Origin: Candidatus Versatilivorator sp.
Lineage (GTDB): Bacteria > Acidobacteriota > Terriglobia > Versatilivoradales > Versatilivoraceae
Direction of reading: 5' to 3'
DNA length: 64,000 nucleotides
NCBI GenBank assembly: GCA_965207735.1
Contig: OZ242296.1
Span: 4,000,001-4,064,000, forward strand
Part shown: piece after piece, positions 1 through 64,000 of the stretch
How positions within the stretch are numbered: position 1 is the first letter of the stretch
Layout: every line of letters begins with the position of its first letter
The notes under the pieces: model-generated
Seen by the model: only the letters and a program-made list of their open reading frames with translations
What the model was told of the DNA's origin: nothing
The model's database searches: none
Program-made: the position numbers and the translations under genes

Positions 1-3000
1 TCCGTGAAGCTCAGCTCTCCCGTCTCCCCAACTACCATAAACAGTGCTGCGTCCGCTCCCCCCGCGATCCCGTAGCCGGCAACCTCGTCTCCCTCGTCGG
101 AGTCCACCGCCTCCAGCCGCACTACCTTCCTCTGGTTCTCCACCACCTCCAACGGACCTGTGCTCGTGATCTCCGGCACCCGGTTCAGCTCGCTCAGCCG
201 GAAGCTCCCCTGTCCCAGCAACGCGCCCCCGCAGCGGTAGCTGTAGCTGCCCGCTCCCACTCCGCTGAAGCTCATCCGCAGTTCGCACGTCTCCCCCCCG
301 TCGTAGTCCAGGCTCAGCTCTCCCGTCGTCCGGCTGGTGTGGCGGTACCGGTAGCTCCCCATGCGGGTCGCCGTCACTTCCCCTGCTGTGTCCAGCTCCC
401 TCTCCTCGAACCGCAGCCCCCCTCCAAACCTCACCTTCAGACTCCGCCGGCTTCCTCCAAACGGCGTCCACTCCAATCCGGCCTCTCCACCCTCCAGGTC
501 CTCCGCCCGGAAGTTCGACCGAAAGGCCGGGTCCAGAGGCATCACCGCCTCCACCGCCTCCGTCTCCCGCCCGTTGCCGATCTGGTTGACCGCCCGCAAC
601 TCCAAGGCATAGACCGTCCCGTTGAGAAGCCCCATGAGGGTGTAGCCGGAGGCGTTGACCTCCCCGGGAGCGCTGTCCGGGATGGGTGTCCACTCCCCGA
701 CCTCGCCCAGGCCCTCTTTCAGTCGGTACTCGTAGCGCAGGATCTCGGCGCCCCCGTCGCTTTCCGGCGGAGTCCACGCCAACTGCACCGCCCCGTCCCC
801 CGGCATGGCCATCAGGCCCCCCGGCGCCTGCGGAGGAAACAGCAGGCCACCACCTCCTCCGCCGCCACCACCTCCTCCACCACCTCCACCACCTCCTCCT
901 CCGCCGCCACCTCCACCACCACCGCCGCCGCCGCCGTCGTCGGTGATCCTGACCGTCACCGAGTTCGGAGCGCCCGCCGCCACATTAGAAGGCAGCGTCG
1001 CGCCCAGCGCCACCGTGAACGTCTCGTCGTCCGTGTCCACGTCCTGCGCCGTCGTGATCGTGCCCGTGCCCGTCGTCGAGCCGCTGCTGATCGTGATGCT
1101 GGTCAGCGGCCCGAAGTCGCCCTCCTCCGCCGTCCCCGCCGTCAGCGTCAGAGGGATATCGATGTTGCTCGAAAGCGCCGCCGACAGCTCCGCCGTCACC
1201 GTCACCGACGAGCCCTCATCCACCGGGTTCGGAGCGGCTGAGAGCGTGAGAGTAATCGGTGTGACTCTCACCTGGCGGAAATAGTCGTCGGAGACCGCTG
1301 CATGGGTCAGCACGGCCGCGGTATTGCTCGAATCGCCCTTGAACGTGATGGTTCCGCCGTTGAGGGAGATCGCGTTCGCAGGAATCGAGATGCCGTTGGT
1401 GTCCGAGTCCGCTGCCACGGTGTATGCGAAGACTGCCCTCAAGCCCCCTCGGGTGAGCCGCTGGAATCGGGCTTGCCTGGTGTTGGCGCCGATGGTCAGT
1501 CCGAGTTGCGGCGCGCCGCTCACGCTCACCGCCCGGCTGAAGAGGGCGATGGCAGTGATCGTCTCGCCCCTGTCGTAGGCGGCGCCGTCCTCCGGCCTGT
1601 TCACGAAGCCGACTCCCGTCACCTCCGGAGTCACGACGGCGGCGGCGCCGTTCACCTTGCGGGTCGAGCCGCCGGCAACCGCGCCGTGGGTGAGCGTGGG
1701 GGCGGCCGAGTCGCACCTGCGGGTGATGGTTCCGCCGTTGAGCGACAGGGCGTCGGCCGGGATGTCGACCCCGTCGGCGTCGGTGTCGGATGGCTGCACG
1801 ATGTAAGCGAAGAGGACGTAGTAGGCGAAGGAAGGGTGGACGTACACGAAGTCGGCCTGCCTGGTGTTGGCGCCGACGGTCAGCGCGAGTTGCGGCGTGC
1901 CGCTCACCTCGACGGGGTCTTCGAAAATAGCCCACATATAGATCGGCTCGCCCAGGGAATAGGTTGCGCCATCGTCCGGCATGTCGGCGGCGAACGCGGC
2001 GGTGGCCAATTCGTTGGGGGAGGCCATGGAGCCGTCGACCTTGTAGTCGGCGTAGGCGGACCGGGCGGCATGGGTGATGGTGGCATGGAGGGCCGGAACG
2101 TCCCGGCGGACGATGCTGCCGCCGTTCAGAGAAATCGCGTTCGCAGGGAACGAGATGCCGTCGGTGTCCGAGTCCGCCGCCATCACGTCGTAATAGAAAA
2201 ACATAGTAGTCGCTTCGGCGGAGAGGGCCTGGAAGCTGGCTTGCCGCATGACGCCGCCGACGTCGAGTTGCACCGTCGGGGAGCCGGTCACCACCACCGG
2301 GTACCTGAAGGAGACACTCACAGTCGCGGCGTCGCACCTTTTAAGGACGCTGCCGGGCGGTGGGTTGTTTACATTGAGGGCGGGAGCACCGGCCTGCAGA
2401 GCGAGGACGGTGCTGGCATCCACTTTGTGGTTCGCACTGTCGGCCACCTCAGCGTGAGTCAGGGACGCCGAGGTGCCGGTGTCCACATCGTGGGTGATCG
2501 TCCCGCCGTTGAGCTCGAGCGCGTTCGCAGAGATCGAGATGCCGTCGGTGTCCGAGTCCGAGGCCTGCACCGTGTAGGAGAAGAGCATAAACGGTTGAGC
2601 GGCTAAACTCGTCACGAGGGATGAAAAGTTCGCGTACCGGGTTTGGCTGCCGACGGTCAGGGCCAAGCGCGGCCGGCCGGTCACGGCGATGGTCCGGCTG
2701 AAGTCCACCCTCACTTCGACGCTCTCATACTGTATGTAGGTTCCGTCGCCGCTCTCGGGCAAACCGCTGAATGAAACCTGCAGAATCTCCGGCTGGGGCG
2801 ACGTCGAGCCGTCGACCTTGAAGTTGGCGCCGTCAGCGAGTGCAGCGTGCGTCAGCGCGGCGTTCACCGACGGGTCGGCCTGGGCCGCAATGGAGCCGCC
2901 GTTGAGCTCGAGCGCGTTGGCCGCGATGCCGTAGCCGTCCGTGTCGCTGTCGCTTGCCTGCACGGTATAGGAGAAAATGGCACCCGTGCGCTGCGACTCC

Positions 3001-3464
3001 AATTGATCGAAGACGGCGTAGCGGGTGTCGGCGCCGATGGTCAACGCCATGCGCGGCTGTCCCCGCACGCTCACCCTCTGGTCGAATTCGACGATCAGAA
3101 AGATCCGGTCGCCCAGATAGTACGTATCGCCGGTGCCGAACTGCGGAAGGAAGCTGCTGCGGACGATTTTGGTGATCGCGGGCGCCGAGACTTGCGCCGC
3201 GGCGGGGAGGGCGGCGAGCAGGAACAGCGCGCCGGCTAGAAGCGCACCGGCGCGGCGAACGGGCCGAGCGCGCCCAGCAGCAGCGCCAGAGCTGGGAGGA
3301 GACGGAGGGAGCCGCCGTGAGACCGCAGGAAACCCGTGGAAGGCGCCGGGCGCGGGCGCCTCACGACGCGCCCCCTCGGCTAAGAATGCAACGTCCGGGA
3401 GTGGTGGGCATGTCAGGTCCTTTTTTGATTTATTTGGAGCCGTGTCGGCACCGGGTTCCCGCAT
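1..3464 (-). CDS. Giant exported surface protein/adhesin, copy 1 (5 tandem ~125-aa Ig-like repeats, Calx-beta-like domain, Gly30 linker, FN3, cadherin-like); 3' end runs off the window
   Basis: GAGGAGG precedes ATG 3473/3464. The frame stays open across the poly-Gly tract into FN3 (AMPGDGAVQLAW...). Near-identical to ORFs 18631-21216 plus 15527-18631. Repeated motif F.YTVQASDSDTDGISI.ANAL.LNGGTIT. Confidence 0.85.
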   Translation of the reverse strand, partial: MREPGADTAPNKSKKDLTCPPLPDVAFLAEGARREAPAPGAFHGFPAVSRRLPPSPPSSGAAAGRARPVRRAGALLAGALFLLAALPAAAQVSAPAITKIVRSSFLPQFGTGDTYYLGDRIFLIVEFDQRVSVRGQPRMALTIGADTRYAVFDQLESQRTGAIFSYTVQASDSDTDGYGIAANALELNGGSIAAQADPSVNAALTHAALADGANFKVDGSTSPQPEILQVSFSGLPESGDGTYIQYESVEVRVDFSRTIAVTGRPRLALTVGSQTRYANFSSLVTSLAAQPFMLFSYTVQASDSDTDGISISANALELNGGTITHDVDTGTSASLTHAEVADSANHKVDASTVLALQAGAPALNVNNPPPGSVLKRCDAATVSVSFRYPVVVTGSPTVQLDVGGVMRQASFQALSAEATTMFFYYDVMAADSDTDGISFPANAISLNGGSIVRRDVPALHATITHAARSAYADYKVDGSMASPNELATAAFAADMPDDGATYSLGEPIYMWAIFEDPVEVSGTPQLALTVGANTRQADFVYVHPSFAYYVLFAYIVQPSDTDADGVDIPADALSLNGGTITRRCDSAAPTLTHGAVAGGSTRKVNGAAAVVTPEVTGVGFVNRPEDGAAYDRGETITAIALFSRAVSVSGAPQLGLTIGANTRQARFQRLTRGGLRAVFAYTVAADSDTNGISIPANAISLNGGTITFKGDSSNTAAVLTHAAVSDDYFRQVRVTPITLTLSAAPNPVDEGSSVTVTAELSAALSSNIDIPLTLTAGTAEEGDFGPLTSITISSGSTTGTGTITTAQDVDTDDETFTVALGATLPSNVAAGAPNSVTVRITDDGGGGGGGGGGGGGGGGGGGGGGGGGGGGGGLLFPPQAPGGLMAMPGDGAVQLAWTPPESDGGAEILRYEYRLKEGLGEVGEWTPIPDSAPGEVNASGYTLMGLLNGTVYALELRAVNQIGNGRETEAVEAVMPLDPAFRSNFRAEDLEGGEAGLEWTPFGGSRRSLKVRFGGGLRFEERELDTAGEVTATRMGSYRYRHTSRTTGELSLDYDGGETCELRMSFSGVGAGSYSYRCGGALLGQGSFRLSELNRVPEITSTGPLEVVENQRKVVRLEAVDSDEGDEVAGYGIAGGADAALFMVVGETGELSFT
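846..935 (-). repeat. Poly-glycine (30 x GGN) coding tract
   Basis: 90 nt of NCC triplets on + strand, in frame with the minus-strand adhesin. Confidence 0.9.
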
Positions 3465-3600
3465 GATGGCCATCCTCCTCAGTAAACGGCGGCGCCTGCT
3501 CGAGCCCGGCTCGCCCGGCGTCGCCACCGGCTCGCCGGCCCTTTCGGAACCCGGGCCACGGACCCCCGACTGCGAGGTCGGAGCGACACGCGGGTGCGCC

Positions 3601-3627
3601 AGCTAACCACGGCTCCCATCCTGTCAA
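3601..3627 (-). promoter_or_regulatory. Candidate sigma70 promoter of adhesin copy 1 (absent from copy 2)
   Basis: Perfect TTGACA at 3627-3622 followed by a weak -10 (TTAGCT/TAGCTG). Confidence 0.35.
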
Positions 3628-3641
3628 GCCAGCAAATAAAG

Positions 3642-3726
3642 GCGGCTGTGCCAACACATTAGCGACCGACCGGGACACCGGCCGTGAGACTGGCAGTTTT
3701 CAAGACCTCTGAAAGAGTAGGTCCAG
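3642..3726. repeat. ~85-bp junction sequence repeated at 8426-8509 and 21201-21283 (3' flank of every NHL gene copy)
   Basis: GGCTGTGC(C/G)AACAC....GCGACCGA(C/T)CGGGACACCGGCCGTGAGACTGGCAG... occurs three times. Its first ~25 nt match the kinase gene at 26139-26164. Confidence 0.85.
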
Positions 3727-6700
3727 CTAGTGCACTGCCGGCGTCAAGATCCGGATCAGGTGATTCCCCGACTCAGCGATGAAGAGGTTGCCCGCTGCGT
3801 CCACCGCCACGCCTTCGGGGTAGTTTAGCCGGGCCGCGGTCGCCGGGCCGCCGTCCCCGCTGAACCCCCTCGTTCCCGTGCCCGCCACGGTGGTGATGAC
3901 CCCCGCGGAGTCCACCTTGAGGATCCGATTGTTGGCCGAATCGGCGATGAAGAGGTTGCCGGCGCCGTCCACCGCCACGTCATCGGGGAAGGCCAGCCGA
4001 GCCGCGGTCGCCGGGCCGCCGTCCCCGCTGAACCCCCCACGTCCCCCGCCCGCCACGGTGGTGATGACTCCTGCCGTGTCCACCTTGCGGATCCGGTGGT
4101 TTCCCGAATCGGCGATGAAGAGGTTGCCGGCACCGTCCACCGCCACGCCTCCGGGTCCGTACAGCCGAGCCGCGGTCGCCGGGCCGCCGTCCCCGCTGAC
4201 CCCAAGCCTTCCCGTGCCCGCCACGGTGGTGATGACCCCCGCTGTGTCCACCTTGAGGATCCGGTGGTTGTTGGAATCGGCGATAAAGAGGTTGCCGGCA
4301 CTGTCCGCCGCCACGCCTCTGGGTCTGTTCAGCCGAGCATCGGCCGCCGGGCCACCGTCCCCGCTGACCCCAAACCTTCCCGTGCCCGCCACGGTGGTGA
4401 TGACTCCTGTCGTGTCCACCTTGAGGATCCGGTGGTTGTTGGAATCGGCGATAAAGAGGTTGCCGGCACTGTCCGCCGCCACGCCTCTGGGGTCGTCTAG
4501 CCGGGCCGCCGTCGCCGGGCCGCCGTCCCCGCTGACCCCCCCCGTTCCCGTGCCCGCCACGGTGGTGATGACCCCCGCCGTGTCCACCTTGCGGATCCGG
4601 CGGTTGCCCCGATCGGCGATGAAGAGGTTGCCGGCGCCGTCCACCGCCACGCCACCGAGGCCGGCCAGCCGGGCTGCGGTCGCTGGGCCGCCGTCCCCGC
4701 TGACCCCAAGCCTTCCCGTGCCCGCCACGGTGGTGATGACCCCCGCCGTGTCCACCTTGCGGATCCGGCGGTTGCCCCCATCAACGATGAAGAGGTTGCC
4801 GGCGCCGTCCACCGCCACGTCAGAGGGTCTGCCCAGCCGGGCCGTCGTCGCCGGGCCGCCGTCCCCGCTGAACCCCCTCTCTCCCGTGCCCGCAACGGTG
4901 GTGATGACCCCCGCCGTGTCCACCTTGCGGATCCGGTGGTTGTCCCGATCGGTGATGAAGAGGTTGCCGGCGCCGTCCACCGCCACACCATGGGGGAAGG
5001 TCAGCCGAGCCGCGGTCGCCGGGCCGCCGTCCCCGCTGAACCCAAGCCCTCCCGTGCCCGCCACGGTGGTGATGACCCCTGCTGTGTCCACCTTGCGGAT
5101 CCGCTGGTTAAGCAAATCGGCGATGAAGAGGTTGCCGGCACCGTCCACCGCCACGCCAGCGGGGAAGGCCAGCCGGGCCGCGGTCGCCGGGCCGCCGTCC
5201 CCCCCCCTGAACCCCCTCTCTCCCGTGCCCGCCACGGTGGTGATGACCCCCGCTGTGTCCACCTTGCGGATCCGGTGGTTGTACTGATCGGCGATGAACA
5301 GATTGCCGGCGCCGTCCACCGCCACGCCGGTGGGGTGTGCTAACCGAGCCGCGGTCGCCGGGCCGCCGTCCCCGCTGAACCCGGTCTCTCCCGTGCCCGC
5401 CACGGTGGTGATGACCCCCGCTGTGTCCACCTTGCGAATCCGGTCGTTGCCCCGATCGGCGATGAACAGGTTGCCGGCGCCGTCCACCGCCACGCCTTCG
5501 GGGACCCTTAGCCAAGCCGCGGTCGCGGGGCTGTTATCCCCATCATCCCGAGTACCGGCGAAGGTGTCGATTATCCAGCCAGTGGGAGTTTGCCCGCCGC
5601 CGGCCGTGACCACTACCCGCCGGCCCCTGGAACAGTTGTTATTGGTCCGGCTCTCCCCGCTGACCGCGTCCACGCAGGCGCCGTAGTAGTAGGTCCCCCC
5701 ACTCGACGGGGCCGTCAACCGGATCGACTCTTCCGTCAGGCCCGATGGGGCAAGGGCGCTCACTGCGTCCGTCCCCACCGAGGTATCAGCGCTCGTTATG
5801 GTCGCGTCCGTCGAACGGTAATAGCTCAGCGTCGTGGCCGGGGAGGCTCCCTCCCCGACGTTGCGCACTCCCGCCGCCAGCGAGAACGACCCTCCCGGGG
5901 GAGTGCCCGAAGGGTTCGTAAAGGCGGTGATCGAGTAGACGGTCAGGTCCGGATCGCCGCCGGAACGAGTGTCTGGGGGGGGGACAGTTTCCGCCGGCGG
6001 CAAGGAGGAGAATACCGGATCGGCTTCGAAGTTCAGCGACAGGGTCACGATGGGCTCGGTGGAGGTGATCTCGACCGATCCGTTAAAGCCGTTGAGCGCA
6101 AACAGGGGCGCCATGTTTTGCGCACCATGCCCGTGGGGCGACAGGCTTCTATCGACGCTGGCCAGCACCTGCCCTGCCGCGTCCTTGGCCGTAAAGGTAA
6201 TTTGGGCCGCCGCGTCGGATGGGTTGGCGTAGGCCACTCCGGTCCCAAACCGACCTTCTCCCTGTTCGGCAAAGGTGACAAAGCGGGTTGCCGGAAGTCC
6301 CGCCGCGTTGACTCCGGCTTCTCCCGTGGGCACTCCCCCTTCAAACCGGCGAAACAGCAGGCTGGCCTTTACCGGCCCCGAGCAGCTGGCCCGCGCCCAG
6401 CCGGGCGCCAGCGGTGCGCTCAGCTCCACGTCGGTCTCCTCATGAACCGACCCTCCGGGCGGCAGAACGTCGGTTCGCCTGTCCACCGTTCCCAGTCCTG
6501 CAAATGACACCATCAGCGGACTCCCCTGATCGGAAAGGAAATCCGTCTGGCAGCTCACCTCCTCAGTGGAGTAGTTGATATAGGTGAGGGTGGTTTGCCA
6601 ACCCGCTCCCACGGCAAGGTGGGGGAAGTAATAGGTAGTCGTTCCCTCGGCGGCAGCATCCAGTTCCCCAGGCGGCAAGGAGGAGAACACCGGATCGACT

Positions 6701-7794
6701 TCGAAATTCAGCGACAGGGTGACGATGGGCTCGGTGGAGGTGATTTCCAGCGATCCGCTAAACCGGCTGAGACCGAATAGTCCCGCCATATTGTGCGCAC
6801 CATGCCCGTTGGGCAACAGGTTCCGCTCGACGCTGGCCAGCGTCCGCCCCGCCGAGTCCTTGGCCGTAAAGGTGACGAGGGCCGCCGTGTCGGATGGGTT
6901 GGCGTAGGCCACTCCGGTCCCCAACCGGCCTTCTCCCTGCTCGGCAAAGGTGACGAAGCGGGTGGCTGGAACGGTCGCCGCATTGACTCCGCCTTCCGCC
7001 ACGGGCGCCCCTTGGCTGTTGTGGCGGCGAAACAGCAGGCTGGCCTTCACCGGCCCCGAACAGGTGGCCCGCGCCCAGCCGGGCGCCAGCGGTGCGCTCA
7101 GCTCCACGTTGGTCTCCTCATGAACCGACCCTCCGGGCGGCAGAACGTCGGTCCGGCTGTCCACCGTTCCCCGATCCGCAAACGAGACCATCAGCGGACT
7201 TCCCTGATCGGAAAGGAAATCCGTCTGGCAGCTCACCTCCTCGGAGGAGTAGTTGATATAGGTGAGGGTGGTTTGCCATCCCGCTCCCACGGCAAGGTGA
7301 GGGAAGTAATAGGTCTGCTCTTCCGTCTGTGGGGGCGGCTGAACCGCACTCGATTCAACCAACTCGAAGCTGCCCCTACAGACCACCAGACCGAACACCG
7401 CCGCTGTGAACGTGCCCCTCGTCTGCGAGCTGAAGGTCAAATCAGACACAAAGGGAATCGGAAGGTCATCAACCGTTGTCGTGAGGGTTCCCGTGTTCGT
7501 GCCGGTTTCCTCGTATTCGTAGTCGCCCTCCACATCCACAGTTTGCGTTCTGCCACCTGATTCAATGACTGCCTTTGTAGCCAATCGGCCTGGTCCGATG
7601 AAGCTGAAGGGATCTATTCCATCGCCTTCGTCGCAATCCGGGGCGTCAAATTGCAAGGTCCACCCCGTGAACCGTTGCTCGAATTCCTCCTGGCTCTGTG
7701 GCGCAAGCTGGGCAACCGCCATGCCCGGACAGACTACGGTCAACAGCGCGGTGAAGCTCCAAAGGATTCCCTTGTTTAAAGACCGTAAAGACAC
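3727..7794 (-). CDS. Exported NHL-repeat beta-propeller protein, copy 1 (signal peptide, N-terminal Cys-pair domain, 2 tandem Acidobacteria-type domains, CARDB-like domain, 11 NHL repeats)
   Basis: GAGGAG + 7 nt + GTG at 7794, then a hydrophobic signal peptide (...GMAVAQ). Repeats P.GVAVDGAGNLFIAD..N.RIRKVDTAGVITTVAGTG. Confidence 0.9.
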   Translation of the reverse strand: MSLRSLNKGILWSFTALLTVVCPGMAVAQLAPQSQEEFEQRFTGWTLQFDAPDCDEGDGIDPFSFIGPGRLATKAVIESGGRTQTVDVEGDYEYEETGTNTGTLTTTVDDLPIPFVSDLTFSSQTRGTFTAAVFGLVVCRGSFELVESSAVQPPPQTEEQTYYFPHLAVGAGWQTTLTYINYSSEEVSCQTDFLSDQGSPLMVSFADRGTVDSRTDVLPPGGSVHEETNVELSAPLAPGWARATCSGPVKASLLFRRHNSQGAPVAEGGVNAATVPATRFVTFAEQGEGRLGTGVAYANPSDTAALVTFTAKDSAGRTLASVERNLLPNGHGAHNMAGLFGLSRFSGSLEITSTEPIVTLSLNFEVDPVFSSLPPGELDAAAEGTTTYYFPHLAVGAGWQTTLTYINYSTEEVSCQTDFLSDQGSPLMVSFAGLGTVDRRTDVLPPGGSVHEETDVELSAPLAPGWARASCSGPVKASLLFRRFEGGVPTGEAGVNAAGLPATRFVTFAEQGEGRFGTGVAYANPSDAAAQITFTAKDAAGQVLASVDRSLSPHGHGAQNMAPLFALNGFNGSVEITSTEPIVTLSLNFEADPVFSSLPPAETVPPPDTRSGGDPDLTVYSITAFTNPSGTPPGGSFSLAAGVRNVGEGASPATTLSYYRSTDATITSADTSVGTDAVSALAPSGLTEESIRLTAPSSGGTYYYGACVDAVSGESRTNNNCSRGRRVVVTAGGGQTPTGWIIDTFAGTRDDGDNSPATAAWLRVPEGVAVDGAGNLFIADRGNDRIRKVDTAGVITTVAGTGETGFSGDGGPATAARLAHPTGVAVDGAGNLFIADQYNHRIRKVDTAGVITTVAGTGERGFRGGDGGPATAARLAFPAGVAVDGAGNLFIADLLNQRIRKVDTAGVITTVAGTGGLGFSGDGGPATAARLTFPHGVAVDGAGNLFITDRDNHRIRKVDTAGVITTVAGTGERGFSGDGGPATTARLGRPSDVAVDGAGNLFIVDGGNRRIRKVDTAGVITTVAGTGRLGVSGDGGPATAARLAGLGGVAVDGAGNLFIADRGNRRIRKVDTAGVITTVAGTGTGGVSGDGGPATAARLDDPRGVAADSAGNLFIADSNNHRILKVDTTGVITTVAGTGRFGVSGDGGPAADARLNRPRGVAADSAGNLFIADSNNHRILKVDTAGVITTVAGTGRLGVSGDGGPATAARLYGPGGVAVDGAGNLFIADSGNHRIRKVDTAGVITTVAGGGRGGFSGDGGPATAARLAFPDDVAVDGAGNLFIADSANNRILKVDSAGVITTVAGTGTRGFSGDGGPATAARLNYPEGVAVDAAGNLFIAESGNHLIRILTPAVH
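3730..5580 (-). repeat. Tandem ~168-bp NHL repeat array (11 units)
   Basis: Counted in the ORF translation; ~56-aa period. Confidence 0.9.
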
Positions 7795-8161
7795 TGTTTT
7801 TCTCCTCGCTTTTTGACCCTCGGATCCATCCAGGTGTCCCGTCCCAAGGACCGCCGTGACGCACCGCACGCTACAACATGACAAAGGGGGGCTGTGTTGG
7901 GTTGGTCATTCTCCACTCTTGCTTCAGGTGACAGGATCGAAGAGGTTGCTTAGCTTTCAGACTTCTGTACTCTATAAAACCAATGTGAATCCAAGGCGAC
8001 CAGATGAGTTGTTAGGTGAATAAAATACGAATTCGTTTCCCATTCCTGCTAGAATCGACTCGGTTGAGCCTTGGAGGTACTCGCAACCGGCTCTTCCACA
8101 GAGCCGTGACCGGCCGACAACCAACTGGTCTTACTCCGAGGCCCAACGAAAGGGGGATGAC

Positions 8162-8470
8162 TTGAAGAGGCCCAACGAATTGAAACGAGGGAACGAGAGG
8201 CTTCGGGAACGCATCTCCAAACTGAGCGCGGCCAGCCTGCGAATCAGCGCCAGCCTCGATCTCGACACTGTCCTGAGCGAGGTGGTGGAAAGCGCCCGCG
8301 CGCTGACCGGCGCCAGCTACGGTGGCATCGTGACCGGCGGTGAGTCAGGACGAGCCTTCGACTTCGTCTCTTCCGGACTGACCACCGAAGAGCACCGCCA
8401 GTTGCTGGAGTGGGCCGAGGGGCCGCGGCTGTGCCAACACGTCCGCGACCGATCGGGACACCGGCCGTGA
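8162..8470 (+). pseudogene. 5' fragment (~96 codons, GAF start) of the hybrid sensor kinase at 25876-28233
   Basis: Near-identical to the kinase N-terminus up to CQHVRD, then runs into the junction repeat and stops. Confidence 0.9.
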
Positions 8471-8509
8471 GACTGGCAGCGTTCGAGACCGCCGAAAGGG
8501 TAGGTCCGG

Positions 8510-9397
8510 TCACTGCACTGCCGGCGTCAAGATCCGGATCAGGTGATTGCCCGAATCAGCGATGAAGAGGTTGCCCGCTCCGTCCACCGCCACGCCTTCG
8601 GGGCTCCTTAGCCAGGCCGCGGTCGCGGGGCTGTTGTCCCCAACATCCCGAGTACCGGCGAAGGTGTCGATCCTCCAGCCGGTGGGAGTTTGCCCGCCGC
8701 CGGCCCTGACCGTTACCCGCCGGCCCCTGGAACAGTTGTTATTGGTCCGGCTCTCCCCGCTGACCGCGTCCACGCAGGCGCCGTAGTAGTAGGTCCCCCC
8801 ACTCGCCGGGGCCGTCAACCGGATCGACTCTTCCGTCAGGCCCGATGGGGCAAGGGTGCCCAGCGCGTCCGTCCCCACCGAGGTATCAGCGCTCGTTATG
8901 GTCGCGTCCGTCGAACGGTAATAGCGCAGCGTCGTGGCCGGGGAGGCTCCCTCCCCGACGTTGCGCACTCCCGCCGCCAGCGAGAACGACCCTCCCGGGG
9001 GAGTGCCGGAAGGGTTCGTAAAGGCGGTGAACGAGTAGACGGTCAGGTCCGGATCGCCGCCGGAACGAGTGTCTGGGGGGGGACAGTTTCCGCCGGCGGC
9101 AAGGAGGAGAATACCGGATCGGCTTCGAAGTTCAGCGACAGGGTCACGATGGGCTCGGTGGAGGTAATCTCGACCGATCCGTTAAAGCCGCTGAGTGCAA
9201 ACAGAGGCGCCATGTTTTGTGCACCATGCCCGTCGGGCAACAGGTTCCGCTCGACGCTGGCCAGCGTCCGGCCCGTAGCGTCCTTGGCCGAAAAGGTGAC
9301 GAGGGCCGCCGTGTCGGATGGGTTGGCATAGGCTACTCCAGTCCCCAACTGACCTTCTCCCTGCTCGGCAAAGGTGACGAAGCGAGTGGCCGGAAGT
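8510..9397 (-). pseudogene. Truncated, frameshifted third NHL gene copy with the array collapsed to one repeat
   Basis: No 5' end. G8 instead of G9 at 9075-9082 shifts the frame. First-repeat N-half is joined directly to last-repeat C-half (WLRSPEG...IADSGNHLIRILTPAVQ). Confidence 0.9.
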
Positions 9398-9568
9398 GTC
9401 GCCCACCGCCGAACCGCCCAGGGCGTACACCAGCGGCGTGTCGCGCTTGGGGTCATCCGGTTCGGCCAAGCGGCCGTTGTGTCGAAACGTGATCATCCGG
9501 TGAAACCGCCTTCCTCGGCGACGGTAGCGACGTGGTACACTCAATGTCCAACCTTGGGGAGAAGGCGG

Positions 9569-11302
9569 ATGATATTCAAGACCAGCCTAGCGCGCGGCGT
9601 GGCATTGGTGATTGCGGCCGGATTCGCGTTGAGCGCGACCGCGGGAACCCTGACGGGACCGGTGACCGAGGGAGAACGGGGCGGTCCGTACGGCGCCGTG
9701 GACGTTGCCGACCGGGGCTACCAGACCGAGGAGTATTTTCTCGCCGGCAGCGCCACGGCCTACGAACTGGCCGAAGGGGAGCACACGCCCGACGGCCGCT
9801 GGAATACGCGCCCGGCAGCGGACAAGGCAGACTTCAAGACCCGCCTGTTGGTGGTTCGCCCGGAGGATCCCGACGCCTTCAACGGCACCGTCATCGTCTT
9901 GTGGCTGAACGTCTCCGCCGGCTTCGAAGTGGGCTTGGCGGTCGGCGAGGCACTGCGCGGCTACGCCTGGGTCGGGGTCTCGGCACAGAAGGTCGGCATC
10001 GACGGGTTCCCGCAGGATCCCCAAGGTCTCAAGGCCTGGGATGCGAAGCGCTACGGTTCCCTCGTTCATCCGGGCGACGCCTATTCCTACGACATCTTCA
10101 CCCAGGTCGCCCGCGCCGTGGGTCCGGAACGCGACACGTCCGATCTTGATCCCATGGGCGGCCTCGAGGTCGAGCGGATGATCGCCGTGGGCCCCTCGCA
10201 GTCCGCCGCACGCCTGCGAACGTACATCAACGGCGTACACCAACACACGGGCGTGTTCGACGGCTACATTCCGTTCGTCGACTTCGGCCGCGGGGTGCCG
10301 TTCACGGCGGATAGCGCCGGTCAGCTCTGGGGTGGCTGGTCGTCGATCCGTTCCGACCTCGACGTCCCGGTAATCGTCGTGAACTCGGAGACCGAGGTGA
10401 CCAGCTACTACGGGGTGCGGGAGGACGACTCCGACCGCTTCCGCCTCTGGGAGATCGCGGGCACCTCGCACGTGTCGGTGCCGCGACCCGAGGAAGCGGA
10501 CACCGGCTTCAACTGGCTGTCCTACCGCCCCGTGTACGACGCATCGATCCGGCATCTGCATCGCTGGATCACGGATGGTGTCGAACCGCCGCGGATGCCG
10601 CGCGTCGAAGTCGTACCCGGTACCGGTCAGACCGGCGCGGCGGCGCGACCCCAGGTCGTGCGCGACGATCACGGCAACGCGGTGGGTGGAATCCGTCTGC
10701 CGGACGTCGAGGTGCCGACGGCTTCGCACAGCGGTTTCGGGGTACAGAAGCCGGGGACGCAGTTCGGCTTCATCTTCGGCGTGGCAGCGGACTTTGATGG
10801 CGAGAAGCTCGCCAGCCTGTATCCGGACAGCGGGCACTATCTCAAGGCTTGGCGGGCGGCACTCGACCGGGCCGTGGAACAAGGCATCGTGCTGCCCGAA
10901 GACGCCCCCGCCATGGCGGACGCAGCTGCGGCTTGGGCCGCGCGCCTGGATGTCGAACAGGGCGCCGACGAGATGGCGGAGCGCGTGACCCAGGTTCGGG
11001 AGCGGCTGATGCTCACCGACGAACAGGTCGAGAAGATCGGGCCGATCCTGCGCAAGGGGATCGAGGCGCAGGCGGAACTGTTCGCCGAGCAGGGATTCGC
11101 GCGGGGCGGGGCGAGGAGCCGCCAGGGCGGTCTCCCGAACCTGCGGCAGATGCGCAAGCTCCGGAGGGAGATAGATGCGATCCGGGAGTCGACGCTCCGG
11201 GAACTCGGCGAGGTGCTGGACGAGAAGCAGCTCGCGGAGTACAGGGAGATCCAGAAGGAACGCCAGGCGGAACTGCGCAAGCGGATGAGAGAGCGCCGCT
11301 AG
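9569..11302 (+). CDS. Exported alpha/beta-hydrolase-domain protein with C-terminal helical LTxxQ (Spy/CpxP-like) extension
   Basis: Signal peptide (…FALSATAG); motifs TRLLVVRP.DP..FNGTV, GPSQSA, WEIAGTSH, GGIRLPDV; tail LTDEQ...LDEKQ. Confidence 0.75.
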   Translation: MIFKTSLARGVALVIAAGFALSATAGTLTGPVTEGERGGPYGAVDVADRGYQTEEYFLAGSATAYELAEGEHTPDGRWNTRPAADKADFKTRLLVVRPEDPDAFNGTVIVLWLNVSAGFEVGLAVGEALRGYAWVGVSAQKVGIDGFPQDPQGLKAWDAKRYGSLVHPGDAYSYDIFTQVARAVGPERDTSDLDPMGGLEVERMIAVGPSQSAARLRTYINGVHQHTGVFDGYIPFVDFGRGVPFTADSAGQLWGGWSSIRSDLDVPVIVVNSETEVTSYYGVREDDSDRFRLWEIAGTSHVSVPRPEEADTGFNWLSYRPVYDASIRHLHRWITDGVEPPRMPRVEVVPGTGQTGAAARPQVVRDDHGNAVGGIRLPDVEVPTASHSGFGVQKPGTQFGFIFGVAADFDGEKLASLYPDSGHYLKAWRAALDRAVEQGIVLPEDAPAMADAAAAWAARLDVEQGADEMAERVTQVRERLMLTDEQVEKIGPILRKGIEAQAELFAEQGFARGGARSRQGGLPNLRQMRKLRREIDAIRESTLRELGEVLDEKQLAEYREIQKERQAELRKRMRERR

Positions 11303-11477
11303 GCGGGGCGCGGCGGTGGATGCGCGGAGCCCGACGGGGGGGGCTGAGGACCTTGGACGGCGGCCTGGGACGTGGGATCTGTGATCGAGCTTATAGGAGA
11401 ACCTGCAACCCTAAGATATTGCCCCTTGGCGAGCTCGCGGAGGCCTGCGCGGCCCCAAGATGTTGGGGTGCGGCTAA

Positions 11478-11506
11478 AGTTGACATAATGAAGGATTATC
11501 GGAAGT
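11478..11506 (-). other. dif-like Xer recombination site
   Basis: Minus strand ACTTCCGATAA-tccttca-TTATGTCAACT resembles XerC/XerD arms (B. subtilis dif ACTTCCTAGAA-N6-TTATGTAAACT); spacer here is 7 bp. Confidence 0.6.
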
Positions 11507-11547
11507 CAGTTCCTGTGGGAGCATAGCCGAAACTATAGGACGAGGCG

Positions 11548-11889
11548 CTAGCTCTCACGATCCGGGAAGCAGCCCAGGGCAACCATCAGTGCGTCGTCGA
11601 GAGACTTGAGTTTGGTGGCATCGAGGCTCCCTACGAACCGAGTCAACTGCGACTTCCGCAGGCTGACAAGCTCGTCGCAGTGCACGCTGCAGTCGTGTCG
11701 AAGTCCTTCGTTCAATCCGACATCGACTTGTGTTGCCAGCCCGTGACGCTTCGAGTACACTGGCGCACAGATAACCGTCGAGAAGTGAGAGTCGATCACT
11801 GCCTGCCGGCTGACTACGACGAACACGCGAAAACGCTTCGGGTCGCGCGCGTGGGGTCGCTCGACCCGGTAGAGCTCCCCGCGCGTCAC
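11548..11889 (-). CDS. mazF: PemK/MazF family toxin
   Basis: RGELY...KR.RVFVVVS...VICAPV...CDELVSL.KS.L pattern; overlaps the antitoxin stop. Confidence 0.85.
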
Positions 11890-12116
11890 GTGACTACCTG
11901 ATATGCCAGGACATCGACCGCTTCTTCGTTGAGTTCATCGGCGTGCTCATTGATGATATTGCGGTCGCGCTTGTCGATCCTTACCCGTTCTCTCGCTGAG
12001 AAGCTTTGACGAAGCAGCCGCTCAATCACCTGGGATCTGCTTTCTCCTTCTCGGGCAGCCTCGTCAACGGCTGTGACCACCTCTTGCTCAAGTGTGATAG
12101 ATGTTTTCAGCTTCAT
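11886..12116 (-). CDS. Ribbon-helix-helix antitoxin partner of MazF
   Basis: MKLKTSITL...SRSQVIE..LR; directly upstream of and overlapping the toxin. Confidence 0.8.
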
Positions 12117-12306
12117 AAGACAATCATCCCCCTGTGGGAAACCTGAAATTCCCATCTCGATCGTCGGAAAAAGAGGCCGCGGGAAGCCCTGTGCTCCAAC
12201 TTCTCGGGTCCGGCATGCCTCAGTACCCCCGAATATCAACGGCTTGTTCCCTAGTCTAGTGCTCGGCCGGGACACCGGATGGATGTGATACAAGAACCCG
12301 CCGCGC

Positions 12307-13713
12307 CTACGCCGATTCGCTCGCCCATGACGCCCTGCGCTGTTCCAAGCGTGTCCTTGCGTCAGCCACGACAGCCGGGGCTTCGGGCTCGTTGGTTGCG
12401 GTTTCCTGCACCTCTCGTAGTGCTAACGTCTTCCGGTACTCCTCAGCTTCGGCCGCAAGGGTAAACTCCACAGAGCCGCGATCTTGCGCGACCTGTTCGA
12501 TATCAGCAAGTGACACCGAGAAGAACTCCTTGCGCATGTTCACGAGGTTGACCCGCCGGTTGTCGAAAGCGGCGTGCAGCGTCTGCTCGAGGTCTGGAAC
12601 ATTCTCCGAGTAGATCATCGCGTGAACGTCGAATGGGAACGGCACCGACGCATCGCCGAGTTCCCGGAACCGGTCGCCGGGATCTAAACGCCTCGTCAGG
12701 CCGATCTTGTAGACATTATCCCCGAATGATCCAATGTTCGAGACGACGTAGACGTGACCTGACTTCGTGAGTTGTGCACGCGATAGGGCACGCTCCTTCG
12801 TTTCATGGGCCGCGTCGAGTTGACTCTGTAGCCTCTCGATCTCGCTCTGAAGCTCCGTACTCTTCTCGTCTCCGGCACGCTGCAATTCCTGACGCGCCTT
12901 CTCTAGTGCGGCCGCATACCGCTGCTCCTCCTTCTCTGCGTCGCTCTTCGCCTTTTCAATCTCCCGGCGGACACGTTCCTCTTCACGCATCTGTTCGCGG
13001 ATGCGGCGCTGCTCCTCTTTCTCCGCCTCCCGCTGTTCCTGATACTCGTGCGCAAGGCGGAGTTCGCTGATCTTTAGATCGAGATATTGCGGAACGATGG
13101 CACAGTGCTGCGTCTCGCCGAGCTTGTTCAAGGCCTCGAACGACCGGCTGATACGCTTTTCCATCACAGTCACATTGTTGTAACGCACCTTGACAATCGC
13201 CGCGTCGCATTCGCCGTTGAAGGCTCGAAGTTGGAGCTTTAAGTACCGCTGTACCATCCGGCGCCCCTCAGTCCTACTGCCCTCGACGTGCCATTCCGTC
13301 TTACAGACCGCGGCCGTCTTGTCTCGGACCATTGCCTTCTGTTGCCCCCGGATCTCGTCCAGCTTGGCCTTGAACGCGGCGGAAGACTCGAAATCGTAGT
13401 GCGGCTCGTAGATGCCAAAGGACTGAAGTGCGGCCTGATCGCGAGCCGCGTCTAGCTCGCGCGTCAGCTCCTCGAGTTCACGAAGAGCTTCACCAAAGTC
13501 TTTTTCCCACGACGCTCGACGAGTTGCGACCTCCGACGCCAACGTCTCCTTCTCCGCAGCTACACGATCGCGCTCCCGCTCCACGTCGATGATGCCTCCG
13601 TACCGCCGTCTCATGTCTCCGTTCTGCCGTCTCGTGTCTCGGAGCGACCGCAGAGCGAACAGGAGACCGATAACGGCAACCACGGCTATTGCGATGAAAA
13701 CAACTTCCGACAT
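12307..13713 (-). CDS. DUF4041 / T5orf172 (GIY-YIG-like) coiled-coil protein with N-terminal membrane anchor
   Basis: LRAFNGECDAAI.KV, long coiled coil, GHVYVVSNIGSFG..VYKIGLTRRLDP..R..ELGDASVPFPFDVHAMI. Confidence 0.85.
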   Translation of the reverse strand: MSEVVFIAIAVVAVIGLLFALRSLRDTRRQNGDMRRRYGGIIDVERERDRVAAEKETLASEVATRRASWEKDFGEALRELEELTRELDAARDQAALQSFGIYEPHYDFESSAAFKAKLDEIRGQQKAMVRDKTAAVCKTEWHVEGSRTEGRRMVQRYLKLQLRAFNGECDAAIVKVRYNNVTVMEKRISRSFEALNKLGETQHCAIVPQYLDLKISELRLAHEYQEQREAEKEEQRRIREQMREEERVRREIEKAKSDAEKEEQRYAAALEKARQELQRAGDEKSTELQSEIERLQSQLDAAHETKERALSRAQLTKSGHVYVVSNIGSFGDNVYKIGLTRRLDPGDRFRELGDASVPFPFDVHAMIYSENVPDLEQTLHAAFDNRRVNLVNMRKEFFSVSLADIEQVAQDRGSVEFTLAAEAEEYRKTLALREVQETATNEPEAPAVVADARTRLEQRRASWASESA

Positions 13714-13778
13714 GACTGTTCCTCTTTTCTCTGGAGCGCGGCTGTATTACGCGGGTACGCGTAGCATATTATACGCGT

Positions 13779-14060
13779 TCAGAGCCTCTTCCTAGTAAGC
13801 TCATTGATAGACGGCAGCCCTCGAGCCTTAAACACATAATCTAGGCCTTCCATCAAGAAATCATGCATCTTAGCGTGTTCTTCAAACGCTAGTCGCCGCA
13901 CCTGCTCATAGACGGGTAAGGGCAGATACGCGGTTTGCTGCTTGACCCGGGGACGGTTACCTCTTGGCTTGACCGGTGTCTGCTGAGGTACGGTGGGAAC
14001 TGGCGCAGTTGGCTCGTTCCCGCCGAAGATGTCCTCAAGCGATGTGCGTTTCTTGCTCAT
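13779..14060 (-). CDS. Small ParG-like (RHH-type) partition partner
   Basis: 93 aa, overlaps the parA 3' end; flexible N-terminus then QTAYLP..VYEQVRRLAF...MHDFL.EGLD..F. Confidence 0.65.
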   Translation of the reverse strand: MSKKRTSLEDIFGGNEPTAPVPTVPQQTPVKPRGNRPRVKQQTAYLPLPVYEQVRRLAFEEHAKMHDFLMEGLDYVFKARGLPSINELTRKRL

Positions 14061-14679
14061 AGGTCAATTTCTCCATTTTCGTGGTTATCCACTGCCATAA
14101 AGCTCGAACTTCCGCGGCCGCCTTTCCCTTCGGTTCATACTCGGTCACGGTCAGTCCTCGCCCATGGGCATCCTGATAGGCAGTTCGTAACACGATAGGC
14201 ATCGGGGCTACCATCCCCAGAACTCGCAACCCGTTTGCGGCTTCTCGAATGCGGGCGCCTCTCGGGGGGGTCTGAGACAATACAAACGCACTCAATTTTC
14301 CCAAACGGGTGATGGTTGCGACCGTTGCTGGCGTAGCTTTCATGTCGGCCGGAGTAGCTCGGCATGGAATCAGGCAGAAATTCGCTTGACGAATTGCCGC
14401 CGCAATACCCGGCTCGTCTCGTCCAGGAGTATCGATCACGACCAAGTCAAAAGCTTGCGCTGCCCGTGCAATCGCGGTGGGTAACTCGGCGGTCGTGACT
14501 CTAGCTAATTTCGGAGTGTCAGCCTCACGGATCTGGTACCACTCTTCCACCGTACCCTGTGGGTCCATGTCTAACACCAAGGTACGGTTTCCCTGTTCCT
14601 CAGCGGCTACAGCACAGGAGAGCGCAAGAGTGGATTTGCCACTGCCACCCTTTTGGGTCACTAATGCGATCACGCGCAT
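14035..14679 (-). CDS. parA: ParA family partition ATPase (short, plasmid type Ib)
   Basis: Deviant Walker A QKGGSGKST; DMDPQG; VVIDTPG; 214 aa. Confidence 0.9.
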   Translation of the reverse strand: MRVIALVTQKGGSGKSTLALSCAVAAEEQGNRTLVLDMDPQGTVEEWYQIREADTPKLARVTTAELPTAIARAAQAFDLVVIDTPGRDEPGIAAAIRQANFCLIPCRATPADMKATPATVATITRLGKLSAFVLSQTPPRGARIREAANGLRVLGMVAPMPIVLRTAYQDAHGRGLTVTEYEPKGKAAAEVRALWQWITTKMEKLTYEQETHIA

Positions 14680-14850
14680 ACGCGTATCCTATTATAATCT
14701 TCTAACAATGTTAGCGTATACAAGGATACCATGAAGACACTATCCTACGCTCCACTCTAACACTCTGACAGCCTCCCAGGATCCAGTGGTGGTTTAGGGG
14801 GGGCGTCATGGACCGTGATTAGGGTAGCGCATGGCCCAATGCTGACTACA

Positions 14851-14871
14851 GTGTAACATTTAATGGTACAC
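14851..14871. promoter_or_regulatory. Palindromic operator upstream of higBA
   Basis: GTGTAACATT-T-AATGGTACAC imperfect inverted repeat ending 9 bp before higB. Confidence 0.55.
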
Positions 14872-14879
14872 TTCCTTGC

Positions 14880-15158
14880 ATGATCAAAGGGTTCGCTTCC
14901 AAGGTCCTTAGGAAAGCATTTGAAGATGGGGACTACCGGCGGATCAACCCTCAATGGAGGGCCCGGGTTGAACTTCTTCTGGACGCATTGGATGCAGCAG
15001 AGAAAGTAGAAGATTTGAACCTCCTGACGCTCGGCACCCATCCGTTAAAGGGCAACCGAAAAGGTGAGTGGGGAATGACTGTGACGAAGAACTGGAGGAT
15101 TACCTTCAGATTCGAGGCGGGAGATGCCGTCGAGGTAGACCTAGAGAATTATCACTAG
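14880..15158 (+). CDS. higB: HigB/RelE-like plasmid maintenance killer toxin
   Basis: MIKGFASK.L..., HPLKGNRKGEW..TVTKNWRITFRF...VDLENYH. Confidence 0.9.
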   Translation: MIKGFASKVLRKAFEDGDYRRINPQWRARVELLLDALDAAEKVEDLNLLTLGTHPLKGNRKGEWGMTVTKNWRITFRFEAGDAVEVDLENYH

Positions 15159-15172
15159 AACGGGGGCGGGAC

Positions 15173-15472
15173 ATGGCTAGAAATCTGGAGAGGAGACCGA
15201 CGCATCCAGGCACGTTGCTACGGGGCGAGATCGAGGCTCGAAAACTCAATCAGGGGCAGGTGGCAGGTCTTGTCGGTGTCGGGCGCAGGACCATTAACGA
15301 GATTTGTCAAGGACGAAGATCAATGAGCGCTGACATGGCGCACCGGATCGGGAAGCTTTTCGGCAACGGGCCGACGCTCTGGATTAACATGCAGAAGGCG
15401 ATTGACATATGGGACGCTGAGCGCGAGCACTCGACAGACTACGCCAAGATTCAGACCTTAGAGATAGCTTGA
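15173..15472 (+). CDS. higA: HigA antitoxin (XRE HTH)
   Basis: PTHPG.LL...TINEI..GRRSMSADMAHRIGKLFG.GP.LWINMQ. Confidence 0.9.
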   Translation: MARNLERRPTHPGTLLRGEIEARKLNQGQVAGLVGVGRRTINEICQGRRSMSADMAHRIGKLFGNGPTLWINMQKAIDIWDAEREHSTDYAKIQTLEIA

Positions 15473-15526
15473 TAAAGTATGTAATCAAGGCTAACCCCTA
15501 ATTCAGCAGCAGGATAGAGCAAGCTG

Positions 15527-18500
15527 CTACTCCCGGGCAGGCAAGTAGGCCCCGTCGCCGCTGCGCTCTCCTGGCCTGCCACCGTCATTGACCACCCCGT
15601 AGGCCAGAAACGGGTTCTCCCCCGACACCCTCTCGATCCGGATATACCCCTGCCGCGTCTCCGAAGAGGCTCTGCCCAGGATCCCATTGATCTGATGCCA
15701 GCCCCGGACCGGGACCTCCTTGGTCACCACCGTCTCCACCAGCATCCCCGTCTCCCCGTCGTAGATCTCCAGATGAAAGACGCTCTCACTTTCGTCCACT
15801 TCTCCCGTGTTGACCAGCGCCAGGTTGGAGCGGTCCTGGCTGTTCTGCTGCATCCCGTCCACCCAGGCAACCCGGGTGAAGGCCTCGCCTTCCGGCACCG
15901 CGTTGTAGAAGACGCTGTATTGTCCCCCGCCTCCCTTCGAGCCCGTCCTGGCTCCTACCACGATTCCGCTCAGGTCTCCCTCTTCGGCCGTGACGAACAC
16001 CGGTCCCGCCAAGGTCCGCCTGCCCGTCCCCAGTCCCGCCACCTCCTCACCACGCAACGCCTCCACCACCTCCGGTACGATCTCCTGCTGGCCGGCTTCC
16101 AGCTCCATGCTGAACACCGCCGTCCGGTCGTCCGTATCGATCCCCTCGGCTACAAACTGGAAATTCAGTCTCCTCGGCTCCTGGGAGAAGTTCGTCACCG
16201 TCAACTCGCTCCTGAACTCACTCGTCTCCACGATCACCGGCAGCGTCTGCCCCCTCTTCCCCGCCAGTGAACTCGCCGTCACCGGAAAGATGAACGACCC
16301 GTCCGAGTTCACCTGGTCGTTGATCACCCCGTAGGCGTAGAAGGGTGAGGTTCCCTCCACCCGCTCCACCCTCACGTAGCCGCTGGCATTGCCGCCCACT
16401 GCATTCAGCACTGCGTTGTGCTGGTGAAATCCTCCTGGCTCCAACCTTACCTCGTCCAGCTCCCGGGCAGTCCCATCCCCCGCCTCTCCTGAGTAGACCG
16501 TGGTCTTGAGGGTGATCGCTCCCTCCCCCGCAGTCCCCATGTTCTGAAAGGCTACGTTGGAGCGGTCCTGGCTGTTCTGCCTGAGCCCGCACAGGTAGAC
16601 CGGCTCGTCAAACCCCTCCTCCTCGGCTATCCCCAGGTAGGCCAGCCCCGCCCGTCCGTCAGGCACTACCGTCGTGGTCCGCACCACTGCACCCACCTCC
16701 GAACCCAGCTTGACCTCCACCCGCAGTGTCCCCACCCGGTTCCCCGTCTCGGGAATCGGTACCCCCAAACCCCTCAGATAGGTGAGGGCGTCGGTCTCGA
16801 CGATTTGTCTGCCGGCTGCCAGTCTGTCGGAAGCCGTCCCGCTCCCTCCTCCCGCATCGGCCGTGTAGAGGTAGTCCACCCTCGCTTCCTTCTCCCCACG
16901 GTTGGTCAGCGTCAGCTCCGAGGTGAAGAAGGACTGTTTCCGGCCTGCAGAGGAGAGGATCACCGGAACGAACAGCGACCCCGTCGTCAACCGGAAGCTC
17001 CCCTCGGCCAGGTCCGGGTCCCCGCAGTCATAGACGAACCCGCCCACTCCCGACTCGGTGAAGCTCAATCGGAGCTCGCAGGAAGCCCCGTCATCGTAGT
17101 CCAGCCTCACCGTCCCCATCCCGGGCCCTGTCCTCTCATAGGCGTAGCTGCCCAATCGCGAAGTGGTGCTCTCCGATCGGGATTCGGCGCTCTCTGACCG
17201 AATCGCCGCCTGGGCTCCCACCCTCTCGATCTGCTCGAACCGGTTGCCTTCTCCAAACCGCAGCTCAATGCGTCTGTCGGTCCCCGCCTCTCCGCCCAAC
17301 CGCAAGGTCAAACGCTCATCCTCCAGGTCCTCCTCCGTGAAGTCCGAGGGATCGTCCGAGTCGGGCTCCTCCCCTCCCGTCCTTCCTTCCCCCGGCTGCG
17401 ACCACTCACCCCTCCCCTCTTCGTTCATGGCCCTCACCTCCACCCGGTAGAGCCTCTCCTCCTCCAGGCCCGTCAGCGTCAACCTCAGTCCCGTCCCCTC
17501 GTGCCCCCCGTCCCTGTAGCCTTCCTCTCCCTCCTCCCGGTAGCGCACCTCATAGCCGGTGATCTCAGGCCCCCGGTTCTCAGGCTCGGACCAGCTCACT
17601 GTCAGGCTGTCCGTGCCCTCAGCGGTCACCTCCGGAGCCGCCACCGCCCCCGGCGGCTCCTCCTCGTCACTCACCCGCACCCGTATGGCCCTCTGCCTCC
17701 TCCGTTCCCTCTCCCCCTCCCCGCTCCTCGCCTCCACCACCACCACGTATTCGTTGTCTCCCGCTCCGCTTGCCGGGTCGGTGCCAGCCGCATCGGCAGG
17801 CCTCTCATAGTCCGGCGCCTCCGTGAAGCTCAGCTCTCCCGTCTGCTCAACTACCCTAAACAGCGCCCCGTCCGCTCCCCCCGCAATCCCGTAGCCGGCA
17901 ACCTCGTCCCCCTCGTCGGAGTCCACCGCTTCCAGCCGCACTACCTTCGTCTGGTTCTCCACCACCTCGAACTGCCCCGGGCTGGTGATCTCCGGCAGCC
18001 GGTTCAGCTCGCTCAGCCGGAAGCTCCCCTGTCCCTGCAACGCGCCCCCGCAGCGGTAGCTGTAGCTGCCTGCTCCCACTCCGCTGAAGCTCATCCGGAG
18101 TTGGCACGACTCCCCCCCGTCGTAGTCCAGGCTCAGCTCTCCCGTCGTCCGGCTGGTGTAGCGGTACCGGTAGCTCCCCATGCGGGTCGCCGTCACTTCC
18201 CCTGCTGTGTCCAGCTCGCTCTCCTCAAACCGCAGCCCCCCTCCAAACCTCACCTTCAGACTCCGCCGGCTTCCTCCAAACGGCGTCCACTCCAATCCGG
18301 CCTCTCCACCCTCCAGGTCCTCCGCCCGGAAGTTCGACCGATAGGCCGGGTCCAGCGGCATCACCGCCTCCACCGCCTCCGTCTCCCGCCCGTTGCCGAT
18401 CTGGTTGACCCCACGCAGCTCCAAGGCATAGACCGTCCCGTTGAGAAGCCCCATGAGGGTGTAGCCGGAGGCGTTGACCTCCCCGGGGGCGCTGTCCGGG

Positions 18501-18631
18501 ATGGGTGTCCACTCGCCGAACTCGCCCAGGCCTTCTTTGAGGCGGTACTCGTAGCGCAGGATCTCGGAGCCCCCGTCGCTTTCCGGCGGACTCCACGCCA
18601 ACCGCATCGCCCCGTCCCCCGGCATGGCCAT
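15527..18631 (-). CDS. C-terminal half of adhesin copy 2 (FN3, Cys-pair domain, cadherin, FN3, Cys-pair domain, Acidobacteria-type C-terminal domains), split from the N-half by a frameshift
   Basis: FN3 motifs (LAWSPPESDGGS..YEYR; LTVSWSEPENRGPEITGYEVRY); cadherin-like PDYERP.D...DNEY.V.V; LFVPVILSSAG..FTSELTLTN. Its ATG overlaps the TGA of the upstream ORF. Confidence 0.8.
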   Translation of the reverse strand: MAMPGDGAMRLAWSPPESDGGSEILRYEYRLKEGLGEFGEWTPIPDSAPGEVNASGYTLMGLLNGTVYALELRGVNQIGNGRETEAVEAVMPLDPAYRSNFRAEDLEGGEAGLEWTPFGGSRRSLKVRFGGGLRFEESELDTAGEVTATRMGSYRYRYTSRTTGELSLDYDGGESCQLRMSFSGVGAGSYSYRCGGALQGQGSFRLSELNRLPEITSPGQFEVVENQTKVVRLEAVDSDEGDEVAGYGIAGGADGALFRVVEQTGELSFTEAPDYERPADAAGTDPASGAGDNEYVVVVEARSGEGERERRRQRAIRVRVSDEEEPPGAVAAPEVTAEGTDSLTVSWSEPENRGPEITGYEVRYREEGEEGYRDGGHEGTGLRLTLTGLEEERLYRVEVRAMNEEGRGEWSQPGEGRTGGEEPDSDDPSDFTEEDLEDERLTLRLGGEAGTDRRIELRFGEGNRFEQIERVGAQAAIRSESAESRSESTTSRLGSYAYERTGPGMGTVRLDYDDGASCELRLSFTESGVGGFVYDCGDPDLAEGSFRLTTGSLFVPVILSSAGRKQSFFTSELTLTNRGEKEARVDYLYTADAGGGSGTASDRLAAGRQIVETDALTYLRGLGVPIPETGNRVGTLRVEVKLGSEVGAVVRTTTVVPDGRAGLAYLGIAEEEGFDEPVYLCGLRQNSQDRSNVAFQNMGTAGEGAITLKTTVYSGEAGDGTARELDEVRLEPGGFHQHNAVLNAVGGNASGYVRVERVEGTSPFYAYGVINDQVNSDGSFIFPVTASSLAGKRGQTLPVIVETSEFRSELTVTNFSQEPRRLNFQFVAEGIDTDDRTAVFSMELEAGQQEIVPEVVEALRGEEVAGLGTGRRTLAGPVFVTAEEGDLSGIVVGARTGSKGGGGQYSVFYNAVPEGEAFTRVAWVDGMQQNSQDRSNLALVNTGEVDESESVFHLEIYDGETGMLVETVVTKEVPVRGWHQINGILGRASSETRQGYIRIERVSGENPFLAYGVVNDGGRPGERSGDGAYLPARE

Positions 18632-21171
18632 CAGGCCCCCCGGCGCCTGCGGAGGAAACAGCAGGCCACCACCTCCTCCGCCGCCGCCACATTAGAAGGC
18701 AGCGTCGCGCCCAGCGCCACCGTGAACGTCTCGTCGTCCGTGTCCGCGTCCTGCGCCGTCGTGATCGTGCCCGTGCCCATCGTCGAGCCGCTGCTGATCG
18801 TGATGCTGGTCAGCGCCCCGAAGTCGCCCTCCTCCGCCGTCCCCGCCGTCAGCGTCAGAGGGATATCGATGTTGCTCGAAAGCGCCGCCGACAGCGCCGC
18901 CGTCACCGTCACCGACGAGCCCTCATCCACCGGGTTCGGAGCGGCTGAGAGCGTGAGAGTAATCGGTGTGACTCTCACTTGGCGGAAATAGTCGTCGGAG
19001 ACCGCTGCATGGGTCAGCACGGCCGCGGTATTGCTCGAATCGCCCTTGAACGTGATGGTTCCGCCGTTGAGGGAGATCGCGTTCGCAGGAATCGAGATGC
19101 CGTTGGTGTCCGAGTCCGCTGCCACGGTGTATGCGAAGACTGCCCTCAAGCCCCCTCGGGTGAGCCGCTGGAATCGGGCCTGCCTGGTGTTGGCGCCGAT
19201 GGTCAGTCCGAGTTGCGGCGTGCCGCTCACGCTCACCGCCCGGCTGAAGAGGGCGATGGCAATGATCGTCTCGCCCCTGTCGTAGGCGGCGCCGTCCTCC
19301 GGCCTGTTCACGAAGCCGACTCCCGTCACCTCCGGAGTCACGACGGCGGCGGCGCCGTTCACCTTGCGGGTCGAGCCGCCGGCAACCGCGCCGTGGGTGA
19401 GCGTGGGGGCGGCCGAGTCGCACCTGCGGGTGATGGTTCCGCCGTTGAGCGACAGGGCGTCGGCCGGGATGTCGACCCCGTCGGCGTCGGTGTCGGATGG
19501 CTGCACGATGTAAGCGAAGAGGACGTAGTAGGCGAAGGAAGGGTGGACGTACACGAAGTCGGCCTGCCTGGTGTTGGCGCCGACGGTCAGCGCGAGTTGC
19601 GGCGTGCCGCTCACCTCGACGGGGTCTTCGAAAATAGCCCACATATAGATCGGCTCGCCCAGGGAATAGGTTGCGCCATCGTCCGGCATGTCGGCGGCGA
19701 ACGCGGCGGTGGCCAATTCGTTGGGGGAGGCCATGGAGCCGTCGACCTTGTAGTCGGCGTAGGCGGACCGGGCGGCATGGGTGATGGTGGCATGGAGGGC
19801 CGGAACGTCCCGGCGGACGATGCTGCCGCCGTTCAGAGAAATCGCGTTCGCAGGGAACGAGATGCCGTCGGTGTCCGAGTCCGCCGCCATCACGTCGTAA
19901 TAGAAAAACATAGTAGTCGCTTCGGCGGAGAGGGCCTGGAAGCTGGCTTGCCGCATGACGCCGCCGACGTCGAGTTGCACCGTCGGGGAGCCGGTCACCA
20001 CCACCGGGTACCTGAAGGAGACACTCACAGTCGCGGCGTCGCACCTTTTAAGGACGCTGCCGGGCGGTGGGTTGTTTACATTGAGGGCGGGAGCACCGGC
20101 CTGCAGAGCGAGGACGGTGCTGGCATCCACTTTGTGGTTCGCACTGTCGGCCACCTCAGCGTGAGTCAGGGACGCCGAGGTGCCGGTGTCCACATCGTGG
20201 GTGATCGTCCCGCCGTTGAGCTCGAGCGCGTTCGCAGAGATCGAGATGCCGTCGGTGTCCGAGTCCGAGGCCTGCACCGTGTAGGAGAAGAGCATAAACG
20301 GTTGAGCGGCTAAACTCGTCACGAGGGATGAAAAGTTCGCGTACCGGGTTTGGCTGCCGACGGTCAGGGCCAAGCGCGGCCGGCCGGTCACGGCGATGGT
20401 CCGGCTGAAGTCCACCCTCACTTCGACGCTCTCATACTGTATGTAGGTTCCGTCGCCGCTCTCGGGCAAACCACTGAATGAAACCTGCAGAATCTCCGGC
20501 TGGGGCGACGTCGAGCCGTCGACCTTGAAGTTGGCGCCGTCAGCGAGTGCAGCGTGCGTCAGCGCGGCGTTCACCGACGGGTCGGCCTGGGCCGTAATGG
20601 AGCCGCCGTTGAGATCGAGCGCGTTGGCCGCGATGCTGTAGCCGTCCGTGTCGCTGTCGCTTGCCTGCACGGTATAGGAGAAAATGGCACCCGTGCGCTG
20701 CGACTCCAATTGATCGAAGACGGCGTAGCGGGTGTCGGCGCCGATGGTCAACGCCATGCGCGGCTGTCCCCGCACGCTCACCGTCTGGTCGAATTCGACG
20801 ATCAGAAAGATCCGGTCGCCCAGATAGTACGTATCGCCGGTGCCGAACTGCGGAAGGAAGCTGCTGCGGACGATTTTGGTGATCGCGGGCGCCGAGACTT
20901 GCGCCGCGGCGGGGAGGGCGGCGAGCAGGAACAGCGCGCCGGCTAGAAGCGCACCGGCGCGGCGAACGGGCCGAGCGCGCCCAGCAGCAGCGCCAGAGCT
21001 GGGAGGAGACGGAGGGAGCCGCCGTGAGACCGCAGGAAACCCGTGGAAGGCGCCGGGCGCGGGCGCCTCACGACGCGCCCCCTCGGCCAAGAATGCAGTG
21101 TCCGGGAGTGGTGGGCATGTCAAGTCCTTTTTTGATTTATTTGGAGCCGTGTCGGCACCGGGTTCCCGCAT
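18631..21171 (-). CDS. N-terminal half of adhesin copy 2 (signal peptide, 5 Ig-like repeats, Calx-beta-like), frameshifted by a 112-bp deletion at the poly-Gly linker
   Basis: Lacks positions 867-978 of copy 1 and ends in out-of-frame AAAEEVVACCFLRRRRGA*. Confidence 0.8.
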   Translation of the reverse strand: MREPGADTAPNKSKKDLTCPPLPDTAFLAEGARREAPAPGAFHGFPAVSRRLPPSPPSSGAAAGRARPVRRAGALLAGALFLLAALPAAAQVSAPAITKIVRSSFLPQFGTGDTYYLGDRIFLIVEFDQTVSVRGQPRMALTIGADTRYAVFDQLESQRTGAIFSYTVQASDSDTDGYSIAANALDLNGGSITAQADPSVNAALTHAALADGANFKVDGSTSPQPEILQVSFSGLPESGDGTYIQYESVEVRVDFSRTIAVTGRPRLALTVGSQTRYANFSSLVTSLAAQPFMLFSYTVQASDSDTDGISISANALELNGGTITHDVDTGTSASLTHAEVADSANHKVDASTVLALQAGAPALNVNNPPPGSVLKRCDAATVSVSFRYPVVVTGSPTVQLDVGGVMRQASFQALSAEATTMFFYYDVMAADSDTDGISFPANAISLNGGSIVRRDVPALHATITHAARSAYADYKVDGSMASPNELATAAFAADMPDDGATYSLGEPIYMWAIFEDPVEVSGTPQLALTVGANTRQADFVYVHPSFAYYVLFAYIVQPSDTDADGVDIPADALSLNGGTITRRCDSAAPTLTHGAVAGGSTRKVNGAAAVVTPEVTGVGFVNRPEDGAAYDRGETIIAIALFSRAVSVSGTPQLGLTIGANTRQARFQRLTRGGLRAVFAYTVAADSDTNGISIPANAISLNGGTITFKGDSSNTAAVLTHAAVSDDYFRQVRVTPITLTLSAAPNPVDEGSSVTVTAALSAALSSNIDIPLTLTAGTAEEGDFGALTSITISSGSTMGTGTITTAQDADTDDETFTVALGATLPSNVAAAEEVVACCFLRRRRGA

Positions 21172-21283
21172 GATGGCCATCCTCCTCAGTAAACGGCGGG
21201 GGCTGTGCGAACACATTAGCGACCGATCGGGACACCGGCCGTGAGACTGGCAGTTTTCAAGACCACTGAAAGAGTAGGTCCAG

Positions 21284-24200
21284 CTAGTGCACTGCCGGCG
21301 TCAAGATCCGGATCAGGTGATTGCCCGAATCAGCGATGAAGAGGTTGCCCGCACCGCCCACCGCCACGCCAACGGGTCGGTCAAGTCGGGCTGCGGTCGC
21401 TGGGCCGCCGTCCCCGCTGAACCCACTCGTTCCCGTGCCCGCCACGGTGGTGATCACCCCCGAGGTGTCCACCTTGCGGATCTGGTTGTTGCCCCAATCG
21501 GCGATGAAGAGGTTGCCGGCGCCGTCCACCGCCACGCCTCTGGGGAAGGCCAGCCGAGCCGCGGCCGCCGGGCCACCGTCCCCGCTGAACCCAAACCTTC
21601 CCGTGCCCGCCACGGTGGTGATGACCCCCGCCGTGTCCACCTTGCGGATCCGCTGGTTGCTCGTATCGGCGATGAAGAGGTTGCCCGCACCGTCCACCGC
21701 CACGCCTTCGGGAACGGCCAGCCCGGCCGCCGGCGCCGGGCCGCCGTCCCCGCTGAACCCCCTCTCTCCCGTGCCCGCAACGGTAGTGATGACCCCCGCC
21801 ATGTCCACCTTGCGGATCCGCTGGTTGCTCGTATCGGCGATGAAGAGGTTACCGGCGCCGTCCACCGCCACGCCTCCGGGGAAGGCCAGCCGAGCCGCCG
21901 TCGCCGGGCCGCCGTCCCCGCTGAACCCGTACCCTCCCGTGCCCGCCACGGTGGTGATCACCCCCGAGGTGTCCACCTTGCGGATCCGCTGGTTGCTCGT
22001 ATCGGCGATGAAGAGGTTGCCCGCACCGTCCACCGCCACGTCAGAGGGGCTGCGCAGCCGGGCCGCCGGCGCCGGGCCGCCGGCGCCGCTGAACCCCCTC
22101 TCTCCCGTGCCCGCAACGGTGGTGATGACCCCCGCCGTGTCCACCTTGCGGATCCGACCGGCGCCCCAATCGGCGATAAACAGGTTGCCGGCGCCGTCCA
22201 CCGTCACGTCAGAGGGGCTGTCTAGCCGGGCCTTGGTCGCCGGACCGCCGTCGCCGCGCTCTCCCGCGCCCGCGACGGTGGTGATCACCCCCGAGGTGTC
22301 CACCTTGCGGATCCGACGGTTGCCCGAATCGGCGATGAAGAGGTTGCCCGCACCGTCCACCGCCACGTCAGAGGGCCGGTCTAGATAGGCATCGGCCGCC
22401 GGGCCGCCATCCCCGCTGAACCCAAACCTTCCCGTGCCCGCCACGGTAGTGATGACCCCTGCCGAGTCCACCTTGCGGATCTGCTGGTTGCCCCAATCGG
22501 CGATGAAGAGGTTGCCCGCACCGTCCACCGTCACGTCAGAGGGCCGGTCTAGATAGGCATCGGCCGCCGGGCCACCGTCCCCGCTACCCCCCCCCATTCC
22601 CGTGCCCGCAACGGTGGTGATGACCCCCGCTGTGTCCACCCTGCGGATCCGGTAGTTGTGGGAATCGGCGATGAAGAGGTTGCCCGCGCCGTCCACCGCC
22701 ACGCCTTCGGGGAAGGCCAGCCGAGCCGCGGCCGCCGGGCCACCGTCCCCGCTGAACCCAAACCTTCCCGTGCCCGCAACGGTGGTGATGACCCCCGCCG
22801 TGTCCACCTTGCGGATCCGGTAGTTGTCGGAATCGGCGATAAAGAGGTTGCCGGCGCCGTCCACCGCCACGCCTCTGGGCAAGGCCAGCCGAGCCAAGGT
22901 CGCCGGGCCGCCGTCCCCGCTGCCCCTCCCCGTTCCCGTGCCCGCCACGGTGGTGATGACCCCCGCCGTGTCCACCTTGCGGATCCGGTAGTTGTCGGAA
23001 TCGGCGATAAAGAGGTTGCCGGCGCCGTCCACCGCCACGCCTCTGGGCAAGGCCAGCCGAGCCAAGGTCGCCGGGCCGCCGTCCCCGCTGAACCCCCTCT
23101 CTCCCGTGCCCGCCACGGTGGTGATGACTCCTGCCGTGTCCACCTTCTGGATCCGCTGGTTGAGCCAATCGGCGATGAAGAGGTTGCCGGCACCGTCCAC
23201 CGCCACGCCTTCGGGGCCCCTTAGCCAAGCCGCGGTCGCGGGGCTGTTATCCCCAACATCCCGAGTACCGGCGAACGTGTCGATTCTCCAGCCGCTGGCG
23301 GCTTCCGCGCCGCCGGCCGTGACCACTACCCGCCGGCCCCTGGAACAGTTGTTGGCGGTCCGGCTCTCCCCGCTGACCGCGTCCACGCAGGCGCCGTAGT
23401 AGTAGGTTCCCGCACTCGCCGGGGCCGTCAACCGGATCGACTCTTCCGTCAGGCCCGATGGGGCAAGGGCGCCCAGCGCGTCCGTCCCCACCGAGGTATC
23501 GCCGCTCGTTATGGTCGCGTCCGTCGAACGGTAGTAGCGCAGCGTCGTGGCCGGGGAGGCCCCCTCCCCGACGTTGCGCACTCCCGCCGCCAGCGAGAAC
23601 GACCCTCCCGGAGGAGTGCCGGAAGGGTTCGTAAAGACGGTGAACGAGTAGACGGTCAGGTCCGGATCGCCGCCGGAACGAGTGTCTGGGGGGGTGACAG
23701 TTTCCGCCGGCGGCAAGGAGGAGAATACCGGATCGGCTTCGAAGTTCAGCGACAGGGTCACGATGGGCTCGGTGGAGGTAATCTCGACCGATCCGTTAAA
23801 GCCGCTGAGCGCAAACAGGGGTGCCATGTTTTGCGCACCATGCCCGTTGGGCGACAGGCTTCTATCGACGCTGGCCAGCGCCTGCCCTGCCGAGTCCTTG
23901 GCCGTAAAGGTAATTTGGGCCGCCGTGTCGGATGGGTTGGCATAGGCCAATCCGGTCCCAAACCGACCTTCTCCCTGCTCGGCAAAGGTGACGAAGCGGG
24001 TTGCCGGAAGTCCCGCCGCGTTGACTCCGGCTTCTCCCGTGGGCACTCCCCCTTCAAACCGGCGAAACAGCAGGCTGGCCTTTACCGGCCCCGAGCAGCT
24101 GGCCCGCGCCCAGCCGGGCGCCAGCGGTGCGCTCAGCTCCACATCGGTCTCCTCATGAACCGACCCTCCGGGCGGCAGAACGTCGGTCCGGCTCTCCACC

Positions 24201-25507
24201 GTTCCCAGTCCCGCAAATGACACCATCAGCGGACTCCCCTGATCGGAAAGGAAATCAGTCTGGCAGATCACCTCCTCGGCCGAGTAGTTGATATAGGTGA
24301 GGGTGGTTTGCCATCCCGCTCCCACGGCAAGGTGGGGGAAGTAATAGGTAGTCGTTCCCTCGGCGGCAGCATCCAGTTCCCCCGGCGGCAAGGAGGAGAA
24401 CACCGGATTGGCTTCGAAGTTCAGCGACAGAGTGACGATGGGTTCGGCGGAGGTGATTTCCAGCGATCCGCTAAACCGGCTGAGACCGAACAGTCCCGCC
24501 ATATTGTGCGCACCATGCCCGTTGGGCAACAGGTTCCGCTCGACGCTGGCCAGTACCTGCCCCGCCGAGTCCTTGGCCGTAAAGGTGACGAGGGCCGCCG
24601 TGTCGGATGGGTTGGCGTAGGCCACTCCGGTCCCCAACCGGCCTTCTCCCTGCTCGGCAAAGGTGACGAAGCGGGTGGCTGGAACGGTCGCCGCATTGAC
24701 TCCGCCTTCCGCCACGGGCGCCCCTTGGCTGTTGTGGCGGCGAAACAGCAGGCTGGCCTTCACCGGCCCCGAACAGGTGGCCCGCGCCCAGCCGGGCGCC
24801 AGCGGTGCGCTCAGCTCCACGTTGGTCTCCTCATGAACCGACCCTCCGGGCGGCAGAACGTCGGTCCGGCTGTCCACCGTTCCCCGATCCGCAAACGAGA
24901 CCATCAGCGGACTTCCCTGATCGGAAAGGAAATCCGTCTGGCAGCTCACCTCCTCGGAGGAGTAGTTGATATAGGTGAGGGTGGTTTGCCATCCCGCTCC
25001 CACGGCAAGGTGAGGGAAGTAATAGGTCTGCTCTTCCGTCTGTGGGGGCGGCTGAACCGCACTCGATTCAACCAACTCGAAGCTGCCCCTACAGACCACC
25101 AGACCGAACACCGCCGCTGTGAACGTGCCCCTCGTCTGCGAGCTGAAGGTCAAATCAGACACAAAGGGAATCGGAAGGTCATCAACCGTTGTCGTGAGGG
25201 TTCCCGTGATTGCGCCGGTTTCCTCGTATTCGTAGTCGCCCTCCACATCCACGGTTTGCGTTCTGTCACCTATTTCAATGACTCCCCTTGTCGCGAATCG
25301 GCCTGGTCCGATGAAGCTGATGGGTTCAACCCCATCGCCTTCGTTGCAATCCGGGGCGTCAAATTGCAAGGTCCACCCCGTGAACCGTTGCTCGAATTCC
25401 TCTTGACTCTGTGGCGCAAGCTGAGCAAGCGCTACACCTGGACAGACTACGATCAACAGCGCGGTGAAGCTCCAAAGGATTCCCTTGTTTAAAGACCGTA
25501 AAGACAC
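21284..25507 (-). CDS. Exported NHL-repeat beta-propeller protein, copy 2 (12 NHL repeats)
   Basis: GAGGAG + GTG at 25507; same architecture as 3727-7794. Confidence 0.9.
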   Translation of the reverse strand: MSLRSLNKGILWSFTALLIVVCPGVALAQLAPQSQEEFEQRFTGWTLQFDAPDCNEGDGVEPISFIGPGRFATRGVIEIGDRTQTVDVEGDYEYEETGAITGTLTTTVDDLPIPFVSDLTFSSQTRGTFTAAVFGLVVCRGSFELVESSAVQPPPQTEEQTYYFPHLAVGAGWQTTLTYINYSSEEVSCQTDFLSDQGSPLMVSFADRGTVDSRTDVLPPGGSVHEETNVELSAPLAPGWARATCSGPVKASLLFRRHNSQGAPVAEGGVNAATVPATRFVTFAEQGEGRLGTGVAYANPSDTAALVTFTAKDSAGQVLASVERNLLPNGHGAHNMAGLFGLSRFSGSLEITSAEPIVTLSLNFEANPVFSSLPPGELDAAAEGTTTYYFPHLAVGAGWQTTLTYINYSAEEVICQTDFLSDQGSPLMVSFAGLGTVESRTDVLPPGGSVHEETDVELSAPLAPGWARASCSGPVKASLLFRRFEGGVPTGEAGVNAAGLPATRFVTFAEQGEGRFGTGLAYANPSDTAAQITFTAKDSAGQALASVDRSLSPNGHGAQNMAPLFALSGFNGSVEITSTEPIVTLSLNFEADPVFSSLPPAETVTPPDTRSGGDPDLTVYSFTVFTNPSGTPPGGSFSLAAGVRNVGEGASPATTLRYYRSTDATITSGDTSVGTDALGALAPSGLTEESIRLTAPASAGTYYYGACVDAVSGESRTANNCSRGRRVVVTAGGAEAASGWRIDTFAGTRDVGDNSPATAAWLRGPEGVAVDGAGNLFIADWLNQRIQKVDTAGVITTVAGTGERGFSGDGGPATLARLALPRGVAVDGAGNLFIADSDNYRIRKVDTAGVITTVAGTGTGRGSGDGGPATLARLALPRGVAVDGAGNLFIADSDNYRIRKVDTAGVITTVAGTGRFGFSGDGGPAAAARLAFPEGVAVDGAGNLFIADSHNYRIRRVDTAGVITTVAGTGMGGGSGDGGPAADAYLDRPSDVTVDGAGNLFIADWGNQQIRKVDSAGVITTVAGTGRFGFSGDGGPAADAYLDRPSDVAVDGAGNLFIADSGNRRIRKVDTSGVITTVAGAGERGDGGPATKARLDSPSDVTVDGAGNLFIADWGAGRIRKVDTAGVITTVAGTGERGFSGAGGPAPAARLRSPSDVAVDGAGNLFIADTSNQRIRKVDTSGVITTVAGTGGYGFSGDGGPATAARLAFPGGVAVDGAGNLFIADTSNQRIRKVDMAGVITTVAGTGERGFSGDGGPAPAAGLAVPEGVAVDGAGNLFIADTSNQRIRKVDTAGVITTVAGTGRFGFSGDGGPAAAARLAFPRGVAVDGAGNLFIADWGNNQIRKVDTSGVITTVAGTGTSGFSGDGGPATAARLDRPVGVAVGGAGNLFIADSGNHLIRILTPAVH
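21287..23293 (-). repeat. Tandem ~168-bp NHL repeat array (12 units)
   Basis: Counted in the ORF translation. Confidence 0.9.
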
Positions 25508-25875
25508 TGTGTTGCTCCTCGCTATTTGACCCTCGGATCCGGTCCGGGTGTCCCGTCCCAAGGACCGTCGTGACGCACCGCACGCTACTCCATGACAAAG
25601 GGGGGCTGTGTTGGGTTGGCCATTCTCCACTCTTGCTTCAGGTGACAGGATCGAAGACTTTGCTTAGCTTTCAGACCTCTGTACTCTATAAAACCAATGT
25701 GAATCCAAGGCGACCATATGAGTTGTTAGGTGAATAACATGCGAATTCATTTCCCATTACTGCTAGAATCGACTCGGTTGCGCCTTGGAGGTACTCGCAT
25801 CCGGCTCTTCCATCGAGCCGAGACCGGCCGACAACCAACTGGTCTTACTCCGAGGCCCAACGAAAGGGGGATGAC

Positions 25876-28233
25876 TTGAAGAGTCGCGACGAACTGAGAC
25901 GAGAGAACGAGAGGCTTCGGGAACGCATCTCCGAACTGAGCGCGGCCAGTCTGCGCATCAGCGCCAGCCTCGATCTCGACACTGTCTTGGGCGAGGTGGT
26001 GGAAAGCGCCCGCTCTCTGACCGGCGCCGGCTATGGTGGGATCGTGACCAGCGGCGAGTCGGGACGAGCCTTCGACTTCGTCTCTTCCGGACTGACCACC
26101 GAAGAGCACCGCCAGTTGCTGGAGTGGGCCGAGGGGCCGCGGCCGTGCCAACACGTCCGCGACCTTGAAGGCACGCTGACAATGAAGGACCTGCACGGTT
26201 ACATCCGGGCCCTGGGCTTTTCCCCGCACGCGGTGGTGCCGAAGACCGTGCAGGCGACGGCGCTTCGACACCGGGGTGTGCACCTCGGCAACTTCTTTCT
26301 GGCCGGGAAGGCCGGAGGAGCGGAGTTCACCAAAGAGGACGAGGAGGTGCTGTTGTTGTTCGCGGCGCAGGCAGCCACGGCCATCGCCAACGCGCGCACC
26401 TATCGTGACGAGCATCGGTCCCGGACCGACCTGGAGGCCCTGGTCGACACCTCGCCGGTGGGGGTGGTGGTCTTCGATGCACGGACCGGGAAACCGGTGT
26501 TATTCAATCGGGAGGCGAGGCGAATTGTCGAGGGACTGGTCCTGCCGGGACACTCGGCGGAGCAGTTGCTGGAGGTGGCGACGTGCCGGCGTGCCGACGG
26601 ACGGGAGATCTCATTGGAAGAGTCTCCCCTGACGCAAGTGCTGAGCACTGCGACAACGGTGCGGGCCGAGGAGATCGTGCTCGAGGTTCCCGACGGTCGG
26701 AGTGTCAACATGCTGGTCAACGTCACTCCGATCCATTCCGAGGATGGCGTGGTCGAGTCAGTGATCGTTACCCTGCAGGACATGGCGCCGCTGGAGGAGA
26801 TGGAGCGGTCGCGGTCCGAGTTTCTGAGCCTGGTGAGCCACGAACTGCGGGTGCCGCTGAGCTCTATCAAGGGCTTGGCCGCCACTGTCAAGGAAGCCTC
26901 TCCCGATCCGGATCCGGGCGAGATGGCGCAGTTTTTCCGCATCATCGAACAACAGGCCGATCACATGCGGGGCCTGATCAGCGACCTGCTGGACGCGGGC
27001 CGTATCGAGGCCGGCACTCTGTCGGTCACGCCGGAGGCGGCACCGGTGGCCGCCCTGGTGGACCAGGCCAGGAGCACCTTCCTGAGTGGGGGCGGCCGTC
27101 ATGCCATCCTGATCGATCTGCCGCCGGACCTGCCCCGGGTGCTGGCTGACCGGCGCCGCATCGTCCAGGTCCTCAACAACCTCTTCTCCAATGCCTCGAG
27201 GCACTCTCCCGCGACACTGCCCATCCGGGTCTCAGCCGTGCGGGACGGACTTCACCTGGCCATCTCGGTCTCCGACCAAGGCCGGGGCATACCGCCGGAG
27301 CAGTTGCCACACCTGTTCCGCAAGTACGCCCGTGTCGGAGACAGCGAAGGCGGCATCAGCGGCTCTGGCCTGGGGCTGGCCATCTGCAAGGGACTGGTCG
27401 AAGCCCATGGAGGCCGTATCCGGGCCGAGAGCGGCGGAGCCGGCCTGGGCGCGCGGTTCACCTTCACGATTCCGGTGGCCGAGGAGACTCCTCTCCGCGC
27501 CGCTGCCGGCATAGCCAGCAGCTCCTCGCGATCGCCTCGGGGAAAACAGGAGGGAACGCCCATCCTGGTGGTGGACGACGACCCGTTGACGCTCCGCCTG
27601 GTTCGGAGCGCTCTCTCGGCCGAGGGCTACGAACCGCTTGTGACGGGAGACCCGCGGGAGGTGCCTTATCTGATCAAGACCCGGAAGCCACAACTGGTCC
27701 TGCTGGACCTGGTGCTGCCCGGGACCGATGGCATCGAGTTGATGGAGAGCCTTCCGGAGATGGCCGATCTGCCGGTCATCTTCATCTCGGGCTATGGAAG
27801 GGACGAGACGATTGTAAAGGCCCTGCGGAGGGGAGCCACCGATTACATCGTCAAGCCCTTCTCGCCGACCGAACTGGCGGCCAGAGTGCACGCGGCTCTA
27901 CGAAGACGCACTGAGCCGTCGGAGCCCTTCAGGCTGGGGGACCTGGCCATCGACTACGAGAGTCGCCGAGTCACGCTGGCCGGCCGGCGGGTGGAACTGA
28001 CCGCCACCGAATACGAGCTGCTCCGCGTGCTTTCAGTCAACGCCGGACGGGTCGTGACCCACGATTCCCTGCTGCGCCAAGTGTGGTCCCGGCGGGAATC
28101 CGGCAACACCCGGCTGGTGAGCGCCTTTGTGAAGCGTCTTCGCCACAAGCTGGGCGATGACGCCACCCACCCCTCCTACATCTTTACCGAACGCCAAGTC
28201 GGCTACCGCATGGCCAGAGAGGACGACCGGTGA
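25876..28233 (+). CDS. Cytoplasmic hybrid sensor kinase/response regulator (GAF-PAS-HisKA-HATPase-REC-OmpR winged helix)
   Basis: SHELRVPL H-box; QVLNNLFSNA; DQGRGI; GSGLGLAI; VVDDD...LLDLVLPGTDG; DYIVKPF; LTATEYELL...GYR. Confidence 0.9.
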   Translation: MKSRDELRRENERLRERISELSAASLRISASLDLDTVLGEVVESARSLTGAGYGGIVTSGESGRAFDFVSSGLTTEEHRQLLEWAEGPRPCQHVRDLEGTLTMKDLHGYIRALGFSPHAVVPKTVQATALRHRGVHLGNFFLAGKAGGAEFTKEDEEVLLLFAAQAATAIANARTYRDEHRSRTDLEALVDTSPVGVVVFDARTGKPVLFNREARRIVEGLVLPGHSAEQLLEVATCRRADGREISLEESPLTQVLSTATTVRAEEIVLEVPDGRSVNMLVNVTPIHSEDGVVESVIVTLQDMAPLEEMERSRSEFLSLVSHELRVPLSSIKGLAATVKEASPDPDPGEMAQFFRIIEQQADHMRGLISDLLDAGRIEAGTLSVTPEAAPVAALVDQARSTFLSGGGRHAILIDLPPDLPRVLADRRRIVQVLNNLFSNASRHSPATLPIRVSAVRDGLHLAISVSDQGRGIPPEQLPHLFRKYARVGDSEGGISGSGLGLAICKGLVEAHGGRIRAESGGAGLGARFTFTIPVAEETPLRAAAGIASSSSRSPRGKQEGTPILVVDDDPLTLRLVRSALSAEGYEPLVTGDPREVPYLIKTRKPQLVLLDLVLPGTDGIELMESLPEMADLPVIFISGYGRDETIVKALRRGATDYIVKPFSPTELAARVHAALRRRTEPSEPFRLGDLAIDYESRRVTLAGRRVELTATEYELLRVLSVNAGRVVTHDSLLRQVWSRRESGNTRLVSAFVKRLRHKLGDDATHPSYIFTERQVGYRMAREDDR

Positions 28234-28291
28234 GGGCTCCCTCCGCTTCGGGTCGAACGGCCAGCGAACGAGGCCTCTTACTCGGATTATC

Positions 28292-28319
28292 AAGTAACAA
28301 AAAGGACGTTATGTTACAC
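28292..28319 (+). other. Tyrosine-recombinase-type (Xer/dif-like) palindromic site
   Basis: AAGTAACAAAA-aggacg-TTATGTTACAC: inverted arms around a 6-bp spacer; right arm resembles XerD TTATGTTAAAT. Confidence 0.45.
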
Positions 28320-28558
28320 GGTTTGAGGAGGCAGACTTCATGCCCAATTCAGGACCAGACGCACATAGATTGGAGCTCCTGGAGGAGAGGTGGCCTTCGT
28401 AGTTTGGACAAGTTCCCAGGCCGAACAAGTTGAAGTCGTTAGGTCGTCTCTGCCTTTGGGATGTAGGGGCCCGCAACACGGGTGATCTCTCCCAGAAATA
28501 GATCCAGCGTCTTTGCTGTTCATGGTGGCGGCGATTCTATCGACCGGGGCTTTCGGGA

Positions 28559-30145
28559 TCAACGGTAACGCACCCACAGCTCAACCTCGGTCAGCTCCAG
28601 CGTGGCCGTGACCATCGGATTGCGTTTCTTGAGGAAGAAACGGACTTCGTTGCTGCCGGGCCTGGGATAGGGACCCGAGGTCAGGTCGATCTCGATCCAG
28701 CGCTCGCCGAAAGCCACCGGGTCGGCCTGGCAGCGCTGCTGGGAGCGGGGAATGGGCGCTCCGTTGAGATGGACCTCCCACTCGTCGCTTTCAGGGGTGA
28801 TCCCGGGGACGCCCAACTTCAGATTCACTTCCTTGACCAGCCCGGTGGCCGCTGCCGCCGGGAGGTCATCGCCCACAATCAGGGATACGGAATGGCCGCT
28901 GGCCCGGATGTCCAGCTTCCTGGGAATCTGCCTTGGGATGTCAGCCAGGTCGTGCCTGGCGTTGGGTAGCAGGAAGTAGTGCTTGTCTCGCAGCCGGATG
29001 CCCTCGGGATCGCCGATCTCCCGCAGGATTCTCCGGTCGTCCTGGCAGAGAGGGTGGGGGCGATGGTTGAAGAAGTTGTAGAGGTAGAGGCTGTCTACCC
29101 CTGCCTGCCAGTATCTGGAGGCCGCCGCCCGGAACTGCTCGTCGCTGACGTCCATTCTCTGCTCCAGGCAGGGCGACACCGCGATGGAAGTCCCGGAGGT
29201 CAGCTCCAGGAATTCTTCCACCGGAACCTCCATGTTGAACCGGATGTAGTGCTTGGGTACGACCGAATCCACCAGGCCCTCCTCGATCCAGGCCTGAACG
29301 TCCAGTCCGATCCCGAGGGCTCCTTCCAGTGTTCTCGGCACCAGCACCTGGAGCTTTAATTCCCTCCCCTTCTCACGCGCGATTTCCTGCATGCGGCGGC
29401 GCACCTTCCTCACGAATTCCGTCATGACGGGCGCCTTGCCGCGGGCCTCCTCCGGCTTGAAGTAGAAGGGGTGCCTCAGGAAATCGAGCTCGAAGCCCTC
29501 GATGTCATAGCGCTGACAGGTTTCCTCAATGATGGCCAGGTGAAAGTCGTGGATCTTCGAGTGGGAGAAGTCGAAGAGATGCCGGGAATAGTGCTTTGTA
29601 TTGCCGCCGATGCGCAATTCCGGGTGCTGGTGCCAGAAGGTCCCGGTCCAGAAATTCTTCTCCGGTCCCTCCTTGGAGTAGGCGAAATGGGCATCGTTCA
29701 TGCGCTGGCTGACAAAATACTGCAGCCCTCGCTGGTGAGCGCGCTCGCCCAGCACCCGTACCGGGTCGTTCCCCTGCTCCACCAGGTGGCGGGCGTTCTC
29801 CCCTCTTCGAAAATCGAAGGCGCTGGAATACTTCCCCTTGGCCAGGTCCCAAGCCCTTTCGCCCACCTTGGTGTCGTGCAGGAAGACCCGCGGAAGCACC
29901 AGGCAGTAGACGTACCGGTCAACCGGAATTCCCGAGAACTGATCCACCAGGTCGGTGAGCTCCTCCACCTTCATGGGGTAGCGGTGGGGGATGAACACCA
30001 CGCTGTTGCCGTCGTCGTTGTAGATCAGGCGAGGCTTGCCGGTCCGGCTCCGAGTCTCGCGCCCGGAGCCCGAGCTCGGAGCCGTTGCTGCCAGCAGTCC
30101 GGCGGCGCCGGCGCCGATCTTGAGAAACTGTCGTCTAGTGGACAT
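28559..30145 (-). CDS. Tat-exported TIM-barrel glycoside hydrolase-like protein
   Basis: TRRQFLK twin-arginine signal; RLIYNDDG, RMNDAH, YDIEGFELDFLR, LYLYNF motifs. Confidence 0.7.
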   Translation of the reverse strand: MSTRRQFLKIGAGAAGLLAATAPSSGSGRETRSRTGKPRLIYNDDGNSVVFIPHRYPMKVEELTDLVDQFSGIPVDRYVYCLVLPRVFLHDTKVGERAWDLAKGKYSSAFDFRRGENARHLVEQGNDPVRVLGERAHQRGLQYFVSQRMNDAHFAYSKEGPEKNFWTGTFWHQHPELRIGGNTKHYSRHLFDFSHSKIHDFHLAIIEETCQRYDIEGFELDFLRHPFYFKPEEARGKAPVMTEFVRKVRRRMQEIAREKGRELKLQVLVPRTLEGALGIGLDVQAWIEEGLVDSVVPKHYIRFNMEVPVEEFLELTSGTSIAVSPCLEQRMDVSDEQFRAAASRYWQAGVDSLYLYNFFNHRPHPLCQDDRRILREIGDPEGIRLRDKHYFLLPNARHDLADIPRQIPRKLDIRASGHSVSLIVGDDLPAAAATGLVKEVNLKLGVPGITPESDEWEVHLNGAPIPRSQQRCQADPVAFGERWIEIDLTSGPYPRPGSNEVRFFLKKRNPMVTATLELTEVELWVRYR

Positions 30146-30291
30146 GGAAGAGACACCTTTCCCTGTGCGGTCATTGGGGCGCCGGCCGGAGCCGGGGCTC
30201 TACTGGTGTTGATTAAGTCAAGGACAGGCTAACAAAAACGCCGCCGTCTGGGAAGTTGCGCGAACCCGGGGCCGTGGCCTGCAGGAGCGTC

Positions 30292-32085
30292 TCAACGACC
30301 GTTCGGGCCCTGAGCCTGTGGTTGGCTCAAGGGGTTGGCCAGCACCGGCAGGCGAGGAATATCTCCGGGGGGCCGTCTCAGCGCCAGGTCTTCGAACAGG
30401 AGCGAGGGCACCACCAGCGAGACGATCGGAGGTGGCCCCATGAAACCCATGGCAGAAAAGGGATTGGTCATCGGGAGACGCATGGTCGTATGGTGGGGAG
30501 TCAGAGCCTCGGAGGCAGCCGCGATTTCCCGGAAGCTGGACGCGCTCAATCCCAAAATGACCGCCTTGCGAATCAACTCCTCACGCCCGTCGGGAAATAC
30601 CTTGTAGGCCTCGGTTAGAGGCTTGAGCTTCGGTCTCGCCTCCTCACCCGGCATCGCGAAAAAGACATTTCGGTCTCGAGACAACGTCATTTCGGGACTG
30701 CCGATCCGGCGCACCACGATTCCGAAATCCAGGCCCCGCTCTTCCACCAGGTCGAGCAACTCCTGCCTGATTTCCTCCTGTTTCGACCCATTCTGCGGCA
30801 TCAGGAAGAGGTTGGAGGGACTTGGTCCCGTATTTCTTCGATTCCCCGTACTGTTGGACACCCCTGAAACCGGGGTGCGGGTGGCAAGCAGGGTCTTGAG
30901 AATGCCCCTTTGGACGACTGTTGTGCGGCGGGAGCGCACCCCCTCCTCATCGACCTCATACCCCCCCAGCAGCGGCGCTTCGCCGTGACTTCCGGCCGTG
31001 GGGTCGTCGATGAGGCTGAGAAACCCGGGCAGGACCCTGGAGCCCAGCTTTTCCAGGAACGGATTTGGGGGCGCAGACCCGAATCGGCCGAATATGGGAT
31101 CGTCGGAAATAGGGGTCCGCAGAGCCAGCAGCCTGGGCGCCAGAATCTGGCTGACAAGCTCTGCCGCGGCCTGCCCTTCAAACAACACCGGCCCGTTGTA
31201 ACGCTCCACGAACCCGGCTCCCTGGAGCCGACCCAAGCGTTCAGCCAGGGCCCGGATTCTTGCCGCCAGTTCGGCCTGTTCCGGCAGATCCTTCCATTGA
31301 CGGCCGCGTGCGACCACGAAGTCTTCCAGGTGTGTCCCGTCGACGGCCTGGGTGGCCGCCAGGGCCCGGATGGAAGCAGAGGAGAAGTTCCTGATGTAGG
31401 AAGAGCCTTCGCTGTTGATGAAGTAGATCTTTGCGCGACTCAGGCCGGCGCTGACCCTGGAGTCGAAGACCTGCGGCATACCCTTGAAGAGGGCGGACAA
31501 TTCCTGCACTGTCTCCTCCAGCTGAGCCTCAGCCGGCAGCGGCGCCTGGGTACCGTCGTCTCTGTACTCGACCGGCTCTTCCCGGCTGAAGTCGGGGATT
31601 TCCTCGACCCGCGTCTTGTTCTGAAGACTGGCGCGCTTCTTGGCGAGGCTGTGGACGGCCTGCTTGTAGGCGCCGTCTGTAGCCAGCCAGATCTGCCGCC
31701 TCAGCTCCTTGTAGTCGTCCCGCAACGGGAGAGAGACGGGAAACCCCTCTGGGACCACCCTGGAACGCATTCTTCCGAAATCCATGAAATTGGTGTTGTC
31801 AAGGTCGTGATCTCCGACCCTCAGCTCCACCGACAGATATCGGCTGCCGCTCCCGCTGCCGCGGCCAAGCAGTCCGCCCAGAATGGCCGTGCGACTCCGA
31901 CCATCGGATTCCCGAACCCAGTAGGCCACGTAATAGGGCCTGTCCATGTCCTCCAGTTGCAGCCTTTCGATGGTCCGGCCCATCTCGTCCCGCAGGGCCT
32001 TCATGAGCAGGTTTTCCTGTGCCTGAAGCGGGACAACGGGCAGCAGAACAGCAAGCCAGAGGGTGGAAAGAGTGCCGCGTTTCAT
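30292..32085 (-). CDS. TldE/PmbA-like non-catalytic metallopeptidase subunit with signal peptide
   Basis: YNGPVLFEG.AA, DDPT, VDEEGV, GILKTLL..RTP; no HExxxH; signal ...PLQA-Q. Confidence 0.75.
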   Translation of the reverse strand: MKRGTLSTLWLAVLLPVVPLQAQENLLMKALRDEMGRTIERLQLEDMDRPYYVAYWVRESDGRSRTAILGGLLGRGSGSGSRYLSVELRVGDHDLDNTNFMDFGRMRSRVVPEGFPVSLPLRDDYKELRRQIWLATDGAYKQAVHSLAKKRASLQNKTRVEEIPDFSREEPVEYRDDGTQAPLPAEAQLEETVQELSALFKGMPQVFDSRVSAGLSRAKIYFINSEGSSYIRNFSSASIRALAATQAVDGTHLEDFVVARGRQWKDLPEQAELAARIRALAERLGRLQGAGFVERYNGPVLFEGQAAAELVSQILAPRLLALRTPISDDPIFGRFGSAPPNPFLEKLGSRVLPGFLSLIDDPTAGSHGEAPLLGGYEVDEEGVRSRRTTVVQRGILKTLLATRTPVSGVSNSTGNRRNTGPSPSNLFLMPQNGSKQEEIRQELLDLVEERGLDFGIVVRRIGSPEMTLSRDRNVFFAMPGEEARPKLKPLTEAYKVFPDGREELIRKAVILGLSASSFREIAAASEALTPHHTTMRLPMTNPFSAMGFMGPPPIVSLVVPSLLFEDLALRRPPGDIPRLPVLANPLSQPQAQGPNGR

Positions 32086-32141
32086 GGGATTGCTCCTTTA
32101 GCCCGCATTTCTCACCGGGGACGTGATGCCGCCATGAAAGA

Positions 32142-33830
32142 TTAAGGCGACTCCCAGGGTGGGGGAAGGATCGGAAGTCGTTCCGGGGATTTCTCTTTCT
32201 TCTGGACCTCGATCTGCGAAACCAGCACCGCCGGAGAGACGGCTGACACCGGCACCCCCCCGGACTCGGCTCCGCAGATGCCGTTAAAGGACTCGACCTG
32301 ATCGTCCGCGGCCGTAATTTTGCTGAAGGAAGTAAGCGGCGTGCCGATCAGGTCCACCCCTCGGACCAGCTCCTCGCGCCCGTCGGCATAGATTCGGTAC
32401 ACCATGGTCGGCAGCACGTTGAAGGCATTGGGTCTAACCCTGCCGGTCATGGTGAACCCGCCCTGGACGTCCTTGAAATAGAGTCCGAAGGGCTTGTCCT
32501 CCCGCTTGAGATTTTCGATCAACATGGCCTTGAGCTCGTCGCGGGAGTGAGTCCGGTCCACCTCGACGAACAGGTTCGACTGGCGCGCCACCGCAGCCAG
32601 GCCTGCCTGCTTTCGACCGTGCCCATTGGAGCGGGAAAATCCCTCGATAGGCGTCCGGGATATGAGGAAGTTCTTCAACACGCCCTTCTCGATGACAAGC
32701 ACCCGGCGCGCCTTCACTCCCTCATTGTCGTAACGGTAGGCCCCGACCAGATCCATGGACTCCCTGCGCCGAACGGTGGGGTCGAAAATGACCGAAAAGG
32801 TCTCCGGCAGCACCTTCTGATTCACCATCTTCTTGAAGGTCTGGCCCTCTTCTTCCCTTTTCTGGCGATGGCCTTCCACGCGATGGCCCAGAATTTCATG
32901 GAAGAACACCCCGCTGGCCCGGCCGGAGAGAATGGCCGGGCCGGTATAGGGGTCCACCAACGGAGCCTCCCTCAGGGCTTTGAGATCGGCAATCATTTTC
33001 TCGACAGTCTGCAGGATCTCACTGTCGTCGGGGAGTCCCTCGGGAGTGAAGGAGAAGTAGGACTCGTAACGCGGCAGCTCCATCCCGTCCTCGGCCTTGG
33101 TGTAGGCCATGATCATCAGGCGGTAGTAGGATTGGGAGGTTCGAATCTCGCTGCCTTCGCTGTTCACGTACCAGCGAGTCTCCACGCTGGCCGACAGCGT
33201 GGCATTGGCCGAGTAGATGTAGCCGGAACCGGCAAAAGGAGCCGTGTACCGGCGCAGCTTCTCTTCCCAGGGAGATCGGTCGAAATCCAGAGGAAGCGCC
33301 TCCTCCAGCCACTTCTGGGCCGGTTCGGCCGAGAAGTCCCCGGCTTGATCCTCCTCTTCCACCTTGACCTGGACGTTGGTTTTGACCTTGGCCAACCGCT
33401 CGACGGCCGCCTTGTACTGCTGGTCGGTCCGGCGCCAGAGGATACTTCGAAGCGCCGCCGGATCTCCCAAGGGAGTCTGTTGATAGGCATACCGAGGGAA
33501 ATTGGCCGACCTGTCTCCCCGGATGGAGTGGGTGTTGTCCAGCTCGGGGCTGCCCACCCGGAGATCGACGTCGACTACGGCGCTCTCACCCTCTGAGCTC
33601 CCGATGATATTCCCGAACGAAGCTCTCACCGAATATCTCTGATTTCCGGTGACCTCGTAGCTGAGAAAGTAGAGCGGCGTCGGCTGTTTCGAGAATGTCT
33701 CGACCGAGCGTTGCAGCTCTTCCTTCATGGCATCCAGCACCGGAGTGGCGCCACGCACCGGATGGACAGCCAGGATCGAAGCCGCCACCAGCAGGGTTGG
33801 GAACAGGAGACCTCGGGGGAGTGATCTCAT
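32142..33830 (-). CDS. tldD: TldD-like metallopeptidase with signal peptide
   Basis: FFHEILGHRVEG zinc motif, YDNEGV, SNGHGR, C-terminal GICGAESG.VPVSAVSP. Confidence 0.8.
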   Translation of the reverse strand: MRSLPRGLLFPTLLVAASILAVHPVRGATPVLDAMKEELQRSVETFSKQPTPLYFLSYEVTGNQRYSVRASFGNIIGSSEGESAVVDVDLRVGSPELDNTHSIRGDRSANFPRYAYQQTPLGDPAALRSILWRRTDQQYKAAVERLAKVKTNVQVKVEEEDQAGDFSAEPAQKWLEEALPLDFDRSPWEEKLRRYTAPFAGSGYIYSANATLSASVETRWYVNSEGSEIRTSQSYYRLMIMAYTKAEDGMELPRYESYFSFTPEGLPDDSEILQTVEKMIADLKALREAPLVDPYTGPAILSGRASGVFFHEILGHRVEGHRQKREEEGQTFKKMVNQKVLPETFSVIFDPTVRRRESMDLVGAYRYDNEGVKARRVLVIEKGVLKNFLISRTPIEGFSRSNGHGRKQAGLAAVARQSNLFVEVDRTHSRDELKAMLIENLKREDKPFGLYFKDVQGGFTMTGRVRPNAFNVLPTMVYRIYADGREELVRGVDLIGTPLTSFSKITAADDQVESFNGICGAESGGVPVSAVSPAVLVSQIEVQKKEKSPERLPILPPPWESP

Positions 33831-34019
33831 TCCGCACCTCTCGTCAAGAACGGACTACAGGTATTGACCGTGAAAGGGTTCTTAAAACCATTTTAACCGC
33901 AAAAATTGCCCACCGATCAAAATTCCGCCAGGGACAACCTCGCAAGCCGGGTGGGCGGGGGGAGCCGCCCCCATGAGGCGGACCCCCCGACAGATACAGC
34001 GACTGCCGGACCGCTCCCG

Positions 34020-36356
34020 TCAGCGCGGCTGATTCCAGTCGAGGTGTTTGCGCAGAAAGCGGAAGGTCCCTTCCCCGTGGATCTCGTGTTCTCCTTCGAA
34101 CCATTCGATCTCGGTGCGGCTGCCCAGGCCCAGTTCCCTGTAGAGACGCCTCACCTTGGCGTATTCGTGGGCGACCCACTCGTCCAGTCCCACGGCGTCC
34201 CGATGCCCGCGCTCCACCATGAAGGGGCGGGGGAAGGTCAGGTAGGCCATCTCGGCATAGTTGAAGCTCGTTCCCAAGCCGAACTCCGGCATTTCGTACT
34301 CTCCGGTGAACATGTAGCTGTTGGGCCACTCCACGGTCACGTTCTTCCATATCCACTGGTTGAAATCCCCGGAGCAGATGGAAAGGGCGTAGTCCTCCAG
34401 AACAGCCGGGACTCTCATGGCGGTCTTGCCGCCGTAGCTGAGGCCGTAGAAGCCGATCCGTTCCCCATCCACCCAGGGAAGGGTCTTCAGCCAATCCAGG
34501 ATGCGGCGGTGCTGGCCCACGATGAAGGAAAAGATGGAGAGCTTGAGGGGGTTGGCCTTGCGCTGCAGCACCCGGAAGCGGTCTCCTCCCCGGTAGGGGT
34601 TGTGGGGGGCGAAGACAACGAAGCCCTCCTCGGCCAGGCGGGAAGCAAAGGCCCGATAGTAGCGAAATCCGTCAACGTCGGTCCGAATCACGTCCTCGGG
34701 CAGCCCCTCCAGACCGTGCTGAGCCACCACCACCGGGCGGCGTTCCCCCGGCTGAAGATCCTTGGGGACCAGGAGAAGGCCCCAGGCAAAGACATCGGGC
34801 CAGACGTCGAGCACCACCTCGTACCCCGTCCACTTCCCGGTCTCCCTCCACCGGCGTGAACGCGGGTCGCCGGCAACCATGGGGTCCTCGATCTTGCCCA
34901 GGATCTCCTTCCAGAAGGTGGAGCGCCAGCGGGCCGAGTTGCGGGTGAAGGACTCGGCCGATTCCCGGTTGTCTCGCTTCAGATAGCGTTGGTCGCGGAT
35001 GCGGTCCGAGGTTCGCTGCAGGTCCTGAAGCGTCCTTTGGATACCGCCCACCAGGCGCCGCTGCTGCTCAGCCGCATCGGGAGGTCCCTTTCCCCTTCGC
35101 TTCGGCACCGCGCCCGAAACTGCCGCAACCACCGCACCCTCCGCCAGGGGTTCCAGCAACCCCTGCAGCGCCGCCTCCGACCCCGCGGAGACCAGTCCCG
35201 CACGCGGGTCCGGCGGGACCAGCTTGACCCGGCCCGCGGCCCCGGCGGGGAGGGCCGCCGCCCACTGCTTGAGCCGGTTGAACTCGGAGATCACCCTCTC
35301 GGCAGCGGGAGTTTCGATCCTGCCGGGCGCGGCCACGGACCTGCGGCCCTCCCCAGGGGGAGGCGGACCCTCCACCCGGGGGGCCCGCGAGTGCTCGACG
35401 ACCAGGGTGCGCGGCAGCACCAGGCTCCCGATCTCGGCGTCCCCGAACTCGGTCAGCAGGGCCCAGACGTTGCGGTAGATCGGTTCCTGCCAGACCCGCT
35501 CCCGAGCGGAAAAATAGCCGCTCACCAGGCAGGAATCGATTCTCGGATCCACCGCCGCGGCGTAGAGGGCGATCAGTCCCCCCTCGCCCTGCCCGGCCAG
35601 GCCAATCCCGGCTCCCGGCGAGGATCTCGACTCCAGCCAGTCCACCAGGGCCAGGACCTTCTGCACTTCGTATCCGATGGGGTGGCGTCCCAGGGGGTAG
35701 GCCATGCGGTAGAGCCACTCCCGGTGAGGCATGTTGGTCATGGCGCGCCCGGCGGGCTCGAGAGCCGGGTTGCCCGAAAACCGGCTGCCGCGGTCGACCA
35801 GGGCCGGCACGATCACCTGGCAGCCGGATTCCGCCAGACGAAGAGCGAATCTGTCCTCGGGCCGAACTCCCGGCTGCACTCCCACCAGTTGTTGCGGGGT
35901 GACGTCGGCATCCGGCAGCGCAATCACCTGGGCGATGGGAGGCCGGTTCCTGGGTCGCACCAGCAGTCCCTCGGCTGACAGGCCCGGCACCACGTCCCAA
36001 CGGACCCGCCAGACGGTCACCGAATCGCTTTGGGCCAGGGGCGCGCTTCCCTCGGCCGAGAGGAACTCCAGCCGGGGCGGGGACCTGCGGTCCACCGCTC
36101 CGATGATCTTGCGGAATCGCTCCCGGTTGGCCTCGATCGACCGGACGTAGTCGGATTCCGAGGAGAAATCTCTCTCCCAGAAAGCCGCTCGCCCCTCAGG
36201 CGCCGCTTTCAGTCGCCGCATCAGGAAACGGTCGATCCCGGCCACCATGCGAGCCGACAGGTCGCCCTCCCAAGTCAACTCGGCGGTGCCGGGAAGGCGC
36301 CCGGGTTGCTGAGCCGGCGCTGCCGAACCGGCCTGAACCAGAAAAACCAGTCCGAA
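34020..36356 (-). pseudogene. Exported tandem alpha/beta-hydrolase (dienelactone hydrolase-like), IS-interrupted in the signal peptide; original 5' end at 37848-37880
   Basis: GFYGLSYGG nucleophile elbow. Removing the IS and one CGAA restores MVMPMRTRILLFGLVFLVQAGSAAPA. Confidence 0.8.
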
Positions 36357-37843
36357 GAGCCTTTTGCAAAATTCGCAGATAGCGGGAATTTTCACGTGGG
36401 GAAAGATCAAGGAGGGCAGGTGGAAGGAGGGGCAAGACCACTGTCTGTTGTATCATGAAGGTGTCTGAACCACATGATGAACGGAGGTGGAACTTGCCCC
36501 TTAGGGAAACCCTATCACGACACTGGTTCCGGTTTCAACGAGAGCTGTTTCCCCTGCTGGAGGAAGTTTTGGGGCCTCTGGGAGAGCGTTACCAGCGGCT
36601 GGTGCAGGTATTGGAGTTGGTGCGGGTGGAGGAGTTGCTGCCTTACAGTCGGGGCTGGCGTGGCCGGCCGCTGGAGGATCGGGCAGTGCTGGCGCGAGCC
36701 TATCTGGCGAAGTCGATGCTGGAGGTGGCGACCACGCGGGGATTGGTGGAGCGGCTGAGGAGTGAGGGGAGGCTGCGGCGGCTGTGCGGCTGGGAGAGGG
36801 CGTGGGAGGTACCGAGCGAGTCGACCTTCTCGCGGGCCTTTGCGGAATTCGCTGAGAGCGACCTGCCGGGGCGTTTGCACGAGGCATTGCTGGAGGAGAC
36901 GCTGAAGGGCCACTTGGCGGGGCATGTGTCGAGGGACTCGACGGCGATTGCGGGACGGGAAAAGCCAGCGGCCAAGGCTGCGCCGGAGGCCAAGCGGAAA
37001 CGCCGGCGGGGCCGGCCGCCGAAGGGCGAGCGACGGCCCAAGCGGTTGAGCCGGCTGGAGCGGCAGGGGTCGATGACGCTGGAGGAAATGTTGAAGGAGT
37101 TGCCCAAGGCCTGCGACATCGGCGTCAAGCGCAACGCCAAGGGGCATCAGGAGAGCTGGACCGGCTACAAGCTACACCTCGACGCCATTGACGGCGGGAT
37201 TCCGGTCAGTTGTCTGCTGACCTCGGCCTCGGTGCATGACTCTCAGGCAGCCATTCCGCTGGCGACGCTGACGGCAAGGCGGGTCGAGAGTCTCTACGAC
37301 TTGATGGACAGCGCCTACGATGCGCCGGAGATCCGGGCCTTCAGTGAGAAGCTGGGGCATGTGCCGATTATTGACGTCAACCCCCGCCGAAGAGCTACCT
37401 TGAAAGCCGAGCGGAAGCGGGAGGCACTGGCCCGGCGCTGTATCGGCCAAGTGACTCCCGAGGCGCGGCGCTACCGGGAACGCTCGACGGTGGAGCGGGT
37501 CAACGGACGGCTCAAGGAGGAGTTTGGCGGGAGGCAGGTGAGGGTTCGCGGCCCCGACAAGGTGAGGTGCCACCTGATGTTCGGCATTCTGGCCCTGACG
37601 GTGGATCAGTTGATGCGCCTGACGCTCTGAAGACCGGGTTGCCACCCCCAACCGCACAGCAGGTTCGCCCGCCTCAAGGCCGGGAGAGGGTAAGCTGTGC
37701 CTGCGTCCGGCGACCGCTGGCCATCCGGCCATCAGATTCGGGCTTTTTCCTTCAAAAGGGTCTTTGCAGCTGGGTAGTCACCGCCGGAACATCACTGTTG
37801 CCAGCCCAATGTCATGCCCGATTCCGAATTTTGCAAAAGGCTC
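36357..37843 (+). mobile_element. Insertion sequence, 1487 bp (IS5/IS1182-like DDE), copy 1
   Basis: 19-bp terminal IRs GAGCCTTTTGCAAAATTCG / CGAATTTTGCAAAAGGCTC; 4-bp target duplication CGAA. Confidence 0.92.
36455..37630 (+). CDS. DDE transposase
   Basis: DSTAI, GYKLHL, DSAYD, Y.ERSTVERVNGRLK motifs. Confidence 0.92.
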   Translation: MKVSEPHDERRWNLPLRETLSRHWFRFQRELFPLLEEVLGPLGERYQRLVQVLELVRVEELLPYSRGWRGRPLEDRAVLARAYLAKSMLEVATTRGLVERLRSEGRLRRLCGWERAWEVPSESTFSRAFAEFAESDLPGRLHEALLEETLKGHLAGHVSRDSTAIAGREKPAAKAAPEAKRKRRRGRPPKGERRPKRLSRLERQGSMTLEEMLKELPKACDIGVKRNAKGHQESWTGYKLHLDAIDGGIPVSCLLTSASVHDSQAAIPLATLTARRVESLYDLMDSAYDAPEIRAFSEKLGHVPIIDVNPRRRATLKAERKREALARRCIGQVTPEARRYRERSTVERVNGRLKEEFGGRQVRVRGPDKVRCHLMFGILALTVDQLMRLTL

Positions 37844-37965
37844 CGAATAGAAGAATTCTTGTTCTCATGGGCATCACCATTGTGTCCCGAAACGCAAACG
37901 CCTGCAATGAGAGTAGAATCTGTCCAAGCGTCACCTAATCTTGAACGGGCTGAAGGAGGAGGAGC

Positions 37966-39579
37966 ATGAATACTGGACGAGGATCCATAGAACCGGCCAA
38001 TTCGGTCCGGATGAAACTTGCGGCTTGCCTGGCCTTGGTCCTGGTCGCGGCCGGGTGCGGCGGGTCCGCGCCCGCCGGGTTGGAAGTCACGTTCTCCCAA
38101 CGCGTGCATCCGGTGCTGATCCGAAACGAGCACAATCCCCTGATGCGGCTGACGGTTGAATCCAAAGATCCGGGACTCAGCGTCCGATCCTTCACATTCA
38201 GGCTGAGTGGCACCGACGATCCCAGCGACATCGAGTCGCTCGAGTTGTTCTATTCGGGCGGCGGGGAGGATCTACAGATCGGGAACCCCTTCGGCGATCC
38301 CGCTGGCCCCGCCCCTGAACTGGCCTTCCAGGGCGACCGGGAACTCCCGCCGGGGAAACACGTCTTCCGGCTCTCCGTCCGGCTGAAGCCCGACGCCGAT
38401 CTGGGGCACCGGGTGGATGCGGTCTGCACCGCGGTGGAGACCTCGGCGGGGACTGTGAAACCCAAGGACACGACCCCCCAGGTCAGCAAACGCATCGGGG
38501 TGGCTCTGCGCAAACACATGGAAGAAGGGGTGCATACCTACCGCATCCCCGCTCTGGCCACCACTCCCAAGGGCACCCTGCTGTGCGTTTACGACATGCG
38601 GAGACGAAAGTCGCGCGATCTGCAGGAAGACATCGACGTCGGGCTGAGCCGCAGCACCGACGGCGGTCGGACCTGGGGGACCCAGCGGGTGATCATGGAC
38701 ATGGGGGAATGGGGTGGCCGGCCCCAGGAGGAAAACGGCATCGGCGACCCGGGCATCCTGGTCGATCCCAAGACCGGAGAGATCTTCGTCTTCGCCGTGT
38801 GGATGTGGGGAAAGCCCGGCAAGCACCAGTGGGTGGAGGACGGCTCCGAGCCCGGATACGACATCGCCAGGAGCGCCCAGTTCATGATGGCCCGCTCCAG
38901 GGACGACGGCTTGAGCTGGACCGAGCCCAAAAACCTCACCCGCACGCTGAAACAGCCGGAATGGTGGCTCTTCGCCCCGGCGCCCAATCAGGGGATCGCT
39001 CTTTCCGACGGCACCCTGGTCATGCCCACCCAGGGGCGCGACCGGACGGGATACCCCTTCGCCAACATCACCTACAGCCGCGATCACGGCGCCACCTGGA
39101 CCGTGAGCAACCACGCCTTCAGCGGCGGCAACGAGAGCCAGGCGGTCCAGCTCGGCGACGGGTCCATCATGCTGAACATGCGCAACGACAAGAAAGACCC
39201 CTACCGGGCCGTCTACGTGACCCGGGACCTGGGCCGGACCTGGGAACCGCATCCCACCGACCGCAAGGCGCTGGTGGAACCCAACTGCAACGGAAGCCTG
39301 TACCGGTTCGACTACCGCGATGAGGGAGAGACGAAGATACTGCTGCTGTTTGCCAATCCCAACTCGAAAGAGGGACGGCACCACCACACCCTGAAGCTCA
39401 GCTTCGACCAGGGCATGACCTGGCCGGAGGAGTACCAGATCCTGCTGGATGAAGGCCGCGGGCGGGGCTACCCCAGCATCAGCCGGGTGGACGACCGGCA
39501 CATTGGAATCGTGTACGAGGGAAGCCAGGCCGACCTGATCTTCGAGAAGCTGTCTCTGGAGGAGCTGCTGAAGCGGTAA
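37966..39579 (+). CDS. Exo-alpha-sialidase (GH33), lipoprotein with N-terminal domain
   Basis: YRIP motif; Asp boxes SRSTDGGRTW, SRDDGLSW, SRDHGATW, TRDLGRTW, SFDQGMTW; lipobox VAAGC; GY.SI..., IVYE. Confidence 0.9.
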   Translation: MNTGRGSIEPANSVRMKLAACLALVLVAAGCGGSAPAGLEVTFSQRVHPVLIRNEHNPLMRLTVESKDPGLSVRSFTFRLSGTDDPSDIESLELFYSGGGEDLQIGNPFGDPAGPAPELAFQGDRELPPGKHVFRLSVRLKPDADLGHRVDAVCTAVETSAGTVKPKDTTPQVSKRIGVALRKHMEEGVHTYRIPALATTPKGTLLCVYDMRRRKSRDLQEDIDVGLSRSTDGGRTWGTQRVIMDMGEWGGRPQEENGIGDPGILVDPKTGEIFVFAVWMWGKPGKHQWVEDGSEPGYDIARSAQFMMARSRDDGLSWTEPKNLTRTLKQPEWWLFAPAPNQGIALSDGTLVMPTQGRDRTGYPFANITYSRDHGATWTVSNHAFSGGNESQAVQLGDGSIMLNMRNDKKDPYRAVYVTRDLGRTWEPHPTDRKALVEPNCNGSLYRFDYRDEGETKILLLFANPNSKEGRHHHTLKLSFDQGMTWPEEYQILLDEGRGRGYPSISRVDDRHIGIVYEGSQADLIFEKLSLEELLKR

Positions 39580-39634
39580 TCGGGAGGTAAACGCACCCGC
39601 GACTCTGATGCCGGGTAAGGTAAGTCCAGCCGTC

Positions 39635-40492
39635 TCAAGGCGAGGCGGCGACCACCCGGTTCTTCAGGACCCCGACTCCCTCGATCTCCACCGTGACCAC
39701 GTCCCCCGGCTGCATTCCCTTGGTGGTTCCTGGGGTACCGGTGAAGATGAGGTCCCCGGGCTCCAGGGTCACATACCTGCTGATGAAGCTGACGGTTTCG
39801 GATATCCCGTGAATCATGTCGGAGATGTGGGCCTGCTGGCGCACTTCCCCGTTCAGCTTGAGCACCATCTTCAGTTTGCTGTAGTCCACGCCCGAGAGAA
39901 TATAGGGGCCCGTCGGACTGAAGGTGTCGGCGGCCTTGGCCCGCCACCACTGCACGTCCCCCCTCTGCCAGGTCCGGGCGCTGATGTCGTTGCCGCAGGT
40001 AATTCCCAGAACATGGTCGAGAGCCGCCTCCTTGGAGACGTTCCTTGCCTGCTTGCCGATGACGACCACCACCTCGGCTTCGTAGTGAACCGGATCGGTG
40101 TCGGCGGGCTGGACGATCTCTCCGCCGTGGGCCAGCAGGGATGAAGGCAACTTGATGAAAGGCTGCGGATGGGGGCTCGGCTCGGCATCCTCATCGAGGT
40201 GGGACTTGTAGTTGCCCGCCAGCGCCAGCACCTTGGAGGGGGTTTTGCTGGGGACCAGAACCGTCACGTCGGCCAGAGCATGAGTGGTTTCGGTCTTGTC
40301 CCAGGTTCCGAAAAGGTCGCCCTTGAGCTCTCGCACCCGGTCTCCCTCCAGGATGCCGTAGGCTTCGCGATCACCCAGGCTGAAGCGAAGATATCGAGTC
40401 CCTCCGTCCTGTCGAGCTCCGGCCTGGCATGACTGCGCAAGTCCCACCCCGGCCAGCAACAGCAATACCGTCATCCGCTGCAAAATCATCAC
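39635..40492 (-). CDS. Fumarylacetoacetate hydrolase family protein with apparent signal peptide
   Basis: ALAGNY..H, P..FIK, HYEAE, GNDISAR.WQ, AKAADTF, LEPGDLIFTGTPG. Confidence 0.88.
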   Translation of the reverse strand: MMILQRMTVLLLLAGVGLAQSCQAGARQDGGTRYLRFSLGDREAYGILEGDRVRELKGDLFGTWDKTETTHALADVTVLVPSKTPSKVLALAGNYKSHLDEDAEPSPHPQPFIKLPSSLLAHGGEIVQPADTDPVHYEAEVVVVIGKQARNVSKEAALDHVLGITCGNDISARTWQRGDVQWWRAKAADTFSPTGPYILSGVDYSKLKMVLKLNGEVRQQAHISDMIHGISETVSFISRYVTLEPGDLIFTGTPGTTKGMQPGDVVTVEIEGVGVLKNRVVAASP

Positions 40493-40577
40493 AACCCCCG
40501 TTAATTCAAAGTTTTCGTGAAAAGGGCGCCAGCATATCCCGGCCCTTACGGAACTGTCAACGTGGGCGGGAGGCAGA

Positions 40578-41375
40578 CTAGCCGGAGGGCTTCAAGGCGC
40601 GGTTGCTGCCCGTGGAGCTCTCGCCGCCGTCGGCGAAGAGGCAGGCGCCGGTGACGAAGGAGGACTCGTCGGAAGCCAGAAACAGGGCGCAGGCGGCGAT
40701 CTCCGCCGGCTCGGCGGGCCGCTTGAGCATGGTGGGCCGCCCGAATTCTTCCCTGAACTCCTCCAGGGTCTTGCCGGCATCGGCGGCGCGGCGCCGATGA
40801 AAAGGGGTCATGGTAGGCCCTGGACACAGGGCATTGACCCGGATGCCGTCCTCGGCATGGTCCCGGGCCATGGCGCGGGTCAGGCCGGTGACCGCCGCCT
40901 TGGTAGTATCGTACTGAACCGAGTGGTAGCTGGCGATGAAGGCGCTATTGGAGGCGATGTTGACTATGCTGCCCTTGCCGGAATGACGCAGCACCGGGAC
41001 CGCGGCTTGGGCGCAGAAGGCATACCCCTTGACGTTGACGCCCCAAATGGTGTCCCAGCTTTCCTCGCTGGCATCTTCCACGGTGTGGTAGAGACGGATG
41101 GCGGCGTTGTTAACCAGAATGTCCAGCCGCCCGAAGCGCTCGACGGTACGCCGAATGAAGCCTTCGGCCTCGGCCTGGCGGTCCAGCCGGGCTTCCACGA
41201 AGAAGGCCTCGCCTCCCCCCGCCCGTATTTGCTCAGCCACCTCGCGTCCGCGGGCTCGGTCCCGGTCGGCAAAGGCCACTCGCGCCCCCTCGGCCACAAA
41301 CAGCCGCACCGTGGCTTCGCCAATGCCCGAGGCGCCTCCGGTGACCGCCGCCACCTTGCCGTCCAGTCTTCCCAT
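40578..41375 (-). CDS. SDR family oxidoreductase
   Basis: TGGASGIG, NNAA, YDTTK, IRVNALCPG. Confidence 0.9.
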   Translation of the reverse strand: MGRLDGKVAAVTGGASGIGEATVRLFVAEGARVAFADRDRARGREVAEQIRAGGGEAFFVEARLDRQAEAEGFIRRTVERFGRLDILVNNAAIRLYHTVEDASEESWDTIWGVNVKGYAFCAQAAVPVLRHSGKGSIVNIASNSAFIASYHSVQYDTTKAAVTGLTRAMARDHAEDGIRVNALCPGPTMTPFHRRRAADAGKTLEEFREEFGRPTMLKRPAEPAEIAACALFLASDESSFVTGACLFADGGESSTGSNRALKPSG

Positions 41376-41431
41376 CGGTCCCGTCCTTGGAATGCATCGG
41401 TGGACCCGGTCCGGAATGCCCGCCCGGCGGA

Positions 41432-41800
41432 TTAGCGCGACGCTTCTGCGGTGGGGAAATCCGCCGGCATGCAGATCTCGATCACCTCGAAGTCGTGGGA
41501 GAACTCCAGCACCTCGTGCTTGATTTTGGGAGGCTGGTACCAACTGTCGCCAGCCTCGAACCGGACCTCGCCGATATCCTCGAACTCGACCCGGGTCCAA
41601 CCGCGCAGGACGTAGTTCATCTGGAACTCGAGGTCGTGGGTGTGACGCCCGCCGGGTCCGCTGCAGGATTCCGTGGCCCGGATGCAGTGGGCAAGGACCT
41701 TGCCCTTGGTGGCCGCAACGATGCCGAGATCCCGATACTCAAAGTAGGAGCGGAGACCGGTCTTCCATTCCGCCGACTTGTGAAACGCCATGGTGGTCAT
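41432..41800 (-). CDS. Cupin domain protein
   Basis: HTHDLEFQMNYVLRG...AGDSWYQPP.IKH. Confidence 0.85.
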   Translation of the reverse strand: MTTMAFHKSAEWKTGLRSYFEYRDLGIVAATKGKVLAHCIRATESCSGPGGRHTHDLEFQMNYVLRGWTRVEFEDIGEVRFEAGDSWYQPPKIKHEVLEFSHDFEVIEICMPADFPTAEASR

Positions 41801-41996
41801 GCTGACTGATCCTCCCTGGATTGGACGAGATTGATTAAGGATAGGCAGGCATTCTAATCCGAACCCGACTCCCCGCCCCATCAAATTTCTTGAAAGGGTG
41901 GTTGGGAAAAGGAAAGGGAGGAGGTCAGACAAGCGCGCCGCCTGCCTTTCCGTGCGGATCATTCGAGGCAACACGTTTGCTGTCTGACGGTCAATG

Positions 41997-42118
41997 GCCA
42001 CAAGAGGCACAAAAAACACAAAAAAATCATCCGGTCGGCAAGACTCGAAATCAAGATACTCGTTTTGTGCCTTTTGTGCTTTTTGTGGTTTCTGTTGCCT
42101 CGTGTGCTTTTTGTGGTG
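41997..42118. repeat. REP-like intergenic inverted repeat built of (G/A)CACAAAA units
   Basis: GCCACAAGAGGCACAAAAAACACAAAA ... TTTTGTGCCTTTTGTGCTTTTTGTGG plus a further partial arm. Confidence 0.65.
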
Positions 42119-42137
42119 AATGCCGGAGCCTGCAGCA

Positions 42138-42191
42138 CATCACCATTGCCGCCTCAGTGTCATTCCCGATTGCGAATTTTGCAAAAGGCTC
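42138..42191 (+). mobile_element. Orphan, diverged right end of the same IS family
   Basis: ...TGTCATTCCCGATTGCGAATTTTGCAAAAGGCTC matches the IS right end at 37790-37843 with substitutions. Confidence 0.75.
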
Positions 42192-42384
42192 ACTTTTGCC
42201 CTTCGTCCCCTTGTGAGGATTTCTTTTCTCGGACCCTTGCGGTAACGTCTCAATTGTTTCAGGCGACAGAATTGTTCGGGGTTGACGCATCTTGACTCCC
42301 CGGCGAGGTCATGAAATCCTTGCCACCTTCCAAGGCAATCGACCCGGGCGCAGGTTGCCCTGTCACCGCCCTGAGGTGAAACCC

Positions 42385-43185
42385 ATGATGGAACGCAGGC
42401 AGTTCGTGGCGCTGCTGGCCGCGGCGCCCGTGCTCGGCAAGATTCCCATGCGCGAGGCCGGCCGCGTGGAGACCGTCTTCAAGAGCCCCGGCCCCTACCC
42501 CAACGGCCTGCAGGCGACCGACGAGGGCTTGTGGATCATCGATGGGGAAGACGCCCGCGCCCACCTCGTCAGCTACAGCGACGGAACGGTGCTGCGGGGT
42601 TTCGATACCGGGGCCGTCCACCCCAGCGGGATCACTTTCGACGGAGAGGCGATCTGGGTGGCGTCGACCTACAGCCGGGAGATCATCCGCGCCGACGCCT
42701 CCAGCGGCAAGACCCTTGCGAAGCACTTCACACCCGGCGCCGGCGTGATCTACAGAATGCCCTCGGATCCCCCCGGTCGCCGAAGCCCGCTGGCCCCCGC
42801 CCCGCCGCCTGCGAGCGCAACGCCCGCCCCCGCCAAGCCCCGCCCGGCGACCGGCGCGCATGGCCTGGAGTGGCGAGAGGGCAAGCTATGGGCGGCGGTG
42901 CCACCCTCCCGAATGATCTACCGCATCGATCCCCGGAACTGGATGGTCGAGCAGCGCTTCCCCTCGGCGGGCAACCGCCCCCACGGCATCGGCTGGGAAG
43001 GCGACGACCTGTGGTGCACCGACACCAACCGTAACGCCTTCTTCAAACACAATCCCCAATCCGGGGAGATCGTCGAGAAGATCCAGCTCGCCGACGATGA
43101 CCCCCTGCCCCACGGAATGACCATCCGGGACGGCGTCCTGTGGTACTGCGACGACGTCGGCATCGTTTGCCGGCTGAAGCTCTGA
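42385..43185 (+). CDS. Tat-exported beta-propeller protein (Vgb/glutaminyl cyclase-like repeats)
   Basis: ERRQFV signal; repeats PNGL...LW, PSGITFDG.AIW, AHGLEW, PHGIGW, PHGMT. Confidence 0.65.
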   Translation: MMERRQFVALLAAAPVLGKIPMREAGRVETVFKSPGPYPNGLQATDEGLWIIDGEDARAHLVSYSDGTVLRGFDTGAVHPSGITFDGEAIWVASTYSREIIRADASSGKTLAKHFTPGAGVIYRMPSDPPGRRSPLAPAPPPASATPAPAKPRPATGAHGLEWREGKLWAAVPPSRMIYRIDPRNWMVEQRFPSAGNRPHGIGWEGDDLWCTDTNRNAFFKHNPQSGEIVEKIQLADDDPLPHGMTIRDGVLWYCDDVGIVCRLKL

Positions 43186-43301
43186 GCCGCGTCAAGTAGC
43201 GAGACCAGATTCTGATTCGGACCCCGGCAAACGTCCGAAAACGCTTGGTGTTCCAGCCAGACAGACTTTAAGGAAAGGTTCAGCCCAAGACCCGGGAGCC
43301 C

Positions 43302-44132
43302 CTACGGCTTCCGTCCGATCGCTTCTCCCCAGGCGATGGCAGAGACGGCGCCCGGGGAATCCCTCCATTGGTCCAGCAAGCGGCGCCAGTTGTCGAACTT
43401 CTCCTGAGTTGCCAGTCCGTATTTGATGGCAGCCTCGACGGTTTTGGGGGCAAAGAACCAACTGACGGAAAAGGCGTGGTAGAAGGCAACGTCCTCGGGC
43501 GTGCCGAAGTATTCGAACGAGGCGCTTCCATGGATCACCGAGAACCCGGCCTCAAGAAATCTCCTCGGCAGTTCCTTGCCCATCTCCGGATGGGACCCGT
43601 TGGCCTCAAGCAGCTTGGAGAAGGTCACCCAGGCATCGGCAAGAGCTTCGAATGCGGGTTCGGAAAAGGACGAGGAACCGATCATTTCGCGCGCCGAGAT
43701 GAGGCCTCCCGGCTTCAACACCCGTTTCACCTCGGCCAGGACGGCATCGGTGTCGGGAACGTGCATGAGGAGCGCGTGACAGTGGGCGACATCGAACGAA
43801 CTGTCTTCATAGGGAAGACGAGTCACGTCGCCCGTCCGGAAGACCGCGTTGTGGTGTCCGCCGGCTGTAGCGGCAGCCCTGGCGATCTCGATCTGGGACT
43901 CTTCCATGTCGATGCCGTGCACCTCTCCGGGATCTACTGCCTTCGCCAACCCCAACGAGATGGTTCCCGGACCGCAACCCATATCGAGGACACGCATTCC
44001 GGGCTTGAGATGGGCCAACAGATGCCCGGCGTTGGTCTCAGCATTGCGGCGGTCGAGTAGTTGCAAGAACTCGTCGCTGTAACCCATGGTGTAAGAAGCC
44101 GTGGGTGAATCCGGGTTCTGGCTACTGTTCAT
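43302..44132 (-). CDS. Class I SAM-dependent methyltransferase
   Basis: VLDMGCGPG, LPYEDSSFDVA, VLKPGG. Confidence 0.9.
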   Translation of the reverse strand: MNSSQNPDSPTASYTMGYSDEFLQLLDRRNAETNAGHLLAHLKPGMRVLDMGCGPGTISLGLAKAVDPGEVHGIDMEESQIEIARAAATAGGHHNAVFRTGDVTRLPYEDSSFDVAHCHALLMHVPDTDAVLAEVKRVLKPGGLISAREMIGSSSFSEPAFEALADAWVTFSKLLEANGSHPEMGKELPRRFLEAGFSVIHGSASFEYFGTPEDVAFYHAFSVSWFFAPKTVEAAIKYGLATQEKFDNWRRLLDQWRDSPGAVSAIAWGEAIGRKP

Positions 44133-44225
44133 TGTCTATTCCCTCCTGATCCATTGGAGCAATCGCTTCTGCGGTAGGAACTAACCGATTGCGGGAAAAA
44201 GAAACTCAGGCCGGGAGGCTGCTCC

Positions 44226-45440
44226 CTACTCCACTATTCCCGACAGGCGGGCGAGCTGCAGGACCGAGAGCGCGGCGATCACCAGCACCACCAGCACCCC
44301 GAGCGCGTTGGCCAGGCGGGTGTTGCGGAAGCGGCCCATGATCTCGGTCCGGTTCGCAATGACCAGCAGCAACACCAGCACCACCGGCAGGAACAGCGCG
44401 TTGGCCGCCTGGGCCAAGACAATCACCCTATAGGGCGAGCCGTCGAACAGTGCGCCGAACAGCACGCCGGTTACCAGCACGAATCCGCCCAGCAGACGCA
44501 GGCGGGCGCTCCGCAGGTCGGGAGTCCAGCCGAAGGCCCCGGAGACGGCGTAGGCGGCCGCCAGCGGGGCGGTGATGGCCGAGGTCAGGCCCGCGGCAAA
44601 CAGGCCCCCGGCGAACAGCACCGGGGCTGCCGGACCGAGGAGCGGCTCCAGCCGCTGGCCGACGGTGGCGGCGCTTACCTCTACCCCCAGCCCGTGCAGA
44701 GGTATGGCGGTGACCAGCACCGAGGCGGTGACCAGTCCCCCGAGTGCTACCGAGCAGACGGTATCGAGCCGAGCCTCCTTCACATTCGCCTCCTTGCGCT
44801 CCGCGTCGGGCCACTGCTCCAGGGCGGTGCTCGCGTGCAGAAAGAGGTTGTAGGAGACAACCGTGGTGCCGATGAGCGCCAGGACGATAAGCAGCGAGCC
44901 CGGCGGCACGGACGGCACCAGTGCGCCGGCCGCCAGCTCTCCCAGACTCGGCGCGGTCATCGCGGCGACGATGCAGAAAGTGACGCCCATCACCACCACC
45001 AGCGCCACCAGCACGTTCTGAATCATGCGGTACCTGCCGGTCAGCAGCAGGCCGCCGGCGAGAGCGCCCAGCAAGAGAATTGCCAAGCCCGGGTCCAGCC
45101 CGGTAAGCGCGTTGAAGCCCAGCGAGGCCCCCAGCAGGTTACCGGCCTGAAAGGCGGCGTTGCCCAGCAGGATAGTCACCGCGATCAGCACGACTACCAC
45201 GCCTTTGAGCACCGGCGACCCAATGCTGGCGCGCATGGACTCAGCCAGGCCCCGGCCGCCGGCGATGCCCACCCGGGCCGCCATGTCCTGCAAAACGATG
45301 GTGGCCGCCACGGAAAAAACGATAGTCCAGAGCAGAGCGGCGCCGTAACCGGCCCCGGCGGTGCTGGCCGTCACGATAGTGCCCGGGCCGATGAATGCAG
45401 CCGATACCAGCAGACCCGGTCCGAGTCGAAATTTGGTCAT
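44226..45440 (-). CDS. Nramp-family divalent cation transporter
   Basis: GPGLLVSAAFIGPGT, GTTVVSYNLFLHA, many TM segments. Confidence 0.85.
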   Translation of the reverse strand: MTKFRLGPGLLVSAAFIGPGTIVTASTAGAGYGAALLWTIVFSVAATIVLQDMAARVGIAGGRGLAESMRASIGSPVLKGVVVVLIAVTILLGNAAFQAGNLLGASLGFNALTGLDPGLAILLLGALAGGLLLTGRYRMIQNVLVALVVVMGVTFCIVAAMTAPSLGELAAGALVPSVPPGSLLIVLALIGTTVVSYNLFLHASTALEQWPDAERKEANVKEARLDTVCSVALGGLVTASVLVTAIPLHGLGVEVSAATVGQRLEPLLGPAAPVLFAGGLFAAGLTSAITAPLAAAYAVSGAFGWTPDLRSARLRLLGGFVLVTGVLFGALFDGSPYRVIVLAQAANALFLPVVLVLLLVIANRTEIMGRFRNTRLANALGVLVVLVIAALSVLQLARLSGIVE

Positions 45441-45576
45441 GGGAGAGATCTTGAGGGGCTGACTGCAAGCCGGTCAGCGGTGGCTGTCAATGATTTGTTT
45501 CCGATTTCCTGCAAGCGCTAGGTTACCACGACTGCAGGTTGGAGGCGCTACCGCGACGTTTGGGAAAGTTTTTAAT

Positions 45577-45611
45577 TTGACAACATTCAAAGTGTGTACT
45601 ATTTAATACAC
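45577..45611 (+). promoter_or_regulatory. Candidate leaderless sigma70 promoter with overlapping palindromic operator
   Basis: TTGACA-17-TATTTA; GTGTACTATTTAATACAC imperfect palindrome; ATG 6 nt after the -10. Confidence 0.5.
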
Positions 45612-45965
45612 ATGACACACTTTGGAAGAAGCATTCGAGCCCGCCGAGAGCACCTCCACCTGGAGGACAAGCGCTTTTCCCTGCGCCAGGTGGCCCTGCG
45701 CATCGGGATCGAGCCGGCCTATCTGAGCAAGATCGAACGGGGCGAGGTCTCACCGCCATCGGAGGCGACCACGGTCAGGCTCGCGCACGAACTGAGTGAG
45801 GACCCGGACGTGCTCCTGGCCTTGGCCGGGAAGGTCTCGGGCGACCTTCAGAACATCATCCGCAAGCGGCCCAAGCTATTCGCGGAATTGATCCGTCAAC
45901 TGAAGGAAGCGCCCGACCACGCACTCCTCCACGTGGTGCGGGAAGTGCGGGACGGCGAATGGTGA
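45612..45965 (+). CDS. XRE-family HTH transcriptional regulator
   Basis: FG..IR..R...SLRQVA.RIGIEPAYLSKIERG...PPS. Confidence 0.88.
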   Translation: MTHFGRSIRARREHLHLEDKRFSLRQVALRIGIEPAYLSKIERGEVSPPSEATTVRLAHELSEDPDVLLALAGKVSGDLQNIIRKRPKLFAELIRQLKEAPDHALLHVVREVRDGEW

Positions 45966-45992
45966 GGACGAACCCACAAGGAGACATCGACG

Positions 45993-47012
45993 ATGATCAC
46001 CCTCAAGAACGACAGCCTGGAGTTCCGCTTCCCCGAGGTGCACCGCGACGCGCGTTGCACGATCGAGTTTCAGCGCACCCTGCGAATTCCCGATGACGAC
46101 AGAGATTATCCTCTACCGCCGGGTCTGGGCCGCTTCCCCTTGCGGCATATCGACGACTTCGCAAGGCGCTTGCCGGAGCGGTGGCGCCGCAGGGGTGGCG
46201 TGATCGCGCCCATGCACCAGGCCGAAGCCATGTGGATCGCATTCGGGGGCCATTCCGAATACCCCTTTGCGGTGAAGATCGCCACCGGAAAGATCTGTGC
46301 GATCAGCGGCGACCCCTGGGTGAATCACCTGAACAAGGACCCGAAGGACTACGTAGTGTTGCCTGAGCAGCCCTGGCTGGACGGCTACTGCGTGGAGAAA
46401 GGAGTAATCCGCCAGTTCGTGGCCATGCCCCTGGGCAAGGGCTACACGGTCGAGGAGCAGTTGACTGGAGCGGCGCAGCACGGCGGCCTTCAGATCATGG
46501 TCTATCCGATGAAGCGCAAGCGTTACAAGCAGTTGATGGCTCGGGCTTCCCGGTGGCCCCGCCTCCCCCACATGCAAGATGCGGTCTGTTGTGTAGCTCA
46601 GGAGCCCATGGGCCTGGCCCCCGGAGGGAGGATGAGGCAGGAAGTCTATGACGACCCCTACGGTCTGGACGCCTGGGACCAGAAGCACTCCAGGCGCTGT
46701 TTCGTCACCATCGCCAATTCCACCCAATGGATGGCGATCACCGGTGAAAGGCCGCCAACAGTGCCACCGTCGGCGTTGGAGTACACCGAAGCGGGTTTTC
46801 CCTGGTTCGAATGGTATGGGGGGGACGTTGCAGCCATCGATGGCGCCGAGAGGCTCAAGAAGCTGGCGAGCGTGGCCCAACTGGGCAAGAGAACGGGCAA
46901 GCAACCGTTGTCGGGAAACGAATCGGTCGAAGTAACCCAGATTGTCGGGCTTTCAGCCGGAGGCGCCACCGTTGACCGGGAGTTTACTTCCGACGAGATC
47001 CTGCGTTCGTAG
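45993..47012 (+). CDS. Conserved protein of unknown function (FQRTLRIPD...LPPGLG.FPL / QPWLDG...RQFVAMPLG family)
   Basis: Good RBS (AAGGAG); in operon with the XRE regulator; motif-rich globular sequence. Confidence 0.8.
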   Translation: MITLKNDSLEFRFPEVHRDARCTIEFQRTLRIPDDDRDYPLPPGLGRFPLRHIDDFARRLPERWRRRGGVIAPMHQAEAMWIAFGGHSEYPFAVKIATGKICAISGDPWVNHLNKDPKDYVVLPEQPWLDGYCVEKGVIRQFVAMPLGKGYTVEEQLTGAAQHGGLQIMVYPMKRKRYKQLMARASRWPRLPHMQDAVCCVAQEPMGLAPGGRMRQEVYDDPYGLDAWDQKHSRRCFVTIANSTQWMAITGERPPTVPPSALEYTEAGFPWFEWYGGDVAAIDGAERLKKLASVAQLGKRTGKQPLSGNESVEVTQIVGLSAGGATVDREFTSDEILRS

Positions 47013-47191
47013 GGTCGCTTTCCTGCTCCGATGGCAATCGCAGCAGTTGCAGAGATGTGCAGTGAGCTCTGCAGAGTCTCAGGGCCCTCTGCACGGAATG
47101 GTCAAGCCATGCTCCGTGAACGAATACAGGACTGGAGGATAAGACCGACCGCAAGAACAGCCCGGACCGTCGGCCGGCTAATCTACGCGAT

Positions 47192-48190
47192 TCAGTTCCC
47201 CGATTCCGTTCCGTTCATGTTCGGTGCGGGAGATTCCAGGTAATAGCCCGCTCCGATCAGCACCGGCACCCCGAAGGACACCACCCTCTTGACGAAGGTC
47301 ACCTTGCGCCGCCACTGGTTGGTGGCAGGATTCCGGTTCCAGTAGTAGAGAAAGGACTCACCGAAGGCATCGGCAACCCCCAGGACGTTCCGCCCTGCGA
47401 AGCTGCCGATATAGACCGAGGACAACTCCGACCCGATCAGGGGATTTGCCGGGGAGCCTGTAAAAAGAGTGTAGCCGTAGGTGTCCAGGCCGAACAGGTA
47501 GATGGAGTCGCTTTTCCAACGAGGATCGTTGGCCAGGCTGACCGAGGCGAAATACCCCATGGAATCCAGCTCCATGGCGGCGCAGCGGACAAACTCCTGC
47601 AGCCGCGCCTCGGAGGGATAGGAGTGGAGCATGGCGGAATTGACCTCGTCGCTCCGGCAACTGCTGGGCAGGTCGCGCCGATAGATCCCCGCCCCAATGG
47701 CGGCGGACACCCCGTTCCAGTCGATGGCCTTGAAGTACGAAGCCTTGGGCTCGGCTCTGCCGGTGGCAGGATTGGTGAAGGAATAATAGACCCAACCCTG
47801 ACCGAAGTTGGTCGCGACGCGATAGAACTCCAGGATCAGGTCGGAGCCGAAGTCGTCCACCAGGACTCCCCACGCCAACCCCTCCAGAGAGGGATCAGGT
47901 GGGAAGACGAAAGCACGGGAGGCCCCGGGCACATCCGTCATTTCGTCGACGAAGACATAGGTGGGGCCGCTCTTCCAGCGCTCGTCCTCGTTGAAGGCTC
48001 TGCGGGCCTCCTCGAAGCCCACTTCCTGGACGAACTCGTAGGCGCACTGCACAAAGGCCTGCACGTCCTCCGTGGTGCGCACGGCGCTGGCCACGATGGT
48101 GCGTTCCTCACAGGTATCGTGAGAGGCTAGGCCCGGTGAGACGAGGATAGCCCCCAGAAAAATAAGAATCGAAAGGGTTTTAGTTTTCAT
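47192..48190 (-). CDS. Exported protein with two Cache-like domains and no output domain
   Basis: Signal peptide; duplicated FV.CA...W.S...Y.F..D...Y...NPAT...K..(F/Y).K......IGAG.Y. Confidence 0.75.
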   Translation of the reverse strand: MKTKTLSILIFLGAILVSPGLASHDTCEERTIVASAVRTTEDVQAFVQCAYEFVQEVGFEEARRAFNEDERWKSGPTYVFVDEMTDVPGASRAFVFPPDPSLEGLAWGVLVDDFGSDLILEFYRVATNFGQGWVYYSFTNPATGRAEPKASYFKAIDWNGVSAAIGAGIYRRDLPSSCRSDEVNSAMLHSYPSEARLQEFVRCAAMELDSMGYFASVSLANDPRWKSDSIYLFGLDTYGYTLFTGSPANPLIGSELSSVYIGSFAGRNVLGVADAFGESFLYYWNRNPATNQWRRKVTFVKRVVSFGVPVLIGAGYYLESPAPNMNGTESGN

Positions 48191-48328
48191 AATGCGGTAA
48201 TTCTACCGGAAGGGAAGAGCTCCTGCAACCGTTATTTAACTGATTTTTCACTAATTTTCAGGGATCGGGCAAGGCTTGGAAAACTAAAATTTGTGTGGAT
48301 GCAATGAGTCTGAGCGATTTGTCCAATA

Positions 48329-48940
48329 TCAGATATTGCCTGACCTGATCATTGAGTGTGCCGTGTAAAGGTCACATGCTCCTACCTTGCGGAGTATCGT
48401 AGCTCTATATTCTGGCAGGAGAGGAGTCTCTATGCCCTCGACAATTGCCGAAGCCAAATAGCTAATGCCGTCAGTCCTCTTGGCACCAGCCGTTCCTCGC
48501 GCACTACGGATTGCTAAGTCCGCAAGGTGCTCAGGGGTTCGTTTTTCGATGTTCGCACCAATATTTGTAAAGAGTACGGTCTCGACACCCGCAAGATCTT
48601 CCACACACTCCACCAAGACATGGTTTTGGCCAGGCTTGGTTGGGCGGCTGTAGTGCTTTTGCGATAATTCATTTCTCGTCTCTCGCCTCCATAAAAGATC
48701 TTTGGCTCGCACACGTTCCACATTGGATTTGAGAACGAGGAGTACCGCCTTCACCGGAGCGCCACCAACCTCGACGGGAACGAGGGTCGGTCCTCCACCG
48801 CGAGTGCGGCTGGAGCGAGCAAACTCAACTGAGAATGGCGTCCCAACACCATGAATCTTCTTACAAACCAACGGACTCAACTCTACACCCGGATCTTTGA
48901 TTAGAGACCCGTACGCGAGAATAGCGATACGTGCCATCAC
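48329..48940 (-). CDS. Gamma-glutamylcyclotransferase/ChaC-like fold protein
   Basis: N-terminal ILAYGSL; LWRRE; C-terminal G.....YL pattern. Confidence 0.55.
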   Translation of the reverse strand: MMARIAILAYGSLIKDPGVELSPLVCKKIHGVGTPFSVEFARSSRTRGGGPTLVPVEVGGAPVKAVLLVLKSNVERVRAKDLLWRRETRNELSQKHYSRPTKPGQNHVLVECVEDLAGVETVLFTNIGANIEKRTPEHLADLAIRSARGTAGAKRTDGISYLASAIVEGIETPLLPEYRATILRKVGACDLYTAHSMIRSGNI

Positions 48941-49282
48941 CTGCCCCGTTGACGCGTGGCCATTGCGTTGCCAAACACGTACCTAGAGTATTTCATGGAT
49001 ACGCAGGTAAATGTTTCCGGTCTCAGCGGCATATCGCCGTTTCCGCAGCAGCAGTTGAACTAGATCAATTCGTCCTTCGAGCACTCCCATTAAATCGCTC
49101 CCATCCATCAAGATTACCAAACGGCGTCCCGAAGCATGAGTATTGATTGCGTCCGTGGAAAATCCATTGACCGAGAGGAAGAGCCCCAGCGTATTTTCTA
49201 GCTTTCTGGACAGTTTCCCTGCTAGACCGTCTAGTTCCATAGCGGCGACGGGACCCTTTTGCCACTTCGCCTCTAAAAGATA

Positions 49283-50769
49283 GAGCCTTTTGCAAAATTC
49301 GCAGATAGCGGGAATTTTCACGTGGGGAAAGATCAAGGAGGGCAGGTGGAAGGAGGGGCAAGACCACTGTCTGTTGTATCATGAAGGTGTCTGAACCACA
49401 TGATGAACGGAGGTGGAACTTGCCCCTTAGGGAAACCCTATCACGACACTGGTTCCGGTTTCAACGAGAGCTGTTTCCCCTGCTGGAGGAAGTTTTGGGG
49501 CCTCTGGGAGAGCGTTACCAGCGGCTGGTGCAGGTATTGGAGTTGGTGCGGGTGGAGGAGTTGCTGCCTTACAGTCGGGGCTGGCGTGGCCGGCCGCTGG
49601 AGGATCGGGCAGTGCTGGCGCGAGCCTATCTGGCGAAGTCGATGCTGGAGGTGGCGACCACGCGGGGATTGGTGGAGCGGCTGAGGAGTGAGGGGAGGCT
49701 GCGGCGGCTGTGCGGCTGGGAGAGGGCGTGGGAGGTACCGAGCGAGTCGACCTTCTCGCGGGCCTTTGCGGAATTCGCTGAGAGCGACCTGCCGGGGCGT
49801 TTGCACGAGGCATTGCTGGAGGAGACGCTGAAGGGCCACTTGGCGGGGCATGTGTCGAGGGACTCGACGGCGATTGCGGGACGGGAAAAGCCAGCGGCCA
49901 AGGCTGCGCCGGAGGCCAAGCGGAAACGCCGGCGGGGCCGGCCGCCGAAGGGCGAGCGACGGCCCAAGCGGTTGAGCCGGCTGGAGCGGCAGGGGTCGAT
50001 GACGCTGGAGGAAATGTTGAAGGAGTTGCCCAAGGCCTGCGACATCGGCGTCAAGCGCAACGCCAAGGGGCATCAGGAGAGCTGGACCGGCTACAAGCTA
50101 CACCTCGACGCCATTGACGGCGGGATTCCGGTCAGTTGTCTGCTGACCTCGGCCTCGGTGCATGACTCTCAGGCAGCCATTCCGCTGGCGACGCTGACGG
50201 CAAGGCGGGTCGAGAGTCTCTACGACTTGATGGACAGCGCCTACGATGCGCCGGAGATCCGGGCCTTCAGTGAGAAGCTGGGGCATGTGCCGATTATTGA
50301 CGTCAACCCCCGCCGAAGAGCTACCTTGAAAGCCGAGCGGAAGCGGGAGGCACTGGCCCGGCGCTGTATCGGCCAAGTGACTCCCGAGGCGCGGCGCTAC
50401 CGGGAACGCTCGACGGTGGAGCGGGTCAACGGACGGCTCAAGGAGGAGTTTGGCGGGAGGCAGGTGAGGGTTCGCGGCCCCGACAAGGTGAGGTGCCACC
50501 TGATGTTCGGCATTCTGGCCCTGACGGTGGATCAGTTGATGCGCCTGACGCTCTGAAGACCGGGTTGCCACCCCCAACCGCACAGCAGGTTCGCCCGCCT
50601 CAAGGCCGGGAGAGGGTAAGCTGTGCCTGCGTCCGGCGACCGCTGGCCATCCGGCCATCAGATTCGGGCTTTTTCCTTCAAAAGGGTCTTTGCAGCTGGG
50701 TAGTCACCGCCGGAACATCACTGTTGCCAGCCCAATGTCATGCCCGATTCCGAATTTTGCAAAAGGCTC
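49283..50769 (+). mobile_element. Insertion sequence, 1487 bp, copy 2 (apparently identical to 36357-37843)
   Basis: Same IRs; 4-bp target duplication GATA. Confidence 0.92.
49381..50556 (+). CDS. DDE transposase
   Basis: Identical protein to 36455-37630. Confidence 0.92.
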   Translation: MKVSEPHDERRWNLPLRETLSRHWFRFQRELFPLLEEVLGPLGERYQRLVQVLELVRVEELLPYSRGWRGRPLEDRAVLARAYLAKSMLEVATTRGLVERLRSEGRLRRLCGWERAWEVPSESTFSRAFAEFAESDLPGRLHEALLEETLKGHLAGHVSRDSTAIAGREKPAAKAAPEAKRKRRRGRPPKGERRPKRLSRLERQGSMTLEEMLKELPKACDIGVKRNAKGHQESWTGYKLHLDAIDGGIPVSCLLTSASVHDSQAAIPLATLTARRVESLYDLMDSAYDAPEIRAFSEKLGHVPIIDVNPRRRATLKAERKREALARRCIGQVTPEARRYRERSTVERVNGRLKEEFGGRQVRVRGPDKVRCHLMFGILALTVDQLMRLTL

Positions 50770-52106
50770 GATAGTCTGTGCCTTCGAAACTGAATGCCCC
50801 GTCTATTTGCTCCCCCACAATCTTGAATGAAGCCTTTGGATCCAAGTCAAACAGATCAAACAACCCCTTGATGACCTTCTCCAACGAGTATCCACGCTGT
50901 TGGGGTGTGTCCGATTCAACTAGCTGAAGGAACTCACGCTTTAGGATTTGTAGTTGCTGTTGCAGAGCGTTAGCCTGTTGTACCTTTGCGTAAGCGTCCT
51001 TCCGTCTTTTTTCGGCCTTTCGCGCCTCTTCCTCTATGTCCTTGTAGCCTGTGAGTTGCGCACGAAGCCCCTGCACTGCAGCCTTAGCATCTTTCGACTT
51101 GCTGATACCGTCTTCAAGCTTGCGGAGATGGGAGAAGTCTGTGATCTGGCAGACTTCCGATATGATTTGGATCAGATCCTGTTGATATACGTCCTGGCGC
51201 TTGACGAGGTGATCCACAAGTGTTGCAACAATGTTCCGCTTGTAGTCAGACCAATTGAGGCGTGACAAGACTGCCGATTCGGAAAGGCATTGAGTCAAGA
51301 AACTCCGTAGATCGGATTTGTACCAGTAGACAAGTGTTAAGGCCTCCTTTAGTGCCTGTATCGCCACCGGAGAGATCTTTTTGGTCATTGACGTGACTTC
51401 TCGTTCAGTGGGTAATACCAAAAATGGCATAACCCAGGTTGCTCACGACAGGTAGGCAGCGTTGGTTCTTGGAATCTATTAAAACACTGTTATAAAGCAA
51501 GTTAGACAAATCCCTGAAAGAAAACGGGTGCTCTCATACTGTACCACCAAATTGCGGGAGTTTGAACAAGCCTGAGGCTGGACTTGACGGCGGTCCCATC
51601 ACCTGCGATGCCAGCGACCTGCTGTGCCGTAGATCGATCAGCGCTTGTTTCTCGTTGACACTTTGGTAGCCCGCTTAGACGACGGCCTCAACTTCGACTG
51701 AATCCAACCTAACCTCACCGCGCAGTGCTTTGTCGCATTGTCGACATCGAGTCGGGCACGAGCACGTTTACGACCACAATCAACTCCATCACCATCCAAT
51801 CACGGTGCTCCTCCCAAGGCATCTCTACTGCCACCTCAACCACTCGGTCCTGCTTGCAATAAAGGGCACCCTCAAGCGACTCGAACATTTCGCCAGCAAA
51901 GGCCGTGACAGCAGAGAACACCCCTACCATTCGATTGACCTGAAATGGAAGGACTTCGCCTCTACTCTAACCTGTTGCCGGCTAGCTTCTGTCTGTGCGG
52001 TTGGCCCCTGGTCGGGCGTGTGAGAGAATGGACTTGGAACTATTGGCGGAAGCTATCGACATAAAGTTGGGCGTACGGACTTGTAGAGCGCATTAGTGAG
52101 GAAATC

Positions 52107-53132
52107 GTGTTTCAACTGATCCGTAAATGGTTTGGAACGATTGCGGTTCTACTGCTCATAAGTTTAGTGGTCGGCGCGCGAGCGCAGTCCTCGACGCAGT
52201 TGGAAGAGCAGCCAGCAAAGCAGTCGTCAGCCTCGCCGGAAGAGCAGTCCGCAACTCATTCGGAAGAAGAGTCCTTAGCAAAGTCTCCAGCCCAGTCGAC
52301 AACTGAGGCCGTGGAGCAGTCACCGGATCCTTCGGCAGATCAGGCCGGAGCTGAGCCGGAGAAGCAACCGACCGTTCAGTCGGCGGAGAAGCCGCAGGAC
52401 CGATCTCCAGCCCAGTCGGGAGAGCAATCGCCAACTCAGTCCGTTGAGCGGTCAACGGCTCAACCGAAAGCGCCGCCTGCAGTGCTGCCGGCGGCGGATG
52501 CCTACCGATTGACCGTGACCATTCACGGCGCATTCGGCCTCTGCCACAACGATGAATTCGGGTCGGAGGAATTGTATGTCGTGGTGAAGCGTCTGGACCT
52601 GGAACTGCAGGACCAGATCGAGGACACGGAGCGCGAAGCTCAACAAATCACAGGCAGCATGGCCTGGTGGCACGCGGAGCAGCGCGTGGATTCCTTGCGG
52701 AAACAGGACTTCAACAGCAAGAGCGATCCTCTTTCCGAGGCTGAACTGGAGTCATTGGAGAGGCTGCGAAGCAAAAGGCGATCAGAGCGGACGGATGACG
52801 AAGCTCGAGAGTTCAGGTCGCTCCGGGCCAGAGAGCCTATTTCGACCGCGGATGCGTCGGTGCTGGCTCGCATGAAGGAGTTGAAGACCCAACGGCGACG
52901 GTTGCTACGCCAGATTGAAATGCGCTCAAGCGCGAACAGACCCGGCTCATTACGCGTCTACCCGGACGACGAACTCCAGGTCGTCCTGATGGAAGACGAT
53001 CCCTTTTTCGACGATACCTGTTTCGGCTCGACAGTCATACTGGATCAATCCTCCCTGACGACCCCGTCGCTGGAAATCAAAAAGGATGAAAACACCTTGT
53101 TGACGCTGAACTTCAGGCCGCTCAGCAGGTGA
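52107..53132 (+). CDS. Exported hypothetical protein: S/Q/P/E-rich stalk plus putative C2-like domain split by a coiled coil
   Basis: Signal ...GARA-Q; ~8-aa QS repeats; LTVTIHGAFGL...D.FG...YVVV ... LQVVLMEDDPFFDD. Confidence 0.6.
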   Translation: MFQLIRKWFGTIAVLLLISLVVGARAQSSTQLEEQPAKQSSASPEEQSATHSEEESLAKSPAQSTTEAVEQSPDPSADQAGAEPEKQPTVQSAEKPQDRSPAQSGEQSPTQSVERSTAQPKAPPAVLPAADAYRLTVTIHGAFGLCHNDEFGSEELYVVVKRLDLELQDQIEDTEREAQQITGSMAWWHAEQRVDSLRKQDFNSKSDPLSEAELESLERLRSKRRSERTDDEAREFRSLRAREPISTADASVLARMKELKTQRRRLLRQIEMRSSANRPGSLRVYPDDELQVVLMEDDPFFDDTCFGSTVILDQSSLTTPSLEIKKDENTLLTLNFRPLSR

Positions 53133-53269
53133 ACGTCGTTCGTATTCCGACAGCCGGGAATTGTCCGGCTTCTTCAACTGTGGAGGCCGTGCCCACCAAG
53201 TAGAGATCGTAAGCAGCCGGTTCCAAAAACAGTTTCACTGCTAAATAATCTCAAGCCCCATGGAGAGCG

Positions 53270-53512
53270 TCAGGGACTCCGTCTCACCCCTCTCCTTCTA
53301 CCGCGCTCACGCCTGATGAGTTCGACAACCTCCTGTGTAGAGATGTTCGCGTTCACAGAGGGAACGTCCAGGGGCGAGTCGGGCATTCTCTCCGGAACCA
53401 GCGCATAAGTCCTGCCATCCCTTCGACGAATGAATACTTTTCCCGTTGACTCAGCCTCGTCGAGCACACTGGAAAGTTTCTGTCTGGCTTCCGAGTATGA
53501 ATAGATCTCCAC
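53270..53512 (-). CDS. Phd/YefM family antitoxin
   Basis: YSYSEARQKLSSVLD.A...G.V.I.RRDG. Confidence 0.85.
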   Translation of the reverse strand: MEIYSYSEARQKLSSVLDEAESTGKVFIRRRDGRTYALVPERMPDSPLDVPSVNANISTQEVVELIRRERGRRRGVRRSP

Positions 53513-53513
53513 C

Positions 53514-53690
53514 TTACGCCTCCAGATTTACGAGCTTGACGTCAAGTCTGTCCGCGGCAAGCCTCAGCGGCCGGTCCAACGTCAGCAGGGGTGCACTGTA
53601 GCGCGCGGCACAATCCAGAAAGTATGCGTCGTAGGCATATAGGCCTAATCTAGCCGCGATGGACAATGTGTTCGCGATAAAAACCAGACT
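53514..53690 (-). pseudogene. C-terminal remnant of a PIN/VapC toxin
   Basis: LSIAARLGLYAYDAYFLDCAARYSAPLLTLDRPL...*; in-frame stop upstream, N-half missing. Confidence 0.75.
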
Positions 53691-53748
53691 GTTTCAGGAC
53701 AGGATACCGGGCACACTTGTGTCGAATGACGAACTCAGGGATTGCCGA

Positions 53749-54921
53749 CTACGCCGGCGGCGGACTCCAGATGGTGGCTCCGATGTAGCGTTCCGGGCCG
53801 GAGGCCTCGTCAGTGAAGTAGTACACGGCAACGACTTTGCCGTCCGGCCTCTGGATAGCCCTCACGTAACCGATATCCCGGCTGGCCCCGTCGTCGCGGA
53901 GCGTGATGGGATCGCTCCAGGTACTGCCCCTGTCGCCGCTAAGCACGGCGCGAATGCTGTAGGGTTCGGCTCGGTAGCCGTAGAGCAGGCAGATCCGTCC
54001 GTCCTGCAGTTCGATCATCGCGGGTGGATTGCCCACCCCCGCGTCCGGCACCGCCTCGTTCAAGTACTCCCAACCGGCGCCGTTGTCGGTCGACAGGTAG
54101 GTCCCGATCCACCTGCGGGTCGCCTCCCGCATTCGAACAGTCACGAGAATGTGCGTGTCGGATAGCCGAAGCGAGGCCGGCATGATGGAGAACCCTTCGG
54201 GCTCCGGACCGATCCAGGACACGAATTTCCAGGTCTTGCCGGAGTCGGTGGTCCGCACGCAAAGCGGCCTTCCCTCCCTTCCGTTGGCCTTTGCGGCCGT
54301 GATGAAGAGCGTGCAGGTCTGCTTGTCGTCAACGATGTAGTCCGTGCGGGGGGCAATGCCGGGTGAGTCGAAGCTGGGCAAGCGGAAGGGGCCCTCCCAG
54401 GTGCGGCCCCTGTCATAGGAATAGAAGACGCGGCCGATTCCGGCGTGAATACTGTTGGTGCGAACGGTCAGAGCGAAGTCCGGGTGGGTGAAGTCGATGC
54501 CACCCTCGCTATCTTTCAGCGGCGGGATCGTGACACCCGGACGGGTGATGCCGTGCAGGTATCCACCCTCAGCCAGCAGGTGCCCCTTCGCCCCCGGGTC
54601 CTCTATCGACCACGTCTCGCCGCCGTCAAGGCTTCGGGCCAACATCGGAATCTCCGGCTTCTCGCGATCGATGTGGTGGCCCAGACCCTGGTCCTTGTAG
54701 TAACCCATTCCGAAACCGACCAGGATCTCGTTGCCCCAACTCCAGATGCCGTGATTGGCCGGCCAGCCGCCGAACATGCCCTTCTCGAAGTAGACCTTGA
54801 GATGCCTGGGTTCGTCGGCCCTCACCTGCTTCTGGCCGGACAGATTCGTTTCATCCGATGTGCGACAGGCGACCATTCCGACCGCCAGCAACCCTATGAC
54901 AAGAAAGATTCTCAATTTCAT
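53749..54921 (-). CDS. BNR/Asp-box sialidase-family lipoprotein
   Basis: Lipobox MVAC; SLDGGETW, SYDRGRTW, TTDSGKTW, STDNGAGW, SGDRGSTW. Confidence 0.8.
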   Translation of the reverse strand: MKLRIFLVIGLLAVGMVACRTSDETNLSGQKQVRADEPRHLKVYFEKGMFGGWPANHGIWSWGNEILVGFGMGYYKDQGLGHHIDREKPEIPMLARSLDGGETWSIEDPGAKGHLLAEGGYLHGITRPGVTIPPLKDSEGGIDFTHPDFALTVRTNSIHAGIGRVFYSYDRGRTWEGPFRLPSFDSPGIAPRTDYIVDDKQTCTLFITAAKANGREGRPLCVRTTDSGKTWKFVSWIGPEPEGFSIMPASLRLSDTHILVTVRMREATRRWIGTYLSTDNGAGWEYLNEAVPDAGVGNPPAMIELQDGRICLLYGYRAEPYSIRAVLSGDRGSTWSDPITLRDDGASRDIGYVRAIQRPDGKVVAVYYFTDEASGPERYIGATIWSPPPA

Positions 54922-55117
54922 TCGATTCCCCGCCTCTATGCAGACAGCGACCCGCGTTCGAACGCCGCAGGACTCTCGATGCCAATGACACCCGTCATGG
55001 GATGAACAAAAGCATCATATCGCAGCAGAGCGGAAGCCGAAGTCGTCCGGCAGACGCGCCCGGCGAAAATTGTAAGGTGGCCAGTCTGAATCCGGGCCCT
55101 CCCCAACGATACTGCCC

Positions 55118-55894
55118 TCAAGCCAGGTTGAACCTCACGGTAATGCGAGTCACCACTCGAACCGGCATTCCATTGAGCACGGTGGGCTTGTAGCGCAATT
55201 GTCTGACAGCTTCCAGAGCGCGCTCAGTCAACAAGGGATGGCCCTTGATTACGCGCAGATCTTCCACCAAACCCAGCTCGCTGATAGTCGCTTCCAGAAT
55301 CACCGTTCCCTGGATACGGGCCTGTACCGCCAGCGGCGGGTAACGGGGACGCACCTGTCGAATGAGCTTGGCGTGCTGCACGCTTCCACCCACGCGCACG
55401 CGTTGAGAGGGCTTGGCCCGCGGAGGTGCCGGAGGGAGTGGAAGAGGATCCATTGAAGCCGGCTCCCCCCCGATGACTCCATCAATGATGCCACCGGGCA
55501 CACCACCAGGAATACCTCCCGGAACACCCCCCGAAATACCGGCGACGAGCGAGTCGAGCGGAGGAGCTTCATCCATGCCTGTGAGGATCTCCTGGGGGAT
55601 TTCCACCGGAGCCTGGAAGGCATCCTCAACAACCGTCCTCGGGATTCTCCTGGATGTCGCCTCCGCCGGGGCTGCGGGAGGAGGTGCAGGGGGACGGGGA
55701 GGCGTTACCAGAAAACTCAGCCGCTGAATAGACCCCGACACGGTGTCGGGAAAGAGCAGCGGCAGGGTAATTGCTGAAACGATCAGAGCGACATGAATGG
55801 CGACTGAAACCATCAGAGTGTTTGATTTCTTCGCCGCCGTGCCAGCCTCTCCCGAATCCATAAACCCGTTAAACATGGTCAATCCCCTGTTCAA
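55118..55894 (-). CDS. tonB: Energy transducer TonB
   Basis: SVAIHV TM anchor, Pro/Gly-rich linker, PRYPP.A..ARIQGTV...ITVRFNL. Confidence 0.88.
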   Translation of the reverse strand: MNRGLTMFNGFMDSGEAGTAAKKSNTLMVSVAIHVALIVSAITLPLLFPDTVSGSIQRLSFLVTPPRPPAPPPAAPAEATSRRIPRTVVEDAFQAPVEIPQEILTGMDEAPPLDSLVAGISGGVPGGIPGGVPGGIIDGVIGGEPASMDPLPLPPAPPRAKPSQRVRVGGSVQHAKLIRQVRPRYPPLAVQARIQGTVILEATISELGLVEDLRVIKGHPLLTERALEAVRQLRYKPTVLNGMPVRVVTRITVRFNLA

Positions 55895-56075
55895 ATACTT
55901 GCCGGCAGAGCCAACCGGCTTCTTCCAACTGACGACGAGAAGCTTTGTTCTTCCCCAGTATGGACACCACAGCCTCTGCTAAAGTTCCCGAATTGAACCG
56001 GGAGTCCCGAAATCCTCCCGAACCTCCTGAAGAATGGCACATCCTAGAGGAGCTAACAATACAAGGGACCGGAAA

Positions 56076-56095
56076 TAGGGGAGGTTGTTGAATTA
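56076..56095 (+). repeat. Degenerate copy of the RAYT end motif
   Basis: TAGGGGAGGTTGTTGAATTA, one mismatch to 59619-59638. Confidence 0.65.
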
Positions 56096-56174
56096 ATTGA
56101 GTTGACTTTCGGGAGACACCCTTGATTGCAACGCAATCGTCGGGTAAGCTTTCTCCGAAGACGGAGGTGTGACA

Positions 56175-56417
56175 ATGGCAAGCATCACGATCCGCCATCT
56201 CGACAACGACGTGAAGACCCGACTTCGGGTTCGAGCATCCTCCAACGGTAGATCGATGGAAGAGGAGGCGCGGATCATCCTGCGCGAGGCGGTCGGCCGG
56301 GAAGCCGAACCCGAGAACCTGGCCAGTTTCATCCGCGAATGCTTCGAGCCATTCGGCGGGGTGGAACTAGAACTACCGCCACGCGAACCGATGCGCGAGC
56401 CGCCTGATTTCAGTTGA
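56175..56417 (+). CDS. FitA-like RHH antitoxin (plasmid stability protein)
   Basis: MASITIRHLD..VK..LR.RA..NGRSMEEEAR.IL. Confidence 0.88.
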   Translation: MASITIRHLDNDVKTRLRVRASSNGRSMEEEARIILREAVGREAEPENLASFIRECFEPFGGVELELPPREPMREPPDFS

Positions 56418-56426
56418 GGCTCACCA

Positions 56427-56849
56427 ATGTTCGTTCTCGATACCAACGTGGTGTCCGAGCTGATGCGCCCGGCGCCCGATCCGGTGATTGCATCCTGGGT
56501 CGCGGCCCATGCGACATCGAGCCTGTTTCTGACCGCAGTGACGGAGGCCGAGTTACGCTTCGGCCTTGCGGTCATGCCAACCGGCAAGCGCCGGGACGGC
56601 CTTGGAGCGGCGCTTGAACGCGTCCTGGAAACGGGCTTTGCGAACCGTGTGCTGCCGTTCGACAGGGGTGCCGCGCGGGCATATGCCAGGATCGCTGCCG
56701 TAAGACGCCAACTGGGCAGACCGATCCCGGAAGCCGATTGCCAGATCGCGGCCATCGCTGTGGCGCGCAGCATGGCAGTGGTAACCCGCAATACTCGGGA
56801 CTTCGAGAATACGGGCATAGACATCCTTGACCCGTGGAAGGGCGCATGA
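56427..56849 (+). CDS. vapC: VapC/FitB PIN-domain toxin
   Basis: VLDTNVVSE, EAEL.FG, D.QIAAIA, VTRNTRDF. Confidence 0.9.
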   Translation: MFVLDTNVVSELMRPAPDPVIASWVAAHATSSLFLTAVTEAELRFGLAVMPTGKRRDGLGAALERVLETGFANRVLPFDRGAARAYARIAAVRRQLGRPIPEADCQIAAIAVARSMAVVTRNTRDFENTGIDILDPWKGA

Positions 56850-56856
56850 GAGGGAA

Positions 56857-58026
56857 ATGAGTGAATCCGATCTCAACATCACGCTCGGCGTCGAGGAGGA
56901 GTTCTTCCTGGTCGACCCCGACACCCGCGACCTGGAGTCCGATCCAAACCCTGGTATCTTTGAGGCCTGCGAGCAGAACCGCGGGCCCCACACGGTCGCA
57001 CACGAGGTTTTGCGGACGCAGATCGAGACCAGCACCAGGGTGTGCGGGTCGGTGACGGAGGCCTGCGAAGCAGTGTGGGAAACCCGCCGCCTGGTGATCG
57101 AGGCTGCCGCCGAGCACGGGGTGGCGGTGCTGGCGGCGTCGACCCACCCGTTCGCCGAATGGAAGTCCCAACTCATCACGCCGCGGGAGCGCTACGAGCG
57201 ATTCGTCGTCACCTTTCAGGAGAGCGTGCGGCAGCAACTCATCGGCGGCATGCACATCCACGCCGGCTTCGGCGACCCCGACTCGCGGATCCGGGTCATG
57301 ACGGCGATGCGGCAGTACCTGCCGCTGATCCACGCGCTGTCAACATCCTCGCCGTTCCATGGCGGGCGCGAGACGGGCTTCAAGTCCTACCGCCTGAACA
57401 TCCTGGGAGTGCTGCCCCGCACCAGCCTGCCGAGCCCGCTGTCGTCGCGGGCGGAGTATGAACGTCTCTTGGCGACCTACCGGCGCATGCGCTTCATCCA
57501 GAGCGGCAGCGAGCTGTGGTGGGACATTCGACCGTCCCAAAACTTTCCGACGGTGGAGATACGGATCTGCGACGTTTGCCCGCGTCTCGACGACGTGGCC
57601 AGCATCGTGGCGCTCTACGCTTCGCTGGTCCGGCGCCTGTTGCGCCTCGACAGCGCAGGTCTGCTGCCCCCCGATCCGCCGACCGAAATTATCGCAGAGA
57701 ACCGCTGGCTTGCCCAGCGCTACGGCGTGCTGGCGTTCTTCGGTGACATGAACAGCGCCGAAGGGCGCGTCGACATCGAAGATTACGCCGCGCGGCTGGT
57801 GGAGGATTTGGCGGAGGATGCGCACAAGCTCGGCTGCGAGCGGGAGCTTCGCCACGTGCTCACCATCGTTCGAGAAGGCAGCGGCGCCGACCGCCAGCTC
57901 GACCTTTTTCGGCTCCGCCGGCTGGAGGGCGACACCGAGCAAGAAGCGTTGCGGGCCGTGGTCGATCTGGTGATTGCCGAGACCCGCAAGGGAGTGCGCG
58001 CCGATGCCTGGAGGACCCCTCATTAG
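56857..58026 (+). CDS. ybdK: Carboxylate-amine ligase (glutamate--cysteine ligase 2, YbdK family)
   Basis: TLGVEEEFFLVD, GMHIH, SSPF, WWDIRPS..FPTVEIRICD, ENRWLA.RYG. Confidence 0.88.
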   Translation: MSESDLNITLGVEEEFFLVDPDTRDLESDPNPGIFEACEQNRGPHTVAHEVLRTQIETSTRVCGSVTEACEAVWETRRLVIEAAAEHGVAVLAASTHPFAEWKSQLITPRERYERFVVTFQESVRQQLIGGMHIHAGFGDPDSRIRVMTAMRQYLPLIHALSTSSPFHGGRETGFKSYRLNILGVLPRTSLPSPLSSRAEYERLLATYRRMRFIQSGSELWWDIRPSQNFPTVEIRICDVCPRLDDVASIVALYASLVRRLLRLDSAGLLPPDPPTEIIAENRWLAQRYGVLAFFGDMNSAEGRVDIEDYAARLVEDLAEDAHKLGCERELRHVLTIVREGSGADRQLDLFRLRRLEGDTEQEALRAVVDLVIAETRKGVRADAWRTPH

Positions 58027-58034
58027 CGCCAATT

Positions 58035-58072
58035 CCTCACTCTGGGGTGGACCTAAATTGGGGGGGAGGTCA
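58035..58072. mobile_element. Orphan IS3-family-like terminal repeat
   Basis: CTCACTCTGGGGTGGACCTAAATTGGGGGGGAGGTCA; reverse complement begins TGACCTCCCCC, like IS3/IS407-group ends; no transposase nearby. Confidence 0.45.
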
Positions 58073-58313
58073 CAGAGTCCGTAGAAAAGCCTCAAGGTCA
58101 CCCAACTGCAGTACAACTGAGGCACGTTGCGTGGGGGCAGGAAGGGCTCGACCTCTACCCGAACGCGCTCGCTGCCCACACGAATTCCTGAAGCGGTCTC
58201 AAATTAGTCAACGCCTCGGCTGTTGGTCGCGGCAGATAGTGCCGTGTCAAACAATTTCCCTAGTGATAGCGCCACGCTTCCGGGGTCTGAAATTGTGCCG
58301 CTGAGTCTCAACT

Positions 58314-59540
58314 ATGCGCTTTGGCAAAAAACAAGTCCCGGCCATCCGTTCCCAACTCTTCAACCGCAATTTGGCGATCCTGCTATTCGCGCAGGCAGTG
58401 GGGATCACCGGCTGGTTCGCTGTCGTTACGGCTGGCGGAATCCTTGGCCGTAGCCTGGCGGCAAACCCGGCCCTGGCGACCTTGCCGGTGTCACTGCTCG
58501 TCGTGGGCAACGCCGTTTGCGCGATCATCGCTTCGTGGACCATGGCGCGCGTGGGCCGCGCCCGTGGCTTTGCGATTGGCGCCACGGTGGGCGCCCTCGG
58601 AGCAGCCTGTGCTTTCCTTGCAACCCTGACTCACGACTTCGCGCTGCTTTGTGGCGGCTCGATCACGATCGGCTGCGCGGCCGCATTTTCTCAGCAATAC
58701 CGCTATGCCGCCACTGAATGTGTCGGTGCGGCGGCCGCACCAAAAGCGATCTCAATCGTGCTTTTGGGCTCCATCGTTGGCGCTTTCCTCGGCCCGGGAC
58801 TGATATCGTGGGGTGAGTCCTGGGTCGCGGGAGCACCGTTCGGTGGCTCGTTCGCCGCTATTGTGGCGTGCTATTTACTTGGCGCTGCCGCCCTCCTTGC
58901 CTTGCGGCCGATGACCCCTTCGGCCGAGGAAGAAACAACCGGGGGCGCTCGTCCTCTGCGCGTCATAGTTCGCGGCCGCTTCTTTATCGCGGCCGTCACG
59001 GGGGGCGGGGTCGGGTGGGGCGTCATGACTGTCTTGATGACGGCCGTACCGCTGGCCATGCATGTTGTCGACGGGTATTCCCTGGCGGCAACGGCGTCGA
59101 TCATCCAGGCCCATGTGCTGGCCATGTACCTTCCTTCATTGATCAGTGGTGCTCTCATCGGACGCTTCGGCGCCGGGCGGGTGATGATTGGGGGAGTGGC
59201 GCTGCTGGGCGCCACCCTGGTTGCGGGCCTGGCGGGCCGCCACATGCTGCACTACGGCCTGGCCATGGTGGCGCTCGGCGTCGGTTGGAATTTCCTCTAT
59301 GTTGGAGGAACGACGCTACTGGCCCGAGCCCATCGTCCAGCCGAACGCTTCCGTGTTCAGGCGCTGAACGATTTCAGCATTATGGGTATCTCGGCCCTTG
59401 CCTCCTGGAGTTCGGGGGCAGTCATGGAGCTGCTTGGCTGGAACTGGGTGCTCTACTCCTCGATTCCCGCCATCCTCGTTGCAGCAATGGTCATTCTCTG
59501 GGTACGTCCGGACCATCCGCCGGCAACTGACCGCGCATGA
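58314..59540 (+). CDS. MFS transporter
   Basis: ~12 TM segments; M.RVGR..GF; QYRYAA.E; GVGWNFLYVGGT.LL. Confidence 0.88.
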   Translation: MRFGKKQVPAIRSQLFNRNLAILLFAQAVGITGWFAVVTAGGILGRSLAANPALATLPVSLLVVGNAVCAIIASWTMARVGRARGFAIGATVGALGAACAFLATLTHDFALLCGGSITIGCAAAFSQQYRYAATECVGAAAAPKAISIVLLGSIVGAFLGPGLISWGESWVAGAPFGGSFAAIVACYLLGAAALLALRPMTPSAEEETTGGARPLRVIVRGRFFIAAVTGGGVGWGVMTVLMTAVPLAMHVVDGYSLAATASIIQAHVLAMYLPSLISGALIGRFGAGRVMIGGVALLGATLVAGLAGRHMLHYGLAMVALGVGWNFLYVGGTTLLARAHRPAERFRVQALNDFSIMGISALASWSSGAVMELLGWNWVLYSSIPAILVAAMVILWVRPDHPPATDRA

Positions 59541-59618
59541 GAGCAGGGGCGGCTGTCAACGGTCATCGGAAACCGCGTCAATCTGAACAGATGGTCGTCC
59601 GCAACATCTTGTAAGAAT

Positions 59619-59649
59619 TAGGGGACGTTGTTGAATTACTGGAATAACT
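59619..59649 (+). repeat. RAYT end motif, inverted relative to 60612-60646 and 61341-61375
   Basis: TAGGGGACGTTGTTGAATTACTGGAATAA. Confidence 0.8.
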
Positions 59650-59744
59650 TACCCAGTTTTTTCTTCCTGCAGTTTTGTGGAGTGTGCAACTAGATGATGC
59701 ATGGAAGTGTACCGCCCCCGATTCCCCGGACAGATACCATGCAC

Positions 59745-60155
59745 CTATTTCTCCGTGGAATGACGTCCTACGTAGCTAAGCGCGGCGCGAGCGAGCAGGC
59801 CTGACCGTGTTTCCCCTTCTCGGGCCGCCGCCTTGTCCACAATCGCCAGAACGCGGGCGGGCACCGTGATGTTGATTCGCTTGGTCTTGCTCAACAGCTT
59901 GGAGAGATCAACGTTCACGAGTGCCCAAATCCCAGACTTGTAATCATCATTCGCCTGGTGTGTTTCCAACGATTCCTTGGCAGGTATGGGTTCTCCATCC
60001 ATGAGGAGTCCCTCCAGATGGCAGGCAATAGCCTCCTGGGCCGCCTCGACGGCTTCCTCAAGCGTATCTCCCGCCGAAAAGCAGCCAGGCAGATCTGGTA
60101 CGCTAACCCCATAAGCACTCTCTACGTCCTTGTGGATCACAACCGGGTATCGCAT
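59745..60155 (-). CDS. hicB: HicB antitoxin
   Basis: YPVVIHKD..SAYGVSVPDLPGCFSAGDT.EEA...RINITVP...TRS..LA. Confidence 0.92.
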   Translation of the reverse strand: MRYPVVIHKDVESAYGVSVPDLPGCFSAGDTLEEAVEAAQEAIACHLEGLLMDGEPIPAKESLETHQANDDYKSGIWALVNVDLSKLLSKTKRINITVPARVLAIVDKAAAREGETRSGLLARAALSYVGRHSTEK

Positions 60156-60156
60156 C

Positions 60157-60351
60157 TCAGCGGTCCTCCCATTTCCAATTGGCTTGTCGGTAGATGTTGC
60201 GCAGAGTGCCGATGGGGATCTCCTTACTGGGGTGCGTCACAGTGACCCGTCCGGACTTTTCAGGGTGAACGAATTGGTGATGGCTTCCGCGCACGTTGCG
60301 GGACACTCAGCCATCCCGCTTCAGTCTCCGAATAACCTCCGCGCTCCTCAT
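60157..60351 (-). pseudogene. hicA: HicA toxin with nonsense codon (likely TGG to TGA) at codon 15
   Basis: MRSAEVIRRLKRDG*VSRNVRGSHHQFVHPEKSGRVTVTHPSKEIPIGTLRNIYRQANW; stop at 60309-60307; TGTGTATAAT 7 nt before the ATG. Confidence 0.85.
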
Positions 60352-60611
60352 TGTATGTATTATACACACTATCTCACTCTTAGAACCTCACAGAGTGTGC
60401 TGTGCGCGCTTGGCGCCCTCAGGGACAGTTTTAAGAGCCAAGTCGCAGCGTTCCAAGCGTTTGCAAGTCCCCCGCCCCACGATTTCATTGGACAGTGATT
60501 TGAGGGACTCTATGAGAAGCTACACGAGAGGAGGATCACCCAGTTTCCTCACGCCATCCCGGATTTTCCCTCTGTTTTTCTTCCCTTTCCAGGCGTCGAC
60601 AGAATCGCCAG

Positions 60612-60646
60612 ACAGAATAATTCCACTAATTCAACAACGTCCCCTA
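60612..60646 (-). repeat. RAYT end motif, 35-bp exact direct repeat with 61341-61375
   Basis: ACAGAATAATTCCACTAATTCAACAACGTCCCCTA. Confidence 0.85.
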
Positions 60647-60662
60647 TTGGCTCCCCGAGAGT

Positions 60663-61349
60663 CACGGTCACCTTTTTCAGAATCGTTACAAATCCATTGT
60701 GTGTGAGGAGGACGGCTATTTTGTGGAGTTACTCCGCTACATCCATCTCAATCCTATTCGTGCCGGGCTGGTCGGCACTTTAGGCGAATTGGAGCATTAT
60801 CCCTGGATCGGGCATGCAGTGCTGTTGGGAGAGGTCGTAGGGAGCTGGCAAGAACGGGAGTGGGTCCTGAGTTGGTTCGGCAATACGGCCGATAGTGCCA
60901 AGAGGGCCTATCGGGAATTTGTAGCGGCGGGGGTGGGACAGGAGCGGCGGCCTGGGCTGGTCGGAGGAGGACAGGTCCGATCAGGAGGGGGTTGGTCGGT
61001 AGTTCGCGGCCGCAGTCGGCAAAAAGCAGGGAATGGGCGCATCCTTGGCGGTGAGGTCTTCGTGGACACGGTACTACGGGAAGCGGAAGAGCGAATACGC
61101 CGACAATTGGAGGTGCGACGAAACCAGTCTGGTATGACCGAGGCAATAGAGGAGGTCTGTCAGCAGGCTGGTGTCAGCCCACTGGAACTTAGGGCGGGCA
61201 GTCGGCGGAGGCAGGTGTCAAAGATTCGAGCGTTGCTGGCACAACGGTTAATGGAGGAATTCGGGCTTTCCCTGGCGGAAGTTGCTCGCGAGTTAGGGGT
61301 CTCTCTCTCCGCAATTGCCAAGAGTTTACAGAAGCGCCATACAGAATAA
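60663..61349 (+). pseudogene. 5'-truncated RAYT-like Y1 (IS200-fold) transposase with C-terminal HTH
   Basis: HGHLFQNRYKSIVCEED.Y..ELLRYIHLNP.RAG...YPW.GH; C-terminal SLAEVARELGVS.SAI; HUH-containing N-half absent. Confidence 0.8.
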
Positions 61350-61375
61350 TTCCACTAATTCAACAACGTCCCCTA
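61341..61375 (-). repeat. RAYT end motif overlapping the transposase stop codon
   Basis: Identical 35-mer to 60612-60646. Confidence 0.85.
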
Positions 61376-61385
61376 CTTTTCACTG

Positions 61386-62846
61386 TCAGGCAATGATGTC
61401 GTGCACGACGTTGCCGTAGACATCGGTCAGGCGGAAGTCGCGGCTGTTGTGGCGGTAGGTGAGCTGCTTGTGATCCAGGCCCAACAGGTGGAGGATGGTG
61501 GCGTGAAGATCGTGATGCGAGACGCGATCCTTGACAGCGTGCATGCCGAGCTCGTCGGTCGCGCCGTGCGTGATCCCCGGCTTGACGCCGCCGCCCGCCA
61601 TCCACATGGAGAAGCCGTAGTGGTGATGGCCGCGGCCGAGGGATTCCTCCTTACGAGCCTCCTCCATCGGCGTGCGACCGAACTCAGTGGCCCAGACGAC
61701 GAGAGTCTCGTCCAGCAGACCGCGCGACTTCAGGTCCATGATGAGGGCGGTGATCCCACGATCGGTGCGCGCCGCGTTGGTGCGGTGGTTGTTGATGAGC
61801 CCGCCGCGGTTGCCGTGCGCGTCCCATCGCCGCCCCTGGGCGCCGTCGAGAATCTCCACGAAACGGACGCCGCTCTCCACCAGCCGTCTCGCCGTCAGGC
61901 ACTTCCTCCCGAAGTCGGTGTCGCCATATAGAGCCTTCACCGAGTCCGGCTCGCTCCGGATATCGAAGATCTCCGGCGCTTCCATCTGCATGCGAAAGGC
62001 CGTCTCGAATGCGGCGATGCGCGCGTCGAGCTCGGGTTGGGTGCGATAAATACCGCGATGGAGGCGATTCAACTTCCGCACCAGATCCAACTGCGCGCGC
62101 TGCTGGCCTCGGCTGAGAAATGCCGGTGCATTGATGTGCGGCACCGGTGGATGTCCGGGCTTGAAGTCCGCCAGCGTGGCCTGGTGGATACCAGGGAGGA
62201 ATCCGGCCTGGTGAAGCGCGCGCCCGCCGGACGGTCGGCCGTCTGTCATCACCACGAATCCCGGCATGTTCCGGTTCTCCGTCCCCAGACCGTAGGTCAC
62301 CCACGAGCCAAGACTGGGGTGGCCCTGTCTGGAATAACCCGTGTGCATGAGGATCTGGCCGGTGAAGTGAAGTGCTGAATCGGTGTGCATCGACTTGATG
62401 AATGCGATGTCGTCGACCACCTTGGTCAGGTTCGGGAAGATCTCGCTGACCCATGCGCCGCTCTGCCCATAGCGCTTGAAGGAGAACACCGGCGGAACGA
62501 TGCGCGTGTTGGTGTAGGACTTCTCCGGGTTAAGGCCATTCAAGTCTTTTTTGGAGAATATGTCTCGTGCCAATCTTCCGGCGTACTTTTTCAGAAGCGG
62601 CTTGTGATCGAACGTCTCCAGCTGACTTGCGCCGCCGACCATGAACAGCAAGATGACGCTCCTCGCCCTGGGAGCGAAGTGTGGCTGCCTGGGCGCAAGT
62701 GGCTCGCTGAGGTCAGGCGCCGCACCGCTCGCTGTCTGGTCCGCGAGCAGGCTGGCCAGAGCGATGCCACCCAGGCCCAGTTCCTTGAGGAACCCACGGC
62801 GGTCCCTGCCAATCGGTCGAGTTCGATAAGCTGCGTCAGTGAACAT
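61386..62846 (-). CDS. DUF1501 domain protein (Tat signal)
   Basis: DRRGFL; ARSVI.LFM.GGASQLETFD.KP; CL.ARRLVESGVRFV; WATEFGRTP; RLTDVYG. Confidence 0.9.
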   Translation of the reverse strand: MFTDAAYRTRPIGRDRRGFLKELGLGGIALASLLADQTASGAAPDLSEPLAPRQPHFAPRARSVILLFMVGGASQLETFDHKPLLKKYAGRLARDIFSKKDLNGLNPEKSYTNTRIVPPVFSFKRYGQSGAWVSEIFPNLTKVVDDIAFIKSMHTDSALHFTGQILMHTGYSRQGHPSLGSWVTYGLGTENRNMPGFVVMTDGRPSGGRALHQAGFLPGIHQATLADFKPGHPPVPHINAPAFLSRGQQRAQLDLVRKLNRLHRGIYRTQPELDARIAAFETAFRMQMEAPEIFDIRSEPDSVKALYGDTDFGRKCLTARRLVESGVRFVEILDGAQGRRWDAHGNRGGLINNHRTNAARTDRGITALIMDLKSRGLLDETLVVWATEFGRTPMEEARKEESLGRGHHHYGFSMWMAGGGVKPGITHGATDELGMHAVKDRVSHHDLHATILHLLGLDHKQLTYRHNSRDFRLTDVYGNVVHDIIA

Positions 62847-64000
62847 AGATGAATTCGTTCAGGCTCATGACGGCATGGCAATATTGGACCAGCGGGCTTC
62901 GCGCATCCAAAGACCCCGGCTCCTTGCTTGCCTCCAAGGAGCCAGCGCGCCGTTGACCGAGAAACGACAGGCCGATCTCGCGTTCTTCCACGGTCGGCGG
63001 CCGAGAAAGAGCAATCCGGTATGCCGACTCGATCTGTCGGCCGGGGTCGCCTCCGACTCTGTCCCGCACCCGTTGTGCGAAGCGCTTCGCTTGCTCCCAC
63101 ACGAATGGCGCATTCAGCGTGAACGCCGTGCTGCTCGGTGTCGTGCTGATGTCACGAAGGCCGACGCTTTGCGTGTTGTCCGGAAGGTCGAAGATCTTGA
63201 GAACCGGATGGAGGATGAAGCGCGGCGACATGAGGTAGACTGACCGGCGCCAGGTGTCCGGCGTGTCCTTGAAAGGTTCCTTGCGGCTGCCAATGGAAGT
63301 GCTGGGCCCGTACATGTTCGTGCGCAGAGCGCCGGAGACGCTCAACATATGATCGCGGATGACTTCAGCCTCCATGCGCAAGGGCCTGCGGTGCCACAGG
63401 TACTCGTTGTAAGCATCGCGCTGGGCCTGAGCCAACTCCGTGCTGGCCGCCTGTCTGTATACGGCGCTGTTCATCATCAGCCGGTGGATCGGTTTGAATC
63501 GCCAGCCCTCCTGGATCAGCTTGGAAGCGAGCCAATCCAGCAGAGCGGGGTGCGTGGGTTCGGTACCGAGTCTGCCGAAATCATTGGGAGTGCTGACGAT
63601 GCCGCGCCCGAAATGATGTTGCCAGAGACGATTGACGATCACCCGAGCCAGCAACGCACCGGCGCCGTGCTCGACGTCGGTCAGCCAACTCGCAAGCATC
63701 CGAAGCTTCGACGCCTCAAGCTGCGGCTCGGGGCCATCGGTGGCCTCGGGACGGGGCCGCCAATCCTTCGCGCTGCGACCGTCCCGCATCAAGACGCGCA
63801 GGAACCCTGGCTTGACTGGCTTGATGGGGCGCGCCCAACTACCGCCGGCCAGAAGATGGGGTGTGGGTACCTCCAGGGCAACATACTTGCCGCCTGCATC
63901 TGGCTTGACCTCGGCTTCGTCGAAGAATACAGCCGTCAACTGATAATATTCTTCGGCCGTGATCGGGTCGATCTTGTGGTCGTGGCAACGCGCACACCCG
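62836..64000 (-). CDS. DUF1549/DUF1553 (PSD1-type) protein, C-terminal part; start lies beyond the window
   Basis: CARCHDHKIDPITAEEYY at the window edge; ARVIVNRLWQHHFGRGIVSTPNDFG..G..PTHPALLDWLA; SLNEFIYVH. Confidence 0.9.
   Translation of the reverse strand, partial: GCARCHDHKIDPITAEEYYQLTAVFFDEAEVKPDAGGKYVALEVPTPHLLAGGSWARPIKPVKPGFLRVLMRDGRSAKDWRPRPEATDGPEPQLEASKLRMLASWLTDVEHGAGALLARVIVNRLWQHHFGRGIVSTPNDFGRLGTEPTHPALLDWLASKLIQEGWRFKPIHRLMMNSAVYRQAASTELAQAQRDAYNEYLWHRRPLRMEAEVIRDHMLSVSGALRTNMYGPSTSIGSRKEPFKDTPDTWRRSVYLMSPRFILHPVLKIFDLPDNTQSVGLRDISTTPSSTAFTLNAPFVWEQAKRFAQRVRDRVGGDPGRQIESAYRIALSRPPTVEEREIGLSFLGQRRAGSLEASKEPGSLDARSPLVQYCHAVMSLNEFIYVH

Follow-up and report, generated by a model that had tools for sequence, protein, structure and literature searches.

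How can two neighbouring paralogs stay nearly identical over most of their length and yet have no repeat unit in common? A stretch of 64,000 nucleotides from Candidatus Versatilivorator sp. (contig OZ242296.1; here "the window") raises this question, as it carries two genes, A and B, that end in arrays of NHL blades, together with a degenerate third copy, C. A previous sequence-only reading proposed a combinatorial binder repertoire, generated by recombination among 168-bp units with paralogous or silent copies as donors. The features that bear on this proposal are the following.

1..3527, minus strand: large adhesin-like gene downstream of gene A, with fn3, continuing past the window edge
974..8450: duplicated segment, copy 1 (5' part of the adhesin-like gene, gene A, upstream region, kinase fragment)
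3727-7794, minus strand: gene A, 1355 aa from the GTG at 7794
3727..5580, minus strand: array A, closing strand plus 11 blades of 168 bp each (one of 171 bp)
about 5952-5632, minus strand: CARDB domain of gene A
7314-6664 and 6636-5989, minus strand: two unnamed domains of ~217 aa in gene A
6846..7495, minus strand: 650-bp tract of gene A, identical to 24559-25208 in gene B
8510-9403, minus strand: copy C, a 5'-truncated, frameshifted remnant of an NHL gene
15527..21216, minus strand: adhesin-like gene downstream of gene B, in two ORFs (18631-21216 and 15527-18631)
18681..26164: duplicated segment, copy 2
21284-25507, minus strand: gene B, 1407 aa, architecture as gene A, with a 12-blade array
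21284..23293, minus strand: array B, closing strand plus 12 blades (23230 to 21284)
25876..28233, plus strand: divergent GAF-PAS-histidine kinase-receiver-TransReg hybrid gene

Gene A encodes, in this order, a predicted signal peptide (assigned by eye from the sequence), a ~130-aa domain without assignment, the two unnamed domains, whose Atlas neighbours are all unnamed and for which DUF5719 is a lead, a CARDB domain and a C-terminal 11-blade NHL array, the blades of which run from 5517 to 3727. Teneurin-type NHL models (PF25021 / PF01436) gave 304 and 333 bits against a curated cut-off of 27.1. Pfam searches of A and B returned no NACHT or NB-ARC, no YD/RHS and no domain recognisable as an anchor or for export, no NCBIfam model scored above its cut-off, and the protein stops right after the last blade. 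Judged from the leader, both proteins are probably exported through a Sec-type signal. A lipoprotein reading was rejected, since the leader cysteine has no consensus lipobox and is replaced by tyrosine in the homologues P0135, P0137 and P0240. The protein of gene B is identical to P0046.

The surroundings of the two genes were duplicated with them. The adhesin-like gene near A is 99.2% identical to 18681-21205 over 2525 bp; its B-side counterpart, with fn3, cadherin and a conserved C-terminal domain, is split at what is a poly-Gly linker in the A-side copy. The first ~290 bp of the kinase hybrid recur at 8162-8450, and at the junction around 8450 the kinase gene shares microhomology with the intergenic sequence that follows the NHL stop. 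Over the 2277 bp 5' of the arrays, A and B differ at 89 positions (96.1% identity), and outside the array their proteins differ at 46 of 759 residues; the 650-bp identical tract is likely a recent conversion between the paralogs. The extent first assigned to the system (3727..23293) takes in gene A, copy C and array B, but the 5' half of gene B lies beyond 23293. Copy C retains a single blade, with the start of a first blade and the end of a last one.

In keeping with the first description of the locus, the 11 and 12 blades of A and B include no common one: among 21 full blades, the closest A-B pair is 15 nt apart and the mean is 26. Blade columns with an entropy of at least 1.5 bits are 4, 5 and 7, 22, 23 and 25, and 44 and 45, which confirms the three variable patches proposed earlier and adds a weaker fourth position at column 56. 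The two scaffold motifs singled out as barely changing are indeed almost invariant in both protein and DNA. Mean pairwise blade identity in A/B is 0.81/0.80 for protein and 0.86/0.84 for DNA. Variation at these columns is a feature of the whole family (Spearman 0.71 in comparison with 340 blades from 33 other arrays); the peculiarity of A and B lies in the homogenised remainder of the blade. The recurrence of patch variants in both paralogs holds in part: at the DNA level the ERGF allele occurs in five blades spread over both genes, whereas A and B have no patch-1 or patch-2 allele in common. With 22 distinct patch-1 and 19 distinct patch-2 DNA alleles in 24 blades, most patch alleles are unique; the idea of a repertoire combined from a closed set of patches is not supported, and much of the diversity would come from new point mutation under selection.

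Between the patches, the scaffold DNA of A and B is homogenised by recombination or conversion among the 168-bp units. Scaffold distance within A/B averages 0.08 (maximum 0.138), while the closest blade of any other array lies at 0.152, and among 361 blades the nearest neighbour of every A/B blade (21/21) is found in A or B. Positional correspondence is lost: A-B distance is 0.148 in register and 0.152 off register, as against 0.154 and 0.311 in a control paralog pair of the same genome. With a PHI-type test, p was 0.0002 for the 56 informative sites as well as for the 34 that lie outside the patches, and 0.009-0.014 when restricted to 12 synonymous sites. Stretches of identity extend over 144 bp (B1/2-B2/3), 80 bp (A7-A8) and 71 bp (A4-B7, patch included). 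Exchange among units, as originally suspected, is thus supported, the site and PHI-type tests being custom code applied to 21 short units. Blade order is taken as assembled: in the runs that cover the locus best, the longest listed read-contig piece wholly on array A measures 135 bp, and read-contig joints there have sides of 22-41 bases, as repeats would produce. No RNA run was listed as containing the locus.

Positive selection acts strongly on some eight codons of each blade. Using top- and bottom-face columns picked from the 33 other arrays rather than from A/B, we obtained a dN/dS of 5.87 (bootstrap 3.8-10.4) for the top-face codons of A/B, 0.56 for the variable bottom-face codons (columns 13, 14, 32 and 33), and top-face values of 0.74-3.23 in the other arrays. 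Top-face pN occupies a similar range in all 35 arrays (0.38-0.73), so the high A/B ratio reflects low dS. The comparison of M2a with M1a gave an LRT of 86.9 and an omega of 6.2 with sites 5, 7, 22, 23, 25, 45 and 56, whereas 63 recombining null simulations reached at most 15.3. The excess of non-synonymous change that the diversification idea called for is therefore present. In the array of a Bryobacterales MAG (L095) the LRT was 66.7, with sites 4, 7, 22 and 45.

The predicted structure of array B (pLDDT 91.8) has four strands per blade and matches six-bladed NHL domains over about 350 columns; the match to NHLRC2, likewise on a predicted structure, spans 350 columns with an rmsd of 2.1 and a TM-score of 0.83 by target. 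Unit 6 of array B has only 159 bp and likely marks the junction between two predicted six-bladed propellers. This short unit is also present in P0127, P0135 and L095 and is absent from array A, whose model has a low-confidence break after blade 6 and which we read as 6+5 blades; both proteins are predicted to be double beta-propellers. In the model, the selected columns sit either in the loops b-c and d-a or where strand a begins. Since these loops define the top face of a propeller (PMC4015489), the selected codons would make up the predicted top face, to which ligands bind, and the proposal that the patches share one face agrees with the model.

Arrays also vary among assemblies, another expectation that was borne out. 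P0127 shares 92-93% identity with A/B up to the array, but none of its 12 blades is the same as theirs (best 76-96% identity). P0147, P0241 and P0242 are identical at 675/675 and 673/675 positions before the array, yet their arrays are told apart by swapped patches in blades 6-7 and by a blade count of 12 or 11. Blade numbers are 11, 12 and 1 at the locus and 12, 10, 12, 12, 11, 4, 3 and 1 in eight homologues, the last two of which (3 and 1 blades) change reading frame after the array, which may be an error. The arrays of P0135 and P0240 are identical, as are those of P0207 and P0247, so turnover is not constant. For the other assemblies, the comparison used protein sequences only, and misassembly of repeats is possible. 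At the DNA level, none of the 13 other genomes in the genus contained a close homologue of the array (76% at best), and 34 metagenome loci included no close relative. The named homologues come from MAGs of Terriglobia, Bryobacterales and Ca. Versatilivoraceae, and for the CARDB part also from Poribacteria and Entotheonella, taxa that we take to be sponge-associated. By extension from these relatives, the bacterium likely lives in a sponge; a run labelled sponge metagenome, with a share of 0.17, did not enter into this assignment.

Taken together, we consider it very probable that the arrays evolve by blade recombination combined with positive selection on the patches. Ordinary homologous recombination (unequal crossover and short conversion) would drive blade exchange without a dedicated enzyme, point mutation would create new patch alleles and selection would retain them. 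Strong selection on a predicted ligand-binding face that recombines by blades makes a fast-evolving binder of host, probably sponge, molecules likely. We put this mechanism together with a binding role against some changing external partner at roughly 0.7. Given the mechanism, the odds that the partner belongs to the host are about even; secretion would proceed via the Sec-type signal, and the target would come from the host, in line with what other eukaryote-like proteins of sponge symbionts act on.

Programmed diversification, whether silent cassettes are assembled in a VLR-like way or a DGR-type system acts in trans by mutagenic retrohoming, is the least probable alternative and is largely refuted for this assembly. 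A silent third copy does exist and the genome holds 19 RVT_1 matches, none of them inside the 64-kb window, as the sequence-only reading had correctly noted. Fourteen of these are near-identical proteins of 456-459 aa that, by their motifs, presumably resemble group II intron RTs, and those of 317 and 320 aa presumably retron RTs. However, copy C is a one-blade remnant, no silent donor cassettes were found elsewhere in the genome, and matches of at least 40 bp outside the locus reach at most 85.7% identity, 19 of 20 lying in other NHL genes; the VLR-like or antigenic-variation picture was rejected accordingly. So was a diversity-generating retroelement: no template repeat with adenine-specific mismatches and no adenine-biased template/variable pair was found around the four RT loci scanned, a set apart from the 14 long RTs, and the four-fold degenerate adenine of column 43 is intact in 21/21 blades.

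The same genetics could instead serve escape, with a top face that is recognised by phages, host receptors or grazers and varies like an antigen. Nearly all blades are unique (A, B and P0127 together have 33 distinct six-residue signatures in 35 blades) and array turnover is complete from one close homologue to another, as escape would predict. Yet escape should strike any exposed face, whereas the bottom-face loops, although tolerant of variation, are homogenised and only the 46 residues mentioned above differ elsewhere; we regard escape as rather unlikely. Escape and binding roles can coexist. More doubtful still is a recent amplification from a single blade, followed by one-off re-differentiation or relaxed loop constraint and no continuing diversification. 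AT-ending codons fixed in 21/21 A/B blades would fit one recent ancestor, the variable columns vary family-wide, and PMC9218822 describes highly repetitive propellers that repeatedly arise from single blades with more non-synonymous than synonymous change. Relaxation, however, predicts an omega near 1 where about 6 is observed; the first blade, the last blade and short unit 6 retain their identity from homologue to homologue, whereas register is lost for the internal blades, and near-identical alleles are distinguished by patch swaps, so this reading is already weakened. Finally, old patch differences might persist without positive selection if gene conversion could not cross mismatched patches. 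Tracts are indeed short and mainly in the scaffold, and 5/6 A-B tracts of at least 55 bp end at or within the third patch. But synonymous divergence is lower beside the patches (0.09) than far away (0.21-0.25; few columns), patches do get copied (ERGF five times, FFPA five times in P0127), and column 5 of the first blade, within otherwise identical protein flanks, is V in A, G in B and S in C, which makes such a barrier very improbable.

In lamprey VLRs, silent-cassette antigenic variation and DGRs, too, the binding surface varies while the repeat scaffold beneath it stays fixed. Unlike these systems, A/B revealed no cassette library, template repeat or dedicated enzyme. By analogy, their closest counterpart is the WD40 arrays of the fungal het-e/HNWD family, closer than the VLRs. 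In the HNWD genes het-d, het-e as well as het-r, near-identical blades are exchanged within and between paralogs (PMC1805685; PMC2873952; PMC4986451), repeat number varies, pseudogene copies lie close by, and a few positively selected codons sit beside conserved codons in the top face's d-a loop and b-c turn. A/B likewise combine concerted evolution within and between loci, selected codons on a predicted face and repeat-number polymorphism. The criterion quoted for high internal conservation is an identity above 85% over 100 aa (PMC4986451); for A/B the figures at hand are the mean pairwise blade identities given above. They depart from the fungal proteins in being bacterial, in their 56-aa teneurin-type NHL blades, in probably being exported, and in lacking the NACHT/NB-ARC NTPase and effector (death effector included) of HNWD and of fungal or bacterial NLRs. 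The repeat pool comprises 24 units at one locus (A/B/C) versus 69 in ten genes, and the fungal arrays have an allorecognition phenotype whereas A/B are known here from sequence.

By sequence and fold, the best match to A/B are the bacterial teneurin-like proteins (Pfam TEN_NHL, E 2e-128, fold rank 1; PDB 9ifo/9pt5; PMC13018210). Both have a GDGGPA-type blade, but A/B lack the FN-plug/NHL/YD-shell superfold with its YD/RHS shell and toxin C-terminus and have two predicted propellers, not one. They share high blade identity, array-specific scaffold signatures and a distinct closing strand with the highly repetitive beta-propellers of Pereira and Lupas (PMC9218822), and go beyond them in that positive selection and exchange between paralogs were measured; the main text of that paper mentions neither NHL nor positive selection nor sponges. 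As excerpted, PMC13747020 reports a sponge-symbiont NHL protein that alters bacterial survival in sponge cells. A/B resemble such ELP9-type proteins, by description, in NHL repeats, a likely sponge-associated bacterium and fn3/cadherin neighbours; for ELP9 that excerpt reports phagocytosis effects, not repeat shuffling or positive selection. No study of positive selection or concerted evolution in bacterial NHL arrays was among the literature matches listed, in a search that left subscription papers outside.

Eukaryote-like repeat proteins of sponge symbionts have mostly just been tallied as Pfam domains. The present locus draws attention to one subfamily that is apparently engaged in an arms race, and to the particular residues concerned, which makes the question of the binding partner testable by blade and patch swaps. 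It extends the fungal recipe of concerted evolution plus selection to a bacterial, probably secreted NHL scaffold, and its naturally randomised, predicted six-fold propeller is a candidate binder scaffold. A more speculative and on balance unlikely extension is a quasi-adaptive repertoire of sponge-dwelling Acidobacteriota, in which blades would be exchanged so fast that cells of one symbiont population within one sponge differ in their propeller faces and host or phages select among them. If true, A/B would be a secreted bacterial equivalent of the fungal NLR allorecognition arrays, setting host specificity.

The genome, a single 5.26-Mb contig that contains the window, carries a duplicated segment with two paralogous genes, A and B, each encoding a C-terminal array of NHL blades:
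974-8450 and 18681-26164: the two copies of the segment containing A and B
3727-7794, minus strand: gene A, 1355 aa, 11-blade array
8510-9403, minus strand: copy C, lacking its 5' half, with a frameshift and one blade
21284-25507, minus strand: gene B, 1407 aa, 12-blade array

Both proteins start with a leader that by eye resembles a Sec signal peptide, so they would be exported. An unknown domain follows, then a pair of ~217-aa domains without a name, CARDB and finally the array, which matches TEN_NHL and NHL (Pfam). Blades measure 168 bp, except for A2 (171 bp), B6 (159 bp) and the last blades (108 bp). While the pre-array coding parts are 96.1% identical across 2277 bp, including a 650-bp identical tract, and the downstream adhesin-like genes 99.2% over 2525 bp, the arrays fall below these flanks at ~84%. 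In two runs from one sample, possibly the source of the genome, the duplicated-adhesin contig had 1.8-1.9x the depth of a single-copy contig (17.2 vs 9.46; 13.2 vs 6.84); as contig depth does not equal copy number, these values are compatible with a real duplication but do not establish it. In run X1, contig pieces on array A were short and five of the eight listed showed no difference; the blade order is as assembled. The adhesin-like gene downstream of B is split (18631-21216 / 15527-18631) at a poly-Gly linker of low complexity, possibly by slippage-based switching or an assembly error; the copy at 1-3527 has this linker unbroken. The insert between the segments (9374-15472) has lower GC, encodes an alpha/beta hydrolase, a PemK-type toxin-antitoxin pair, a DUF4041/T5orf172 protein, a ParA-like ATPase and an HTH protein, and has for the most part little or no cover in X3 and X7, runs from two other studies. 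In X3, at the place of window 3727-3730, the gene preceding the adhesin has a copy C stop region at its end, suggesting that C-type ends are alleles of one locus.

An HMM of the NHL unit matched 16 ORFs in this genome, A, B and C included, and had matches in all 31 genomes searched. We compared 35 arrays. Thirteen come from these 16 ORFs, with two weak matches and C excluded; the other 22 come from 20 fetched stretches, which are best matches rather than a random sample. Internal DNA identity was highest in A (0.86), with B tied second (0.84). Among 361 blades, the nearest scaffold neighbour of all 21 full A/B blades lay within A or B, and the largest scaffold distance among A/B blades (0.138) was smaller than the smallest to any other array (0.152). 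Blades of A and B were about as distant in register (0.148) as off register (0.152), whereas a control paralog pair of the same genome gave 0.154 vs 0.311 and five other pairs retained register to varying degrees; positional correspondence between A and B blades is thus lost despite 96-99% identical flanks. A PHI-type permutation test, in our own code and with a null that does not model clustered mutation, gave p=0.0002 both on all 56 informative sites and when restricted to the 34 non-patch sites; on 12 synonymous sites p was 0.009-0.014. Identical tracts reach 144 bp inside B, 80 bp inside A and 71 bp between A4 and B7. Copy C begins as a first blade and ends as a last blade, and may have formed by pop-out of internal blades.

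Within the 56-aa blade, A and B are hypervariable at columns 4, 5, 7, 22, 23, 25, 44 and 45, more weakly at 56. These columns also vary family-wide (rho 0.71), whereas the family-variable columns 13, 14, 32 and 33 are almost fixed in A/B. An AlphaFold2 model of array B (pLDDT 91.8, pTM 0.64) has four strands per blade and matches the fold of six-bladed NHL domains over ~350 columns; because this spans only about half of the model, the prediction is a pair of propellers, placed uncertainly relative to each other. The short unit 6 of B, which recurs in the homologues P0127, P0135 and L095 and is absent from A, likely marks the junction in this model. In the model of array A (mean pLDDT 88.6), confidence falls under 50 behind blade 6 (residues 355-361), and the array may be read as 6+5 blades. 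By model secondary structure, the b-c loop comprises columns 22-25 and the d-a loop columns 41-56 and 1-5; strand a starts at column 7, while 13 and 14 lie in the a-b and 32 and 33 in the c-d loop. In excerpts of PMC4015489, the b-c and d-a loops define the top surface of NHL propellers, which is the binding site in Brat, and the a-b and c-d loops the bottom. Assigned by loop topology, not coordinates, the hypervariable columns would therefore sit on the predicted top face, in line with the sequence-only expectation that the three patches share one face.

That expectation had extended to an excess of nonsynonymous change, which was borne out. With variable columns chosen, against circularity, from the other 33 arrays (340 blades), pN in A+B was 0.585 at nine top-face columns, 0.101 at four bottom-face columns and 0.022 in the core, with pS at 0.171, and dN/dS reached 5.87 on the top face (column bootstrap 3.8-10.4) vs 0.56 on the bottom. 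Top-face dN/dS was 7.3 for A and 5.2 for B alone, against 0.74-3.23 in the other 33 arrays. In our own implementation, M2a vs M1a gave an LRT of 86.9 (omega 6.2), with sites 5, 7, 22 and 45 (posterior 1.0) plus 23, 25 and 56 selected; 63 null simulations without positive selection, using 8, 14 or 56 independently shuffled blocks, yielded at most 15.3. Patch differences might persist through a conversion barrier alone, but we count against this because synonymous divergence is not elevated next to the patches. All arrays compared have a high top-face pN, so what sets A and B apart is the recent homogenisation of their synonymous sites.

As to the source of this diversity, 24 blades carry 22 distinct alleles at patch 1 and 19 at patch 2, and 20 blades carry 13 at patch 3, the only one with frequent recurrence. 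Since most alleles are unique, the repertoire is open-ended, arising by mutation and selection followed by shuffling. Hence, of the combinatorial repertoire proposed from sequence alone, blade recombination stands and assembly from a closed patch set does not. The proposed silent donors, akin to the assembly of lamprey receptors (VLR), are not supported, as a genome search found no donor library, and neither is a diversity-generating retroelement (DGR) for these arrays, as no template/variable pair was found around the four reverse-transcriptase loci scanned. The engine would be ordinary homologous recombination among the 24 tandem units of the two nearby paralogs. The genome holds two short reverse transcriptases (RTs) and a 1525-aa RT fusion (genome 3462422, 4583011, 4241346) as well as 14 near-identical RTs; we take the short ones to be retron-like, these and the fusion to be possible defence systems, and the 14 to be intron-type. 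Two DDE transposase genes (36455-37630 and 49381-50556) have equal length and identical Pfam scores.

The anticipated variation of arrays between assemblies was found among homologous protein records, here taken as assembled elsewhere (P0127-P0247). P0127 is 92-93% identical before the array, yet none of its 12 blades is identical to any A or B blade, and a single patch allele is present in five of them. P0147, P0241 and P0242 have identical or nearly identical pre-array parts, yet blades 6-7 show patch swaps between them and blade number varies (12 vs 11); P0207, P0245 and P0246 show comparable reshuffling, while P0135/P0240 and P0207/P0247 have identical arrays. X3 and X7 contain the adhesin gene at ~98.5-99% (39 differences/2687 and 25/2554), and pieces at least 99% identical on array A numbered 8/54 in X3, 0/51 in X7 and 40/84 in X1. 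The pattern of low pS and high omega recurred in two Bryobacterales arrays among 14 from 123 further loci, which overlap the first array set in part; one, L095, gave an LRT of 66.7 (sites 4, 7, 22, 45) and its own scaffold signature, in a site model without a recombination null. P0214 and P0226 share the N-terminal domains of A and B but carry another, highly repetitive array (~42 aa) that is propeller-like and also has variable patches; the same stalk may thus bear a second diversifying module.

The organism is likely an acidobacterium, because named homologues come from MAGs of Terriglobia, Bryobacterales and Ca. Versatilivoraceae; we assume a sponge habitat from the ecology of related MAG lineages. 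Around the arrays, the C-terminal domain of the adhesin-like neighbour (~484 aa, 15527-16980) occurs in 38 ORFs of the genome, many encoding large modular proteins (364-4859 aa); it had no Pfam or NCBIfam match and is a candidate export or anchoring domain. The tandem ~217-aa domain (5989-7314) occurs in seven ORFs and is common in related MAGs; it has no Pfam name and unnamed Atlas neighbours, a relation to DUF5719 being a lead. A GAF-PAS-kinase-receiver-TransReg hybrid (25876-28233) has nine copies in the genome, eight of them outside the window; several adjoin genes for large surface proteins (e.g. genome 286953, 328219, 951442, 2160000).

In A and B, a homogenised scaffold and a recombination signal coincide with positive selection at predicted top-face codons and array variation between assemblies. 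This molecular evolution is well supported; on function, we infer a binding role. Selection could come from phage or receptor escape, or the arrays could serve recognition between bacteria. We favour a host ligand, because a sponge symbiont NHL protein improves survival of bacteria in sponge cells (excerpts of PMC13747020) and the neighbours are fn3/cadherin proteins. We found no literature report of positive selection or concerted evolution in bacterial NHL arrays; the main text of PMC9218822 treats repetitive propellers without NHL, positive selection or sponge, though its supplements may list such propellers. A and B are neither a DGR nor a VLR-like system, nor, going by excerpts of PMC13018210, bacterial teneurin-like proteins. 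They resemble the fungal WD40 arrays (HNWD) of Podospora in exchange within and between loci and in repeat-number polymorphism, although, unlike HNWD, they are not NLRs. Another likeness is that selection in HNWD falls on four codons, which belong to its d-a loop and its b-c turn (excerpts of PMC1805685; PMC2873952; PMC4986451). A mode of evolution known from fungal HNWD is thus found here in bacterial NHL arrays.
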